Shown: positions 1 through 64,000 of the stretch, piece after piece
How the letters are laid out: each line of letters opens with the position of its first letter
Numbering within the stretch: the first letter of the stretch is position 1
Assembly (NCBI GenBank): GCA_036785375.1
Contig: JAWMAR010000489.1
Span: forward strand, 1,240,001-1,304,000
Source of the DNA: Leucoraja ocellata
Taxonomy: Eukaryota
Direction: 5' to 3'
DNA: 64,000 nucleotides
Notes under the pieces: generated by a model
Seen by the model: only the letters and a program-made list of their open reading frames with translations
Database searches by the model: none
Told to the model about the DNA's origin: nothing
Position numbers and translations under genes: made by a program

Positions 1-696
1 GGGAATGGATTGCAGTAATTTGCTTCCTATTTTTCGTAGCCCGCTTTATCAGCATATCCTTCACTTCCTTTTTGTTCATATCCTTATCTAGTGTCTTAAA
101 TCACACTCCAGGGCATTATGGTGTTTTCAATGATTTTACAACAGTTTAAAAAAAAAAACATGCAAATGTTCGAAATCTGAAATAAAAAATCTGGAACATG
201 CTGGAAACAATTATTTTATTTTTTATTGTATATTATGGCTTGCTGGGCATGTTCATTAGCCTTAGCAACAGTACACAGCCAAAATCTCTCTTCAGTACAT
301 TAGATAATTTGGTGGCATGCTTTCAGAGATATTCCATTTGTTCTACCCAACTTTTTTTGTTGTTTTTTTTTGTTAACTTCCTATAAATGCTGCAACACCT
401 ACTAAGAATATTCTGAATTGAAGTCATTTTTTACAAATGCATTTTTTTTTTTCGGTAACTGCACTTGTAACTCCACTTTCTCCTTTGTTGTTTCCCATAA
501 CCACAACACAATTAACTGAAGTTGCACAGAGCATCTTGGATTAAAAAAAAAACTGAAGTGTGCCTAAAACCATATAGATTCATACTTTTTGATCTTTCTT
601 GGTTGTTCAAAAGTCATTTTGGCCTACATAGTTCACAGACGCACTGTATAGCCACATTTCTAATTTGTGCTAGTTGTGATCCTGAGCACAATTCAT

Positions 697-2036
697 CAGT
701 GCCAGCCTTAAGCCAATTGGACCAATTGCTCCCAGTTGGGCCCTGCGCTAGGCTGTTTGGCAACACACTCTGTCCCCTCAGCAGCGACCCCAGTGGGTGA
801 AATTCCTCACTGACAATAACACAGCCCTGCGGTTAACTCTCAATACTGTCACCACTTTCCGGGATATTATTCCCATATCCCTTTCTGCACCCACACGTAC
901 CAGTATTTTACACCCGGGTCACGGGGGACCAGTTACTACAGACAGTTACTTCAGACAGTTAAAGTGAGCCCGCCAGCAGATGTGTACACACGCCTGATGT
1001 TACCAGGATAGTCACAGACCGGACAGCTGACTCTTATCTGGAATTAATCAGTCAAGGTGCATCTAAAGCAAACAGCGCCATCCACTCCCAAAAGCAGCAG
1101 TTACCAAATGAAATAGCGTTTGATTTATGCTACACACTCGCATGCATAAATGTGTGGACACAATAGTTCCTTCATTGTCACGTCCACCAAGGTACAGTGA
1201 TATTATTTTGCATAGAGATCAGTGTGATTATTGCTGTACCCAATAACACTGCCCGGTTAGCACATAATGCACATAAACAGGTACTGAGTCTATAAGCAAT
1301 ATCGCCAGGTGTTGGCACCATTTCACGGTCCCAAAGGCCTGTTGTAGCCATCGTATCAACAGAAACATCATGTCCCCTTCTTCCCCCCATTCACACACAA
1401 AATGTGTGTGTGTGTGTGTGTGTGTGTATAATACAGGACCCAGTGGTAAGCCATGGCTGCGATTGGTACATGGTACAAGTGTGTCAGAAAAAATTGGTAC
1501 ATGGTACAAGTGTGTCAGAAAAAAAGTGGTCAATATCAGCTTCACAAGGCTGAAGCTTGAGGTGCTGCCGGGAGCAGTCGTGCGGCGAAAGCTTGGCGGC
1601 AGTGACAGCAGGTCACATTCCCCGCTCTCTCCCATCATCAACCTCGGAGCCTTCCGATTCCCGCCCTTCAATCCCATCCATCGGGAGGAAGCTGTACAGC
1701 GACGACATTCTCCCTGACCACAGACTGAAACATTGATTGCAAGGAGCTGGTTACAACCGCAGAACCCATACAGAATATTAGTAAACCTTCATTAAATAAC
1801 GCGTGGATTAATGCAATTTAATGGTAATTAGCAGCTACGGTAAAGATTGGAGATCAGTGGAGATACTGACAGTCAGACGAGAGCAGGGGAGAGTAAGACA
1901 GTGTATAATCCATAGCAATTTAGAGTACAATTTCATATTATATACTAAATAACAGGGCTGAAAGACCTTGGCTGGGAACCTGGGGTTCACCAAAATTGTT
2001 CCCAATTGGGCCCCGCACTGCCTAAGGCCGGCCCTG
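697..2036. mobile_element. non-autonomous hAT-type DNA transposon
   Basis: Imperfect TIRs CAGTGCCAGCCTTA (697) / TAAGGCCGGCCCTG (to 2036); exact 8-bp TSD CAATTCAT at 689-696 and 2037-2044; no transposase ORF. Confidence 0.85.
1462..1523. repeat. 31-bp tandem duplication inside the hAT element, next to a (TG)n microsatellite at about 1403-1426
   Basis: attggtacatggtacaagtgtgtcagaaaaa occurs twice head-to-tail. Confidence 0.9.
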
Positions 2037-2404
2037 CAATTCATCATATTGATCTTGTATACATTGGTGCGAATGTCAAAAGTCTTGGCAGTGAAAATGT
2101 TTATTTTACATTTTAAACTAAAAGTGCATTTGTGGAATTCAGTTGTAATTTTATTTTTGTGCACATTGCAGTTTTAAAAAGTTTAAAAAGCAGAGGAAAG
2201 CAATGTTTTCTGTTTCTGTTTAATAATTCAATTTTCAAAAAAGTTAAACTCTGAAGTCAGCTGGATAACTTCTGACAGGGTCCAGTTGCCAAAAGGGTAA
2301 TGCTTATGTTGTATAAAAAGGAAAACCTGTAGCTTTAATGCAAGCTTCTATTTTACAATAATTGACATTCTCAGGAAATATGTTTCCTCATTCCGATTGA
2401 ATAA

Positions 2405-2553
2405 GTAACTCAGCGGGACAGCTTTGAAGAAGGGTCTCGAGCTGAAATGTCACCCATTCCTTCACTCCAGAGATGCTGCCTGGCCCGCTGAGTTACTCCA
2501 GCTTTTTGTGTCTATCTTCGTTTAGACCAGCATCTGCAGTTCCTTCTTACACA
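2405..2553 (+). mobile_element. short Penelope-derived repeat with degenerate hammerhead core and a short 5' inverted piece
   Basis: ttgaagaagggtctcgagctgaaatgtcacccattcc...cagcatctgcagttccttcttacac; same family as 51821-51918. Confidence 0.75.
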
Positions 2554-3023
2554 AGAATGTCAAAATCATGAGCTTGCACTTAGTTATGGATAGGCTGTTA
2601 GCACTGTTGATAAATGGGAAGTGGTGGACCCATTGTCCTAATTGACTGGCCTTAAAAGGGACAAATTTACTGCTTTACATTTCAAACCAGGAAGTGATTT
2701 ATGAGAATTTGTTTCACAATAAACCAACATACACAAGAAGTTGTCCTACAACTTTAGGCTGAAGAAGAAGAACATACACAAGCAAACCTTATTTTATCAT
2801 CTTATTATCAACTCCTTTACAAAGAACCTTTCTATTAGATTTTAGTGAAAGTGTAGCTACCAATTAAAAACAAGAACATGAACTATGTCTCTTGAAGGGA
2901 TCAGAAGATCACCCCATACCATTCTTTTGAAATAATGCATTGTACGAGGTGCATTATTAATCGTCAAGCTGGGCAGGCCAGTCTTGCATGAATTCATTGC
3001 TGATCTTTGCCCCTAAGAAGTTA

Positions 3024-4598
3024 CAGTGCCCTCCATAATGTTTGGGACAAAGACCCATCATTTATTTATTTGCTTTTGTCATCCACAATTTGAGATTTGT
3101 AATAGAACAAATCACATGTGGTTAAAGTGCACATTGTCAGATTTTAATAAAGGGTATTTTTATACATTTTGGTTTCACCATGTAGAATGTTTATACATAG
3201 CCCCCCCATTATAGGGCACCATAATATTTGGGACAGAGCAATGCCATGTAAATGAAAGCAGTCGTGTTTAGTATTTTGTTGCATATCCTTTGCATGTAAT
3301 GACTGCTTGAAGTCTGCGACTCATGGACATCACCAGTTGCTGAGTGTCATCTCTGGTGATGCTCTGCCAGGCCTGTATTGTAGCCATCTTTAGCTTTTGC
3401 TTGTTTCGGGGGCCAGTCACCTTCAGTATTCTCTACAACCTATAAAAGGCAAGCTCAATTTGGTTCAGATCAGGTGATTGACTTGGCCACTCAACAATTG
3501 ACCATTTTTTAGCTTTGGAAAACTCCTTTGTTGCTTTAGCAGTATGTTTGGGATCATTGTCTTGCTGTAGAATGAACCGCCGGCCAATGCGTTTTGAGGC
3601 TTTTGCTTGAACATGAGCAGATAGGATGTGTCCATCAATGAAGATAAGTGAGCCAGTACCTTCAGCAGCCATACATGCCCAAGCCATAACACCCCCACCA
3701 CTGTGTTTCACAGATGAGGTGGTATGCTTTGGATCTTGGGCAGTTCCTTCTCTCCTCCATACATTGCTCTTGCCATCACTCTAATATGTTAATCTTGTCT
3801 CATCTGGCCAGAAGACCTTTTTCCAGAACTGTGGTTGCTCTTTTAAGTACTTCTTGGCAAACTGTAACCTGGCCATCCAACTTTTGTGGCTAACCAGTGG
3901 CTTGCATCTTGCAGTGTAGCCTCTGTATTTCTATTCATGAAGTCTTCTGTGGACAGTGGTCATTGACAAATCCACACCTGACTCCTGAGGAATGTTTCTG
4001 ATCTGTCAGACAGGTGTTTGAGGATTTTTCTTTATTATAGAGAGAATTCTTCGGTCATCAGTTGTGGAGGTCTTCCTTGGCCTGCCAGTCCCTTTGCGAT
4101 TAGTAAGCTGACCAGTGCTCTCTTCCATCTTAATGATGTTCCAAACAGTTGATTTTGGTAAGCCTGATGTTTGGCTGATGTCTCTAACAGTTTTATTCTT
4201 GTTTCTCATCATGGCTTCTTTGACTTTCATTGGCACAACGTTGGTCCTTATGTTGATAAACAGCAATAAAAGTTTCCAAAGGTGATGGAAAGACTAGGTA
4301 CTGAGAGCTCCCTTATACCTGCATTAAGGAGGCAATTAAACACACCTGAGCAATTACAAACACCTGTGAAGCCATGTGTTCCAAACATTATGGTGCCCTG
4401 AAATGGGAGGACTATGTATAAACGCAGCTGTAATTTCTACATGGTGAAACTAAAATGTGTAAAAATGCACTTTAATAAAATCTGACAATGTGCACTTTAA
4501 CCAAATGTTTTTTTTTCTATTACAAATCTCAAATAATGGAGTACAGAGGCAAATAAATAAATGATGGGTCTTTGTCCCAAACATTATGGAGGGCATTG
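3024..4598 (-). mobile_element. full-length but defective Tc1-family transposon with about 215-bp IR/DR terminal repeats
   Basis: TA|CAGTGCCCTCCATAATGTTTGGGACAAAG ... CTTTGTCCCAAACATTATGGAGGGCATTG|TA; transposase fragments HTH/GRPRK (ORF 4006..4266) and catalytic QQDNDPKH...WPSQSPDLNQIE (ORF 3433..3711), frameshifted. Confidence 0.95.
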
Positions 4599-5369
4599 TA
4601 TGCAAGCTGTTTTCTCCAAACTTAAAGCTTGGACAATCCCATGGCTCGATGATGCCTCCTTCTCCCTCCCTGCTGCTACTTCTTGTGACTGTTCTTCCCT
4701 CTTCTCACTATTTACCTATATTCTATCAAATTATTTGCCTGTATCGATACTTGAGCATTTAAATAAATGTTTTTTAAAGAACTTTTTGTAGTAATCTTGC
4801 CAATAGAAAGTACAAGGGGGGAGGATGGGGTGGGTAGAAACAGGGGGACAGATATTAGATTGACTGGAGCAACTAGAGGTAGTTCCATTCCATTTTTTAA
4901 GATAATTCATTCTGTGCTTTTAAAGCAAAGCTTGATGAAACACAATACAATTTGGAAAGCAATTAACTGCAACATATACATTTTAACTGTACAGGTTGAA
5001 AAGACAGTTGACAAAACCAAAGTCCTTTAGCACTACCACTGACAAATTGCAGACAAATATCCCAGTTGTATAACAACATTATGTTGTTATGTAACAACAC
5101 ACATTTCAATGATAAGCAGGCAGTATTAAAATACATGATTTTTTTTAAAGATTCATTTAAGTTTAGATTTTGATTAAATTAGTCAATGATAGATTTTTTT
5201 AAAAATCTGTAGGAATTTTCGGTGATTTTGTAGAAAACACTGCAAAACACAATCAGTGCACACTAAGGAATTAATAGAAGAAAATGAATGGGGAAAAAAC
5301 TAACATAATGACATGATTTAAAATCTTTTTGATTTATTAGTGGAAATTAGTGGACTTTATTAGTGAGCC

Positions 5370-5670
5370 TAGTATTTATTGTTCATCTCTTTTATCCCCT
5401 GAAGCGGGACAATTAAGAGTCACCAATTAGGTGGTTGGGAGTCGGATCATATAAGGATGGCAGATTACTGATTCCCTCCCCTGACGGACATTTGCAAGCC
5501 AGGTGGATTTTCTTATGACTGTTTGGGATTTGCTGATGTTTTTGATGTTAGCTTTATAATTCCAGGTTTATTCGGATACTCGAAATCAAATTCACCAGCT
5601 GCTGAAGTGAAATTGATCAATGGTCTAGACTTCTAGGTCCTTGCCCAGTCACTTAATAACTAAACTACAT
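5370..5670 (-). mobile_element. old degraded tRNA-derived SINE (LF-SINE-like chondrichthyan family)
   Basis: Recognisable segments ttaagagtcacca..., taaggatggcagatt, tttataattccagg...aaattcaccagctg; a similar decayed copy at about 58250-58480. Confidence 0.45.
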
Positions 5671-5948
5671 ATCCAAGATGGATGTCAAACCGTTGAGAGG
5701 ATCACTAAAGATTAACTATTAAAACCAATAAATTACTAATATCTCCACAGTTGCAGAATCTCACTCAGCATGTTTAGGCCCATCTGACATTGGTATTGGA
5801 GTGATTTGGCATATTATTTCAATCATTTTATCAGCACACTTTATGAATATTTTGGATTAAATGTTTTTATTCACATTTTTTATTTGATTCAAACTAGAAT
5901 GCGTGAGCATATTCTCAGGATGCTGATTGCAATCTCCATCTCTTTCAG

Positions 5949-6047
5949 ACAATTACATGTCATGGATGAGACTCATGTCATGAATCAAGTGAAGGAAGAT
6001 GTATGTTATGTATCACAAGACTTCTACAAAGACATGGAAATAGCCCA
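5949..6047 (+). CDS. ACTR6: ACTR6 exon (RQLHVMDETHVMNQVKEDVCYVSQDFYKDMEIAQ)
   Basis: tctttcag acceptor, gtaagt donor at 6048; the peptide is the tail of ORF 5806..6051. Confidence 0.96.
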
Positions 6048-7047
6048 GTAAGTACATACTTGGTTGGAACTTTCAATTGACTTCCTTTTAACCTTCACAG
6101 TTGGGATTGCTATTGATGTAAGTTTGACTATTTGGGAGATGGAGATTAGTGAAAGACTAGCTCCATATACCTTGGGTACATTTCTTGCAGCAATAATTTA
6201 ATATGTCTCTTGATGTTATCAATCAATCAATCAATCAAGCACTTTATTCATCCCCGAGGGGCAATTTAAAAGGGCGCATTACAGTAGCTTATCTCTATAT
6301 CTTCCCTGGATTACTGCATTTTCCATCTAAGAAAGTATATGGGGGAAGTCAGAAACAGGCTTGATGAGTGTTCATGTGGAATGGGATAGTCCCTCATATG
6401 TGACCCTTTTTCTTGTGTACCCGAGGGAGGCTTTGTTTACCGGTATCAGTTTTTTAGGGGAACCCGGCTTGATTTCTACTTTGGCTTTATGAGTAGGTGT
6501 TTTAGTTTCCAATAATAGACACCACTACCTCAGAACACATGACTGGGTCTGTAAAATTGAATTGAGATCTATCGAATTTCTCATCATTAGATTAGTTTTT
6601 GAATTTGAAAGGGGGAAGAACAAAGGACCGCTGTGAGGGAGGGAGAAAGGGGGAGATAAAGGTGGATCTGGAGTGAAGAGGAACTGCTGTGAGAGGGAGG
6701 TGGGGAAGAACAACAAAGGAGGACTTGGCAAGGGATACTTTGTAACGTTGTCAGTGCCCTTTACATGGCGATCAATTGCATACCTTGGATATGCATGCAA
6801 ATAATTTTACTGTGACATGTCACAAGTGACAATAAAGTATTCAATTCAATTCGAATTGGTTTCATGTTTATATACTTTCATTAGTTTTTAGTTTCTTGGA
6901 GGGAGAAAGAAGAATCTACCTGAGAATAACAGAGAGCAGGTAACATAGATTCCATAGGGATGCTACAATAATAGTGATCTCATCCTCTGAATGGTAAAGC
7001 CATTGATAATTATGGTCTAAGATTCTACATTCAGGTTTATTGTAACT

Positions 7048-7097
7048 TACTGCAAGATAGATCATTAAAAAATACTGCAAGATAGATCATTAAAAAA
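7048..7097. repeat. 25-bp tandem duplication
   Basis: tactgcaagatagatcattaaaaaa twice. Confidence 0.9.
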
Positions 7098-7278
7098 TTG
7101 GAGGGCTAAAGCATCAATTAGATCACATATATCTCTTCACCAACACATGAACTGACTCAATTTACCTGTAAGAAGACAGCTAATGACTGAAAACGTAAAA
7201 TCAGCAGATCTAAATCCATAGTTATCCATTCTACTTTATAACATTTGGGGGTTTACAACATTTTTTCACTTTCTGCAG

Positions 7279-7357
7279 GCTGAAAGGAGAAGCAAACACT
7301 CTAATGAGAGATTATGTCCTTCCAGACTTCAGCACCATTAAGAAGGGTTTTTGTAAG
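7279..7357 (+). CDS. ACTR6: ACTR6 exon (LKGEANTLMRDYVLPDFSTIKKGFCK)
   Basis: ttctgcag acceptor, gtaaat donor; DYVLPDFSTIKKGFCK is an ARP6 signature; phase matches the flanking exons. Confidence 0.96.
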
Positions 7358-7600
7358 GTAAATCACCTGGAAATGTTCTTGTTTTAATTGTTACGTTATA
7401 TAAGCACTGAACAGTAGCTTTTCATGTGAAAACTATTTTTTATTGCAATATAGATGTATTGCTCATACCATTGATTGCAATGGTAATGTGTAATGTGGGG
7501 CTTCATTGGGAAGGGAGATTATGCTGTCATCTGTCTTGTTGTGCCTGTTTTTTGGGGAATCTCTCAATTGGGTTTGTTTTGCTGATCTTTTCTAATTTAG

Positions 7601-7772
7601 CCTCAAGAGGAAATGGTTTTTAGTGGAAAATACAAGACAAGTGAACAGATTCTTCGGCTAGCTAATGAGAGATTTGCCGTTCCTGAAATCCTCTTTCATC
7701 CTTCTGACATTGGCATTCAGGAGATGGGAATACCAGAAGCAATTGTTCATTCTGTGCAAAGTTTACCTGAAG
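7601..7772 (+). CDS. ACTR6: ACTR6 exon (PQEEMVFSGKYKTSEQILRLANERFAVPEILFHPSDIGIQEMGIPEAIVHSVQSLPE)
   Basis: taatttag acceptor, gtgagg donor; actin-fold motif ERFxVPEILF; ORF 7613..7819. Confidence 0.97.
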
Positions 7773-7827
7773 GTGAGGAGCTGCAGAGTGGAATCCATTT
7801 TTCAAACAGTTCTTTGTGAATATACGT

Positions 7828-7976
7828 AAGAAGGAACTGCAGATGCTGGTTTAAACCAAAGATAGACACAAAAAGCTTTTTCAGTCTGAAGAAAGGTCTC
7901 GATCCGAAACATCATCCATTCCTTCTCTCCAGAGATGCTGCCTGTCCAGCTGAGTTATTCCAGCTTTTTGTGTCTA
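7828..7976. mobile_element. Penelope-derived hammerhead repeat with 5' inversion and 17-bp TSD
   Basis: TCTTTGTGAATATACGT at 7811-7827 and 7977-7993; internal ctgaagaaaggtctcgatccgaaacatc. Confidence 0.85.
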
Positions 7977-8440
7977 TCTTTGTGAATATACGTTATTTAT
8001 GAAGTGTCTTTTGTGCCCTTTTTGGTAAATCTGTATCTGCATTTCCATGTGCCTAAATTATTATCACCTGCATTCAGCAAACACCTATTGCATGCAATTT
8101 ATATACCAGCTTTACTGTTGGAAAATGTTCCATGCATTCCACAAGATTATCATCAAAATAATGTCAACACTGAGCATCTTAGGAGGTATTCTGATAGGTG
8201 TCAATGAAATGGTTTTAAGAATAAGTGAAAGGTGAATGTAGCAGAAGACTTAAGGGAGGGAGATCCAGCATTGAAATCACAGTCGTATTGCTCTGCTGCT
8301 AAAGATCAAATGATGAAAATAGAGGCTGTGCAAGAGGCTGGAATTTGAAGTATAGAATTCTTGGTATGGCTGTGGGGCTGGAAGCTGGGGAAAGGGAGCT
8401 GTAAAGGTATGGGAGGTTATGGAAAAAAATGATAATTTTA

Positions 8441-8940
8441 ATATTGGTATTGGTTTATTATTATGTGTACCAAGATACAGTGAAAAGTTTTTGTTTGCAT
8501 GCTATTCGTTTAATTCAGATAATACTATACATGTATCCTATCACGCCATATATAAGCTCAACAGGTAGAGCAAAGAGAAACATATCAGTTATTTATACCA
8601 AAATATAGTTTTCAGCATTCTAATGTAACAGTTCCAGATAAAAAAAATTCCCATGTCTGCGTTGAGGTAAGTTGAAAAATTGGTACTGTACCCTGGCTGA
8701 TAGGAGAACTGTTCAGAAGTCTGATAACAGAAGGGAAGAAGCTGTCCCTGACTCTGGTGGTATGTGCTTTCAAGCTTTTATATCTTCTGCCTGACAAGTG
8801 CAGGAGTGGAAATGACTGGGGTGGAAAAGATTCTTGATTTTTGCTGGCTGCTTTCCAGAGGCATTGTGAAATGTGGAGGGTATCAGTTGTGAGAGGTCTG
8901 GTCTGTGCGATTGATTGAGCTACATCCACAATTCCCTGCC
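8441..8940 (-). mobile_element. Rex1/Babar-like LINE 3' fragment
   Basis: ORF 8612..8971 contains SGRRYKSLKAHTTRVRDSFFPSVIRLLN, the typical Rex RT-ORF C-terminus; short tandem tail at 8441. Confidence 0.8.
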
Positions 8941-9016
8941 TCAAATCAAGACAGTCTTCCAATGTGCTCATTCTTTGAAGTTATTTAAACCTAATATATA
9001 TATTTGTTTTAACTAG

Positions 9017-9155
9017 AGATGCACCCACATTTCTATAAGAACATTGTCCTGACTGGTGGTAACTCGCTCTTGCCAGGGTTTAGAGATCGTGTTTATGCTG
9101 AAGTCCGATCTCTTACCCCAAGTGAATATGATGTGTCGGTTACGTTACCTGAGAA
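9017..9155 (+). CDS. ACTR6: ACTR6 exon (EMHPHFYKNIVLTGGNSLLPGFRDRVYAEVRSLTPSEYDVSVTLPEN)
   Basis: aactag acceptor, gtaagt donor; actin NIVLTGG nucleotide-binding motif. Confidence 0.96.
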
Positions 9156-10330
9156 GTAAGTCTGTTCACACTTCACTTCAAAATGTGTTTGATGAACTTT
9201 ATCAAACTTTATTTTGGAATATATTATTTCCTTATATTTGCAGTCTCAACCTATGCATTCTGCAATGCAGGTGGAGGATGAGCAGATAACCCCAGGATTT
9301 CCTGCTGTGTCTGCCAGCAGCTTATCTGAAATGTTCCCAGCATGAACTCTTGCTTGTCATTTTAAATGTTCATTCTATTTTAATAGCCTGAAGGAACAGT
9401 GTGGCAGAGGATGCTATTCCATCAAAAGGCCCAAAGGTGACCATTGCAAAAACCTGCCCAGTCAGTTCCAATTGCCCCACCCCCACCTTTTTCACAGAGC
9501 TTTCTTTTCAACTTTGAATATTTATAAAAAGTGCTAATTGATAACTGCTTATGAAACAGTATTGCCCTACAAAACAACAAATTCCAAATCACTAAAATAC
9601 TTTCCCCTGCTGTTGCCTCTGGATTTTCTGCGTCACTTTAAATCTGTTTTATTTTATCTTAGATCCTTCATCCAGAGGAAACAGGTTTTCTGTTTGCTTA
9701 CTCTTCGGGATTTAAAAAATCCTTTTTCCATCTCCTTAGATTTTTCTTGTTCAAAGAAGCACAATTGCTACTTTTCCAATCCATCAATTTAGCAATAATC
9801 TTTGATCTGTTCGAACAGTTTCCCCTGCATCTCTGCACAATCTTCTCATTCATCCTATAGTGTGATATATATATATATCTGCGATTTGCTGTTGCAACTT
9901 TTTTTTAACCTCTGTTGAAGCTTCCTTACAATTTTGTACTATTAACAAGAGAGCCTGGCAGATGTTTTTTTTTCTTGAAGTGGTTACTGGAGTATCTCAC
10001 CCCCTGATGAGGTAAGTGCAGAGGAAGATAGGAAAATAGCAGCTTGGGGATCTGGAACAGAGATGGGAAACACATACATGGAAGCAGAGGAAAGGACATT
10101 GGTACATTCCAGACATGCTTTGTTCCATCAGAACATTTTGTACATTTATGTGGTGAAGAGTCTAATGTCCTTCCAGTACTGAAATGAGTCAACTTGGATT
10201 TTGGCAGATGGAGATCCTCCATGCCAGGCTTGGTGTGAAATAATGGACATCTTTTACAGAATTTATTTTGCCTTTCTCATGTAATTCAGATCTTTAATGA
10301 AGGAGTAATGTTGGTTTATTTTTGTTTCAG

Positions 10331-10460
10331 TCCTATTACATATTCGTGGGAAGGAGGAAAGCTGCTTTCTGAAAATGATGATTTCATGGACATGGTGGTT
10401 ACCAGAGATGATTATGAAGAAAATGGGCATTGCATCTGTGAAGACAAATTTGACATCTGA
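10331..10460 (+). CDS. ACTR6: ACTR6 last coding exon (PITYSWEGGKLLSENDDFMDMVVTRDDYEENGHCICEDKFDI*)
   Basis: tttgtttcag acceptor; TGA at 10458-10460; WEGG motif and KFDI C-terminus of ACTR6. Confidence 0.96.
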
Positions 10461-10594
10461 TGCCAAAAACTGTTGAAATGAGAGAAATTATTACTTTAAA
10501 GAAAACAATCAAGATCCTACAGACGCGGTAATGTCACTCTTCGAATGGAAGAAAGTATTTTATTTATCGGTGCAGTTGTTGTGAACTGTTTGAT

Positions 10595-10600
10595 AATAAA
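10595..10600 (+). terminator. candidate ACTR6 polyadenylation signal AATAAA
   Basis: First AATAAA, about 135 nt after the stop codon; use not verifiable from sequence. Confidence 0.45.
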
Positions 10601-12119
10601 TCTAATAACTGCCATAGTGGTGGTGAGAAACCCTGCATTATCGATGAAGCAGCCCATTTCCCATGGCTTTATTTGAGGCAGTCTGTGTTTGTTATGAAAA
10701 AGCAAAATTTGTATGTACTGTAAATCTGATAAACGTATTGAGAATGCTGGAATTCAGACAGCATTCAAGAAGGAAATTGAATTAATTATGATGAATATTT
10801 GATCAGAACTAGACAAAGTTAGTCTAACATATTTCAGACCTACATGAGAGTGCCCCTAGCCTTTCTCTGGCATTTGTTGACTGTATTGATGCTGCTGCCT
10901 GCTGTCTTCAGTTTTGATGTCACATTCCACCCTGCTGATCTGCCCCTGGCATTTCCTATCTCATTTTAATTTCTAATTCCGCGATAGTTCAACAACCAAT
11001 ATCCATTACACAGTCCACAGACCTCCTCAGGTATCCAGTCCAGACAACACCCTATCAGCCAGTCAGAAATAATTCCAAATATATTCCCTTCCAGCACCAG
11101 GTCCACAGTCCTTCTGGTTACAGCTCTGAATAAAAGTTAATGAGTGAATACAAGCACCCAAGGACAGTTTGGGGAAACTTCCCACATTTTCGCTCCCAGA
11201 GTGCATGCATTTTTCACTGCAATCCCATTCAAAAAAGTTTTGCACAATGAATTAAATTAATTGCATGGTCCAAACGTAGGAGAAATTACTTCCTCGGAAA
11301 TAACGCTGTAAGTACACGGATCTAGGAACGCTGTTGCTATGGTGCAAGCTGACTCGAATTGCTTAATCACGGCTGCAGATTTGTGTATAAACAAAAATGA
11401 TTATAATGGGGGCCCCCATTAATGTGCCTTAGTATAATTACGACGCTGGCATGACTAACGTGGCGCTGCATACTCTGTACTTGCAGGCAAAGATACCAGA
11501 GCATGATGGTAATCGTGAAGCCAGTGCCCAAGATGGGGTAAAAAAATTACCCATGACCTATTACGGCTTTTTCGATGAGTGGACCATCTTGCTCTTGCTC
11601 TAGTATCTTTGGTTAAAAGGCTTGATCAATGATCCATGTATATGTTGAACATTGTGTCCTGATCAACTCTCCTTGTTAGTTTCCCAATGAACTAGGCTGA
11701 AATGCCTGTTTCTGTTCTTCATTCTATGTAGTCAATGGATTTGTGCCAGTTCACTTTATTTTCTACTTTAACATACAGGGAACAATGCCTTTCTTAAAAT
11801 AGTAGCAATTCGGTTCAGATGTATAAAACTGTAAAGAGCATATTTTCTGACAATTTTACCTTGGGAGTCTTCATTAGACAGGCAATTCTGGTCAGACTCA
11901 CAATTAGGAGAGTGGAAGTTTATCTACAAAGGAGTTAATAGTCTCACTTTAACCTGTAGATCTTTATATATTTATATTAGAAAATGTACACTTCAAAAAA
12001 TGAATATAAACCTGATGGAGCTGGAATTTTCTTTAAAAGTAGACAGAAGTCTGGGTTCAGTCTGCAAATTTGAATTTAAAATTCTATGATCTAAGCAATT
12101 TGATTGCTGTATTATTGGA

Positions 12120-12372
12120 ACTGCTCTCTTTCAGATGAGATGTCTGTTCTCTCATGCAGGAGTTAAAAATTTGAAGGCACTATTTTGAAAGAACAGGAGA
12201 GTTGTGTTCTGGGCATCATCTGAGATTCATGTCACAATAAAATATCAGATTGTCATTAACAGCTTTTGCGGATGATTGTTTGACTGTAGTATTTCTTATG
12301 ACTGACAATATTACATGGATGCAGATTACTTCAGGATGTCCAGAGGTCATGATCCTGTATAAATTCAAGTCC
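12120..12372 (+). mobile_element. degraded Deu-domain SINE (SacSINE1/AmnSINE-like)
   Basis: tttcagatgagatg...ggcactattttgaaagaacaggagagtt...aggatgtccagaggtcatga...tataaattcaagt follows the DeuSINE layout; reverse-oriented remnants at about 30830-31030 and 55080-55215. Confidence 0.6.
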
Positions 12373-12434
12373 ATCTATAAATTAGAGTCTTATTTGGTAG
12401 TTGGTGCAAGTCCCTAAATAAGATCTAAAGAAGA

Positions 12435-12448
12435 CCAGCAGAGGGCAG
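12435..12448 (+). promoter_or_regulatory. CTCF core motif match CCAGCAGAGGGCAG
   Basis: Close match to CCASYAGRKGGCRS, lying between the converging ACTR6 and LAMB1 3' ends. Confidence 0.5.
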
Positions 12449-12480
12449 TATTTCTTAAATTGACAAAGATAGTCTGAAGG

Positions 12481-12700
12481 TAGAAAAAAATGCTGGAGAA
12501 ACTCAGCGGGTGAGGCAGCATGTATGAAGTGAAGGAATAGGTGATGTTTCAAGTCGAGACCCTGCGATCAGTCTGAAGAAGGCTCTCGACCCAAAACGTC
12601 ACCTATTCCTTTGCTCCATAGATGCTACCTCACCCGCTGAGTTTCTCCAGCATTTTTGTCTACCTTTGATTTTTCCAGCATCTGCAGTTCTTTCTTAAAC
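12481..12700. mobile_element. head-to-head palindromic Penelope-derived hammerhead repeat with 15-bp TSD
   Basis: AAGATAGTCTGAAGG at 12466-12480 and 12701-12715; antisense arm 12481-12563 pairs with the sense arm starting at about 12580. Confidence 0.87.
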
Positions 12701-13884
12701 AAGATAGTCTGAAGGAGTGGTTTGGGAAAGTTTATCTAATTAGCAGAGTATCAGAGTTTCAGCATGAAAACATTTGTAATGATTGAAAGTAAAAATCAAT
12801 GTTACTTTGAACCTCAGAGGCCACATGTGTCTAGCATATCAGTTAAGCAAAATTAATCTTTCAAATTGTTCCAAAACACTGGAGATAAAGGTGAGCATTT
12901 ATATTTTTGCAGACTTGAGAGGATTTCACAAAGTTAATATTCAAACTCCAATCTTGCAAATACCTGAGGCTCACGATAATTCTGTACAATAGTCCTGTTA
13001 ACTTAAAATTATGTCATAAACATAGGTTAGCAATCGGTAGCAAAAAAAAATACTTAGATGAATTACCATGTCGATATCTCTGGTACTTTTCAGGTTACAT
13101 GGGATTTAGGAATATCAGTACTTCAATTGTTCTTTCCAAAACATATGTGAAGAGCATTATTCCCAGATGTTTCCCATTCAGGACTTGGCACAGTTAGGAT
13201 CTGGCTTGTGTGGAAGAATGTCAATGGTGTGGGTCAGCAATTTACTCAGCCTGGGCCCCTCTGAGAGCATGAATAAAGGATCTTGAAAAGACATTCAGAA
13301 AATTCTGATAACTTCACCACGATAGTTCAAACTGTTATAGTTATAATATTTCATTCATTGAAAAAATAATTCTGAAACAAGTTGTGTATTAAGTTCCAAT
13401 GTAAATAATTTTGATGTATGCAATGATCTGAATCATATTTATATGTGAAATTAGCAGAACAACTTTCAGTCTTGCGTTCAGTTGTCTGTTTATAAAGGTA
13501 GGAGACCAATGATGCTATCGTCCTCAATGTACACAAAGGTATTTGTGAAACTATGGGATTGATAGCTTTCTAATTGTGCCATCATATCTACTCTGTGTAA
13601 ACCAATTAAACCCACCTTTTTGGGCTTATCATAGAACTATTGACAGCTATTAAATACTTGAAAGTGGAACCTAAATTGTGGGTTAACTGTGCCATTGTTC
13701 AAATGACTGATGTGTGCAGTAAAGGAACTATGAGCGCCAGTGTTTCCTAAATTGCTTTGTTGGTTTTCAGTGTAAAAAATAATTTTCTAAACATGTTTGA
13801 AACCGATTATCACTGCTTTATTCTTAAAATATCAGTGATGAACAAAAGAATGTTAAATTTGAAAACTAAAAATCTTATTATAAA

Positions 13885-14128
13885 AAGTACTAGGGAACCG
13901 AGGATCTAGTGAGAGGAAATGAAGGGAATCCACATTAGTTAGGTAAACTGTTGGGACTGAAGGCAGATAAATCCCCAGGGCCTGATGGTCTGTATCCCAG
14001 AATATTCAAGGTGGTAGCTGTAGAAATCGTGGATGCATTGGTGATCATTTTCCAATGTTCTATAGACTGGATTAGTTCCTGTGGCCTGGAGGGTAGCTAG
14101 TGTAACCCCATTTTTTAAGAAAGGAAGT
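13885..14128 (+). mobile_element. CR1 LINE RT fragment
   Basis: Translates as DKSPGPDGLYPRIFKVVAVEIVDALVIIFQCS...WRVASVTPFFKKG. Confidence 0.85.
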
Positions 14129-14129
14129 A

Positions 14130-14350
14130 CATCCAGGGAACCCTGCAGCCCTTCCAGGTGAGACGGGTTCACAAACACCTCTCCAAAACACTGTTTACTG
14201 CATTTTGTGTTTCAGATGAGGTCATTGATGAAATCAGGTGGTCTGCTGGATCTCCTGGTTGCCAACCATTTTAGCTTCCCTTTCCATTTTGGACCTCGTC
14301 CAGAACAGCGCCTTATATTTTGTTTATCAGCCTGCTGGATTGTAATTAAA
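14130..14350 (+). mobile_element. degraded Penelope GIY-YIG endonuclease fragment
   Basis: Frameshifted IQG..QPFQVR..FT...VYCI.C, VANHFSFP and EQRLIFCL motifs. Confidence 0.65.
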
Positions 14351-15626
14351 TTGGAGTCAAGCTGATACTAGAACAGTAAAAAGTTGTCAACATCTGGCAA
14401 GTCCTCTATTACTTCAATCTTTCCAGCAGATGGTGTCAAAGATGCAAACAGTAGATAGGCCAGGGCATAAAAAAGCTGGAGCTTAAGGCAGCTGTAGTAG
14501 AACAAGGGGCAGGAAAGAGAATGGGCTGCGTGGGAAGGCAAGTAAAGTTGGGAACCAAGACTATAGAGGCATTTTTGAGAAAATATACATTTATAGAGGG
14601 ATGAGGGGAGCCAAGCGAAAAGGTGTGAAAGCGTGTGCCTGTGCTTGTAGTTAATGAGTGATCATAGTGCATGTCTGTGTTTGTACATGCACGCAACAAC
14701 ACACAAACAGCTAATGTTTTTGTTCAATAATTAGGAAGGATCTTTGGTGATCTTAACTGACTGCTAAATGCTATTAACCAAAACGTCGTAAGGCAGCTTG
14801 CCTCTGAGAACAGTAAATCTCAGGCAGATCTCAATTGGAACGGATCTGTAAATTTAATTAACACACTATTACTCTGGAGAACATGCTGAGATTTCACATG
14901 CCTGTATGTAGGTACCTGGAGATGCAGTGTTTTTTTCTTGTATAGAGTAGCATAAATAATCTTACTCCTAATTTAAGTTGGATTGGTATAGATATTTTAC
15001 AGAATCCACCTATTCTTAAAAAAAAACTATTTCCTGGTATGTAAATAAGTATGGGTAAAGCTATTCTTCAACATTCTTGGTATTTCCCAATCTGCCTGGC
15101 AACGATTTGTTCCCAAACATAAGACCTCTGAGATAATTAGTTTGTAAAGTAATTTTGCCCCAACACTGGCCTGAGAGCTTGCTTAGATTTACTGCAGTGA
15201 TAGTTAATATAGGACAGTTTCAGTACCACACCAATATAGCCCATGTCCTATTGCTAGTGAAAGGTGCAGCTCCATTGAAAAATACTTTCAGAAAACTTGC
15301 TTCTCTCATGACGATGTGTGTTTTTGCTAGTGGATATCAATGAATCTGTCAGAGTTAATTCCTACACAAACTATTTTTTTTTTAAACAAAGCATTTATTG
15401 CTGTATAAATGATTACCAAATCCATGTCAGGTTTAGTGTGATTGCGATAAATGGGTTAAACATTTGCTACAAAAATCTGCCACACCTCCAGAGATTTGTT
15501 TTTAAACTTCATTGAATAGTCTGAACGATAATACAAAAATACTGAGTTTAGATTGGATTTTATATTTTAAACATTGTCTTCAACTGGAAATATTAAACTG
15601 AAGTGCATTAAATAAAAGCTGCACTT

Positions 15627-15649
15627 TTTATTAATTCATTCAATTTATT
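15627..15649 (-). terminator. candidate LAMB1 polyadenylation signals (two AATAAA on - strand)
   Basis: tttatt at 15644-15649 and 15627-15632, about 90-110 nt past the stop; another at 15394-15399. Confidence 0.5.
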
Positions 15650-15736
15650 AAAAAAGAATTAGGCTTTGTGTTGATTGTTCTTCAGCATTAGTAGAGCACT
15701 GTTTTACGTTTCCAGATGCCAGCGAAACGATCCTCA

Positions 15737-15873
15737 TTATAAACAAGTACTATAGATAGCAACTTTCTGGCTGATTGTCTGTAGCAATGTGCGTACATCT
15801 TCTTCCAGTTTTACTAACTGTTGTGCTTTGTCCTCCAAGGCCTTCTGGTTTTCTTCATAGTTTTTCTCCAGTT
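15737..15873 (-). CDS. LAMB1: LAMB1 last coding exon (KLEKNYEENQKALEDKAQQLVKLEEDVRTLLQTISQKVAIYSTCL*)
   Basis: tcaacag acceptor on - strand; TAA at 15739-15737; absent from the ORF track (no ATG). Confidence 0.95.
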
Positions 15874-15984
15874 CTGTTGAAGACAAGTTAGTTGAAAATT
15901 ACAAATCTTGGATAGTTTGATAATTTAGGGACATCAGTCTTGTCACACATCTGCTAAAATATATATATATATATATATAATGAC

Positions 15985-16593
15985 ATGGGCATCACACGCC
16001 TCAGCACTCGTAAGGCAAGGCAGCGCCTTTACCACCTCAGGCAATTGAGGAAATTCAGAGTGTCTCCGAGGATCCTCCAGTGCTTCTACGCAGCGGCGGT
16101 GGAAAGCATCTTGTCCGGAAATATTACCATCTGGTTTGGGAATTGCTCTGCCAAGGACAAGAAGACTGCAGAGAGTAGTGCGTTCGGCCGAACGCACTAT
16201 GGGAACTTCACTCGCCCCCCTGCAGGAACTATACAACAGGAGGTGCAACTCCAGAGCAAATAAAATCATGGGAGACCCCTTCCACCCCTGCAACGGACTG
16301 TTCCAGCTGCTACGGTAAGGCAAACGCCTACGTTGCCATGCGGTGAGAACGGAGAGGTTGAGAAGGAGTTTCGTCCCAGAGGCCATTCGGACTGTAAACG
16401 CCTATCTCACCAGGGACTAACTCTACTGAACGTTTTTCCTTCCATTATTTATTATGTAAAAGAAGATGTGTGTTATGATTGTTTATAATTTGTTTGGTTG
16501 TTTGTCTTTTGCACAAAAGACCGCGAGCATTGCCACTTTCATTTCACTGCACATCTCGTATGTGTATATGACAAATAAACTTGACTGGACTTG
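15985..16593 (+). mobile_element. Rex1/Babar-like LINE, 5'-truncated 3' end
   Basis: KARQRLYHLRQLRKF...AVESILSGNITIWFGNC, LQRVVRSAERT; tail aataaacttgactggacttg; inserted beside (AT)n. Confidence 0.88.
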
Positions 16594-17254
16594 TATTTTC
16601 TATTAGATAGTAACTGTAGTACAATCATTAAAACCACTATTTTCTATTTATTTAAAACATTTACATAAGCAAGATGGGATTTCAATTCCGAAAATCGATC
16701 AAGTGCAACCTTAAACATAAACCATTTGCATTAAGTCTCTCGCAAACAGTAGCTATTGCAACCACAAAATTCCCCAGCGTCTTCAAATAAGCATTTTGGA
16801 TGTAAAGTGCTCAAAATGTAGTTCATAGGGAACAATGAACTGCAACAAGAAACATAAAACTTAGAAAGTAGAAGATTAATAGACCCCCCCCCCTGCTCAG
16901 CCAAAGGGGGGGGATCTATTAATGGGTGGAGAGGAGAGAATGAAAGTCAGGTGGACATTAAAAATGGCAGGTTTGGAGGGGTTCCTCAAATAAAATTGGT
17001 GCACATCAGCTGGTCTGTAAAAGGTTTGGTGCAGTCAACTCCAAGCAGAGAGCTGTTCACTAATGCCTCTCCTTGAACCACACATCAGCACAAATGTGGG
17101 AGAAATGGTGAAGCCCTGCACAGTGCAGGATTTACCTGCTGAAAAGTAAAGAAACTCATAGAAACACCACCCCACTGCTAAATCAAAATGTTGACATACC
17201 AATTGAAAAATAATCAACTTAAATTCATATCCGTAAAGTAGTGAAATCCATTTA

Positions 17255-17422
17255 CCATATTTCCCAGCAATGAAGACGCTATTTTTTACCCAAAAATAAG
17301 GCACGAAAATTTACCTGCGTCTTGGAGGCCGAAGGTTAGGTTGTTAGCCAAGAAAGATAGACTTGGCTATCCCTCAGTACAGCAACATCAAGAACGATGG
17401 GGGGGGGGGGGGGGGAGAGGGA

Positions 17423-17472
<50 letters not shown>

Positions 17473-17590
17473 ATACCCATCATGTTGCCGACCCCTGGAC
17501 TAAACCAAACCCTTGATCCTGTCCCGCCATCCTTTTTTCAAAATATAGCAACTTAAATTGGGGGTGTGTCTTCATTGCCGGGAAATATGG
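17255..17590. mobile_element. Tc2/pogo-like MITE containing G-run and (GA)n microsatellite
   Basis: TA|CCATATTTCCCAGCAATGAAGAC ... GTCTTCATTGCCGGGAAATATGG|TA: 23-bp imperfect TIRs with TA TSD. Confidence 0.8.
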
Positions 17591-19528
17591 TAATTAAAAA
17601 AAAAGTCACCCATTCCTTCTCTCCAGAGATGGCTGCCTGTTACTCCAGCTTTTTGTGTCGATCTATGACTATTCAAACATTGTAATGTGGCCAAAATGAC
17701 ATCTGCAGGGACATCTCGGGTAGCTTCAACCACTACGTGCATGCAGGAAGCTCTCCAGAGAGATCTAAATCAGCAATCTGGCCCTTTCTGCCAAAAGGTT
17801 GCACCACATGGACATTCTTCTAAATAAAGGTTTACGTTTGTGCTTCTCAAAATGGACGTGAAATCCTGTGTATTGTTCAGCTATAGTAAATCAGATATGG
17901 TCACTAAAGTCAACAGCTACCATCATTGCTAAGATCTATGCAGCTTGCAGCATAAACCAGAAAAGTCTAATAGAAACTCCAGCCACAGTTAATCTACAGT
18001 GCAAAGAACTTGTTTTGCGTATTATTTATTTTTACAAGACTGACATTCAATTTTGTCCAGCTCTGTTCAATATTCAACTTGAATATTTCAAAAACAAATT
18101 GTTGCAAGCAAAGAAATCGTTTCCAGAAAAGATCTTATGCAAGGTGTACAAATTTTAATCACCACCACCTAATAATACCTTTTATCAGTATAGATACAGT
18201 TCAATTTAAGAACAAAAGTTAAAAAAACTGAATATCGACTGGTGGTACTGGATCCAGCAGATTTTCTGAATTCATGAATGTGATTCAGCCTTACACATTA
18301 ACACATTTTGAAAATTCACTTTTACAGATATTAACTTGAAACTTTCCAGTGAACCAAGTTTATAGAGAGCCTCTAATCTGGGATCCTGACATTACAGGAG
18401 GAAGCCAGTTGCCAAACCCTCAGGATTTCCAAATGGTCAAATAGCTGATTAGCTTATCTGTTGTTAGTGAAGATTAAAGTTTAATGATTCCATGGAAGCA
18501 GGACAAATATGTTTAAATTGTAATTATTATCCAAACATAATAACAAATATTTCCTGGTGTATTGTTTCATGAACTGTCATTGTAAATTTGCATGGGAACA
18601 GGGTACTTTTCTAATAATCTGTTATCTAATTATTCTGGGTTACTGATAGTTTGGTGCCTTTTCACCAGGACCAGCTTCCTTCATGCCCCCTACCAATATG
18701 TTCCAATTAACCCAGCAAGTATTATTTAAATCTGCAATATCAGAAAAATAAAATTAAGTGTGTTGTAGTATTAACAGAAATAACACTCAATAGTCCCAAA
18801 GATCTGCTTGTCTGGCACCATGTCCTGAGGGGTGCTGGATTATGGCCCAGCGGACAGCAGGGTCGGGAACCCGCCCAGAGGCCTTCTGGACCCGTGAGGG
18901 TGCTGACATTGGACGCGAGGGTGAACCGGGACAATGCCTGCAGCACCTTCAAGGTCAGTTGCAGGAGGCATCCCCGGGACACAAAGATGGCCGGACAAGG
19001 AGAGGGACGTTGGTTTGCAGGAACTGCTCCAATACATCAAGCATGCAGACGCGGAAAATGCACCAAAACATGCATGTGTAATATTTGTAAAACTGTGCAA
19101 TTGCAGATGTGATATACAAAGCACCATTGAGTTTTATTTCAATACTCCACAAGGAACTTGTGTTGGAGCCAACAAGCTCCACACAGCATGCTTCCCCCTT
19201 CTCCTCTGTCCACAATTGGCACTCAGCAGTGACTGAAATATTCAATTTGGACAAGGTTAATTCCTTTTTAAGGATCACTATGAAAAAAAACACAAGTATT
19301 TTGTCAGGCTGAGATTTTGGCTGTGTAACTTGTGCTTTTTCTCCCAGGAATTACCACAGTTTTAGTCCCTAATTAAGCAGCTGGACTGCATTCCATTCTG
19401 CTCAAACAGTTTACAATATCAGGAATTAATATAATTCCAAACTAAATTTAAATGAGAAATATTTGTGTGTAACTTTTAGTTTTGGTCTGTGTTACTCTCT
19501 CACAAATCACATTCAGTACAATACTTAC

Positions 19529-19688
19529 TCTTCAATAATTCCAGCTTCCGGCTTGCATCTAATAACAAAGATTCAGCTTCACTTTGTAACATCTTTGCTT
19601 TCTTTTGAGCATCAGAAGCCATATCTGATTTTTTCTCAATGGTGTCTTCTATTATATTGTACTTTTCTTTAAGGACAGTGTCAAGGAC
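19529..19688 (-). CDS. LAMB1: LAMB1 exon (VLDTVLKEKYNIIEDTIEKKSDMASDAQKKAKMLQSEAESLLLDASRKLELLK)
   Basis: cctag acceptor, gtaagt donor, 160 nt; coiled-coil homologous to the penultimate LAMB1 exon. Confidence 0.92.
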
Positions 19689-19752
19689 CTAGGTTTTGTT
19701 AAAAGAAAAATCTTGTAAATAACGGTCTACATCAGACAACATAATTGGCCAT

Positions 19753-19937
19753 GGTTACACAAAAAAGCTGGAGAAACTCAGCGGGTGCAGCAGCATCTAT
19801 GGAGCGAAGGAAATAGGCAACGTTTCGGCCCGAAACTTTGCCTATTTCCTTCGCTCCATAGATGCTGCTGCACCCGCTGAGTTCCTCCAGCTTTTTTGTG
19901 TAACCTTCGATTATCCAGCATCTGCAGTTCCTTCTTA
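19753..19937. mobile_element. palindromic Penelope-derived repeat (about 75-bp arms) with 15-bp TSD
   Basis: AACATAATTGGCCAT at 19738-19752 and 19938-19952; inverted arms 19753-19828 / 19830-19905. Confidence 0.9.
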
Positions 19938-20149
19938 AACATAATTGGCCATTGCTGATCCGGGGCAGTTTGGGAAATTATGTTAAATGCTAACCATTGT
20001 CTGTCAAGTGTCCTATAAAATAAATAATTCGCAATTTGCAACAAATATACATTAATACAAGGCATACAAATACAACTGGAAAAAGTGAAAGACCATGTAC
20101 ATAAGACATTAATACAAGGCATACAAATATTTGGTAAATACCTCGGGAA

Positions 20150-20700
20150 ATAATTGACCAAATTTATAGGGGGGGGGGGGGGGGGGGGTGTTGTTACCGA
20201 ACTGAACTCACTGTGGAATGAATGCATTAACGGAGCCACTCTGCTGCTGGATCCGAGGTTGTCCGTGCCGCTGATGGTAAAGTCAGTGAAAGCGGCCCCA
20301 TCAGAGACTGTGAGGCCTCGCATCCTCGGCACTGGCTGTTCCCCCGTTGCTCGTAAAGCAGCGGTTGAACATCCGATGTTTGGCTTGAGGCAGCGTGCCA
20401 GAGCGGGGGTCGGACACCAGTGGTAGGGAAAAATTTTGGCGTTTTTCGAGCAGAGCTGGGCGTCAGCAGCCGTTATGGTGGCTGGCCAGCAGGAGGTGAC
20501 AAAATGAGTGAGCCGGGGGGGGGGGGGGGGGAGGGGGGGGAGATTTAATTTAAAAATGTGTACACAAAAATGTCCAAATATTTTGAGGAGTGCATGAGTG
20601 AATGTAAAAGAGAAATCTCTAGCAAAATGGAAAAAATGACGGAGTTTCAGCGTGTGGTGCTGGCAGACCAAGGAATCAAAGGCCAAATCTGACATACACC

Positions 20701-20733
<33 letters not shown>

Positions 20734-20761
20734 GTGCACAGAGTTTTAATAGTACATAGAT
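20150..20761 (+). mobile_element. GC-rich non-autonomous element, possibly Helentron/Helitron2-type
   Basis: Ends in (CA)n...TTTTAATAGTACATAGAT followed by T; internal G-runs; no TIR or TSD seen; 5' end uncertain. Confidence 0.45.
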
Positions 20762-20984
20762 TCAAATAGGACAGAATCTTATTTAACTATTAAATAATAC
20801 TTATCACATTAGTGATCACTAGTTTTATCTTAATCGATGAAACTATAAAAAGTGTAGTGAAAATAATTACTTGGTCCTGTGTACTACTTAGCATGCCCAA
20901 CTCTGCCTCTGATTTCTTTGAGGACAACAACTTTTCTTCAGAGTAAATATCCACAATGAGGTACATGATTAGAATGTTAATAAG

Positions 20985-21150
20985 TGACAGAGGAACTCAG
21001 TGGTACAGACAGCACGTGTAGAGACTGAATAGTCTGAAGAAGAGTCCCGATCCAAAACATTACTTGTTCGTTCCCTTCACAGAAGCTGCCTGACCAACTG
21101 AGTTCCTCCAGCACTTTGTTTATTGTTCAATATTCTAGCGCCTGCAGTCT
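20985..21150 (+). mobile_element. older diverged Penelope-derived hammerhead repeat with 5' inversion
   Basis: gtctgaagaagagtcccgatccaaaacatt...gctgcctgaccaactgagttcctccagc, preceded by an inverted gaggaactcag. Confidence 0.65.
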
Positions 21151-21357
21151 CGTAATGTATGTAATTTTGGCGTCAAATCTGACTAAAACACATGTTTGGT
21201 GCTAAGGGTTTGGACTTGAATGTACATTTGTTTTACTAAGAGCACTTTGGTAGTAATATCCAGGCAGATAGATACCAGAAAGATCAACCAAACTGAAAGA
21301 CACTATAATGCATCATTGTAGCTGTAAAACATTTTACTTTAGGAGATGAATGCTTTA

Positions 21358-21537
21358 AGGGCCTGTCCCACTTATGCAATTTTTTTCACCGACTTGCCGG
21401 CATCCGTCAGTCACAGCAGGTTACTGAAAATGTTCAAAATGTTGAAAATCCAGCAACGACCAGAAAAAGGTACGACTCTTTAGGTGACTACTCACGACCA
21501 AACAGGCGTCACAAGTCGGGTAAGTGGGACAAGCCCT
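21358..21537. mobile_element. PIF/Harbinger-type MITE
   Basis: TTA|AGGGCCTGTCCCACTTA ... TAAGTGGGACAAGCCCT|TTA: 17-bp TIRs, 3-bp TTA TSD. Confidence 0.8.
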
Positions 21538-22139
21538 TTAGGACAAAGCCAGTCTACAACAATTTAATGTAGAGAGTTAAAGGGAATGTAAATGTATTCC
21601 AAGAAAAACAGTAGACTGTTTAGTCTACAATCGCAAAATTGATGCTTTAGTTTTAAATTAGTATTTAGATAAAATTCTAATTTCAGGAAGAAAATTGGGC
21701 AACAAATAGATATAGCATGCAAATATTTGTTCTGAAACACTAACAACTCAACCCTAGAATTAGAAAAGCATTATGCAGAGTCGGTAACACTGTTTTATAT
21801 CGTTTGCCATAACTAGCGAATAATTAAAAACAGTACAGCACCAAAAATGCACAGGGCAGGAACGTATTTTCTAGTTTAAATGTTGAATCTAATTTAATGA
21901 AAACACTCATGGTATGTTAATTAAGGTATTTCATAAGATTCAAGACTAGATCTTGATAAGCAAACGGAAAACAATTGGTAATAATATTGGATTAGAGAAG
22001 GTAGTTCAATTTCCTGGACAACCTCCTCTCAATTACTGAATAGACAAAAATTGGCTCTTGTTTTTGGTTACAAAGGAATTTGGGATATCTTGCTGTGCTA
22101 TAAAAGAAGAACGTTTTCATTGCGCAAATCAGTGCCTAC

Positions 22140-22316
22140 CTGTTTAGCCTCGGTTGCAGCCTGCTTCACTCTCTCTGCTGTTTCTTCAATGTTTTCTGCC
22201 GCATTTGTATTATCTGTAGTCTTTTGCTTTAGTTCATCAATATCTTTTTCAATCTGTGCTAAGCGCACCGTTGCATTGTTGAGACTTTGTTCTGATGCTA
22301 CAGTTTCAGATACAAT
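22140..22316 (-). CDS. LAMB1: LAMB1 exon (IVSETVASEQSLNNATVRLAQIEKDIDELKQKTTDNTNAAENIEETAERVKQAATEAKQ)
   Basis: ttttag acceptor, gtaggc donor, 177 nt, phase 0/0. Confidence 0.93.
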
Positions 22317-23939
22317 CTAAAAGGTATTCAAAAAAGGGCAACATTTTATACTGCCGAACAAAGACAATGCAGGTACAATTCACTCTCTGCAGTTGGAACA
22401 TCTAAGCAACAGTTCAACACAAGAGAGATACTACACATAATCAACATAATTTCATTCAGATTATACTTCAGGTGTGTGAAAATATAGTTGAATTTTACTA
22501 TGCAGATATTAAAGGGGTTCCAGTCACTATACAACAGTGACTGGAACCCTCAAGTCCTATCCAATTGCCACAGGCACAAACCCATTACCTCAGGTGGAAA
22601 CGAACTGTGGGATACACCCAATACAGCAAATAAATATCTTGTCACTAAAGTAAGAGGTTCCTGGTGTTACTCTCTTCCAAAGATAATATACAACTCTCCA
22701 CAAGACTATGGATGCTACTCCAATAATGACAATGTATTATGATCCAAAATGTCACTGTGGCTATGAGTTCCAAACCAAGGAACACACCATTTCAAGCTGT
22801 ACATCTATGTGTACATAATGGCACCACAGCTCCCAGGCAATCATAGAGATTAGGCAGATTGAACATCCGAGTGTGAGGCTTTTAATGTTGTATGAAAGAA
22901 GAAAGTAACTACTAGAATATATAAAGATACAGACAAATTAGTAATGTCAAGTAAATACAAATATTGGGCAAATCAGAGATTGAATCTATATTGGACTGCA
23001 TTCAGTATGAACAATATGTGGTTAATCAATCTTCTTTAATGTAGCTAACCCAAGTGTAACAAAATTCTATTAACCCTGTAACATATTATGATTTCTTATG
23101 TATGCAAGGTGTCAGTGCAATACCCATGACTTTTCAATACTTTGCTATTTTCTTTGTCATCAGTTAGATTTACTTTACATTTCGCTTAGATAAGAAGTTT
23201 AAACAAACAGGTGCCTGTCTGCAAGGCTGAATCGATTATTGAAACAGACAAAAGCCACATGCTACAACTGAAGATGAGACAGAGATAAAAGACTGTTTTA
23301 ATTGGAATAGATTACGCTGTGCATTTGCTGTCAAACAAATATGCACTTAGGAGCCCGTAATAGTTAACTTTGCTCTTGTTCTTTGATCTAATCACAGGAG
23401 TTACAGAGACTGAGCATGGACTATTCTGTTGATACAAATGGCAATGCAGCTGCAGGCAATGGATGAAATGCTGGTATTTTATCCGGAAACATGAACCCTC
23501 AAAGGGCAGTTCAAAGACTCTTCAGACTACAACATTAGCACCCAGATGTTTTACTGCTCTGGGGTTAGCTGTAAATTAACAAGAATCTAAGATTTTTTTT
23601 TTAAGCTTGGCTATATGACAAACTTAATTCATTCTGACAGGGAAGAGTTGTTATTTGATAAACATTTCAGTCAGCTCAAAGAATTAATTCCTCAATGCTT
23701 CCCATGGTTTGATGGGTCGGTAAACAGCACCTTGTGTCATGCTGTCCAGGAAATGAAAGTCTCAGATTCCTGGTATGTGCGGAGTTGCCAGCTCAGCTGG
23801 GGCACTGCAAATACCCTTAACATGTCTGGAATATGGATGACAACAGTAAATCCTGGACTGATTATTGATCCTGATCATTGTTGCACAAGGTTCATGTACC
23901 TGATGGAGCAGCTAACTACATGCTCCATGTTCTGACCAG

Positions 23940-26085
23940 GAGCAGCCATCCTCAGCGGAAACATGGGAGACGAGCTGGAGTACAGGTGAGATTGAAACAA
24001 TGAGGTTTCAAGTGCTCCCTCTCCAGCATTCTGCTGGTAAATGTACAGGCTACCTCGAACAAACTGGTTGGACTTAAAGCTAGACTTGTGTAAGAAGGAA
24101 CTGCAGATGCTGGTTTAAACCAAAGATAGACACAAAAAACAGGAGTAACTCAGCGGGACAGGCAGCATCTCTGGAGAGATGGAATGGGTAATGTTTCAGG
24201 TCGAGACTGAAGAAGGGTCTCAACCTGAAATGTCACCCATTTCTTCTCTCCAGAGATGCTGCCTGTCCCACCCGCTGAGTTACTCCAGCTTTTGTGTTTA
24301 AAGCTAGACTTATCCACCTTAGAGGGACTGCTGTATGCTCTGTGCTCACTCTTCCTCACCCAACAGTGCCATTCAATCAGAGGGCTTCTCGCTACACCAG
24401 ATGGACTGCAGAGCATCTTCGGGTAAGGTTAGGGTACTTTATAATTAACTCCACATGATGCTCAGACGTGTTGGTCCCGACGAGCTCCTGCTTCCCAGAA
24501 TTGGAATATGGTAGTGGTGTTGTTTTCCCTACCACCTGCCATGGAAATGCCCTTGGGCTGTCCTGACAACAGTCCACATTCCACTCCAGGATGATGCTAA
24601 GCTTGCACTTGAGGTACTACACACCATCGCCAATAGCCTTGAAATCAAGTGCCCTGAGGCCCCGGTCATAATAACCAGGGACTCAAATCAGGCCAACCTC
24701 GGGTATGTCCTGCCAAAATAATATCAGCACGTCTCCTGCTCAATCAGAGATCTAAACATCCTCATCCACCGTTACACAACCATCAGGAACACATGCTGCT
24801 GCAATCCCACTTTGGTAAATGTGATCACTGGCCTGCGCTTTTACTCCCTGTTTACAAACAGTAACTGAAGCGGGAGAATCCGGTTCAGAAAGTCGTACAG
24901 TTTTGGTCCGAGGAAACAGATGAGATACTTTGTGACTGCCACGAGTCGGAGGACTGATCCTTATTCAAGGACTCAGCAGCTGAGCAGGATGAATGAACCT
25001 GCTGTCACAGACGTCATCAACAAGTGTGTAAAGGACCGTGTACCAAAGACGACAATACATGTTTCCCAACTGGAAACGATGAATGAACCAAGTTACACTC
25101 CCAGGTGAAGTCGAAGTCTGCAGCATTCAAGTCAAACAATCCCGAGCAGTACAAGAAATCCATAATGACCTTAACACACCTATTAAGGATGCAGAGGGGA
25201 AATTGTGGGCCAAAGCAATGATCTGGACACCCACAGATTGTGACAGGGTAACGGCGAGCATCATTGGCGACAACTGATTGCTCCCAATGAACTCAATGCA
25301 GCTACTCTCGCTTTCAACAGAAGGCTGGTGGGGGAGGACGTCACCCACCCTGCCAGTTTCGGGTGCACCCGTACCAACAGTTACCCATGGCAGATGCGAG
25401 GTTGGCCTTGCCGAGTTAATCCGTGGGCCCGGCTGGAGTCCCTGACCCTGGCCTCATGACTTGGTGTGGATCAACTGGCAGAGGTATTCACAGACATCTT
25501 TAACCTCTCACTGCTCCATTCAGAGGTGCCAACCTGCTTCAAGAAGACCACTATCATTCCAGTAGCAAAGAAAAGTGAGGTAGCATGTCTGAATGACTAC
25601 CATACAATGGCTTTGATATCCACCATTATTTACCCTCAAAGTGATGGTGCACATTAACCCCAGCCTCCCAGCCTGCCTTGATCAACCCGCAGTTTACTTA
25701 CAGTCACAAAGTGTCCGCAGCAGACATCATCTTCCTGGTTCTAAATGACCCCAGTCATTTCTCCTTCTCCCTGCTCCCATCTGGCAGACAATACAGAAGC
25801 TTAAAGCATTCACCCCCAGAGTGAGGAACAGCTTCTTCCATTTTGTTATCAGCTTTTGAATGATTCTTTCATAAGCCAGAGTACTGTCAAATTCATCTCT
25901 ACGCCATTATGGACAATGGACATTGTCTGCGGAACTGATGGACCACAATGCTAAGAACATTCTACTCATTGTGCTTGAGTTTGACTTAAATGTATTTATG
26001 TTTGGATTACCAGATTTATTTTTGGATAGTAAGTGAAACAAAGCTTTTCACTGTACTTCGTGCCCATGACATGAACTGAACCTAA
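23940..26085 (+). mobile_element. degraded Rex1/Babar-like LINE (APE endonuclease and RT remnants)
   Basis: Remnants PSILLVNVQ; [35 protein letters not shown] (ORF 25466..25657); SGRQYRSL C-terminal motif; interrupted by a hammerhead repeat. Confidence 0.8.
24088..24297. mobile_element. palindromic Penelope-derived hammerhead repeat nested in the LINE, 14-bp TSD
   Basis: TTAAAGCTAGACTT at 24074-24087 and 24298-24311; inversion point near 24205. Confidence 0.87.
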
Positions 26086-26638
26086 ATCGATCAAGATTGC
26101 TGAATCAGATTAGTCCAAACTCAACTGGGACATCCAAACAACTAATTAGCACCACTAAATCTATATCTGTGGCAAAAAGATCTAAATGATATTATCAATT
26201 ATTGTATCAAGAGAACAGTACAACCAAGAGGAATACAACTTTTTGGAATGTTGAAGGAGAGGAATGGCTGAATTACTACACAGTATTCATTTTTTTTGCA
26301 GATTAGCACCAATATCCTCCAAAGAGGGAACAATAAAACAGTGTACGGTTTGACCCAACAAGCCAATAAGTAGCAGTGCAACGTGGACGAGAAGAAAGGT
26401 CAAATGTTATATTTCACAGAGATCATTCACTAATTATATATATTATTTAGATGCACAGCAAAATGAAAATATTAATAAGGTAACAAGAGCAGATGCCTGA
26501 AGACACTTAGGATGATGAATGAACATTTAGAATGCAGTAGAGTTGAGATCTGATTTAATGTTTCAAGGATATCAGAAGCTATACAACTAATAATGATTGC
26601 AATTTAACTATGGGTCTATTGCCTAAATAGTAACTTAC

Positions 26639-26780
26639 TGAAGTCAGCAGGTTCTGTGTTCCCTCAATGTCTTCATTGGCTTGTTTGATGGCTTTTGTTG
26701 CTGAATTTTGTGCCCTTTCAGCTTCATTCAAAGCCACCTTTACACGATCAGCTGTGACTTTAAGATCTGTTGCATGAATT
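26639..26780 (-). CDS. LAMB1: LAMB1 exon (IHATDLKVTADRVKVALNEAERAQNSATKAIKQANEDIEGTQNLLTS)
   Basis: ttgcag acceptor, gtaagt donor; KAIKQAxEDIxGTQNLLTS as in LAMB1. Confidence 0.94.
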
Positions 26781-26826
26781 CTGCAAGGGGCAAGGTTTAG
26801 GGAGACATCATGTTTAAAACATAAAT

Positions 26827-27723
26827 CATTGTATTGTATTCAATTTATTGTCATTGTCTCAGTTTGAGACAACGAAATGAATTTTCCTTACAGGCAGTAT
26901 CATTAAAAAAAATCACAAAGAAATTATAAAAATAAATAATAAATAAATAATAAAACATATTAAAAATAAAATTGAAATTGAATTAAAATTTTAAAAAAAG
27001 CACAAATACAGAAGTCCACGACACAACATAACATAAATGGCACCCAGGTGAGGACGGCACCATAGTCCAGCCAGCCTCCCCTCCGTGTTCATCCGTGGAC
27101 GGGGCCTTCCAAGCACCCGCAGTCGCCGCCCCGGGTGGCCCGATGTTCAGGCCCTCACGCCGGGCCGGTGGAACGCCGACGCCGAACCCCGACGGTGAGC
27201 AGCCTCCTCCTCAGCGGCCCGGACCTCCTGATCAGCCGCCTCCCGCTGCCGGAGTCTGCAGCTCCCGAGTCCGCAGGTCGAGCCGGGCAGAGTCACAGGA
27301 CCCCGCGTTGATTAGTCAGCGCCGCCCGCGTTGGGAGCTCTGCAAACCGCAGCTCCGTGATGTTGGTGCAGCAGGTCCAGCACTCCGGGCTCCAAACGGC
27401 GACCCCCGGTAAGGCATCACCAGCCCCGCGATGTTCCAGCGCTGTCCCGCCGCTGCTGGAGCTCCGGTCGATCCCGGCAGGAAAGGCCGCGCCAATCCAG
27501 GTAGGTAGGCCGCTGTGGGGGGGGGGGGGGGAGGACGCAACTCGAATAATAGTCGCGTCCTCACCAGGAAGCGGCTGAAGGACGGTATCCCCCGCACCGT
27601 GCCCTCTTCCCCCACATAAAAACACCAAAAAAACACAAAAAAACACACTTTTACATAACTAAATAAATAAAAAAACAAAAAGATACCGGGCTGTAGGTGG
27701 AGGCTGCTGGCACCAGCGCCACC
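26827..27723 (-). mobile_element. GC-rich non-coding retroelement with Rex-like 3' tail
   Basis: Starts GGTGGCGCTGG..GCAGCCTCCACCTAC on - strand; ends ATGACAATAAATTGAATACAATACAAT; CpG-rich body. Confidence 0.65.
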
Positions 27724-28011
27724 GGAAGTACAATGGGGAATGGGGAAGTAAATGGGGAACGTCAAACAACATGCCAGGCTACCAGGAGTTTATAGTGTGG
27801 ATATTATGAATATTACTGGAAACTGAGTTTTAAATGACAGGTGGCAGCAACAATAAAAATTAGAATTGATATATAACAATATTAATCTGCATTTAGAAGA
27901 CTTTATTGCCTTTGAGTATCATTAACATACTTAAAATGAGCAAACAGGCAGAAAATATTAATTTTAAGTAAATCTTCAGAGACATAGCTGGTAGATGAAG
28001 CAGCACATTAC

Positions 28012-28219
28012 CTGGATTTCCTGGCCTCATCCAGTAGCATTTCTGCTCGTTCAATGTCTGCTGCACTCTGGTTTAGGATTATCTCCACATCTGACAGACT
28101 CTCTACCCGGACACGAATGTCATTGGTCAGATTCTGCAGCTGCTCAGGAGTAGTTGGCATTTCTAGTTTCAATACTTCATTGGCAACTGCTTCAATGCTC
28201 TCCAAGTCAGCACCATCCT
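28012..28219 (-). CDS. LAMB1: LAMB1 exon (DGADLESIEAVANEVLKLEMPTTPEQLQNLTNDIRVRVESLSDVEIILNQSAADIERAEMLLDEARKS)
   Basis: catgtag acceptor, gtaatg donor; ORF 28008..28205. Confidence 0.95.
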
Positions 28220-28594
28220 CTACATGAGAAGCAAAATAAAGCTGTTGAAATACTTTCAGATTAAGTGATTAATGTTCCAACGTAAAATGGTGTGTGATGC
28301 ACAGCCACAGAAAAATAAAATAACCCAAAATATAATAGATAATTCCAAATTGATCACACAGGACATCACTGAGAAAAGACCAAATTACTGCTTTTTGTGG
28401 CTGATTTTGAGTAAACTGCAATTGATCTGTATTGTGAAAAGTACATTTACTTGCTAGATTTCAACAGAATTACTACACTAATAGAAGTTTGATTGAAAAT
28501 GCTGCAAAGGAATTTGCCACAAAGAGTTTCGTAATGTAAACTTTCATGTAAATATATTTATTTATTGCTCATATTCTACGTCGCTCTTCTAGGA

Positions 28595-28666
28595 AGATGC
28601 TAACTGCATTTCGTTGTCTCTGTACTGTACACTGCACAATGACAATAAAGTTTGAATCTGAATCTG
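28595..28666 (+). mobile_element. very short LINE 3' tail insertion
   Basis: gatgctaactgcatttcgttgtctctgtactgtacactg...aataaagtttgaatctgaatctg; reverse copy at about 52994-53080. Confidence 0.7.
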
Positions 28667-29319
28667 TATGCATCTCTCTTGGGAGTTCTCATCTGTACTC
28701 GGATGTCATGATCGATTTTCTAAATATATAAAGTTATTAGTCCAAATCTTGTTCTATTATCTTACTAACTAAGAATTCAGCTTGAATGTTGACTGTTTCT
28801 GTCTAATGGGCACAGAAGAAACACTATATGAATGTGTCAGAAATATCCAAGTGGTTACAGTCCGTTTCCAACATGCTGTGTTAGTACAACTAAATAACAG
28901 CATCACCACAGCATTGTATATTCTCCTGTGTCGATGGGAGTTTTCTCAAGATAAACAGGCTTGTAGATTAATGATCAGTGTGATTTGTCCCTAGTAAGAT
29001 CTAGGAACTGGGAGAGGAGGGCTTGGGTAATTGGAGGTAGAATGCAAGATGTTCCGGGGAAAATTAATGGGGAAATGGGTCTGCTCTGTGAAATGTCATA
29101 GACTCAATATGCAGAAATGCCTGCCTGTGTCATAAGGAAATATGGGAAAATACAATCCATTAATTTTAAAACAAATCTTTTATAAGAGAAGACTAACTCT
29201 AGAAATATAGTTGATTCAACTATATTATAGATCATCAGCTCAAATTGAAAGTTTTTCTTGTTCGGTCTCTTGGCTGTCAGAACATGCAATAGATAAGTTA
29301 GCAAAAAGAGAAAAAGAGC

Positions 29320-29745
29320 AGCAGCGGTTCAGGCTGGCTTTATACTATAAAAATTATGTGCGTTTGATGGCACTGGGCGACTACTCGTTGGAGTTTGGAA
29401 GGATGAGAGGGACCCTCATTGAAACCTACTGAACAGTGAAAGACCTGGATTGAGTGGACGCGGAGAGGATATTTCCACCAGTGGGAGAGTCTAGGACCAG
29501 AGGACATAGCCTCAGAATGAAAGGACAGTTTTTTAGGAAGGAGATGAGGAATTTCTTCAGTCAGAGGGTGGTGAATCTGTGGAATTCATTTCAGCAGAAA
29601 GCTGTGGAGGTCAAGTAAATGGATATTTTTACGGCAGAGATAGATTCTTGATTAGTATGGGTGTCTGGGGTTATGGAAAGAAGGCAGGAGAATGGGGTTA
29701 AAAGGGAATGGACTAATTCAGCTCCTCCTATCATTTATGAACATG
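29320..29745 (+). mobile_element. CR1 LINE 3' fragment
   Basis: YSLEFGRMRG, RTRGHSLR, ttcttcagtcagagggtggtgaatctgtggaattc. Confidence 0.8.
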
Positions 29746-30022
29746 AAAAATACACTTATGAACATTGAAATGAGCTTGATCAAATGGGTGTGTTGTGGAC
29801 ACATGGAACTGCAGATGCTGGCTTACAAAGTGTACTGCTGGATTGACCCTTCTGGAGCAGTGGCAATACAGCAGCAGGTGATGTAGACATCAAACTCAGA
29901 ACATTTGGGACCCCATGATCATTTGGCTCATTCCTTATCTGGTTATGAGGGCACCGACTTTAAATAATCATGCCTAGATAAATGCAAGATAACATTAAAA
30001 ACGGATTCATTTCAATACTTAC

Positions 30023-30167
30023 GTGTAAGAAATTCTCTGATTTGTTTGATTAGATTTCTCAAATCTTCATTGCTCTTATCCACTTTTTCTTTTGTTGCAT
30101 TTGTTTTTAACAGTACTTTTTGTGCATTTAGCTTAGCCTCATCTGCTTTCACTTTTGCATCAGTGAC
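30023..30167 (-). CDS. LAMB1: LAMB1 exon (VTDAKVKADEAKLNAQKVLLKTNATKEKVDKSNEDLRNLIKQIREFLT)
   Basis: ctgcag acceptor, gtaagt donor; ORF 30012..30254. Confidence 0.95.
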
Positions 30168-31527
30168 CTGCAGGGATATAAAATTACCACCTATTAATGC
30201 TCCACGTATTATCCGTAAACAGTTAATGAAACCTGTTAAATTGCAGCCACACAAAAATTGTGACAGACTTGCAACTTATAAATGGATAACAACAAAAAAT
30301 ACTTTCCTTGGCAATTGACCAGTATCTAAACTTTGTATTATTTTATAAAAATGACAACAAAATATACTTGGATTACTTCTAACATGACAAAAAGGCTGTT
30401 TAATTCAAGCAAAGAATGCAATTAGAAACTGCATCATCCCTTAGTCTCTTTGTAGACCTATTCCACCTTAATCAGCATGTGCTCTTATTGCCAAGTACTG
30501 CAGCCAACTGTTTGCCGACTTTGTTCTCTTTAATTTCTTATGTTTCCTATAATTTTCAATGTGTTTGAAGGAAATGGCTTCCAAACACTGTCCGCTGTCA
30601 TATCCAGCAGCACATTTCAGCCAAAGTACTTTTGAAACAGTTCCAGAAGAAAACGCAAAACCTAATTTGCATGCAACAAACAGCAATTGCGATAAAATGT
30701 TTTAGATTTCCACCAACAGCTCCCGCCAATACCAATGGCACTAAAATGTTTTAGACACTTGCTTCAAGAATCAACCCATATCTGAATGCTAGGAGCAACT
30801 CCTCTGCTTTTCTCTGAACTAGTAATATGGAATGCTTTTATGCAGGGTGGAAGTGCAGAAAGGGGCTTTGATTAATGTCTCATCCAATATGTAATCTCTC
30901 TGACAGTGCTGCATTCCAGTCAAAAAGGACGGGAATATCAGCCGAGATTTTGCTGCTCAAATCTCAGGTGGGTCTAATACCTGGCATCCTTTGACTCACT
31001 GGGCAGATTGTTGTTTGCCACAGATACTAACTGATGAGTGGAAAGATCAGTTATAACCACACCCTCTCACCAATGGATGCATAAACTCAATGTACTAATT
31101 GTCCTTGCTTCCTGTCCTGGCCCCGTGGACCAGCTTTGCTATCGTTCATCCTTTGCTTAATGATAAACACAGATTTCTGGTTCAGTCAATTGTAAAATTT
31201 ATACCATTGCTTTCAAACTCTCCCCATCTTCAGCTGAAACATTCAAATTTTTAAGCTTCTCCAAATCTGGCTTCCTACACATTTGCAGTTTTTTTATGTC
31301 AACCATTTGTGAGCATGTATTTCTCTCTGGTTTATGTTCTAAAGTTACCCTTCAAAAGTCTGCCTTTCCCCCATTTTAAGGCTGAAACTCCTTAGCAATC
31401 CCATTGAACAATTTTTAGTTTTTGATTCCCAACATCTTTGTATCTCGGCATCAAATTTTGTTTGCTAAAGCCTTTGAAATAGATACAAATATTTTACATG
31501 TCAGAGATTGTTGTTGTTGAGGTAGCT

Positions 31528-31810
31528 TTAGATTTTAGAGATACAGCGTGGGAACGGACCCTTCAGTCAACCGAGTCCGTGCCAACCAACAATCACCCAT
31601 ACACTAGTTCTATTCTACACTCTAGAGAGAATTTACATAAGCCAATTAACCTACACGTTTGTGGATTGTGGGAGATAACTGGAGCACCCGGAGGAAACCC
31701 ATGCATTCACAGGGAGAATGTACAAACTCCATATAGACTGCACCCATAGTCAGGATCAAACTCAGGTCTCTGGTGCTCTTGAGGCAGCAACTCTACTACT
31801 GTGTCACCCC
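31528..31810 (-). mobile_element. V-SINE (HE1-like tRNA-derived SINE)
   Basis: V-domain ggagcacccggaggaaacccatgc..acagggagaatgtacaaactcc and tRNA-like head at the right end. Confidence 0.8.
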
Positions 31811-32568
31811 TAAATCCCACTGCATTGCAGAGGTAATCCCACTGGAATGAGTTGTCGAGCTAAACCTGCCCAAAGCACTCAGATGTTTAATGCAGTATAA
31901 ATAGTACTTCTGTTCTGGCCATCTGTGGGAATTGAGAAGCTTATTATCTTTTATCAGATTCTATTGAAAGGTCAGTTGTCCAATAGTGACTGGATCTTCC
32001 CACCAAATTTGCAGGACTCCCCACCCCTCTGAGTATTTCTAACATTTTATTTTTTTTATTTCAAATCTCTTGGATCTGTATTGCATTGCTTCTGTATTAA
32101 AAACATCACCCATCATAGAGACAGTGAGTTCCCGAATTACTGAAAGTTTTCATATATAAAGTTTGTCATTGTATTAAAATTGAATTGCACAATAATGGAA
32201 GTTCATACAAAAATGAATCAAAACAATCCAGTTATTTATACCAAAGGCAAATTAATTATTACTCCTCTTGGTCAAATCTCACAGAAAGTTTATGTTGTAT
32301 AATGCAGATAACTGCAAGAGATTCATGTTTTTGTACGTGATGCACAAATTAAGTATTATCTTATTCCAAACTTTCTGCAGAATGGTGTTGGTGGCCTTGA
32401 TTTTGGAATCAGTACCAACTAGCGTGTTGGCAAATGCTATCTTACTGACTGCTGTGGCAGGATTTGCAGCCAAAAGGGTTTGTGTTTTTGGAGTGGCAAA
32501 ACAAAGCTACAACTTACTTTAAAAATTAATTTTATTTCTTTCAACTATGTCTCTGAAAAGGAACATAC

Positions 32569-32772
32569 CATTTTGGAGAGCTGATCCACTTCTGCCAGAG
32601 CGTTGAGGATATCTGTATCAAAATCCATAGAATTCTGCCATGCGTTGTGTGCTAAAGTTACGAGTCCATCACAGCCTGGTCCTCCACACTTCCTAGTTTT
32701 GTCATCAGCTCGACAATTTGGACCTCCGCACTTTGCCTCATCACAAGGTATACCGGCAGGACTCCCGCAAAC
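32569..32772 (-). CDS. LAMB1: LAMB1 exon, Lbeta knob (VCGSPAGIPCDEAKCGGPNCRADDKTRKCGGPGCDGLVTLAHNAWQNSMDFDTDILNALAEVDQLSKM)
   Basis: gtccag acceptor, gtatgt donor; CGGPNC...CGGPGC is the beta-chain knob motif. Confidence 0.96.
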
Positions 32773-33138
32773 CTGGACAAGCACACAAGTATTGTTTAAA
32801 CAAATTAGGTTTTGCACAACGCATTTTCCTTTAATCAAGAAAGGTTGGAGTGATTTAAAGGAAGATTTATAAAATTAGGATCGAGAGTGTAAATAGGTAA
32901 ATTTCACATTCACAATATTGAAAGGTTAAACCACAATTTAGATGGAGTGCATCCATTTTGAACGTTATAATTAAGAATCAGCATTAACTGGCAAATGTGC
33001 ATTTCTATCACTGAAAATGTCTACACATCTTTTTTCAGTGCATCACTGGAAATGGTTGGTTAGAGCAGAACATAGAAATTCCTCTAATGCTTTATAATGT
33101 TAAAATTAGCCATGAAGGTGTAGAAACAAAAACTGTAC

Positions 33139-33380
33139 CTTTTCACTTAATGGTGAAAGGTCCAGGCTCTCCAATTTATCCGCCAATTCTTCCAGGCTCT
33201 GTGAATGTTCCTTTTGCTGTTCCCCAAACTGACCCTCTCTCTCTGTAATCATTTCATCCACCTTTTCTCGAATGGTGGAAGATTCCAGCAGTGTATTGTC
33301 AGGATCGGTGGTGGAAGCATTAACTTTTTCCTCAGCCTCTACAGATTGCTTATAGTATTTCTGCACACTGTCCAAGGCGC
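33139..33380 (-). CDS. LAMB1: LAMB1 exon (GALDSVQKYYKQSVEAEEKVNASTTDPD...LESLDLSPLSEK)
   Basis: ttatag acceptor, gtacag donor; ORF 33106..33414. Confidence 0.95.
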
Positions 33381-33471
33381 CTATAATTGTAAAGATTAGA
33401 AAATACCAAATCATACTTTGTCTTTAGTACTATAAAAATGAATTCTGCAGAACAGAAAATATGGTCTGTTA

Positions 33472-33560
33472 TACAGAAAAGCTGGAGAAACTCAGCGGGT
33501 GCAGCAGCATCTATGGAGCGAAGGAAATAGGCAACGTTTCGGGCCGAAACCCTTCTTCAG
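33472..33560 (-). mobile_element. Penelope-derived repeat with intact minimal hammerhead core on the - strand
   Basis: - strand reads CTGAAGAAGGGTTTCGGCCCGAAACGTTGCC. Confidence 0.8.
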
Positions 33561-33744
33561 TTTACTGTTTATAAATGATATATCTAACCTTAATGATTTA
33601 GGACCATGGAAAATAAACTTTTTGCACTGGTAAAGTCAACTATAGCAGTGTGACCCAATATAGAAATTAACACCGTGAAACTGAAATACTTAGAACAAAT
33701 TATGGCTTTTACATCGACAACATGGAGAATTGTTTAGATATAAT

Positions 33745-34625
33745 AGTCATGGAATCTTACAGCATGGCAACAGGCCCTTTGGCCCAACTTACTCCCACTG
33801 GTCAACATGTCCCATGTACACTGGTCCCACCTGCCCGTGTTTGGCCCATATCCCTATAAACCTGTCCTATCCATGTACCTGTTTAAATGTTTCAGAAATG
33901 TTGTGATAGTACCCGTCTCAACTAACTGCCTCAACGATAGTACCTGCCTCAACAATAGCAGCCCGTTCCATACACACCCCACCGTTTGTGTGAAAAGGTT
34001 ATGGCTCGGGTTCCTATTAAATTATCCCCCCCACCTTAAAACTATGTCTTCTGGTTCTCGATTTCCTTACTGTGGGCAAGAAACTAGTCTCCTACTCTGG
34101 GCAAGAGACTGCTTCTACCCAATCTATTTGTCTCACGATTTTGTACTCATCCTCCTGTGCTCCAAGGAATAGAATCCTAACCTGCTCAACATCTCTCCAT
34201 AGCTCAGGCCCTCGAGTCCTGTCAACATACTCGTGAATCTTCTCTGCACCCTTTCCAGCTTGACAACATCTTTTCTATAAAATGGTGCCCAAGACTGAAC
34301 ACAATACTCTAAATGCAGCCTCAGCAATGCCTTATACAACTGCAACACGACCTAACTTCTATACTCAATGCTCTGATTGATGAAGACCAATGTGCCAAAA
34401 GCCTTTTTGACCACGCTATCTACCTGTGATGCCACTTTCAATAAAATATGTATCTGTACTCCTAGATCCCTCTGATCTACAACACTCCCCAGAGCACTAC
34501 CATTCACTGTTTAGGTTCTGCCCATGTCAGTTCCCAAACTACACCTCACATTTCTCTGTATTAAATTCCATCAACCATTCTTCAGCCCACTTGCCCAACT
34601 GATCAAGATCCTGCTGCAATTTTTA
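33745..34625 (-). mobile_element. CR1 LINE 3' fragment
   Basis: ORF 34133..34348 LYKALLRLHLEYCVQSWAPFYRKDVVKLERVQRRFT. Confidence 0.9.
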
Positions 34626-34827
34626 ACAATATGTTTATAAAAGCAGTTACATTTTTGAAATAATCTGAATATCTAAACATTCTTTAGAATGTTGCAATGT
34701 GCTTGGCATTTCTAAATTATACTCGCACCATTTGAAATTCAGGGCAAACCAACCACAGATGTGCAGGGCAGGTTACTTTTCATTTGAAGTTATATTACAA
34801 CTTCATTAAATAGAAATCTATACTTGC

Positions 34828-35012
34828 CGTGGATATCAGAGTTCTTAATGTATTCCAGTCGCTCTGCTAGCTCAGTTACAATAGCTTTCAAACCCTCAGT
34901 GTCACTCTGAAGATCATTTAGTTCTGTGGCAGTCACATTATTTTGGTCTTCTGTTGCTGCAAGATCTGATTCCATTGAATTCACCTTTTTTGCAAGATCA
35001 GCTACTTTCTTC
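34828..35012 (-). CDS. LAMB1: LAMB1 exon (KKVADLAKKVNSMESDLAATEDQNNVTATELNDLQSDTEGLKAIVTELAERLEYIKNSDIH), GC donor
   Basis: tttcag acceptor; donor G|GCAAGT gives the phase needed for NSDIH-GALDS; ORF 34790..34984. Confidence 0.9.
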
Positions 35013-35164
35013 CTGAAATATCAAGAGTTTGAGAGCTTAGTACCATTATTTCATTTAAGAATGGCATTTGTGAAAGCCCTTAATTCAACACTTTTAACTG
35101 GTGTTCATAGGAATTTGAACACCCTTGTACATGACCATTCACAAAAAGAGAGAGGTATGGATGT

Positions 35165-35348
35165 TTAAGAAAGAACTGCAGATGCTGGAATAATCGAAGG
35201 AAGACAAAATGCTGGAGAACATCCGCGGGTGAGGCAGCATCTATGGAGAGAAGGAATTGGCGATGTTTTGGACCCGAAACGTCGCCAATTCCTTCTCTCC
35301 ATAGATGCTGCCTCACCCGCGGAGTTTCGCCAGCATTTTTCGTCTACC
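35165..35348. mobile_element. palindromic Penelope-derived repeat with 14-bp TSD
   Basis: AGAGGTA(T/C)GGATGT at 35151-35164 and 35349-35362; ORFs on both strands begin with the same peptide MRQHLWREGIGDV, confirming the inverted repeat. Confidence 0.88.
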
Positions 35349-36409
35349 AGAGGTACGGATGTGCTGGACCAACGGGCTGGGCTTGTTTTTGTGCTGCATG
35401 CCTATGGGTCTGAGCAACCATCTAGGATGGTGAATTGTTCAGGGTATAAAAGAAAGTATTTTACAATTCCATTCAATTTCAACTATCTAGAACAAATCAG
35501 CTTACCAGGGGTTGAAGGTTAGACTACATTTAAAAGAGTTGGGTTGGCTAGGTGGTGTAAAATACCCAATATTCTTCCTTTGACCTATTATTTTTTTCAA
35601 CTACGGGTGGAAATAACCCGAGGAACTTGAGATGTTCTGCGATTTTAAAGAAATCCTGGAGCAACTCCAAACATGAGCCTCGATTGTTAAACCGAGCCTA
35701 AAAATGTTTGTAGAGCATGAAAATTACTTTACAGCTGCGTTGCAGATGGTTTCTTTCAATAAACATTTCCAGATTGAACAAACATGCTGCCAGACCACTA
35801 GTAGAACAAGCTAAGGCTAACATAATGAAACCAACAGAAAGAGGGCTGTTTATCAATTTAAATTAAAAATGTTGGCTGGCTCATGTTTTGTTTAATCCAA
35901 GCGATTCCCAAGACAACCTTTAAATTATCTTCTCTTAGGAGCATACAGTCAAAGAACAAATAGTACAATGGCCAGAAAAATAATCTCCATTACAGTTTTT
36001 TTAATGTACAATATAGTGATTTTAGAATAAATCCATGGGTGTTTGGATTCTTCAGTTAATTACATTTTAGTTTCACGTTAATTGATGCTAAATGGTCCCA
36101 AACATGTTCCTTCCTACTCATAGCAAACTTACTGACATTCGACCCACTCCACGTTGTAGAGAAAAAAAGTTCAAACAATAAATACACTATAGTATCAGGA
36201 AAAAACTTGCACAAGTCAACAACATCTCATTTGTACCTGTGAAAGACTGTGTTCAGGGAAAGGTGCACTGATAGGCTGGATCTTGCCAGTACAAAGAAGG
36301 TGGTGGTGTTAGATGTCTTGGAATGCACGAGTGGATAAACCCCCAGGACTAGATGAAGTCTACTCCAGTGTGCTATGAGAAGGGAGGAGATGACCCCCTT
36401 AGGTTGGCT

Positions 36410-37630
36410 CACATTGTCCCTTCATTTAAGAAAGGCAGCAGGAATAGTAGAGCCTTGTGTCAGCAGTTAGGAAATTATTCAAGAAAACTCTAAAGGATAG
36501 GTTTTATATACATCAGTAGTAGTCAGCAAAACTTTGTGTGGGGAAACCACGCTTCACTAATTTTACTAAGAAGGCAGGACAGTAGATGCTGCCTATATGG
36601 ACTTTAAGACATCTGGCAAGGTCTCACATGGTCAGCTACCCAGAAGGTCAGGGTGCATGGCACCCAAGACCATCTGACTAATTACATCCAAATTAGGTTG
36701 AGCGATAGGACAGAGGGTATTGGTGAAGAGATGTTTTTCTGATCGGAAGTCTAAAATGTGTACCACAGAGATTGGTGCTGGGACCTTTTTATTTGTGAAT
36801 ACTAATGACTTAAATGTACACATAGGAGAAATGTATATTAAGTTGAAGGATGACAAAAACATTTGTGGAGTTGTCGATAGCAAGGAAGGTTGTCCATATT
36901 ACAGCATCATATAGATTAACTGAAAAGTTGGGCAGAACATTAGAGATGGAATTTAATCCTAATAAGTGCAAAGCGGTGCATTTTGGAAAGTCAAATGGGG
37001 GGGGGGGGGGGTACGACATGCAGAGTAAATGGTAGGGCACTCGGGTGTATTGTTGAAAGGAAGGGACTTTGGGGTTTAAATCCATGGCTCCTAGGACGTG
37101 GTGATCCAGGTAGATGGGAGATGAAGGCTGTATACAGGGCATGCTGTGTCAAGGGTCAAGCCACAGAATATGAGAATTGGGCTATCACGTTGCAACTTTA
37201 TGGTTTGGCAATTCCTAGAATATTCTGTGCAGTTCTTGTCACCGCGTTTGAAGGATGCAGTTGCTCTTAGAGTGCAGAGAAAATTCTTCAAGATGTTGCC
37301 AGGGTTGGAGAAAGTTATGGGGCGAGATTGAATAGGCCAGGTACATTTCCCTGGTGTGATGGAGGCTGAGGAGTGATCTGATAGAGGTAGATAGAAATAC
37401 TAGAGGCGAGACAAATAAGATAGCTAGACAAATATTTTTTCCATTGTAGACGTATCTAAAGCAAGACAAGAAGGAGGAGTTTTAGAGGTTTTGAAGGGAT
37501 TGATATTCTGGAATACACTACCAGAGGTGATGCTGGAATCAGATATAATCACTACATTCAACAGGCATTTAGACGGGTCCTGGAAAGCATAAAATACACC
37601 ATATAGGGCAGAAGGGTCAATTTCAAATGG
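36410..37630 (+). mobile_element. degraded CR1 LINE RT fragment
   Basis: MEFNPNKCKAVHFG, LEYSVQFLSP...VQRKFFKMLPG (ORFs 36850..37035, 37146..37331). Confidence 0.85.
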
Positions 37631-37875
37631 ATAGAAGGGCCAATTTCATTACTGTCCAACTCAAACTTTAAAATAGAAACTACACTTCATTGATTATGGG
37701 GCTTTGGGAAATTTTGAAATGGATGCAAAAGCCTATATTAATATCATTCCTGTTTTCTCTTTCTTTTCAGGTACGGCCAATGTTTCATTCAATAACAACC
37801 CGTACTGTGTCACCTGCAGTTTTCTTCATGCATACATAGAATGTGAGAACGTTGGCATGAACTGAGCCTACTTAC

Positions 37876-38245
37876 TTGGCTTCTTCCAAAAGATCTTCAA
37901 TATTGTCAAGTGGTTGTGTTGCAGGATTTGCAGCGAGCAGAGATTGTATCTCATTAATCTTTTCCTGCACGGCATTAACAGTTTCTTGGTAAGGACCAAT
38001 AACTCCATTGGCTTTGACTGTATCGGCTTGCTCTACAAGTTGTCTACTTTGAGTGGTCAGCTCGTCAATTATTTTATCCCAGAGATTGAAGCATGCGTGG
38101 CATTGTTCACAATGAGGGAATGTTCCAAAGTAGCCTCGGGCACATCTATCACACCGTTCACCTGCAATTCCTTTTCGACAGACGCAGCGTCCATTTGTCT
38201 GGTTACATTGCTGTGTCTCGATGCCAAGTTCGTTGCAGTCACATT
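37876..38245 (-). CDS. LAMB1: LAMB1 exon, last LE repeat and start of coiled coil (CDCNELGIETQQCNQTNGRCVCRKGIAGERCDRCARGYFGTFPHCEQCHACFNLWD...DLLEEA)
   Basis: ctttaag acceptor, gtaagt donor, 370 nt; LE cysteine spacing followed by the CxxCFxLWD motif. Confidence 0.94.
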
Positions 38246-39551
38246 CTTAAAGTAAAACAAAATTGAACAAGCACATTCATTTCATGAAAAATAAAACACA
38301 ATCTTTTGATGCACTTTCCATATGGCAAAACTGAAGGGATTGGTCCAAACATCTGATGTACAAGAACAAATTTTTTTGTCCACACCGTCTCCTCCTGGCT
38401 CGAACATCTTTTACTGTTTGGCACCCACATTGTGGCAACAGATCTCAAATCTTATAATATAAATAGCTCAGAGGTCCTTGCATAACTGGGAGTCAAGATG
38501 ACAATTGTTTTCTAGGCAAATTAATTTTCTTTGAAAGCCTTGGAAGAGCAAGACTCCATACTCAGTGGAAGGCCCCAGTACTGGCAAACTGGCAGCGCCA
38601 GTAACACAAGAACAATACGAGAGGAAGCCCAGCTTTCACAGAAGGTACATCAATGCTAATCATATGATTGGAAGGCAAGTGGCACCAGGGATTAAAGTCA
38701 AACAACAAAGCAAAATTAAATTACAGAATTTTGCTTTCCCTTTCTTGAAAAAATCATTTACAGATTTAGTTTAGTCATGTCCCACCCAACCACCCAAAGC
38801 TTTGATGTTCTAAAAGCAATGTGTATTATTGGCAGCATTATATCCACATATTGACTTCATTAGGGTGATGTTTCTTCATTCAATGCCGTGACATTTTGCA
38901 TCCCTTCTTTCAGTCCTGGCTGGATCAACTTCTGAGATGCACTCAGTCACAAGATTAAATGTATTTTCTTGTATCTTTCTGGAAAATATTGAGATTAGAG
39001 TTATCTTATCTCCCATTTTCACAAGATACCCTTTGCATATTTCAACAACCACGCCAACATTCCAACATTCTTTTTCCAAGAGTCAGATTTCCTTGAGTGC
39101 TTCTCCGAACAGCAGCTATCATGCAGTTTGATTTTTTTTCTGTTCACAATACTGAATGGCCATTTCCACTCATGCAGTCTTCGCCAGCAATCCTTACAGG
39201 CAGGCCACTCATCTACTCTCTGCCAGTAAGCAAATCCATTTTCTCCCAATATATCTACCATCTTCGCCAACTCCATTGCTGTTGTGCATTCTCTGCTTTT
39301 TGCAATGCATCTGAAGTTGAAAATTATTTCAACACTTCTGCATTTCAATTATGTAATCACATTGAGGTAAAAGACTGGGGCCATCATTGCATAATTGTCA
39401 GATTTAGAACCACAAATCACTAATAAAATGTTTGTGATGTCTGAACAAAATAAAAGGTTTATCCAATAGAAATGTATAAATTGTTTCTCTACAGAGGCAA
39501 TGCTCTACTCTAAATTCAATATTGCAATCCGATGGCAAAGATCGACACTTT

Positions 39552-39649
39552 GTCTGAAGAAGAGTCTTGACCCAAAACATCACCCACTCCTTCTCTCCAG
39601 AGATGCTGCCTGTCCCACTGAGTTACTCCAGCTTTTTGTGTCTATCTTC
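39552..39649 (+). mobile_element. Penelope-derived hammerhead repeat (degenerate core)
   Basis: gtctgaagaagagtcttgacccaaaacatcacccactcc...gtctatcttc. Confidence 0.75.
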
Positions 39650-40371
39650 AATACTATAAACTAACTGGTCCATTGTAGATTGAGAGATCTTTAGTGATTA
39701 GCTCACATCTGTAAGGCATTTAGTAAAAACTCAAACAAGCTTCATCTCACAAAATACAATGTCCTAATTATTTGTGATGGAAAGGTTCATGGATTCTCGT
39801 GGATAACAAATAGAAATGTGAGTAACCACCAAGGCATTTGGCAAGGACATACAAAAAACAAGTGTCATGGATGCAAGAAGCTTCAATTTCAGCTTGTGTG
39901 CAAAGTCTCCAATGATTCCGGTCCTAGCCACCCACCTGACGCACTCTGGGCTCTAACCCTGGCCCCTACCATATGCATGACCTGACCCCCCTCAACCCAA
40001 ATCACCCCCAGCCCCCACATGTTCCCAAACTCAATAAGTGAATCCACATGTGGTAAACGAGCAGATGAGAATTGTGTGCATTGCAGAGTTCTTATCCACT
40101 TTCAACTGCACATAAGCACATGCCTGATATAGTCCATCTCCTTTTAACTCTGCACACATCACAGGATCAACACGCATTGGATGCACTTCCCCAGCAGCCT
40201 GGTACAAGATCATCTTGCAATCAGACATCTCCAACAGTTTTGTTCACTTTAGACACAACCAATGCTCAATCACTTGGGTTCAATCTTCACCAGAACATAA
40301 CTTTATTTTAATTTATCCAACTCTTCCTTCACCTGGCTGTTGATGCACATGGACCAGGTAAAGGCTTGTAA

Positions 40372-40516
40372 TGTGTAGGAAGGAACTGTAGATGCTGGTT
40401 TACACTAAAGATACACATAAAACACTGGAGTAACTGGAGTGGGACAGGCAGCATCTCTGTTTCTGAAGTCTGAAGAAGGGTCTTGACCCAAAACGTCACC
40501 CATCCCTTCTTTCCAG
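40372..40516. mobile_element. Penelope-derived hammerhead repeat with inversion and TSD
   Basis: AAAGGCTTGT at 40360-40369 and 40517-40526; core ctgaagaagggtcttgacccaaaacgtc. Confidence 0.8.
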
Positions 40517-41139
40517 AAAGGCTTGTTATGTTTGCTTTTGCATCCGATTTGTTGTGTTTGATATGAACAGGTACTGAGAATTTTAATACTCAGGTACTAT
40601 GGAACCTTTCTGTATACTTTCCTAATAGTATGCCAAAGTACAAGTTTGAAACATTCATGCTAAATGTAGTATAGCTTCAATTTCCATCGAGATTGTTTAC
40701 CTAATATTAGTCTTAATATAAACAATCACAACCATTGGTAATTCTCTTTGCCCACTGTGACTCACTAAACTTCTGGTCTAAGTCTTCTTCTTCACCTTCT
40801 TCTTCGTGTCCATCTTGTTACAAATGTTGAGCTCGCTGTCATCGTCTGTCCTGAAAAGGACGCAAGCTTCCGGCGACAATCAGTGGAAGCCATCACTTGT
40901 CGTAATAGATGATGGTGGTACAAAACGTCATAAATATCTTTTGAAATTTGTTCTATTCTTCATCTATTAATTTGGCCACACTTTTTGTTACCAACGCTTG
41001 CCCATAATTGATTGATCTCCTGCCCCACAAATACTCAAGATTATGTATTGACCAGTGGACCCTGATTTAGTCTTGAAGTCAATCTATTTTCTGCAATCGT
41101 AATTCTCCTTTGTTCTAATGAACCAAATAGTACAGAATT

Positions 41140-41262
41140 CCTGAAGTCCCAACCAAAAATGTCACCTATCCATTTTCTCTAGAGATGATGCCTGACCCAC
41201 TGAGTTACTACAGCACTTTGTCTTTGTTTGTGTTAAGCCAGCATCTGCAGTTTCCTTCCTCT
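41140..41262 (+). mobile_element. Penelope-derived repeat, core partly deleted
   Basis: gtcacctatcc...agagatgatgcctgacccactgagttact...cagcatctgcagtttcc. Confidence 0.65.
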
Positions 41263-41934
41263 GAACGAAGGCTTTCCTCTGAAAAAAGTTAATTACAATT
41301 CCTAGAATAACTACATCAGCTTTGGATTTGTTTGCCAAGGATACATGCCCTTTTCCTTAAAGCAAAAACATTTTTCCGATGTAGCTCAACATGATAGCTT
41401 CTTCATAACAGCAACAGCATAAAAGCCATTCCTACCCATTTGGTTCAGATTGCTCTTAAATGCAAGTCTGTGCACTTCTCTATAAATGTATACTGTCTGG
41501 CACCATTTCCTGCCATCTCCAGAGAGATTGTAATTTTTCCAAACATAGATCAAAAGTGAGAACAGCTACTTTTGATTAAAGCAGGAACTGGTCATAACAA
41601 TGTTATAACAGGACTTTCAATATAATATAGAAAACCTCACCAATTTCTGATTCCTAATCCTAAATTTGGAGATATGTACAATTTAAAGTTTAGACTGTGC
41701 CAACCTTTGAACTAAAGCACTAGACATTTTTCTGTGGCAATAACCATGTTGAGACATAGTTTCAGAACCATTCAATTAAAGTCTCATTTTTGCACTCCCA
41801 TATAACAATATTCTGTGCAGGCAGGCTCACAATTTCTATCAACTTCCACTGTTATTTGATCTAAAAAACACAACATTTCCACACATTCTAGTAAGAGAAA
41901 GTCTCAGGGACTGACAACATACACAAATGCGTAC

Positions 41935-42335
41935 ATGATTCTAATCTCCTCTGCCTGCACGTGATCAATATTCCTCCATATCCCTGTGCCCATTTAAAAA
42001 CCTCTTAAACATCAGTATAACATTTGCTTCCAGCAAATTCTAAGCACCCACCACACTGTAAAAAAAAACTTGCTCTGTACATCTTGAAACTTTCCCCCCT
42101 CTGACCTTAAAGCTATGCCCTCTGGTCTTAGGCATTTCCACCCTGTCTACCCCATGTATATCTCCCAATTTTACATATTTTGGTCAGGTCTCCCCTCAAC
42201 CTCCACCACTCTAACAAAAAACAATCCAAGTTTGACATCCGCTCCTTATAGCCAATATCCGCAAATCCAGCCAGCGTTCTGGTAAATAGTTTCTGCATAC
42301 TCTCCAAAACCACCACATTCTTCTTGTAATTGGTA
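41935..42335 (-). mobile_element. degraded CR1 3' fragment
   Basis: ORF 42128..42424 LESMQKLFTRTLAG...YKERM...RLRGDL. Confidence 0.75.
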
Positions 42336-43185
42336 CATTTGAGACTCAAAATGTCATGAAAAATTCTCATATTTTTTATTCTGAATTCCTTAGACCATAC
42401 TGTGAGAATTGAGTGCTTCAACATCTATGCAATAAGGCTCAACAATCTGCAAAAACTTGGACTTTGTAAACAGCAAACAAATTGCATTCACTAGTAAACT
42501 ATAAATGCCGGCATCAAAATGCTTCAAATCTTGTTTTCCTAATAAAAACCAACTAGTGCTAATTATAAGTTCACTGGCATCCATTAACAATGATTAAAAC
42601 AGACAGACTCACCATTAAAACAGAAGAATTTTCAGACAGCAATCCAGAAAGTTAAGAGTATAAATTTCAATTGACTACTTCATTTTACTGAAATCAGATT
42701 TTAAAAAATGAAATACAGCCTTTGTCTTATTTATCCATCATGGAATTTCAATTGGATTACACAGCTCAACTCTGAATGTTCATATTTCTTCCCTTCGAAC
42801 CATTGAATTTTGCACAATAACAGTTACTGCCTTAATACGGATACATCCACCAATAATTCTACCATTATGAACAAGAATATATTATTTCTCCTCCTGGACT
42901 TTCCCTGTGGGTCAGAGATGACTTGTATCCATTCAGTTCTTTTGTCTACCTGCCTCTAGCCACGACAACCCCCCACAAAAATCCTCAGCCAAACTGCAAA
43001 TATTTACACCAATTCAATAATTTGCTTGAATTTCCTATAAGGCTATTATTTGAAATAAATGCATCATTATTTTTGAAAATTGCTATGAAATATTCCATTA
43101 ATGCTTGAAAAAAAAAGAACACTTTCTGGGCAGTGCATGAGGTTTTGCAAGATGAAGGGATGAAAGAAAAAGCAAAAGAACCAAA

Positions 43186-43304
43186 TGTGTAGGAAGGAAC
43201 TGCAGATGCTGGTTCAAACCAAAGATGGACACAAAATGCTGGAGTAACTCAGTGGGACAGGCAGCATCTCTGGATAGAAGGAATGGGTGATGTTTTGGGT
43301 TGAG
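43186..43304 (-). mobile_element. Penelope-derived repeat, truncated within hammerhead stem II
   Basis: Reverse complement of family consensus: aggaactgcagatgctgg...ggagtaactcagtgggacaggcagcatctc...gggtgatgttttgggttgag. Confidence 0.75.
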
Positions 43305-45179
43305 CAACATAATCAAGTTATGTTTCCCCGAATTATGAATTACTGCTGACCAGTTCAATCACATGCAAGATAGTTGTATAAAGAAAGTAGTATGGCTGTT
43401 TGGAAAAAGTCCTCAAATCTAATTTAAAAAGTTGTTTGATGTGAATCAGTCAGTTGATCTAGAAATGAGCCGCAGTGGATGCAACTAAAACAGGAAATTA
43501 CTGACCTCAAAAGACAGATGTTTTAACAATGGAAAGCAATCCGATAAACAAAGGAAGAAATACAGTCTGGAAGTTCACACAGTTAACCAAATTTACACAG
43601 ATCATTATCATCATGTTGTGACATTGTGTTTGATAGAACAGACCCTCGGAGTTCAACAGATCAAAGGATATCACATCTGACTGTGACAGGCCATCAATAT
43701 AACAAACTTTATGAAAGCTCCTACACACAGAGCCTTTTTAAGTGCTCATGCTATGATATGAAGTGGAACCCGATATTACATAGTACATTAACTACCAGTT
43801 ATCAAACTTGCTCACTCCTTGAGAATGAGTTGCAATCAATGATGCTTTAGCAAAACTGATTGGTGCTCCAAAGTAGGCAATACATATAATGTCAAAATAT
43901 TAAAGAGGTGATAAAAATTATAAATATAGTTTAATTATAAAATATTAAGCAACAGTATTTCCAAAATATAGCCAACATTAATTATACATTGAAAGTTTTT
44001 TTGCTAGTTAAACATTCATTGACAGAGTTAAACTACTGTTGCTTATTAACTTCTACAACAGATACTGACGATAGTTTACTTTCAAAATTGTGACATGTTT
44101 GAGTGCAAACTTCAAGGTAGTTTGAAAGCCAGATATTCAATGTTTGGCCATAGAATAATTTTTCATCGGTAACGGCATTCAGAGATATATTACAATATAT
44201 GGATGGTTTGAGAAAGTAAATACGTTTTGTTTACCCAAAGACTTTAACTTGTAAACCTCAGTGACCCAAATAAATAAATAACCCAGTCAAGAAATTGCTT
44301 ATTACTAATTCTTCAGCAACATCGTCATGCATCTCCTCTTTCAGTGATCCTTCCAGTGATGTGATCAAACCATGCACCCGGAACTATACATATGGTTTAA
44401 ATTTTACACTTTCAGCATTATCTGCTTAGTCTCATATTCCATGCCAGAATCTATATATGCATGTGTCTCATTATAAATTTTAAGTTTATCTGTCAATCTA
44501 TACCGGTTTTGCTATCTTCAGGAGTCTATGAACCTGCACTTTAAGAGTTCTGGTCCTCTACATATTCAGCACCCTCGTATTTTATAATGCATTCCCTGCT
44601 CAAAAGTCACAAGATTCAACAAGTTTGAGACCAAATACTGCAGCCATTAGTTGCACATGATGATCGCATGATTCTGCAGTGTAACACAGTCCAGCTGTGT
44701 TTCTGTCACGGATAAAAGACATCTCCACCTTAAAAGTACAGTTTGCCCATTAATCCACTTTACAAGAGCAATTTTCACTTCTGTCAATGATTACATGAAT
44801 TTAACAACCCATGAACCATCACCTTTCTCTTTAACAGTTATTGTTCAATTCCATTTCTAGATTTAGAAGTTGCTATAGTTCTTCTGAGGCAGTCTCTTGG
44901 GATTAAGGACAATTTATTACCACTCTGATTCTGTAGCTTCCGAGTTGGCTATCGAGACCAATGTGGCTACTGCAGATACTTCCAGAGATGAAGCAGGTGA
45001 GTGGGTGGTTTGAGAGTTGCTGCCAACATAGGCAGGGCTTGTGTGTGTTTGACACATGGACTCGGGGTTCTAAATATTATGCTCTCCACTTTGTGTGGCC
45101 ATTTCTAAGATCAGTGTGGATACTTCATTTTTCAAAGAGCCAAATACATCTCTCTCTCTCTCTCTCTATATATATATAA

Positions 45180-45870
45180 GATCTGAAGATCTGTCCTGGG
45201 CATAGCACATTGACGAATTCATAAATAAATCTCATCAGTGACTCAATTTCCATAGAAGATTGAGGAGATTTGGTATGTTAAGGAATACGCCATTGAACCT
45301 TGACAGGTCTACAACACACTGGCTGGTTGCATTATTGCCTGGTTTGGGAACTTGAATGCCCAGGAATGAAGGCGGCTTCAGAAAATGGTAGATATTGTCT
45401 AATCCATCATGGGTACTGATCTCCCCACCATCAAAGCCATCTCAAAAACTACAAAAGCAGGCAGGTGACTTTGCCACAACAAGGCAACTATAAGGAAAAA
45501 CCCGTATCACCCTGGCCATGCTCTCATCTTGCCAATAACATCAGGAAAAAGATACAGAAGCCTGAAGACTATAATCTCCAGTTTCAAAAACAGCTTCTTT
45601 CCAGCAAACATCTGGCTCTTGAACATAGACAACACTAACCACAATCTTACCTCAGCAACTATGATCTACTATAGACTTTGTTTTGCTTGCATTGCAGACT
45701 TACATTTTGCACTATTATGGGCCAATTACCTAGCAGTACTGATTATTAATTTATTATAGATATTTGAATATTGTGTTTTCACATTAATGAAACTCTAAAG
45801 CTGCATCAAGTCAGAATGTTATTGTTCTATTACCGGTACTTAAGCAATTAAATATGATTCTTGACATCCT
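45180..45870 (+). mobile_element. degraded Rex1/Babar-like LINE 3' fragment
   Basis: SGKRYRSLKT..SSFKNSFFP (ORF 45529..45759). Confidence 0.75.
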
Positions 45871-48800
45871 TAAATCGTTTCAGCTATCTGCTTGGTAATT
45901 TATTTCCAGAGCAGAGAATGGTATCAGGTTTGGGACTCTCATGCTAGGCATGTGAATGAGATAGCTGTCCAAAGTCCTCAAGTATAATGAGAGCTTCTTT
46001 GCTGGGGATCTAAAATGAGAATGTTGGGAAAATCTAGGTAGACAGGCTGCAGCTGTGGGAAGAGAAATGGATAAGCATTTCAGATTTTGAGACCCTTTGT
46101 CAGAACTCACGAGGATTCTATGACCTGTAATATTGTCTTTCTGTCTCTTCCCACAGATACAGACCAGCCTGTTCTTATCTCAGATTTTGATTTTTTTGTC
46201 TTAGATTTCTAGCATCTGCAATATTTTGATATTCAATGCTGTGGTTGTTGACATTGGAAAGGAGAACAATGCTGGCTTGTCCATTCCTCAAATTTATAAA
46301 CTGCATTGGTGCCCACTCTATGTAGCCCAGCTCTCACACCAAAATATTGCAGGAATCTCCACTGACTGGTACACCACACATTTTGCCCCAGGTCCAAGAT
46401 CTTGATGTTCAAATCCAGCTTTCTTTAAGTAATCAAAGGCTTGGCTGACACTTGGAGTTGCCAGTAAATTTCATTTCCAAGATTATCAGAACCTTTATTG
46501 GTGAGCAACAAAAGGTCATGGGCACTGGTTGTTGTTTCATTTTTCTTGGAGATGGTATGTGGTGAAGATCATGCCCACTGTTTCACTGGATGGACGTAAT
46601 ATTTACACGGGGAAGAGATAATTGTGGAAGACCTATACTTGGCACCATTTGAAGTTGAATAGCAGGCAGCAGAGACCACCACTTCCTTGTTCTCATTTTG
46701 TCGTTACCAGCTTAGGCTAGCCTTCCTTCTTGGAAATTATTATGATCCCAGCAACTGAGCTCCAGGCATATCATCATCCTCCAATGTGGAAAATGAGATT
46801 GTGGTATTGTTTATGAAGCTCTTCATTTCTGCTTCAGTGTAGCAACCAATGAACTGATGGAATTAACCATTTGGTATAGTTGCTGATATGAATGATATGA
46901 ACTCATTCACAACAAATTATTGCATTTAAATAAAACATATCAATTTACTGCAAATTCATTTTCTCCAATATCATTGACTTAAAATTCCATTCTATGTTAA
47001 ACAAGGCAGCATCATTGCCCCAATACATTCCACAAACTTTCCAAATTTGAATCATGGTCTAGTTCTACAGTGTGTACATTATGCATGGACTTAATACTTC
47101 TTATGTCTTGAAACAGAATCTCACTTTGCGAATTTCAACAGGAAATCCCACAACAACTTTAGTCCAAGCAGTGGACTGAAAAAAGAGTTAATTTTAAAGC
47201 CTTATTAAAAAGTTTAAAGTTGAACATCGAGTTCTACAACTAATTCTCTACAAATCAAGTTGCAATTCATGATATTTTTTTTAATTAAACTTTATGAACT
47301 TGTAATGCACCATCCCAACTTCATGTACAAAAAAAATCAAAATATTAATGTAGTTTGATTGCACGTGATAAAATGTACTATTCAGAAAGACACTAATGGT
47401 TAGTTAATGGTATAAAAAAGTGACAAAATTTATTATGCAGCACATAATGTTAATTAATTTAGTGGTGGCAAAGGAAACCCACATATTAATATAGTTTAAA
47501 ATTCATACATTTGAAAAAAAGGAATGCAAATTATAAACAGGAAGTGTCTATGTGTGCAGTCAATTCATAATCTGGATCTTAATGTCTCGTTTCCTTTCCC
47601 AAAGGACCTCCCCTGCAGTACAAAGTCATTATATATTGCTAATGCTCTGGCCACTGTGCTGACTCTGCTGGAGTTCACCATAAAACCCAACGGTCCCAAC
47701 GTATACTCTCCAGCAGGAAATTGCAGAACAGCGATTAGCAATAGGAATGCAGGCAGATGTTTATGAAGCTTAAACATCTCAAGTTAAACTATGCATCCCA
47801 CTCAGTGGATTTCAACTTTGGCAACAGCATATATTCAGTATCATTTGTTCCATGGTATGACCCCCATGAACCTGCACAGATGGGATGCAGTTACCAGTTT
47901 CCGTCCACATATTTTAACCATTTGTGATCAAATTATCTCTTGACTGCCCTCCAGGATCAAGGATAGTCCATTTCACTACAGTTCAATGGGTTCCCGGGTG
48001 ATTGATAAGACCAGCATGGGACTGGAAACTGCCTTCAATAAGGTAGGTTATCTATAATAGAGTGGATAGTTTATCGAAGGTGGTGCACCACTTCTTCAGC
48101 CTTTATGATGCACGATTCAAATGAATGAACATCAATGTTATCCCAAACATTCCCCCTCCAAGGGCCAGAGATTATCACGTCAGTGAGGATATTATATTTG
48201 TTCAAGGCTTTGAGAACATCCTGTCCAACTGGTAATCTGTGTTTTGGGAATCTGGCATGGAAATGAAATGGCCTGTTCACTGGAGCCAACTGTATGAAAC
48301 AATGTTTTGATTATTCTTCCAGTGCACAACAGCAGTAGAAGTATCACTCTTGTGATTTGAGAGGCACTTGCAATTTGAGAGGCACTTGTTGTCCATGATT
48401 CAGAAGTGTTTAGGAAGATTTCATTTTGTTCCATTAGTTTTGTGCTGAAGCCTTTACTCTCTGGGTTAATTTATTAGTGTATTCAAATAGAAACATACAA
48501 TGATGAAACAATCCCTTTTGCCTATCGTTAACACTGATCCTCAATCACCCATTTTAAAGTAAACTACATTAATTGCTTCTTTAAATTTGCCCACATTCTC
48601 TTCAGGTCCTTTCAGATTCCACTACTCAAACTTGTGGCAATTTACTGGCCAATTAATCCACCAACCAATCTTTGGGATTTAAGGAAACCAAAGCACCTGG
48701 AGGAAACCAAGTGTCACAGGGAGAATCTATAAACTACACACAGACAGACTCCTCTCAAGACCAGAATGAAAGAACATAAATATAAGACAATCACAAATAA

Positions 48801-49566
48801 ATGCATTAATGCTACATGAAGAGCATTCTTTGTGCATGAAATGATTAGAAAATGAAACTCATGACAGTGAGATGACAGTACGAACATTAAACAAATTTCC
48901 TTAACAAAAGATGTTTTGATACAGTTGATAGCTAAATGCTGATAAATGCTGATGTAGGGATAGTCAGGAGGGATAGTTAATGTCTACTGGAGCATGGTGA
49001 TTCATGACATTCATAAACAGAGGATTACAGGGTAAAAATGTCCATTTACTTAAAGTTACATTCTTAATCCTTTGGTATTTTGAAAGGTATAATAAACCCA
49101 TTATTTAAATTATCATTCATAAATTTTCAAAGACCACCACAGAAGGCAGTCAGATTCACTCCACATAGCATAACGGTCAACATCAATGAATATAGCAATG
49201 CTATAGGACTGGACAACAGCCATTACCGTAATTTTATTTAAAAGTGCTGATCAAACAGCTTCTGTGGAGATAAAAGGGATGTGTCCACATTTTGGGCAAA
49301 GCCTGGGCACCATTCTGCTGAATACTTCTATGCCAGAATCTTTCCACATATTTCCCAAGTTGTACTAACATATTCCCCTACTAGGAATTTCACCAGCACT
49401 GTACGTGTGTGATCTACATTGATATTGTACAAAGTAACAAAATACGATAAATGTCAGAGTTCAATAAAAATACCTCCAGTAATGTCCAAGAAATACCATT
49501 TGGATAATCAAAATGTACTTTGCATTAATTTCTCCCTTGATTATATTTGAAAACTTGAAATAAGGG

Positions 49567-50197
49567 CCCTCAACACCAGCAAAACCAAGGAACTGATTGT
49601 GAACTTTGGAAGGGGTAGGATGGGGACCCACAGTCCCGTTTATATCATGGTGGAAAGGGTCAAGAGCTTCAAATTCCTGGGCGTGCAAATCTCTGAAGAT
49701 CTCTCCTGGTCCGAGAACACTGATGCTATTATAAAGAAAGCACATCAGCGCCTCTACTTCCTGAGAAGATTACAGAGAGTCGGTGTGTCAAGGCTCTGAC
49801 CTCCCTACCATCGAGGGGATCTATCGCAGTTGCTATCTCAAAAAGGCTGGCAGCATCATCAAGGACCCACATCACCTGGCCGCACACTCATCTCCCCGCT
49901 ACCTTCAGGTAGAAGTTTCAGGAGCCTGAAGACCGCAACGTCCAGGTTCAGAAACAGCTCTTCCCCACAGCCATCAGGCTATTGAACGCAACTCAAACAA
50001 AACTCTGACCATTAATAGCCCATTATCTGTTTATTTGCACTTTATCTGTTTTATTAATTAATGTGTGTATATATTTATACAATGGTATAGAGACTCACTG
50101 ATCTGTTCTGTATTCATGCCTTCTATATTCTGTTGTGCTGAAGCAGAGCAAGAATTTCAGTGTCCTATCTGGGACACATGGCAATAAACTCTCTTGA
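49567..50197 (+). mobile_element. Rex1/Babar-like LINE 3' fragment
   Basis: VERVKSFKFLGVQISEDLSWSENTDAIIKKAHQRLYFLRRL (ORF 49599..49799); tail aataaactctcttga. Confidence 0.88.
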
Positions 50198-50224
50198 ACA
50201 TATTAACTAGAATGGGGCATATAA

Positions 50225-50487
50225 AAACAGGTCCCACCGAGTCCGCACTGACCAGCGATTCTCGCACACTTACACTATCTTACACACACTAGGGACAATT
50301 TACAATTATACCAAGACCACCAAACCTTTAGGTCTTTGGTGTGTGGGAGGAAACATGAGATCCTGGCGAAAACCCACGCAGGTCACAAAGAGAACATACA
50401 AACTCCGTACAGACAAGCACCCGTAGTCTGGATTGAACCCAGGTCTCTGGCGCTGTAAGATAGCAACTCTTATCACTGCGCCACTGG
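50225..50487 (-). mobile_element. V-SINE (HE1-like)
   Basis: gtgtgggaggaaac...aaaacccacgcaggtcac...aaactcc and tRNA-like head ggattgaacccaggtctctggcgctgtaag; an older copy at about 48490-48760. Confidence 0.8.
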
Positions 50488-50645
50488 GCTGCCATCTAAA
50501 AAAATCTCATGTAAAAAAATTCTTACAAGTACCTCAATTACATCAAGCTCCACTTTTTAGAATATGGAAAAACAACTTAACGATGAAATTTAACCCATAT
50601 TTTAGCACCATCACAAAACCCAAAACAGCTCAATAGGTTTTCTTT

Positions 50646-50768
50646 TAAAAAGAACTGCAGATGCTGGAAAAATCCAAAGTAGACAAAAAATGCTGGAGAA
50701 ATTCAGCGGGTGAGACAGCATCTATGGAGAAAAGTAGGTGACGTTTTGGGTCGAGATCCTTCTTCAGA
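50646..50768 (-). mobile_element. Penelope-derived hammerhead repeat with TSD
   Basis: - strand tctgaagaaggatctcgacccaaaacgtcacc; flanking TCAATAGG(G)TTTTCTTT duplicated at about 50630 and 50769. Confidence 0.8.
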
Positions 50769-50880
50769 TCAATAGGGTTTTCTTTGTGATGCTCAAATTA
50801 CCAATATATACTGAACCAACTGTAGTTGTAATCTTGTGAGACAATTGATAACCGCCAACATTCCGTACACAGCTACTTAC

Positions 50881-50977
50881 TCATACATTCCACGTCGGGA
50901 TCTCCCCAGAAGAATTCTTGGCAGTCACTGCAAGTTCGTCCTCCAAATCCAGCCAGGCATTGACACTGCCCTGTAAA
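50881..50977 (-). CDS. LAMB1: LAMB1 exon ([32 protein letters not shown])
   Basis: ccccag acceptor, gtaagt donor, 97 nt; near-identical to the LAMB1 LE repeat. Confidence 0.95.
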
Positions 50978-51495
50978 CTGGGGAAAATATACTATATTCA
51001 ATTCATATTCATTATTTTTAATTATTGGAAGACAAGATGATCAAAATGTAAACTCTGCAAACAACCCCTTGATTTTGTCTAGCACTTAAGATGAACAAAA
51101 TACACTTCCAATGGTGTGCACATTCCTGGGAGCAAATCTTGCTGAGAAAACAAGACCTTTAGCTTACATATTCACAAAATAAGGGGTCAGCCATTTAATA
51201 ATGAAAAGAAGAATTTCTTCTGACTGGCTTCCAAATCTTTGGAATTCTCTAATTGAGGGTACTATTGGGGCAGAAGCATTAAATAGACTTAATGAAATAC
51301 AATTTTCACTCTTAACAGGAAATCGGCCTCTTGATTAAGTGAGGAGACATAAATTATCTATTTGTAACAGAGACGGGTATACAAGGGATCTAAAATAGGT
51401 ATTTAAACAGGGTGTGAGCCAAGATAAACTGTTACAATTAACAGAGGGGCCAAGAACAATGGGGCATAGAATGGAAGTGACATCGATAGGACCAA

Positions 51496-51918
51496 GCGTA
51501 GGCTTAGCGATCGCCCAACACCTCCGCTCAGTTTGCAATAACCAATCTGATCGCCCAATGGCTCAGCACTTCAACACCCCCTCCCATTCCAAATACGACC
51601 TTTTTGTCCTGGGCCTCCTCCATGGCCAGAGTGAGTCCAACTGCAAATTGGAGGAGCAGCACCTCATATTTTGCTTGGGTAGTTTACACCCCAACGTTAT
51701 GAACATTGACCTTCAATTTCAGGTAGTCCTTGCTTTCTCCCTCTTTCCCCTCCCCAGCTCTCCCACAGCCCATGGTCTCCGCCTCTTCCTTTCTTCTTCC
51801 CGCTCCCCCCACCCCCACATCAGTCTGAAGAAGGGTCTCGACCCGAAACGTCACCTATTCCTTCGCTCCATAGATGCTGCCTCACCCGCTGAGTTACTCT
51901 GTATTGTGTCTACCTTCA
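51496..51918 (+). mobile_element. 5'-truncated Penelope-like retroelement: GIY-YIG endonuclease C-terminus plus pseudo-LTR
   Basis: QHLRSVCNNQSDRPMAQHFNTPSH...VLGLLH...KLEEQHLIFCLGSLHPNVMN (ORF 51414..51953); 10-bp direct repeat ATAGGACCAA at 51486-51495 and 51919-51928. Confidence 0.88.
51821..51856 (+). ncRNA. minimal type I hammerhead ribozyme motif of the Penelope element
   Basis: CUGAAGA (51825-31), extra A, stem II GGGUC/GACCC, GAAA (51845-48), palindromic stem III ACGU, predicted cleavage after GUC (51852). Stem I is only about 2 bp. Confidence 0.7.
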
Positions 51919-52328
51919 ATAGGACCAACATTACTTCTTTCAAAATACAGTGATTAAAGCCTTGGATGGTATGGGTGGTGGCTTAAACTGAAGCATTGAA
52001 ATGCTATTTCATCAAGTATCTGAAATCAAAGAATGTGCAGCGATGGGGAGGAGAACGTTGAAGCGTGGTGACTACTTGGATTGCTTTTGGATCAAGAGAG
52101 TATGGACATCATGGCCAGAATCTTGTGCTTCTGTGTCACAAACATTCCACGACCATTAAAGCAATGAATTTTCTACAATAAACCGGAGTTTTACAATCAG
52201 TTCTTAAGCCTTCCTTCTCTTCAATCCTTGTTCCCAATCATTGGGCAGTGCCATAAATGACCAATTACCTCAGAACATGTGACAATAATAAGCTAAATTG
52301 TTTTTTTTCAATAAAGAAATGCTCTCAC

Positions 52329-52540
52329 CTCATTGCAAGATGCTGCACGTGAGTGGACTTCATTGCAATTGCAGAGTTCACAGCCTGTTCCACTTGCCAG
52401 CTTCCAGGTATTAGGTGCGCAGTGATCACATGTTAAACCAACCACATTGGAAAGGCAAGGACATTGACCAGTGGTTTGATTGCAATGGCATTCATCTGCT
52501 GATGGGCACTGTATTGTGCCCAAGTAATTACAGACACACA
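52329..52540 (-). CDS. LAMB1: LAMB1 exon, LE repeats (CVCNYLGTIQCPSADECHCNQTTGQCPCLSNVVGLTCDHCAPNTWKLASGTGCELCNCNEVHSRAASCNE)
   Basis: ttttag acceptor, gtgaga donor; ORF 52308..52541. Confidence 0.95.
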
Positions 52541-52809
52541 CTAAAATTTAAATAAGAGACACACACTTATTACTTAAAGTCATATAAACTATACACAACA
52601 ATGCTAATGAGTTAATATTCTGAATAAATATAAAAAATAAATCTAGCTCAATGAAAATAAAGCATACTTTGGATAAGTTGTTTTTGACAATGTGGCAGTA
52701 AATTCAACTTGGCAACAGAAATCTGCACCTTGAAGTTCTATTCCAGATTTGATAAACTAATACAAACTTATGTTCCACGTAGATTCGCAAACGATATTAA
52801 ATGGCAGTA

Positions 52810-53638
52810 CTAATCAGAATCATACTTTATTAGCCAAGTATGTTCTGCACCATACAAGGAGTTTGATTTGCCATAGTCATACCAATAAAAAGCAACAAGA
52901 CATATAGAATGCATGTTAACATAAACATCCACCACAGTGACCCCTCCACATTCCTCACTGTGATGGAAGGCGAAAAAAATGTAAACCTCATCCGGATTCA
53001 GATTCAGATTCAGATTCAATTTTATTTGTCATTGTCATTGTCAGTGTACAGTACAGAGACAACGAAATGCATTTAGCATCCCCTCTTTGTCCTCCTGCAT
53101 TCGGGGTGTTCGAGCCTTCCGTTGACGGGACGATCTTGGCTCCCGTAGCCGGCGGTCGGGCCTCCATGTGGGGGCGATCAAGCTCCCGCATCGGGGGGGG
53201 GGGGGGGGGGGGGGGGGGCGGGGGATCTCAGCTCCCTCGTGCCGGGACGAACCTCCTGCGACATCAGTCTCTACCCGAGACTGCAAGCTCCTCGATGGTG
53301 AAATCCGCAGGCCACGGTTGGAGCGTCGATCCCAGGCAAGGGATCACAGGCTTTGATGTTAAGTCCACTGCCCTGCGGTGGGGCTCAAAGTCAGTCTCGA
53401 GCAAGGCCGCCAGCTCAATGATGTTAGGCCGCAGAGCGACCGGAGATAGGATCCGGAAAACAAATCGCGATTGCATCTCCAGCAAGGTAAGAGATTAAAA
53501 AAAGTTTCCCCTAACCCCCCTCCCCCACATAAAACAAACCAGAGAACATTAACACATACTTTAAAAACACACTGAAAATATCCAAAAAGACGAAAAGACA
53601 GACAGTTGGCGAGGCCGCCATTGCTGACGGCGCCACCC
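52810..53638 (-). mobile_element. GC-rich non-coding retroelement with Rex-like 3' tail, carrying a nested LINE tail (52994-53080)
   Basis: Starts GGGTGGCGCCGTCAGCAATGGCGGCCTCGCCAAC on - strand; ends AATAAAGTATGATTCTGATT; long G-run at about 53193-53218. Confidence 0.65.
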
Positions 53639-55863
53639 AATATTCCAGTAGAGCATAAATAATACCCATCATTCAATAATCACCAAAAACAAAGTGACAT
53701 TATTCAACTGAAGAGTCCTTTGTGCAACGACCATACTTCAAAAGTAGTTAACACAATGTGAAATTCTATCTTGTAAACTGATATTATTTGGGGAAAAGAA
53801 CAAAAACCCATAATGGAGTGAAATCATTAATTATTCTGTGGAGAAAGTCAGGGTTATTACAGAGCTATAAAGCCCACGGATACTTAAAAAAAATACAAAA
53901 TACTGATCCACCTTAAAATCCAAAACAAATTACGACCTATTTGTTATGCAGGCTAAATAAATTGACACATAAAAAACATTTGCTTGAGTGGTTTTATCTC
54001 ATTCTAATGTTACAACCACCTTCCGCTCTACTCCCTGGTTTATGTCCTGGGGGTTTTAGTTGGTGCACTGTGTCCCCTTTGCCCTTTCTCCACAATGGTC
54101 ACAGAGCTGTATGAACATAGCCACTCTGCTATGAATTACAGATTGCAATTCTGTGAAGATCATTCAGATTCTTACCATTAAAGGAAAGAGAATGGACACA
54201 CAAATAAAAATTAATTTAATCTGAAAAATGACTAAATCTCAATTGCTGCTGGTGAACAGTAACTCCAGCTTTCATTTTAATTACTTTGTTCTTTAATCAA
54301 AGGAAGCCCAGGAATCCCTCAATTGCCTTTGATTAGTTAAACAAAAACAAATCAATTGCTGCAGAACGATCAGCAGGAGAGCCACTGGCCAGGAATGCTT
54401 TCAAATATTTTACCATTGTACTGAGGTTTTAAAATCATTCGTGTTTATTGTCAACCAAGTTAACATTTGCCAAGGAATGTGCAACCACAGGGAACAAACA
54501 TATTGATCTGGTGATAAAAATCAAAGGAATGCTGTAAATCTGACCCAAGGGGGTAAAAAGGTATCCTCATTCCATTGGGAAATTCAGATGATTTAACAGG
54601 GATAATTAAAAACTCCATTATAAAGAAAAGATGAAAATAAAACTACGAGTACATATTTGGAGCATCTCCATGTCTACAGTTTTTGTTTAATTAATGAGGG
54701 TGGGCTTATTACTTGTCAATTTTAACAGCACGAACTACTAAATGTTAACTATCAGGAGAGCCGATTCCCCCCATGCCATTTATTCTTAACACCTGCTGTG
54801 TTGAAGATTATCCAGAACAAAGGACAGGATATCAAAAACACACGACTGGGTGTTACCTTACATTTCACTCAAAAGAAAAAGACTAGAATTTAAAAGGAGT
54901 TTCTCTCAATCTCTGAATGCTTCATATGCATTGTAGGCAAGGAAAGGCAGCAAGCAGCAAGCAGCAAGCAAACCAACACTGCAGTGTAATCATCAAATGG
55001 AAATTCGATTTTAAGTGGTGTTTAACTGAAAGAATTCACACATTCCCTAAAGGAGAAGTTTGGGATATTTTATCTTCATCTCAGAGGGTAAATGGGAAAA
55101 CCTCTATTTACCATCTTAAATGAAAGACAAGACATCTCACAATGCAGCATTCTCAACACAGCACTTTTTTTTGTGCTTGTGCCTCAGGACGGGAGTATGT
55201 GAACACCTTCAAAAGGTCGATATAGCTGTGAAGCATAACCAACATCTAAAAGAGAAGTATTATTGGAAACCTTATTTAGTTCCGAGCCAACCACAACCTG
55301 AACTCAAGTGATGAAATAATCAATTATTTTCAGATTGTTTTTCCTTTAATACTAAGATTGCCAAATTGTCACTGACTTCTGCTTTTTTTGCCAATGCAGC
55401 AAACCTCTAATCTTATCCAAAATTAGAGCATGCATGTACATTTAAAACAACCACGCTGATGTTAATCTGCCACATATGCTCCAGGTGGTTAAATCTTTCA
55501 CAAAGTGTAAACAGACCAAAGCGAGCACAAATGAAACCACGCATTATACCAACAGGTGACACAACATAAAGGGTTGAATAATGCCTAAATGGATGAGAAG
55601 GCATACTAAAGATCAGAACTGCCACAAACAGATATTGTGAGCCAAAATAAATACAGAAGGATGTTGCAAATACCGATAAACTATTAACCTGAACTAACTT
55701 ATTTCCTATCAGAGATGCTGTGGAGACTAGCATTTCCAGCATTTCCTATTTTTGAACATATTGGAGCCTTTAAAAGTAGTGTAAATATACAAGAGATAAA
55801 ATGCAAAATCTATTCCATAATTATCAATTTTGTGTGGTTTACAAAATGTTTTGTGTATCTTAC

Positions 55864-56088
55864 TTATGCAGTTCTGTTGCACTGCATTCCCATAATAGCC
55901 AGGCTTGCAGAGGTTGCAGTGTTCACCCTCGGTATGATACAGACATTTTAGACACTCTCCAGTTCGCTTGTCACAGGACTGGGGGTCAGTCACATCGATG
56001 TTGTTGTTGCATTGACACCCCTGACAATACCCTCTGGTCTCATTAGGGTTACCATAAAACCCAGATGCACATTCATCACATCTAGCCC
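55864..56088 (-). CDS. LAMB1: LAMB1 exon, LE repeats (GARCDECASGFYGNP...CKPGYYGNAVQQNCI)
   Basis: tgacag acceptor, gtaaga donor; ORF 55727..56188. Confidence 0.95.
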
Positions 56089-56189
56089 CTGTCAAGGTAA
56101 AAGCATTAAATTGTAAAAGAAGGGAAAAACACACCTTGTAGTTACATGGAAACAGACAGCTGATGTTAATCCTGAACAGTACCATCATT

Positions 56190-56367
56190 ACATTTTTGCA
56201 TTTCTTTCATTCATTGCTCTTTATCTCTCCACATCACCGTTTACATCTCTTGTTTGCCATATCTCTAACCAGTCTGAAGAAGGGTCTCGACCCTAAACGT
56301 CATCCATTCCTTCTCTCCAGAGATGCTGCCTGCCCCGCTGAGTTACTCCAGCTTTTTGTGGCTATCA
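56190..56367 (+). mobile_element. Penelope-derived hammerhead repeat with pyrimidine-rich 5' part, in a 403-nt LAMB1 intron
   Basis: cagtctgaagaagggtctcgaccctaaacgtcatccattcc...gctgagttactccagc. Confidence 0.8.
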
Positions 56368-56491
56368 ATGTTTTAAAAAACTTGGATATTGAAATATTAA
56401 GATCCAATGGGTTAGACTTAATACAACATCCGTATTAGAATGGATGACCAACATAAACTAACAATCACCTTTTAAAAAATTAAAAACATAC

Positions 56492-56655
56492 CTGTGTATC
56501 CATTTTGACAAAGGCAAACAATATTGAGGGTATAAGGATCCTGGTAACAGCCAGTGGCAAACTGCCGTTGACTATCTGGTCCATCTGGGCAGGGGCATGG
56601 GCGGCAATGGTCACCTGACCCAAGTACAGGGTCCCCGTAATAACCCGTCATACAG
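56492..56655 (-). CDS. LAMB1: LAMB1 exon ([54 protein letters not shown])
   Basis: cttatag acceptor, gtatgt donor; [15 protein letters not shown] identical to LAMB1. Confidence 0.95.
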
Positions 56656-56761
56656 CTATAAGAGACAACAACATTTTACCGAGAGCTGTTCAGTTACATG
56701 AGCTGCAAGAAATTTTACCCAAGGTGATGAAGGCCATAAAACTAATCAAGACGGTCAATAC

Positions 56762-56993
56762 CTCTCACAGTTCTGTCCACTGGTATGATCTCTGCAGTTC
56801 AGACATTCACCGGTTTCCAAGTCACAATGATCTGCATGCCCATTGCAATGACATGGGTGGCAAATAGGAAATCCCCAAAACCCAGGCTGACACTGGTCAC
56901 ATCTTCGACCATAGACTCCTTCCTTACACTCACACTGGCCAGTGGCATGATGGCAAAATTCATTGACAGAACCTTCTGGATTACAGTCACATG
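56762..56993 (-). CDS. LAMB1: LAMB1 exon, LE repeats ([76 protein letters not shown])
   Basis: tttttag acceptor, gtattg donor; ORF 56755..57015. Confidence 0.95.
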
Positions 56994-57980
56994 CTAAAAA
57001 TAAAAAAAGGTACAATTACAAATGGATGACTGTTAATTTGAACTGAACAGCAAATGCATTTTAATGAACTAAATTTTACAATGAAATGCAAAGTGGAATA
57101 ATAGAAATCTCTGTATGAAATCTCAGGCACATCTACTTGGGTGAGCTGTTGCAATATATTTTTCCACTGTTACATGGCATTAATCCACTTCTCCAGGGGA
57201 TGGTCTCAAAAAGACCTGGTTAAATCCTTGGAATGTTGGAGGTAAAGGCAAAATTGTGAAAATAACAGAAATAATAAGAGAAACAAAAAAAATCAAATAT
57301 TTGTTCTTAAATAGAATCTTTATATTTGCTTCAAAGCATAAAACAATTGATTATCTGCCAAATTAGAACATTGCAGCTGTAACTAAAATAGTGGTCAAGT
57401 TTCTAACTTTATAAAGAGAGGGGGAGTTAGAGAAGAATTACACAACAAAGCTGTCTGAGAGAACATCTGCCAATAAAGATGAGAAGGAGGGATGAGTTCC
57501 TATGTTGGAACAATGAAAGCTTCTTGGGGAGATAAATAGCTCTAAGGGAAGGCAAAACTTTAGCATAAGAATTGGAGGCATTGTAGGGCAGAGTAATGCA
57601 AATTAGACAAGAGAGCAATAAAAGATGAATAAGGACCCAATTTGGAAATATGTCACTGGATGGCAAATATTCTATCAGATACGATAGCAGCATTTGAGAG
57701 GCTTTTCGAAAGGTGCATGGCAGACAATTACAATTAGTTTATCCTGGCCCGTTCCTGTGCTGTCCTGTTCTACATTTTATGTTCTTAATGGGGAAAATTA
57801 TATAGGTTTTTATTCAATAAAATATGCATTTATGCCCACTGCTGCCATGGGCACCGATCAATAATTTTGCTTAAACTAAACGGCTTGCCAGAAAACATAA
57901 AAGTTGAGAATTGATCAGCAGTTGAAATTTAAAAAAAAATAGCACTTGATAGAAATCCAAAACACAAAGCATATTGGAAG

Positions 57981-58105
57981 AATGAAGAAGGGGTTCGACC
58001 CAAAACGTTGCCCATTTCCTTCGCTCCATAGATGCTGCCTCACCCGCTGAGTTTCTCCAGCATTTTTGTCTACCTTCGATTTTCCAGCATCTGCAGTTCC
58101 TTCTT
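57981..58105 (+). mobile_element. Penelope-derived hammerhead repeat with 14-bp TSD
   Basis: AAGCATATTGGAAG at 57967-57980 and 58106-58119; core tgaagaaggggttcgacccaaaacgttgcc. Confidence 0.85.
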
Positions 58106-60116
58106 AAGCATATTGGAAGTGTTCAGCAGTTCAGGCAACATCAGTAGATAGAAAACAATTTTAAAACATCAGTTCCATGTGGCTGACTGACACTGCTCCA
58201 CGTCTCAGCACTTCCAGCATTGTTTGTATTAAGAATTGACAATATTGGCGAGAGTCTGGGGTCACATACCTGGCTCTAGAGCAGAATTATCTTTCTGTAA
58301 AGGCAACAATTTACTAGAAGAATTCGCCTGACAGTTTCATTGCCTCACTGCTGATAGTAGTTTTTTTTCCAAAATTGCATTAAATTAGCAATACACCAGC
58401 TGCGAATCTGAACATGCTTCAGTCCAGACATCTGGCCTACTTGCCCAGTTGTTTAATCACTATCAACCTGATATTGGTGAATAGGTGATCATAAACAATC
58501 ATGGTATTAGACTTAGCCAATGCCTTTTTCTATTATATTCTTCAAGTTAACGTTAGAAAAAAGCTAGGATCAAATACAAAGCTTGGCTTGTGGAGCAAAA
58601 GGAAAAAAAAAGGTGTTTTTTTTAAATATCCAACTTTAATCCACACTGGATTTCCAATTTTCTGGAAACTGAACAGATAAAATGCTGGTTTGTAGCAGGA
58701 ACAGAATTCTCACATTGTAAAGACGTCTTTGATTCCAACATTTTGAGAAAAAAGATAAATAGCTCATCTTTGAAATAATTCGCACAAGGAAGAATATGCA
58801 GCTTTCCATTGGTGAATTCACTTCTACATGGTCTCATTGCCAAATTGCTTTCTCCATTATGCATTTATGCATACAGAATTTAGTTGCAAATGGTGCAAAT
58901 ATTAATGTTCAGGCAGTTTATTTTAGATATAGATCTCCATTTTAACATTTTCTAATTTTTACAGGGATTAGAATTAAGTTGATTAAGAATGGCCTACTCC
59001 TGCACCTATTTTTCTATGTTTCTATCCAGAAATCTATTTGAAATTAACTAATTGACCAGAGGATGTAGAAATATGAATAGGAATCAGAGGGGTAACTTTT
59101 TCACCCAAAGTGTGGTGGGTTTATAGAACAACTGCCAGATGAGGTAGCTGAGAAAGGGACTATTGCAATGATTAAGAAACAATTAGCCAGGTACATGGAT
59201 TTCCACACTGTACAACTATAAGTAAGGAATTATTTCCTCATCGCCAATTGGTCTCTCCAGATTTGTGACTGAGACACCTCAGCCTGGTGTCCAGGATTTT
59301 TAAAGTTTAATTGAATTCTCGGATGTTCATTTTAAAACAACTAAAGAGGCCTATCAAGTCAACCTCTCATTAAACTAGACATCTTGTTACCTCATTTAAA
59401 TCTTGTTACCACATAGGCTAAAGCACCATTTACTTTCTCACCACTTACTGCATCAGCACTGAGGACTTTTGTGACGTGTACAAGCAGACCTAGATCCCTA
59501 GAAACATCTATAATGTAAAATTTCTCTGGTTAAAAAATATTCTGCTTATTCTTATTTATGCATTAAATACACGGGAGCCAGTAACAAACTTAATTAACAT
59601 AACAAAAATACACTCCCTCAACTTCCTTAAACTAAGAAGGCATAGCAAATGCCTGGAACTTCTCTTATTCACTCGGTTTATAATGTATAACGATCTTTCA
59701 CTGTCTTTTAATGAAGTAATCAACTAACCTTTGAAATATTTGCTGTATTTTGATCATGGGTTTTGCTTGTAACTCTTTGAATGTATTTTTAGAGATTCTT
59801 TGCTTTAAATAAACTTTTGATGGTGGACCTCCTGCAAGCCCTACCTTGCCTTCATCCCATGGACCAAAAGCATGGAGGTCAGTAGACACTGACAAGAATA
59901 AAGTATCAAATCATTTGAATCAACATGTAATGCCAGAATGGTCACTAAAACAGTTTCCAGAAATTTTGGAAAGTACTTTTTTTCTTCACAGCAAGAGCAA
60001 AAAGGCAGCAAAATGTGAATAAAAGCCAAAAGTAATATTTTTCCAAACATACAAGAAAATATTAAAGTGCAGAAGAATTAACTACCAAATGTACCACCTT
60101 GATAAGCCCTACTTAC

Positions 60117-60260
60117 GTCTGCAGCCACTAGGGCCAAACCCATAAGTGGCAGGAGCACATCGATCACAGTTTCGGCCGACTACATTGGAACGACACTGGC
60201 ACTGTCCACCATTTGAATTACAGATAGAACTGAGAGAGCCTTGAGGGTCACAATTGCATG
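60117..60260 (-). CDS. LAMB1: LAMB1 exon, LE repeat ([47 protein letters not shown])
   Basis: ctcctcag acceptor, gtaagt donor; ORF 60109..60333. Confidence 0.96.
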
Positions 60261-61596
60261 CTGAGGAGACAACAAACATTAGAATCTGATAGCATAAGGA
60301 AATTATCACATCCAAATCCTCAATTAAACACACTGTTTGAAAAGGAGCAGCTCCAATCTATACCACTGTGTCCTGATCCCAAGTTAATAACCTCCAAACC
60401 AATTCAAAACCCAGAAGGAAACAAAGGATTCCCTTAGAACCCAGATGATGAGCCTTGCACTCGGCAGCTTTACAGCAGCACAGAACAGTGGAGACTTTAT
60501 GGGCTTCTGAGGAAATGTATCACTTTTCTCTTTCCCTTCCCATTATTTCAATCAAATTTTACTTGGCCTCAGGCATGGAATTTGAAGTGCTACTTGAAGA
60601 GCTAAGTATTTAAACAAAAACCTTTACAGACCAAATTTACATACCTCCTCAAAGCATTCCTCAAGAGTCATGACCCATAACTTTTAAACTGTGCTCTTTC
60701 ATTGAACACTGATAAAGCATCCCATTAAAACATCTGAATATTTCCTCACTAATGATGTCAGAGTATCTAGCCATGTCCTCAACTCAAGTTTAACTTCTTG
60801 TTAACTACACAAATCATTGACAACTTTCAATTTAAGAAATGACACAAAACTAACAACCATGCTGACAAAACCTTTTTAGAATTCAAAATGCCCCCCCCCC
60901 CCCCAATAGCACTGACATCAAGAAATAAACACAATGAAAAAATGTGTTTATTCCGCATCACCACAGAATAAAATTCTGCTACAAAATTCTTTGACCACAT
61001 TGGTAAGAATTTGTAAAATACTTTTACAGAATAATGGAATTTTCACAAAGGGATGGGGTGGCCTTTTCTGCCCACCTTAAGCATCTTCAAACATTGACCC
61101 AATTTTCTTCTTTATACAAGCACTGACCAGCAATCTGCAGTGATGCATTTCACAATGTTGTAACCCTTTGAAAATAATTTAGTCTAGATCTCCCTTTTCA
61201 TTTCCAGTACCAACAACATAACTTAATCGTCTGACCTCAGATTCGGTGACCAACTGAAATAAATCTTACATTATTTGCTCTTTCTCACCTTTAAACAATT
61301 TTCAAGTCTTAGTTACATCTGCTCTAATCCACAGAGATTTGTACAGGTTAATTTTACACCATTAACGCATCCTATGTTAAATTAGATATCAGAGATATAT
61401 TTTCAATGTCCAAGCATCCTTTCTATGACAGCATTGCCCAAACTTCATTCAGTGCTCTAGCTGCAATTTAACCACATTGGATAATTCGTATGGCTATCCC
61501 CACCACCCTAAATGTAAGCAATGTTCCAACATTGTTCAGATGATATTTTTATACGAGCAGTCCACCAGATCCCTCATGAAGTTTAAATAGGCTTAC

Positions 61597-61798
61597 GCAA
61601 AGCTCCTTCATGGATTATAGAAGAAATGCTGGAAAGAATGCCTCTGCAGACATCAGTCATTGGAGTCTTGGTAACACTTTGACTGCTCTCTAAGCAGCGG
61701 TACCGCTGGAAGGTATCCCATATGCTATTTGTGATAATCTCGCCCGATTCTCCTGTAGAGAATATATCCAAAGACCTGCAGTGGGGCATGAGTACGAG
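61597..61798 (-). CDS. LAMB1: LAMB1 exon, LF domain end (LVLMPHCRSLDIFSTGESGEIITNSIWDTFQRYRCLESSQSVTKTPMTDVCRGILSSISSIIHEGAL)
   Basis: ccccag acceptor, gtaagc donor; ORF 61583..61789. Confidence 0.95.
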
Positions 61799-61829
61799 CT
61801 GGGGAGAAAAACATTGTCAGTTGGTGAGA

Positions 61830-62280
61830 AAACATGAAATCATCCACCTTTGCAGGAAGCATCAAAGGTGCATATTATCTAAAATAATATGTGCAGGACT
61901 CTTGAGACGCAGAGATCTGCGTGCCTTGGTGCATGATTTAGAGGCAACAGTAATTGTAACAGTAATCTGCAGCAATCATAAAAGGTAAAAAAAAATCTTT
62001 AATTTAATGAGAAAAAAACTTATGCTACAATTACATGAGGCAACTGTGAGACCTCCTCTTGAATACTATATATTGTATTGGTCTCCTTATTTAAGCATTT
62101 CATATGTTTTTTTCGTCTGACATTTGGAATTAGCAGCATGTTTTATAACAGAAGCCTATCCTGCCCAATCTTCCATATGCTGGAGGTTTTGAGTGAAAGG
62201 ATAGTCTAAAACACAAAATTCTCATGGGTCTTGACTTGGAGGAAGCGAGGACATTTTTTCTCCACCAGGAGAATCTAGAA
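61830..62280 (+). mobile_element. highly degraded CR1 fragment followed by a Rex-like tail (about 62290-62425)
   Basis: MLQLHEATVRPPLEYYILYWSPYL resembles CR1 LYKxLVRPHLEYCVQFWSP; tail aataaactggccttgaaaccttga. Confidence 0.6.
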
Positions 62281-62960
62281 CTGAATCGCTAGTTATGTTA
62301 TGTTACATTTTATTTTATGTGGCTGTGTGGCTTGTTATTTTTCACTTAGTATGGCTGTATGGCAACTCAAATGTCATTGTACCTTAATTGGTACATGTGA
62401 CAATAAACTGGCCTTGAAACCTTGAACAATGAGGTCACATTGAAAAAAGCAGAGGCAATTTTTTCAAAAAAGTGGGGAAAAAAAGTATTTGAACAGTTTA
62501 TAGTGCAGATATAGATTCTAGATTTAAGGACAGTGGGTGAAGGCAGAAATGTGGAGTTAAAGTTACTATCAGCCAGTGCCCTACCAATGGCACAGCAAGT
62601 TCTTGGGCTGAGTAACCTTCTCCTAATTCACACCTTAGCTCCCAAAATCTGTTTTTTTTTAAACTACAAAGCAAAAAAAAAAAAAAACTTCTACTTTTTG
62701 CAGTTAGAAGCTAAAGTAACATTAGTCTCCATGCATGATGTTTAAAATGAAAAAGTAGAATATGGGCATACAAATGATAAAAATCTATTCATTTCAGTAA
62801 TATCCACATCAGTGAACACTCAATAATTACATAAAATTGTGTTTGTAATTCGTGGCTCACTTCCAAAGATAGTGAGACCCAAACATTGAAGAATTATATT
62901 AATTAGACTTGCACTCTATTGAATGGATGTTTCCAATGTTGCAATCTTAGTTATACGTAC

Positions 62961-63081
62961 CGAATCAATTAAAATATAAGGAGTCTCCATTTCATCACCA
63001 GAGGCATATTTTGTTAATTCTAGCCGAATGGTGTAGTTTAGTCCTTTTTCAAAGCATACAGGTCGAGGTAGAACCACATAC
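62961..63081 (-). CDS. LAMB1: LAMB1 exon, LF domain (YVVLPRPVCFEKGLNYTIRLELTKYASGDEMETPYILIDS)
   Basis: ttctag acceptor, gtacgt donor; YVVLPRPVCFEKG identical to LAMB1. Confidence 0.95.
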
Positions 63082-63257
63082 CTAGAAGAACATTAATACC
63101 AATGCATATAGTTAGCCCAACCCATAAATTACAAATCTTCTCTTATAAATGTACACATCAAATTAGTCACTTTCCAAATCCGTTGTTTATCACCTCAACT
63201 CAAAGAATATATGAAATCAAAACAACGAACAAAAAAATATATTTTATCGATCCCAAC

Positions 63258-63385
63258 CTTGATCCTGATGGTAGAGAGAACACTTGGTTATCATCATCAG
63301 GAATAGTATTCACACATCGACTGCCAGTATGAATTTCACCAGGTCGCAACACCGTTATTTTTGCCACTTCCCAGTTCTTTGGCAG
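63258..63385 (-). CDS. LAMB1: LAMB1 exon, LF domain (LPKNWEVAKITVLRPGEIHTGSRCVNTIPDDDNQVFSLPSGS)
   Basis: gttcag acceptor, gttggg donor; ORF 63200..63418. Confidence 0.93.
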
Positions 63386-63474
63386 CTGAACAAAAAGAGT
63401 CACATTCAATTCATGCATATTTTTCTTTTAAAAGGCTATTAAAGGATGCATCTTGTTAAATGAAGATTACTAAC

Positions 63475-63633
63475 CTGTGGTTCATACCGAATCAATATGT
63501 TGTATTCCATGGAATGTGGAATAGCATTTATATGGAATTCTAGATGTGCTCCTTGAGGAACACGTCCAAATCCAATTCCTGTCCAGGTTGGGGAACGATC
63601 CTGTGGATATTGTCGTTGGATAATCGTAACTCC
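63475..63633 (-). CDS. LAMB1: LAMB1 exon, LF domain ([53 protein letters not shown])
   Basis: ttgcag acceptor, gttagt donor; ORF 63439..63639. Confidence 0.95.
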
Positions 63634-63715
63634 CTGCAAAGAATGAAAGTCATGGCATTAATCTAAAGTAATGATCATAATTTAACATCTTGCCTCCGTC
63701 CCAAACCAAACTTAC

Positions 63716-63851
63716 AGGACCCAGGTCAGCTTCCTCTGCTTCGTGTGTGTAATGGTCCAGTGCAATAAAGTAAAATCCAGACTCAACCTCGTTGCAGCGA
63801 CGTGCAACCATGTGCTCTTTGCATTGACACTGGCCTGTCTCTGCCGAACAG
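63716..63851 (-). CDS. LAMB1: LAMB1 exon, truncated LE5 into LF ([45 protein letters not shown])
   Basis: tttgcag acceptor, gtaagt donor; LDHYxxEAEEAxLGP as in LAMB1. Confidence 0.94.
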
Positions 63852-64000
63852 CTGCAAAGGGGAAAGAAAACAAATACTATTTACTTTTTATAACCAAATC
63901 TTTGTGCAAGAGATCAAATCATCTAGTTAACATGCTACATGAACGCCTCATTTTTAAACTAAGTTAATTTGCAAATAAAATGCTGTGCATGTTTCCACCA

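Follow-up and report, generated by a model that had tools for sequence, protein, structure and literature searches.

The short repeats scattered over the window, i.e. the whole analysed stretch of 64 kb, are the pseudo-LTRs (pLTRs) of several subfamilies of an endonuclease-positive Penelope-like element (PLE), since the repeat ends long coding copies and begins full-length partial tandems. With a probability of roughly 70% the short copies represent dead-end cDNAs of the first 100-135 bases of the PLE RNA, generated by the element's own protein from two start sites of reverse transcription (RT) and primed on both target strands. The parent is a known kind of element, and the value of the repeats lies in the mechanistic record and not in a new class.

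Repeat copies in the window

Both the self-comparison and a profile search of the window revealed the family. The 18 copies listed in a first-pass annotation are real: the profile search recovered 17 of them at E < 1e-12 and the copy at 46020 weakly as two opposed arms (Table 1), and the reversed window, searched as a control, gave zero profile matches. Flanking duplications had been reported at no fewer than eight copies with lengths of 10-17 bp. Duplications of 12-19 bp were found at eight of the 18 copies (7822, 12474, 19754, 24084, 35161, 40369, 50639 and 57979), and a ninth, ATAGGACCAA, is present at both ends of 51480-51920, the overall range in the window being 10-19 bp. These target duplications support the independent insertion of the copies. 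The subfamilies claimed previously were retrieved by clustering and variant comparison.

Other parts of the first description required correction. Not all copies are ORF-less, as the one at 51480-51920 encodes a GIY-YIG C-terminus and matches the endonuclease piece of locus L051 (E 4e-28), nor are all of them bounded at the ribozyme, as the copy at 56270 extends about 90 bp into the upstream tract. The individual copies had been stated to keep the ribozyme core, but in the window sequence an intact CTGAAGA..GAAACG occurs only in the copies at 51821 and 33472; G12 is retained in 185 of 264 arms. The pairings AGATGCTG/CAGCATCT and GCTG/CAGC are indeed invariant across the main subfamily consensuses and therefore show zero covariation.

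The folding stability of the four copies tested yielded z-scores of 0 to -1.1. The Rfam search returned no ribozyme family and no hammerhead match, with spurious miRNA-like matches on the repeats, and the PDB search gave zero matches. A tRNA search of the window found none, the head of the repeat being the hammerhead itself and not tRNA-derived. On the minus strand near 55730-56206 of the window lies a laminin-EGF exon, which suggests that the window copies sit in introns.

Table 1. Repeat copies and pLTR features in the window
Feature	Position	Strand	Basis
Single pLTR with tail, without clear duplication	2423..2556	+	profile, duplication scan
Head-to-head insertion, left arm tailed, 19-bp duplication	7828..7976	.	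duplication scan
Head-to-head insertion, right arm tailed, 15-bp duplication	12481..12700	.	duplication scan
Partial pLTR, degraded	17601..17672	+	profile
Head-to-head, youngest subfamily, centre TTTCGGCCCGAAA, right arm tailed, 17-bp duplication	19754..19945	.	
Old pLTR with weak inverted arm	20982..21151	.	profile
Head-to-head insertion, left arm tailed, 16-bp duplication	24084..24300	.	duplication scan
Extra degraded fragment, absent from the first-pass list	29800..29849	-	profile, E 1e-4
Single pLTR without tail, core intact	33469..33563	-	sequence, profile
Head-to-head insertion, left arm tailed, 14-bp duplication	35161..35348	.	duplication scan
Single pLTR without tail	39551..39652	+	profile
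Head-to-head insertion, left arm tailed, 15-bp duplication	40369..40523	.	duplication scan
Single pLTR with tail, older	41146..41257	+	profile
Single pLTR with tail	43183..43305	-	profile
Head-to-head copy, very degraded	46020..46231	.	profile, E 0.0015 and 0.089
Single pLTR with tail, starts at core, duplication of at least 12 bp	50639..50764	-	duplication scan
Longest copy of the window: coding end with GIY-YIG C-terminus, pyrimidine tract, untailed pLTR; ATAGGACCAA duplication	51480..51920	+	
Minimal type I hammerhead (predicted)	51823..51854	+	sequence, pair table
ATG within pLTR, likely ORF start	51874..51920	+	
Untailed pLTR with ~90 bp of subfamily-specific upstream tract	56180..56376	+	sequence, duplication scan
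Single pLTR with tail, 14-bp duplication	57981..58105	+	duplication scan

The parent element

The proposed link to Penelope was borne out, as the repeat forms the end of long RT/GIY-YIG copies. Several of the 30 best genome matches continue 350-650 bp upstream, where they enter a GIY-YIG domain and a linker rich in cysteine, and RT is followed by a C-terminal GIY-YIG (RVT_1 E 2.5e-6, GIY-YIG E 4e-4, each narrowly missing its curated cut-off). The partial tandem that forms the pLTR was detected in L171, L193, L395 and L398; in the full-length partial tandems L171 and L193 the repeat and tail continue into the element body. The inverted 5'-truncated arm and the optional tail of 30-40 bp are present as well, and a multi-kilobase head-to-head insertion (L081) carries the tail on one arm only.

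The linker preceding the GIY-YIG domain reads CNRRKCYTC and matches the CX2-5CxxC motif of the Neptune clade, which Neptune has in common with Nematis (PMC8557442). By this motif the parent element is putatively of Neptune type. The closest named relatives of its protein belong to rays and sharks (elasmobranchs).

Positions in the repeat are numbered with the T of CAG|TCTGAAG as +1. A minimal hammerhead is predicted in the pLTR by its sequence from -1 to +31, with the putative cut before +30. In the copy at 51823..51854 it comprises a 2-bp helix I (G-1, T+1), CTGAAGA, an extra A, a 4-bp helix II and GAAAC-GTC, with cleavage predicted after 51852. G-1 (here G51823), the first base of helix I, is the usual first base of short copies. 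The pLTR contains an ATG at +51 or +52, from which the reading frame passes through the tail in read-through copies, and the repeat has two 3' ends near +100 and +135, about 35 bp apart. Based on AAG|GTATG and the frame, an in-frame intron may be predicted at about +163 to +282; a search for its loss with one motif gave 0 matches.

Abundance and relation of short to long copies

An unselected sample of 974 kb was compiled from 910 kb taken by coordinate from 16 contigs and the window (genome size 3.44 Gb). The profile detected 365 arms forming 225 single and 70 head-to-head insertions, which corresponds to about one insertion per 3.3 kb. Only 20 direct neighbours and one tail-to-tail neighbour were found among these arms, and tandem arrays were absent from the 974 kb. 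Duplication scores of at least 8 occur in 34 of the 70 palindromes and 40 of the 225 single copies, as against 8 of 346 and 13 of 670 swapped-flank controls, respectively. Of the single copies, 104 have their 3' end at the short site, 96 end with the tail and the other 25 elsewhere; their arms were classed as short (95), long (41), ambiguous (24) or truncated inside the repeat (65).

Short copies outnumber coding ones: the 974 kb contain 295 insertions, but only 33 loci with the endonuclease and 6 with the RT. In the genome, 56,521 matches were counted for an exact motif of 41 bases from the youngest subfamily and 38,645 for a second exact motif. Each of the four main subfamilies (clusters 1-4) has short, palindromic and long members, the young variants are alike across short and long copies (chi-square p 0.24), and so is the frequency of tails among young copies (16 of 44 short vs 10 of 24 long; p 0.79). 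Cluster 6 has one long member. The old cluster 5, consisting of 12 arms, has none, an observation that speaks against our model.

The 5' boundary

For the 5' ends we used 90 of the first 97 listed motif places on contig C1 and dropped 9 duplicates. Among the resulting 81 young arms, which all derive from this one contig and in which ends beyond +31 are invisible by design, 44 start at -5 to +5, one at -14, 12 at +8 to +30 and 24 beyond -60, three of the latter after reassignment by eye, the script having misplaced them owing to indels. G-1 is the start of 17 of these arms and T+1 of none, and the stop rate per base is about 0.064 in the peak vs 0.0007 just upstream, i.e. about 90-fold higher. 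The boundary is alike in a second subfamily (by eye, 30 loci including several duplicates). Copies extending into the body also start near it (L364 at G-1, L394 and L387 at +1).

The sharp peak of 5' ends at the ribozyme that the first-pass annotation had anticipated thus exists, but it is not located at the cleavage site: it lies about 30 nt upstream of the predicted cut, and only 5 of the 225 single arms of the unselected sample begin in the cut-site columns 35-37. The other earlier suggestion, extreme 5' truncation, describes the copies incompletely, since their ends pile up at one position instead of being scattered and therefore point to a template end. The boundary sequence TCAGTCT fits the Inr consensus. 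Neither a sharp or single-base 5' boundary nor this repeat family came up in the main text of the open-access papers searched.

Palindromes and read-through copies

The palindromes follow a one-tail rule. Exactly one arm is tailed in 48 of the 53 palindromes that could be classed (17 of the 70 could not), where 26.5 would be expected. Both arms belong to one cluster in 39 of 46 pairs (18% expected), and the arms of a palindrome have 0.85 non-consensus bases per pair in common vs 0.35 in random pairs. In 25 pairs it is the untailed arm that extends further 5' and in 9 the tailed arm; 14 pairs tie. Arm-to-arm gaps range from -30 to +105, and many joints are asymmetric with spacer bases. The palindrome centres often fall on the self-complementary helix II and recur in different variants with either centre base and parity, which fits a repeated formation of palindromes rather than their descent from one master.

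The tail-to-body junction motif has 372 genome matches. Among 35 unique read-through loci, 31 break off at +178 to +272 and 4 run to the end of the fetched stretch; the broken loci mostly resume in the pLTR or its upstream tract, several of them at -6 to +4. These break-offs fit a re-priming of RT on one RNA, or they may represent an internal deletion between two pyrimidine-rich stretches.

Proposed origin of the short copies

In the model favoured here the RNA 5' end would lie at the first base of helix I, most likely due to transcription start at the Inr-like TCAGTCT. Within the 5' repeat copy, RT would begin at an internal site, about +100 or +135, and then run off the RNA end, and both nicked target strands would be extended, each from one of the two start sites. 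The two cDNAs would be joined by their 3' ends, often via the self-complementary helix II, to give a palindrome, whereas long copies would stem from templates reaching further upstream. The copied template would stay uncut by the ribozyme. We infer the RNA 5' end or start site, the protein dimer and the sharing of one template. As body sequence follows only the 5' repeat in the partial tandem, priming there copies only back to the RNA 5' end, so that a fixed boundary is predicted, as seen. If the two strands are primed at different sites on one RNA, the one-tail rule is likewise expected, as is a leading (untailed) arm of greater length; both were observed.

Corresponding steps have been described in vitro for an Anolis PLE. 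In PMC11167929, cleavage and extension affect both target strands, RT begins at two internal sites that bound the tail, RNA 3' of these sites is required, the main substrate is uncleaved RNA, and a dimer is predicted. This in vitro precedent is a Poseidon-clade element, a point to be counted against the model. A further point against it is that starts do not accumulate in the pLTR in one polyA run of a relative, of which about 6% was read; intronic copies dominate these reads, however, so that they are uninformative as to the start site. In the same reads the pLTR is covered on both strands about equally.

A variant of the model in which a short transcript, spanning the first hammerhead base to about +200 to +270, serves as the main template seems possible, though clearly less probable. 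A protein dimer would copy it onto both strands from the two starts and would re-prime from its 3' part after run-off. The break-off of most read-through loci at +178 to +272 speaks for such a transcript. If it exists, several hundred thousand strong-stop-like cDNAs would give a base-resolution map of the start, the priming sites and the template jumps in PLE transposition, and the sense template would be favoured, a point left open in PMC3846280.

Alternatively, the sharp boundary could reflect a strong RT stop or a processing site on a longer RNA, caused by the foot of the hammerhead, a bound protein or a splice-acceptor-like (Y)nCAG, with the copies still originating from the autonomous element. 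The 2-bp helix I begins precisely at G-1, and the otherwise different upstream tracts of the subfamilies end in a pyrimidine run before CAG. In D. virilis the start site lies upstream of an intron ending at helix I (PMC2377424, PMC4209133), which would allow G-1 to be a stop of structural or splice-related origin instead of a start site. Nevertheless we regard this explanation as rather unlikely. A helix is expected to halt RT before it is crossed and not after, the young subfamily has not conserved the donor, and intron-less copies, searched with a longer spliced-junction motif, had 0 genome matches vs 10,933 for the unspliced donor pattern. No spliced joint was detected among the joints listed for the polyA reads of the relative (one run, about 6% read). 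A short junction motif had 67 genome matches; it was rejected as a marker of spliced copies, as none of the 20 inspected matches has the coding end at the junction, these being members of another subfamily whose tract ends in those bases. The junction of a back-spliced circle was found in 0 of 360 loci.

Slightly less probable still is the proposal of PMC3846280 that palindromes arise when one cDNA, or an antisense RNA, folds back and primes itself, instead of through the priming of both target strands. Centres on the self-complementary helix II and the origin of both arms from one subfamily would agree with it, but the numerous asymmetric joints with spacers and the wide range of gaps do not, and the untailed end, which is the 3' end of 104 of the 225 single copies, is not predicted by fold-back.

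Finally, the self-copying family suggested by the first-pass annotation, a non-autonomous SINE/retrozyme-like RNA some 130 nt long that solo copies would transcribe and that would be amplified in trans, perhaps as a circle, appears highly improbable in spite of the very high copy number, the fixed 5' end, the excess of short over coding loci and the slight excess of non-consensus bases common to palindrome arms: copies neither start nor end at the cleavage site, tandem arrays are lacking, the main subfamilies contain no clade private to short copies, the pLTR variants are common to long coding copies with equal use of the tail, palindrome centres recur across variants in either parity, and the sequence 3' of the RT start, found necessary in PMC11167929, is missing from solo copies. 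A separate SINE lineage was thus not found, the old cluster without long members leaving a small doubt.

Comparison with known systems

How PLEs transpose is poorly understood, and PMC7761336 calls the role of their minimal hammerhead "a mystery". The repeats provide a dense in vivo record that is consistent with the one in vitro study and add testable numbers, namely a near single-base 5' boundary, the one-tail rule of palindromes and template ends placed without regard to the cleavage site. Repeat libraries should list such copies as PLE ends; the labels SINE, MITE and microRNA hairpin do not suit them.

Published PLE insertions already show pLTRs in inverted orientation, tails on one side and palindromic joints (PMC3846280, PMC8557442, PMC8969392 and PMC2377424). 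The element resembles the endonuclease-positive PLEs in the passages available from PMC3846280, PMC8557442 and PMC2377424 in its RT and C-terminal GIY-YIG with a CX4CX2C linker, the partial tandem in full-length copies, the head-to-head inverted arm, the optional tail at one end, the palindromic joints and the target duplications. In contrast to the insertions published there, most of those found here consist of the pLTR alone, at about one per 3.3 kb and with duplications of 9-20 bp, and they have a single-base 5' boundary that those passages do not describe.

PMC4209133 reports minimal hammerheads that are dispersed in their thousands and linked to truncated PLEs. Like these metazoan type I hammerheads, the motif has an extra base between 9 and 10.1, G10.1-C11.1 and a palindromic 15.2-16.2, and it occurs mostly as single dispersed motifs with some opposed pairs. 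Helix I has only 2 bp, as in D. virilis, and helix II 4 bp, and the copy numbers are far above the 4,000-9,000 of coelacanth and Xenopus given there.

The Anolis Poseidon element PAc differs in its clade and in having the ATG at helix II, whereas the ATG lies about 20 nt past the cut site here; run-off or palindromic products are unreported in the covered parts of PMC11167929. Both systems have in common two internal RT starts that bound the tail, the extension of both strands and the uncleaved template.

Non-LTR retrozymes, as characterised in PMC7761336 and bioRxiv 10.64898/2026.07.22.740005, are likewise non-coding, carry a type I hammerhead, are related to PLE pLTRs and are likely moved by PLE proteins. 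However, retrozymes are defined there as tandem units, arranged head-to-tail and cut from ribozyme to ribozyme into circles, whereas the repeats described here are solo or head-to-head and are not delimited by cleavage sites.

Element structure and insertion joints

An in-frame intron of about 120 nt, extending from AAG|GTATG to CCCAG|, was predicted in three of the element loci (L171:5005-5124; L398, L375). Its removal is predicted to link an N-terminus encoded by the pLTR with the ORF. A genome search with one motif for the spliced form gave 0 matches.

At the 5' joints of six insertions (L244, L247, L303, L326, L350, L353) a short filler separates the target duplication from the first base of the element, and this filler is often a copy of target or element bases close by.

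Genomic context

Near-identical full-length partial-tandem copies are carried by many small contigs (L171-L173, L193-L220). In L171-L173 the copy adjoins a TG-rich satellite several kilobases long.

The region of the window around 57981 (L001, contig C489) has a second near-identical copy on contig C252 (L002), the pair likely representing an uncollapsed haplotype. On contig C1, at about 0.3-2.8 Mb, loci reappear on opposite strands and in mirrored order (L244/L308, L245/L307, L247/L305, L253/L302, L254/L301, L255/L270, L256/L269, L258/L266), reflecting either an artefact of the assembly or a stretch of about 1.2 Mb duplicated in inverted orientation.

Self-comparison of the window also revealed five other two-copy repeats, which are unrelated to the pLTR family.

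Other features of the window
Feature	First position	Second copy	Strand
Laminin-EGF exon of host gene	55730-56206		-
Two-copy repeat	3022-3235	4377-4600	
Two-copy repeat	8685-8822	25748-25887	
Two-copy repeat	28596-28669	53002-53080	
Two-copy repeat	31570-31794	50236-50470	
Two-copy repeat	45182-45624	49692-49987

Follow-up and report, generated by a model that had tools for sequence, protein, structure and literature searches.

The window analysed here, which is the whole stretch of 64,000 nucleotides of Leucoraja ocellata DNA, carries on its minus strand, between 15740 and 63633, the 3' two thirds of laminin beta-1, with 17 exons matching P0020 at 96-100% and one more placed by hand. The LAMB1 exons at 52326..52544 (ends approximate) and 50881..50977, both on the minus strand, lie upstream and downstream in the direction of the gene and enclose an intron of 1.35 kb. 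Within this intron, at 51480-51921 of the plus strand, a reading of the sequence together with the family alignment places the 5'-truncated pLTR end of a Penelope-like element (PLE), with an endonuclease remnant and a hammerhead motif. As LAMB1 runs on the minus strand, the copy is antisense to the gene and the host pre-mRNA contains its reverse complement. A DDE_3 (Tc1/mariner-type) transposase fragment is located elsewhere in the window (3433-3780, minus strand, Pfam E 7.9e-7).

The sequence ATAGGACCAA is present twice, at 51486-95 and 51919-28, and a longer alignment of 51483-95 with 51916-28 gives 12 matches in 13; the repeat is probably a target-site duplication, and the typical duplication in the family is mostly 12-13 bp long. 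The 10-bp duplication of the original prediction is exact and can be extended in this way, but it does not simply flank the insertion, since homology to the family begins at 51480, i.e. 6 nt to the left of the exact 10-mer, and the duplication overlaps the element at both junctions. In the left copy (51483..51495, plus strand, 13 bp with one mismatch) the final 6 nt also match the element, giving 5' microhomology, and in the right copy (51916..51928, plus strand) the initial 5 nt are shared with the element tail, giving 3' microhomology. Such an overlap on both sides is what microhomology during priming and at the 5' joint would produce. 5' junctions with microhomology have been reported for rotifer PLEs in the accessible part of PMC3846280.

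The C-terminal part of a GIY-YIG endonuclease occupies 51480..51726 (plus strand); it is frameshifted and truncated inside the YIG motif, with the family stop TAG at 51724-26, and the GIY and YIG motifs themselves have been removed from the window peptide by the 5' truncation. At 51710-51726 and its relatives, a variant shorter by 2 nt before the endonuclease stop is found in many long copies, which leads to read-through into the pLTR and may mark a sublineage. The stop is followed by a pyrimidine-rich pLTR tract (about 51727..51819, plus strand), likely promoter-proximal DNA, with CACCC/GC-box-like runs immediately before the hammerhead. Next comes an Initiator-like TCAGTC (51820..51825, plus strand). 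It matches the Initiator consensus if A51822 is taken as +1, and this A, where short copies of the family begin, is the predicted transcription start. The minimal type I hammerhead (51823..51854, plus strand, putative cut after C51852) passes into the pLTR tail (51855..51920, plus strand), i.e. the 5' UTR of the next tandem unit, whose end coincides with the first of the two 3' ends that copies prefer, located 85-98 nt past C51825. Compared with the majority of 28 close relatives, the copy differs at 27 of 442 positions (about 6%) and at none over 51819-84. As the same perfection over 40 nt is found in 12 of 139 copies, the intact hammerhead at 51819-84 is read as a consequence of how this copy was selected in the original prediction.

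Searches of the 3.44-Gb genome of the same species with DNA and protein revealed large families, whose members have a common 3' region and varied 5' truncation points; the best DNA matches are 87-90% identical, one duplicate aside. The window peptide alone matched no Pfam family. It is 76% identical over 72 aa to the endonuclease of the longer copy L006, which scores above the Pfam cut-off for GIY-YIG (24 vs 22.6 bits, E 4.9e-5), and the Penelope GIY-YIG fragment proposed at the outset is confirmed by this match. The endonuclease of longer copies contains a CxxC plus two histidines (CCHH), and upstream walking from it reached reverse transcriptase (RT) motifs. In the sister-subfamily ORF of L149 RVT_1 was matched with E 1.1e-4, below the Pfam cut-off, and a PDB search with the RT returned no matches. 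RT and endonuclease are joined by a C-X4-C-X2-C linker in L006, L032, L036 and L149. L145 is a pLTR-ORF-pLTR-ORF tandem with a period of 4.06 kb, in which each pLTR is laid out as endonuclease end, pyrimidine tract, hammerhead and tail, and an ATG lies about 170 nt after the core. As to the full-length partner that had been anticipated, longer copies do encode both RT and GIY-YIG, but none of those inspected is intact; in searches scoring the best 40 candidates, all 18 long loci had an interrupted ORF, and a family that is autonomous today is not supported by them.

The family is probably, to judge from its sequence, an EN+ Penelope-like element of the Neptune clade. The assignment is based on the zinc-finger linker motif, which points to Neptune or Nematis, since Nematis shares the linker of Neptune according to the accessible part of PMC8557442. 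In the Neptune-clade EN+ PLEs described there (Craig et al. 2021, PMC8557442) the same RT, CX2-5CxxC linker and C-terminal GIY-YIG with CCHH are found, as are the partial tandems, the inverted 5'-truncated partners and the optional 30-40-bp tail. Unlike Neptune as presented in that part of the paper, no intact copy occurs among those inspected here, and the ORF has a long low-complexity stretch before the RT. Neptune is one of two clades widespread in vertebrates, as stated in the accessible text of 10.64898/2026.07.22.740005. The closest named proteins are skate proteins with 79% and 75% identity. Several annotated skate and shark proteins (P0003, P0011 and P0018; receptor-transporting protein 3-like, neuromedin-U receptor 1) contain endonuclease sequence, i.e. 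pieces of the PLE that were exonised or mis-annotated. On small contigs there are many elements (L147-L162) that are full-length and near-identical but broken, each facing an inverted sister-subfamily element and flanked by a LINE-like ORF or a CA/GT-rich satellite; they look like an amplified segment rather than independent insertions.

All elements of the minimal type I hammerhead predicted after the pyrimidine tract were found in place: the core CTGAAGA (51825-31), an unpaired A51832, GAAA (51845-48), the palindrome ACGT (51848-51) and C51852. Stem II comprises 4 bp (GGGT-CTCG-ACCC at 51833-44, pairing 51833-36 with 51841-44) and stem I only 2 bp, GT/AC (51823-24 with 51853-54). The motif fits the definition of PMC4209133 in its core CUGANGA...GAAA...UH, the unpaired base before stem II, G10.1-C11.1 and the palindromic 15.2-16.2. 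Helix I departs from the 4-5 bp of that definition, as it has 2 bp and its third and fourth pairs are mismatched across 137 copies. The descriptor CTGAWGA-N11-15-GAAACGTC returned 106,193 genome matches against 37 with the reversed control. An Rfam scan of the window gave no match to a hammerhead family.

The motif closely resembles the minimal hammerheads (min-HHRs) of metazoan PLE pLTRs in PMC4209133 (Cervera and De la Pena 2014), the accessible part of which gives the same core, unpaired base before stem II, G10.1-C11.1, palindromic 15.2-16.2 without loop 3 and pLTR location, and likewise thousands of dispersed solo and opposite-strand copies. The differences from that account are quantitative. 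Stem II is 4 bp here and 7-8 bp in Schistosoma, stem I is 2 bp here and 4-5 bp in the published motifs (2 bp there only in D. virilis), and core matches number about 106,000 here against 4,000-9,000 in coelacanth and Xenopus. The accessible text and two supplements of PMC4209133 make no mention of cartilaginous fish. The published min-HHRs did not cleave as monomers and cleaved weakly as dimers (PMC4209133, accessible part). The ribozyme of a lizard PLE cleaves only with protein and is dispensable for insertion (PMC11167929).

Among 137 random copies the core is kept in 58, core and stem II in 28, ACGU in addition in 16, and stem I as well in at most 12, which does not support the proposal that the repeats carry a working self-cleaving core. 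Covariation of stem II across genomic copies, looked for in 80 of 149 aligned copies, did not appear: none of the four pairs had changed on both sides and the score equalled that of shuffles, a comparison of low power made on decayed copies of few masters. Subfamily changes in the hammerhead pairs are one-sided (U-A to U-G), and subfamily C differs only at tolerated positions (UUCG loop, U-G wobbles in stems I and II, C17 to U). In predicted folding the hammerhead is not the lowest-energy structure of the monomer or the dimer, the best fold of the dimer being a different one, and the pairing probability of stem I does not exceed 0.03. Doubt about monomer activity was expressed from the beginning on account of the 2-bp stem I, and the folding models point the same way; this copy is likely an inactive fossil. 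For cleavage in the parent element, the hammerhead would need either to dimerise or to be bound by the element's protein. It was also considered that the upstream tract silences the ribozyme and that a start at A51822 frees it, but the folding effect seen in this copy was absent in four of five others and the idea was rejected.

The short repeats of the window belong to the end of the same element, as had been proposed. Large contigs, sampled arbitrarily for 800 kb of DNA, yielded 254 tail-bearing matches, about 1 per 3.1 kb, which extrapolates to roughly a million relatives in an assembly often holding both haplotypes. Many locus pairs, such as L001/L002, are doubled at about 98% identity along their whole length; both haplotypes are therefore probably in the assembly and counts would be inflated up to twofold. 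In 1.2 Mb of arbitrarily chosen DNA, with copies required to reach +75 (positions relative to C51825) and to be clear of stretch edges, 377 copies comprised 169 short ones, 121 with an inverted 5' partner, 70 long and 17 tandem. The short repeats form at least three subfamilies with differing upstream tracts and diagnostic bases, which does not support the original prediction that this copy is their source. They are colinear with the pLTR from the first base, without a private 5' head or promoter of the kind expected in a SINE.

Of the 169 short non-inverted copies 117 start at -5..+5 of C51825, at TCAGTC rather than at the cut site, with an end rate of 0.09 per nt (-5..0) against 0.003 (+31..+60), a 30-fold difference replicated in a later 400 kb; the division of short from long at -5 relies on a pyrimidine threshold with a background of 5.6%. 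Duplications bound 31 of the 169, compared with 0-1 in shuffled pairs, and in 29 of the 31 the start lies at -4..+5. The pile-up of starts is present in all three subfamilies and both 3' classes, and in four other species loose ends also accumulate at 51820-23. These starts scatter across about 10 nt, more than one start site alone would give. At the 3' side, the 377 copies end at +85-98 (152 copies) or +116-132 (150), with 1 between these clusters, 67 at +75-84 and 7 beyond; the two clusters match the two-site "tail" of PLEs. Near the cut site (+26..+30) 7 of 220 starts were found, 0.006 per nt against about 0.003, and they are not counted as a peak because those in the first 800 kb proved on inspection to come from divergent copies or from copies with internal deletions; a small cleaved fraction among the templates may nevertheless exist. 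Hundreds of copies keep the whole ribozyme at their insertion ends, with no convincing peak at the cut site.

An additional G is often found at the joint. It precedes AGTCTG in 7,244 of 17,138 genome matches (42% vs 28% expected) and, by hand count among the matches listed, GTCTG in 53 of 100, about 27 of these being GG and possibly inversion joints; starts at C3 are preceded by G in 22 of 100 matches listed, also counted by hand, with about 30% expected. An extra G is a known trace of reverse transcription of the cap. Inversion junctions, a variant subfamily or a nick-site preference could also be sources of so modest an excess.

The reading given here with good confidence is that the locus is a 5'-truncated pLTR fossil, probably of Neptune type, antisense to LAMB1 and likely inserted by target-primed reverse transcription, and that the short copies are its siblings, likely generated by run-off of capped pLTR RNA. 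The copy at 51480-51921 would have been inserted by copying that began at the first preferred tail site, ended within the endonuclease gene at a microhomology and left a 10-13-bp duplication. The far more numerous copies of 95-130 nt would result from RT priming at either of the two tail sites, close to where the uncleaved pLTR transcript begins, and then running off its capped end at A51822. Run-off of uncleaved capped transcripts is inferred from the boundary at TCAGTC and the extra G. A second class of templates, reading through into the 3' pLTR, is needed as 70 of the 377 copies, this one included, pass the start point, and such templates would account for longer copies like 51480-51921. 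The shared 5' boundary likely marks the start of element RNA. The most specific form of this reading is put forward tentatively, with a little less than even confidence: the promoter fires at the Initiator three bases before the hammerhead, and RT, primed 90-125 nt downstream, integrates "strong-stop" cDNA of uncleaved RNA. With firing at this position stem I could never exceed 2-3 bp. An Inr-like sequence has been noted in the rotifer pLTR (PMC3846280, accessible part). In Drosophila Penelope (D. virilis) transcription starts 46 bp upstream of the intron, away from the hammerhead (PMC2377424, accessible part), which by analogy would count against a start at the hammerhead.

The alternative that survives best, unlikely but still to be taken seriously, is that the shared boundary is not a transcript end and represents a site of stalling or template switching, set by RNA structure, the C-rich tract or cDNA fold-back at stem II. 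It is favoured by the scatter of starts over about 10 nt, by the 121 fold-backs among 377 copies, many of them joined within stem II, and by predicted pairing of the purine core with the tail end (+118-125) in full-tail copies. Copies without the pairing tail, however, show a pile-up at least as strong (66/86 vs 51/83), the pile-up is located past stem II and not at its 3' foot, and G is in excess at -3 and -2 with no such excess at 0.

Two further explanations appear improbable. The pyrimidine tract could be an intron (donor 51723, acceptor 51823) as in Drosophila Penelope, with splicing setting the boundary and rebuilding stem I; the terminal CAG of the tract directly adjoins stem I, and the intron of D. 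virilis stops at the 5' end of helix I (PMC4209133, accessible part). The spliced junction nevertheless has 24 genome matches, and the upstream exon was present in none of the 20 inspected, on which ground the intron reading of 51727..51819 was rejected; no such joint occurs among the 15 listed of 43 joints in RNA-like contigs, and splicing would leave stem I at 2 bp as both ends read CAG. An equally small chance is given to the short repeats being an independent SINE-like or retrozyme-like family spread from short masters, with this copy as link or source. Huge copy number, fixed ends and duplications agree with such a family, and animal retrozymes derive from pLTRs (10.64898/2026.07.22.740005, accessible text). 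Against it, the same boundary is shared by three subfamilies, all of them with long copies as well, a private 5' head is absent, the one tandem array examined (L259) is without the CUGAAGA half, and this copy differs from the family majority by about 6%. It is very improbable that this copy has an active hammerhead which selection maintains for a role in the host: 66 nt are identical to the family majority and the insertion is retained in several species, but it is oriented antisense to the LAMB1 pre-mRNA, the nearest same-strand copies (4.4 kb and 10.6 kb off) are both damaged, the palindrome of the duplicate L002 is broken and predicted pairing of stem I is at most 0.03.

PLE hammerheads and pLTR-derived repeats have already been published, and the interest of the run-off reading lies in the mapping of ends at the family level; the locus itself is an ordinary fossil, probably inert. 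A close parallel is PAc, the Anolis Poseidon element (Frangieh et al. 2024, PMC11167929), in which, as here, two 3' ends are preferred downstream of the hammerhead, about 30 nt from each other, and uncleaved RNA is the apparent template. The end pattern gives in vivo support to that in vitro result of uncleaved RNA as template. The start codon lies inside the hammerhead in PAc and about 170 nt downstream here, and a fixed 5' boundary at the hammerhead, unlike here, is not described in the accessible part of PMC11167929. Animal non-LTR retrozymes (Li et al. 2026, 10.64898/2026.07.22.740005) are likewise pLTR-derived, hammerhead-bearing and non-coding, and were reported in one chondrichthyan; in the accessible text they consist of at least two tandem units with whole hammerheads, whereas this copy is solo. 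The literature consulted contained no account of an elasmobranch PLE nor a direct report of a cap or start site at a pLTR hammerhead, and one supplement of PMC4209133 may list shark or ray motifs. If run-off from a start at the Initiator is the true reading, no separate SINE is needed for a Penelope element to fill a vertebrate genome with SINE-sized pieces. The tentative strong-stop form, if true, would make about a million SINE-sized insertions direct by-products of the full element, in which its start site, its cap and both priming sites are recorded in vivo, and would place hammerhead cleavage off the insertion path.

The assembly contains a duplicate of the copy's locus (L002, 98% identical) in which the palindrome reads ACAU and is broken. 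Contigs from three other species run across both flanks into the copy, and since they cross both junctions the insertion predates the split of these species. An empty insertion site was not found; three species carry the copy and the fourth is uninformative on the 5' side.

Of 20 tail-bearing matches in the window, 12 could be aligned over the core and only the copy at 51480-51921 is complete. The subfamily C copy at 33470-33560 (minus strand), oriented sense to the LAMB1 pre-mRNA, has an intact core, a UUCG-capped stem II and a GUU triplet, and is without the 5' strand of stem I. Two fold-back pairs of the repeat in the window give microRNA-precursor matches in Rfam, which were discarded as spurious. 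L259 (G000:C17:7000001-7010000) is a tandem array with a unit of about 60 nt, consisting of the hammerhead 3' half and tail without CUGAAGA, and is a minisatellite born from the pLTR. Head-to-head fold-back repeat pairs are located at 19756-19942, 35161-35348, 12477-12701 and 24091-24300, and the stretch from stem II to GAAAC of subfamily C, which is nearly palindromic, is the joint site of several fold-back pairs.
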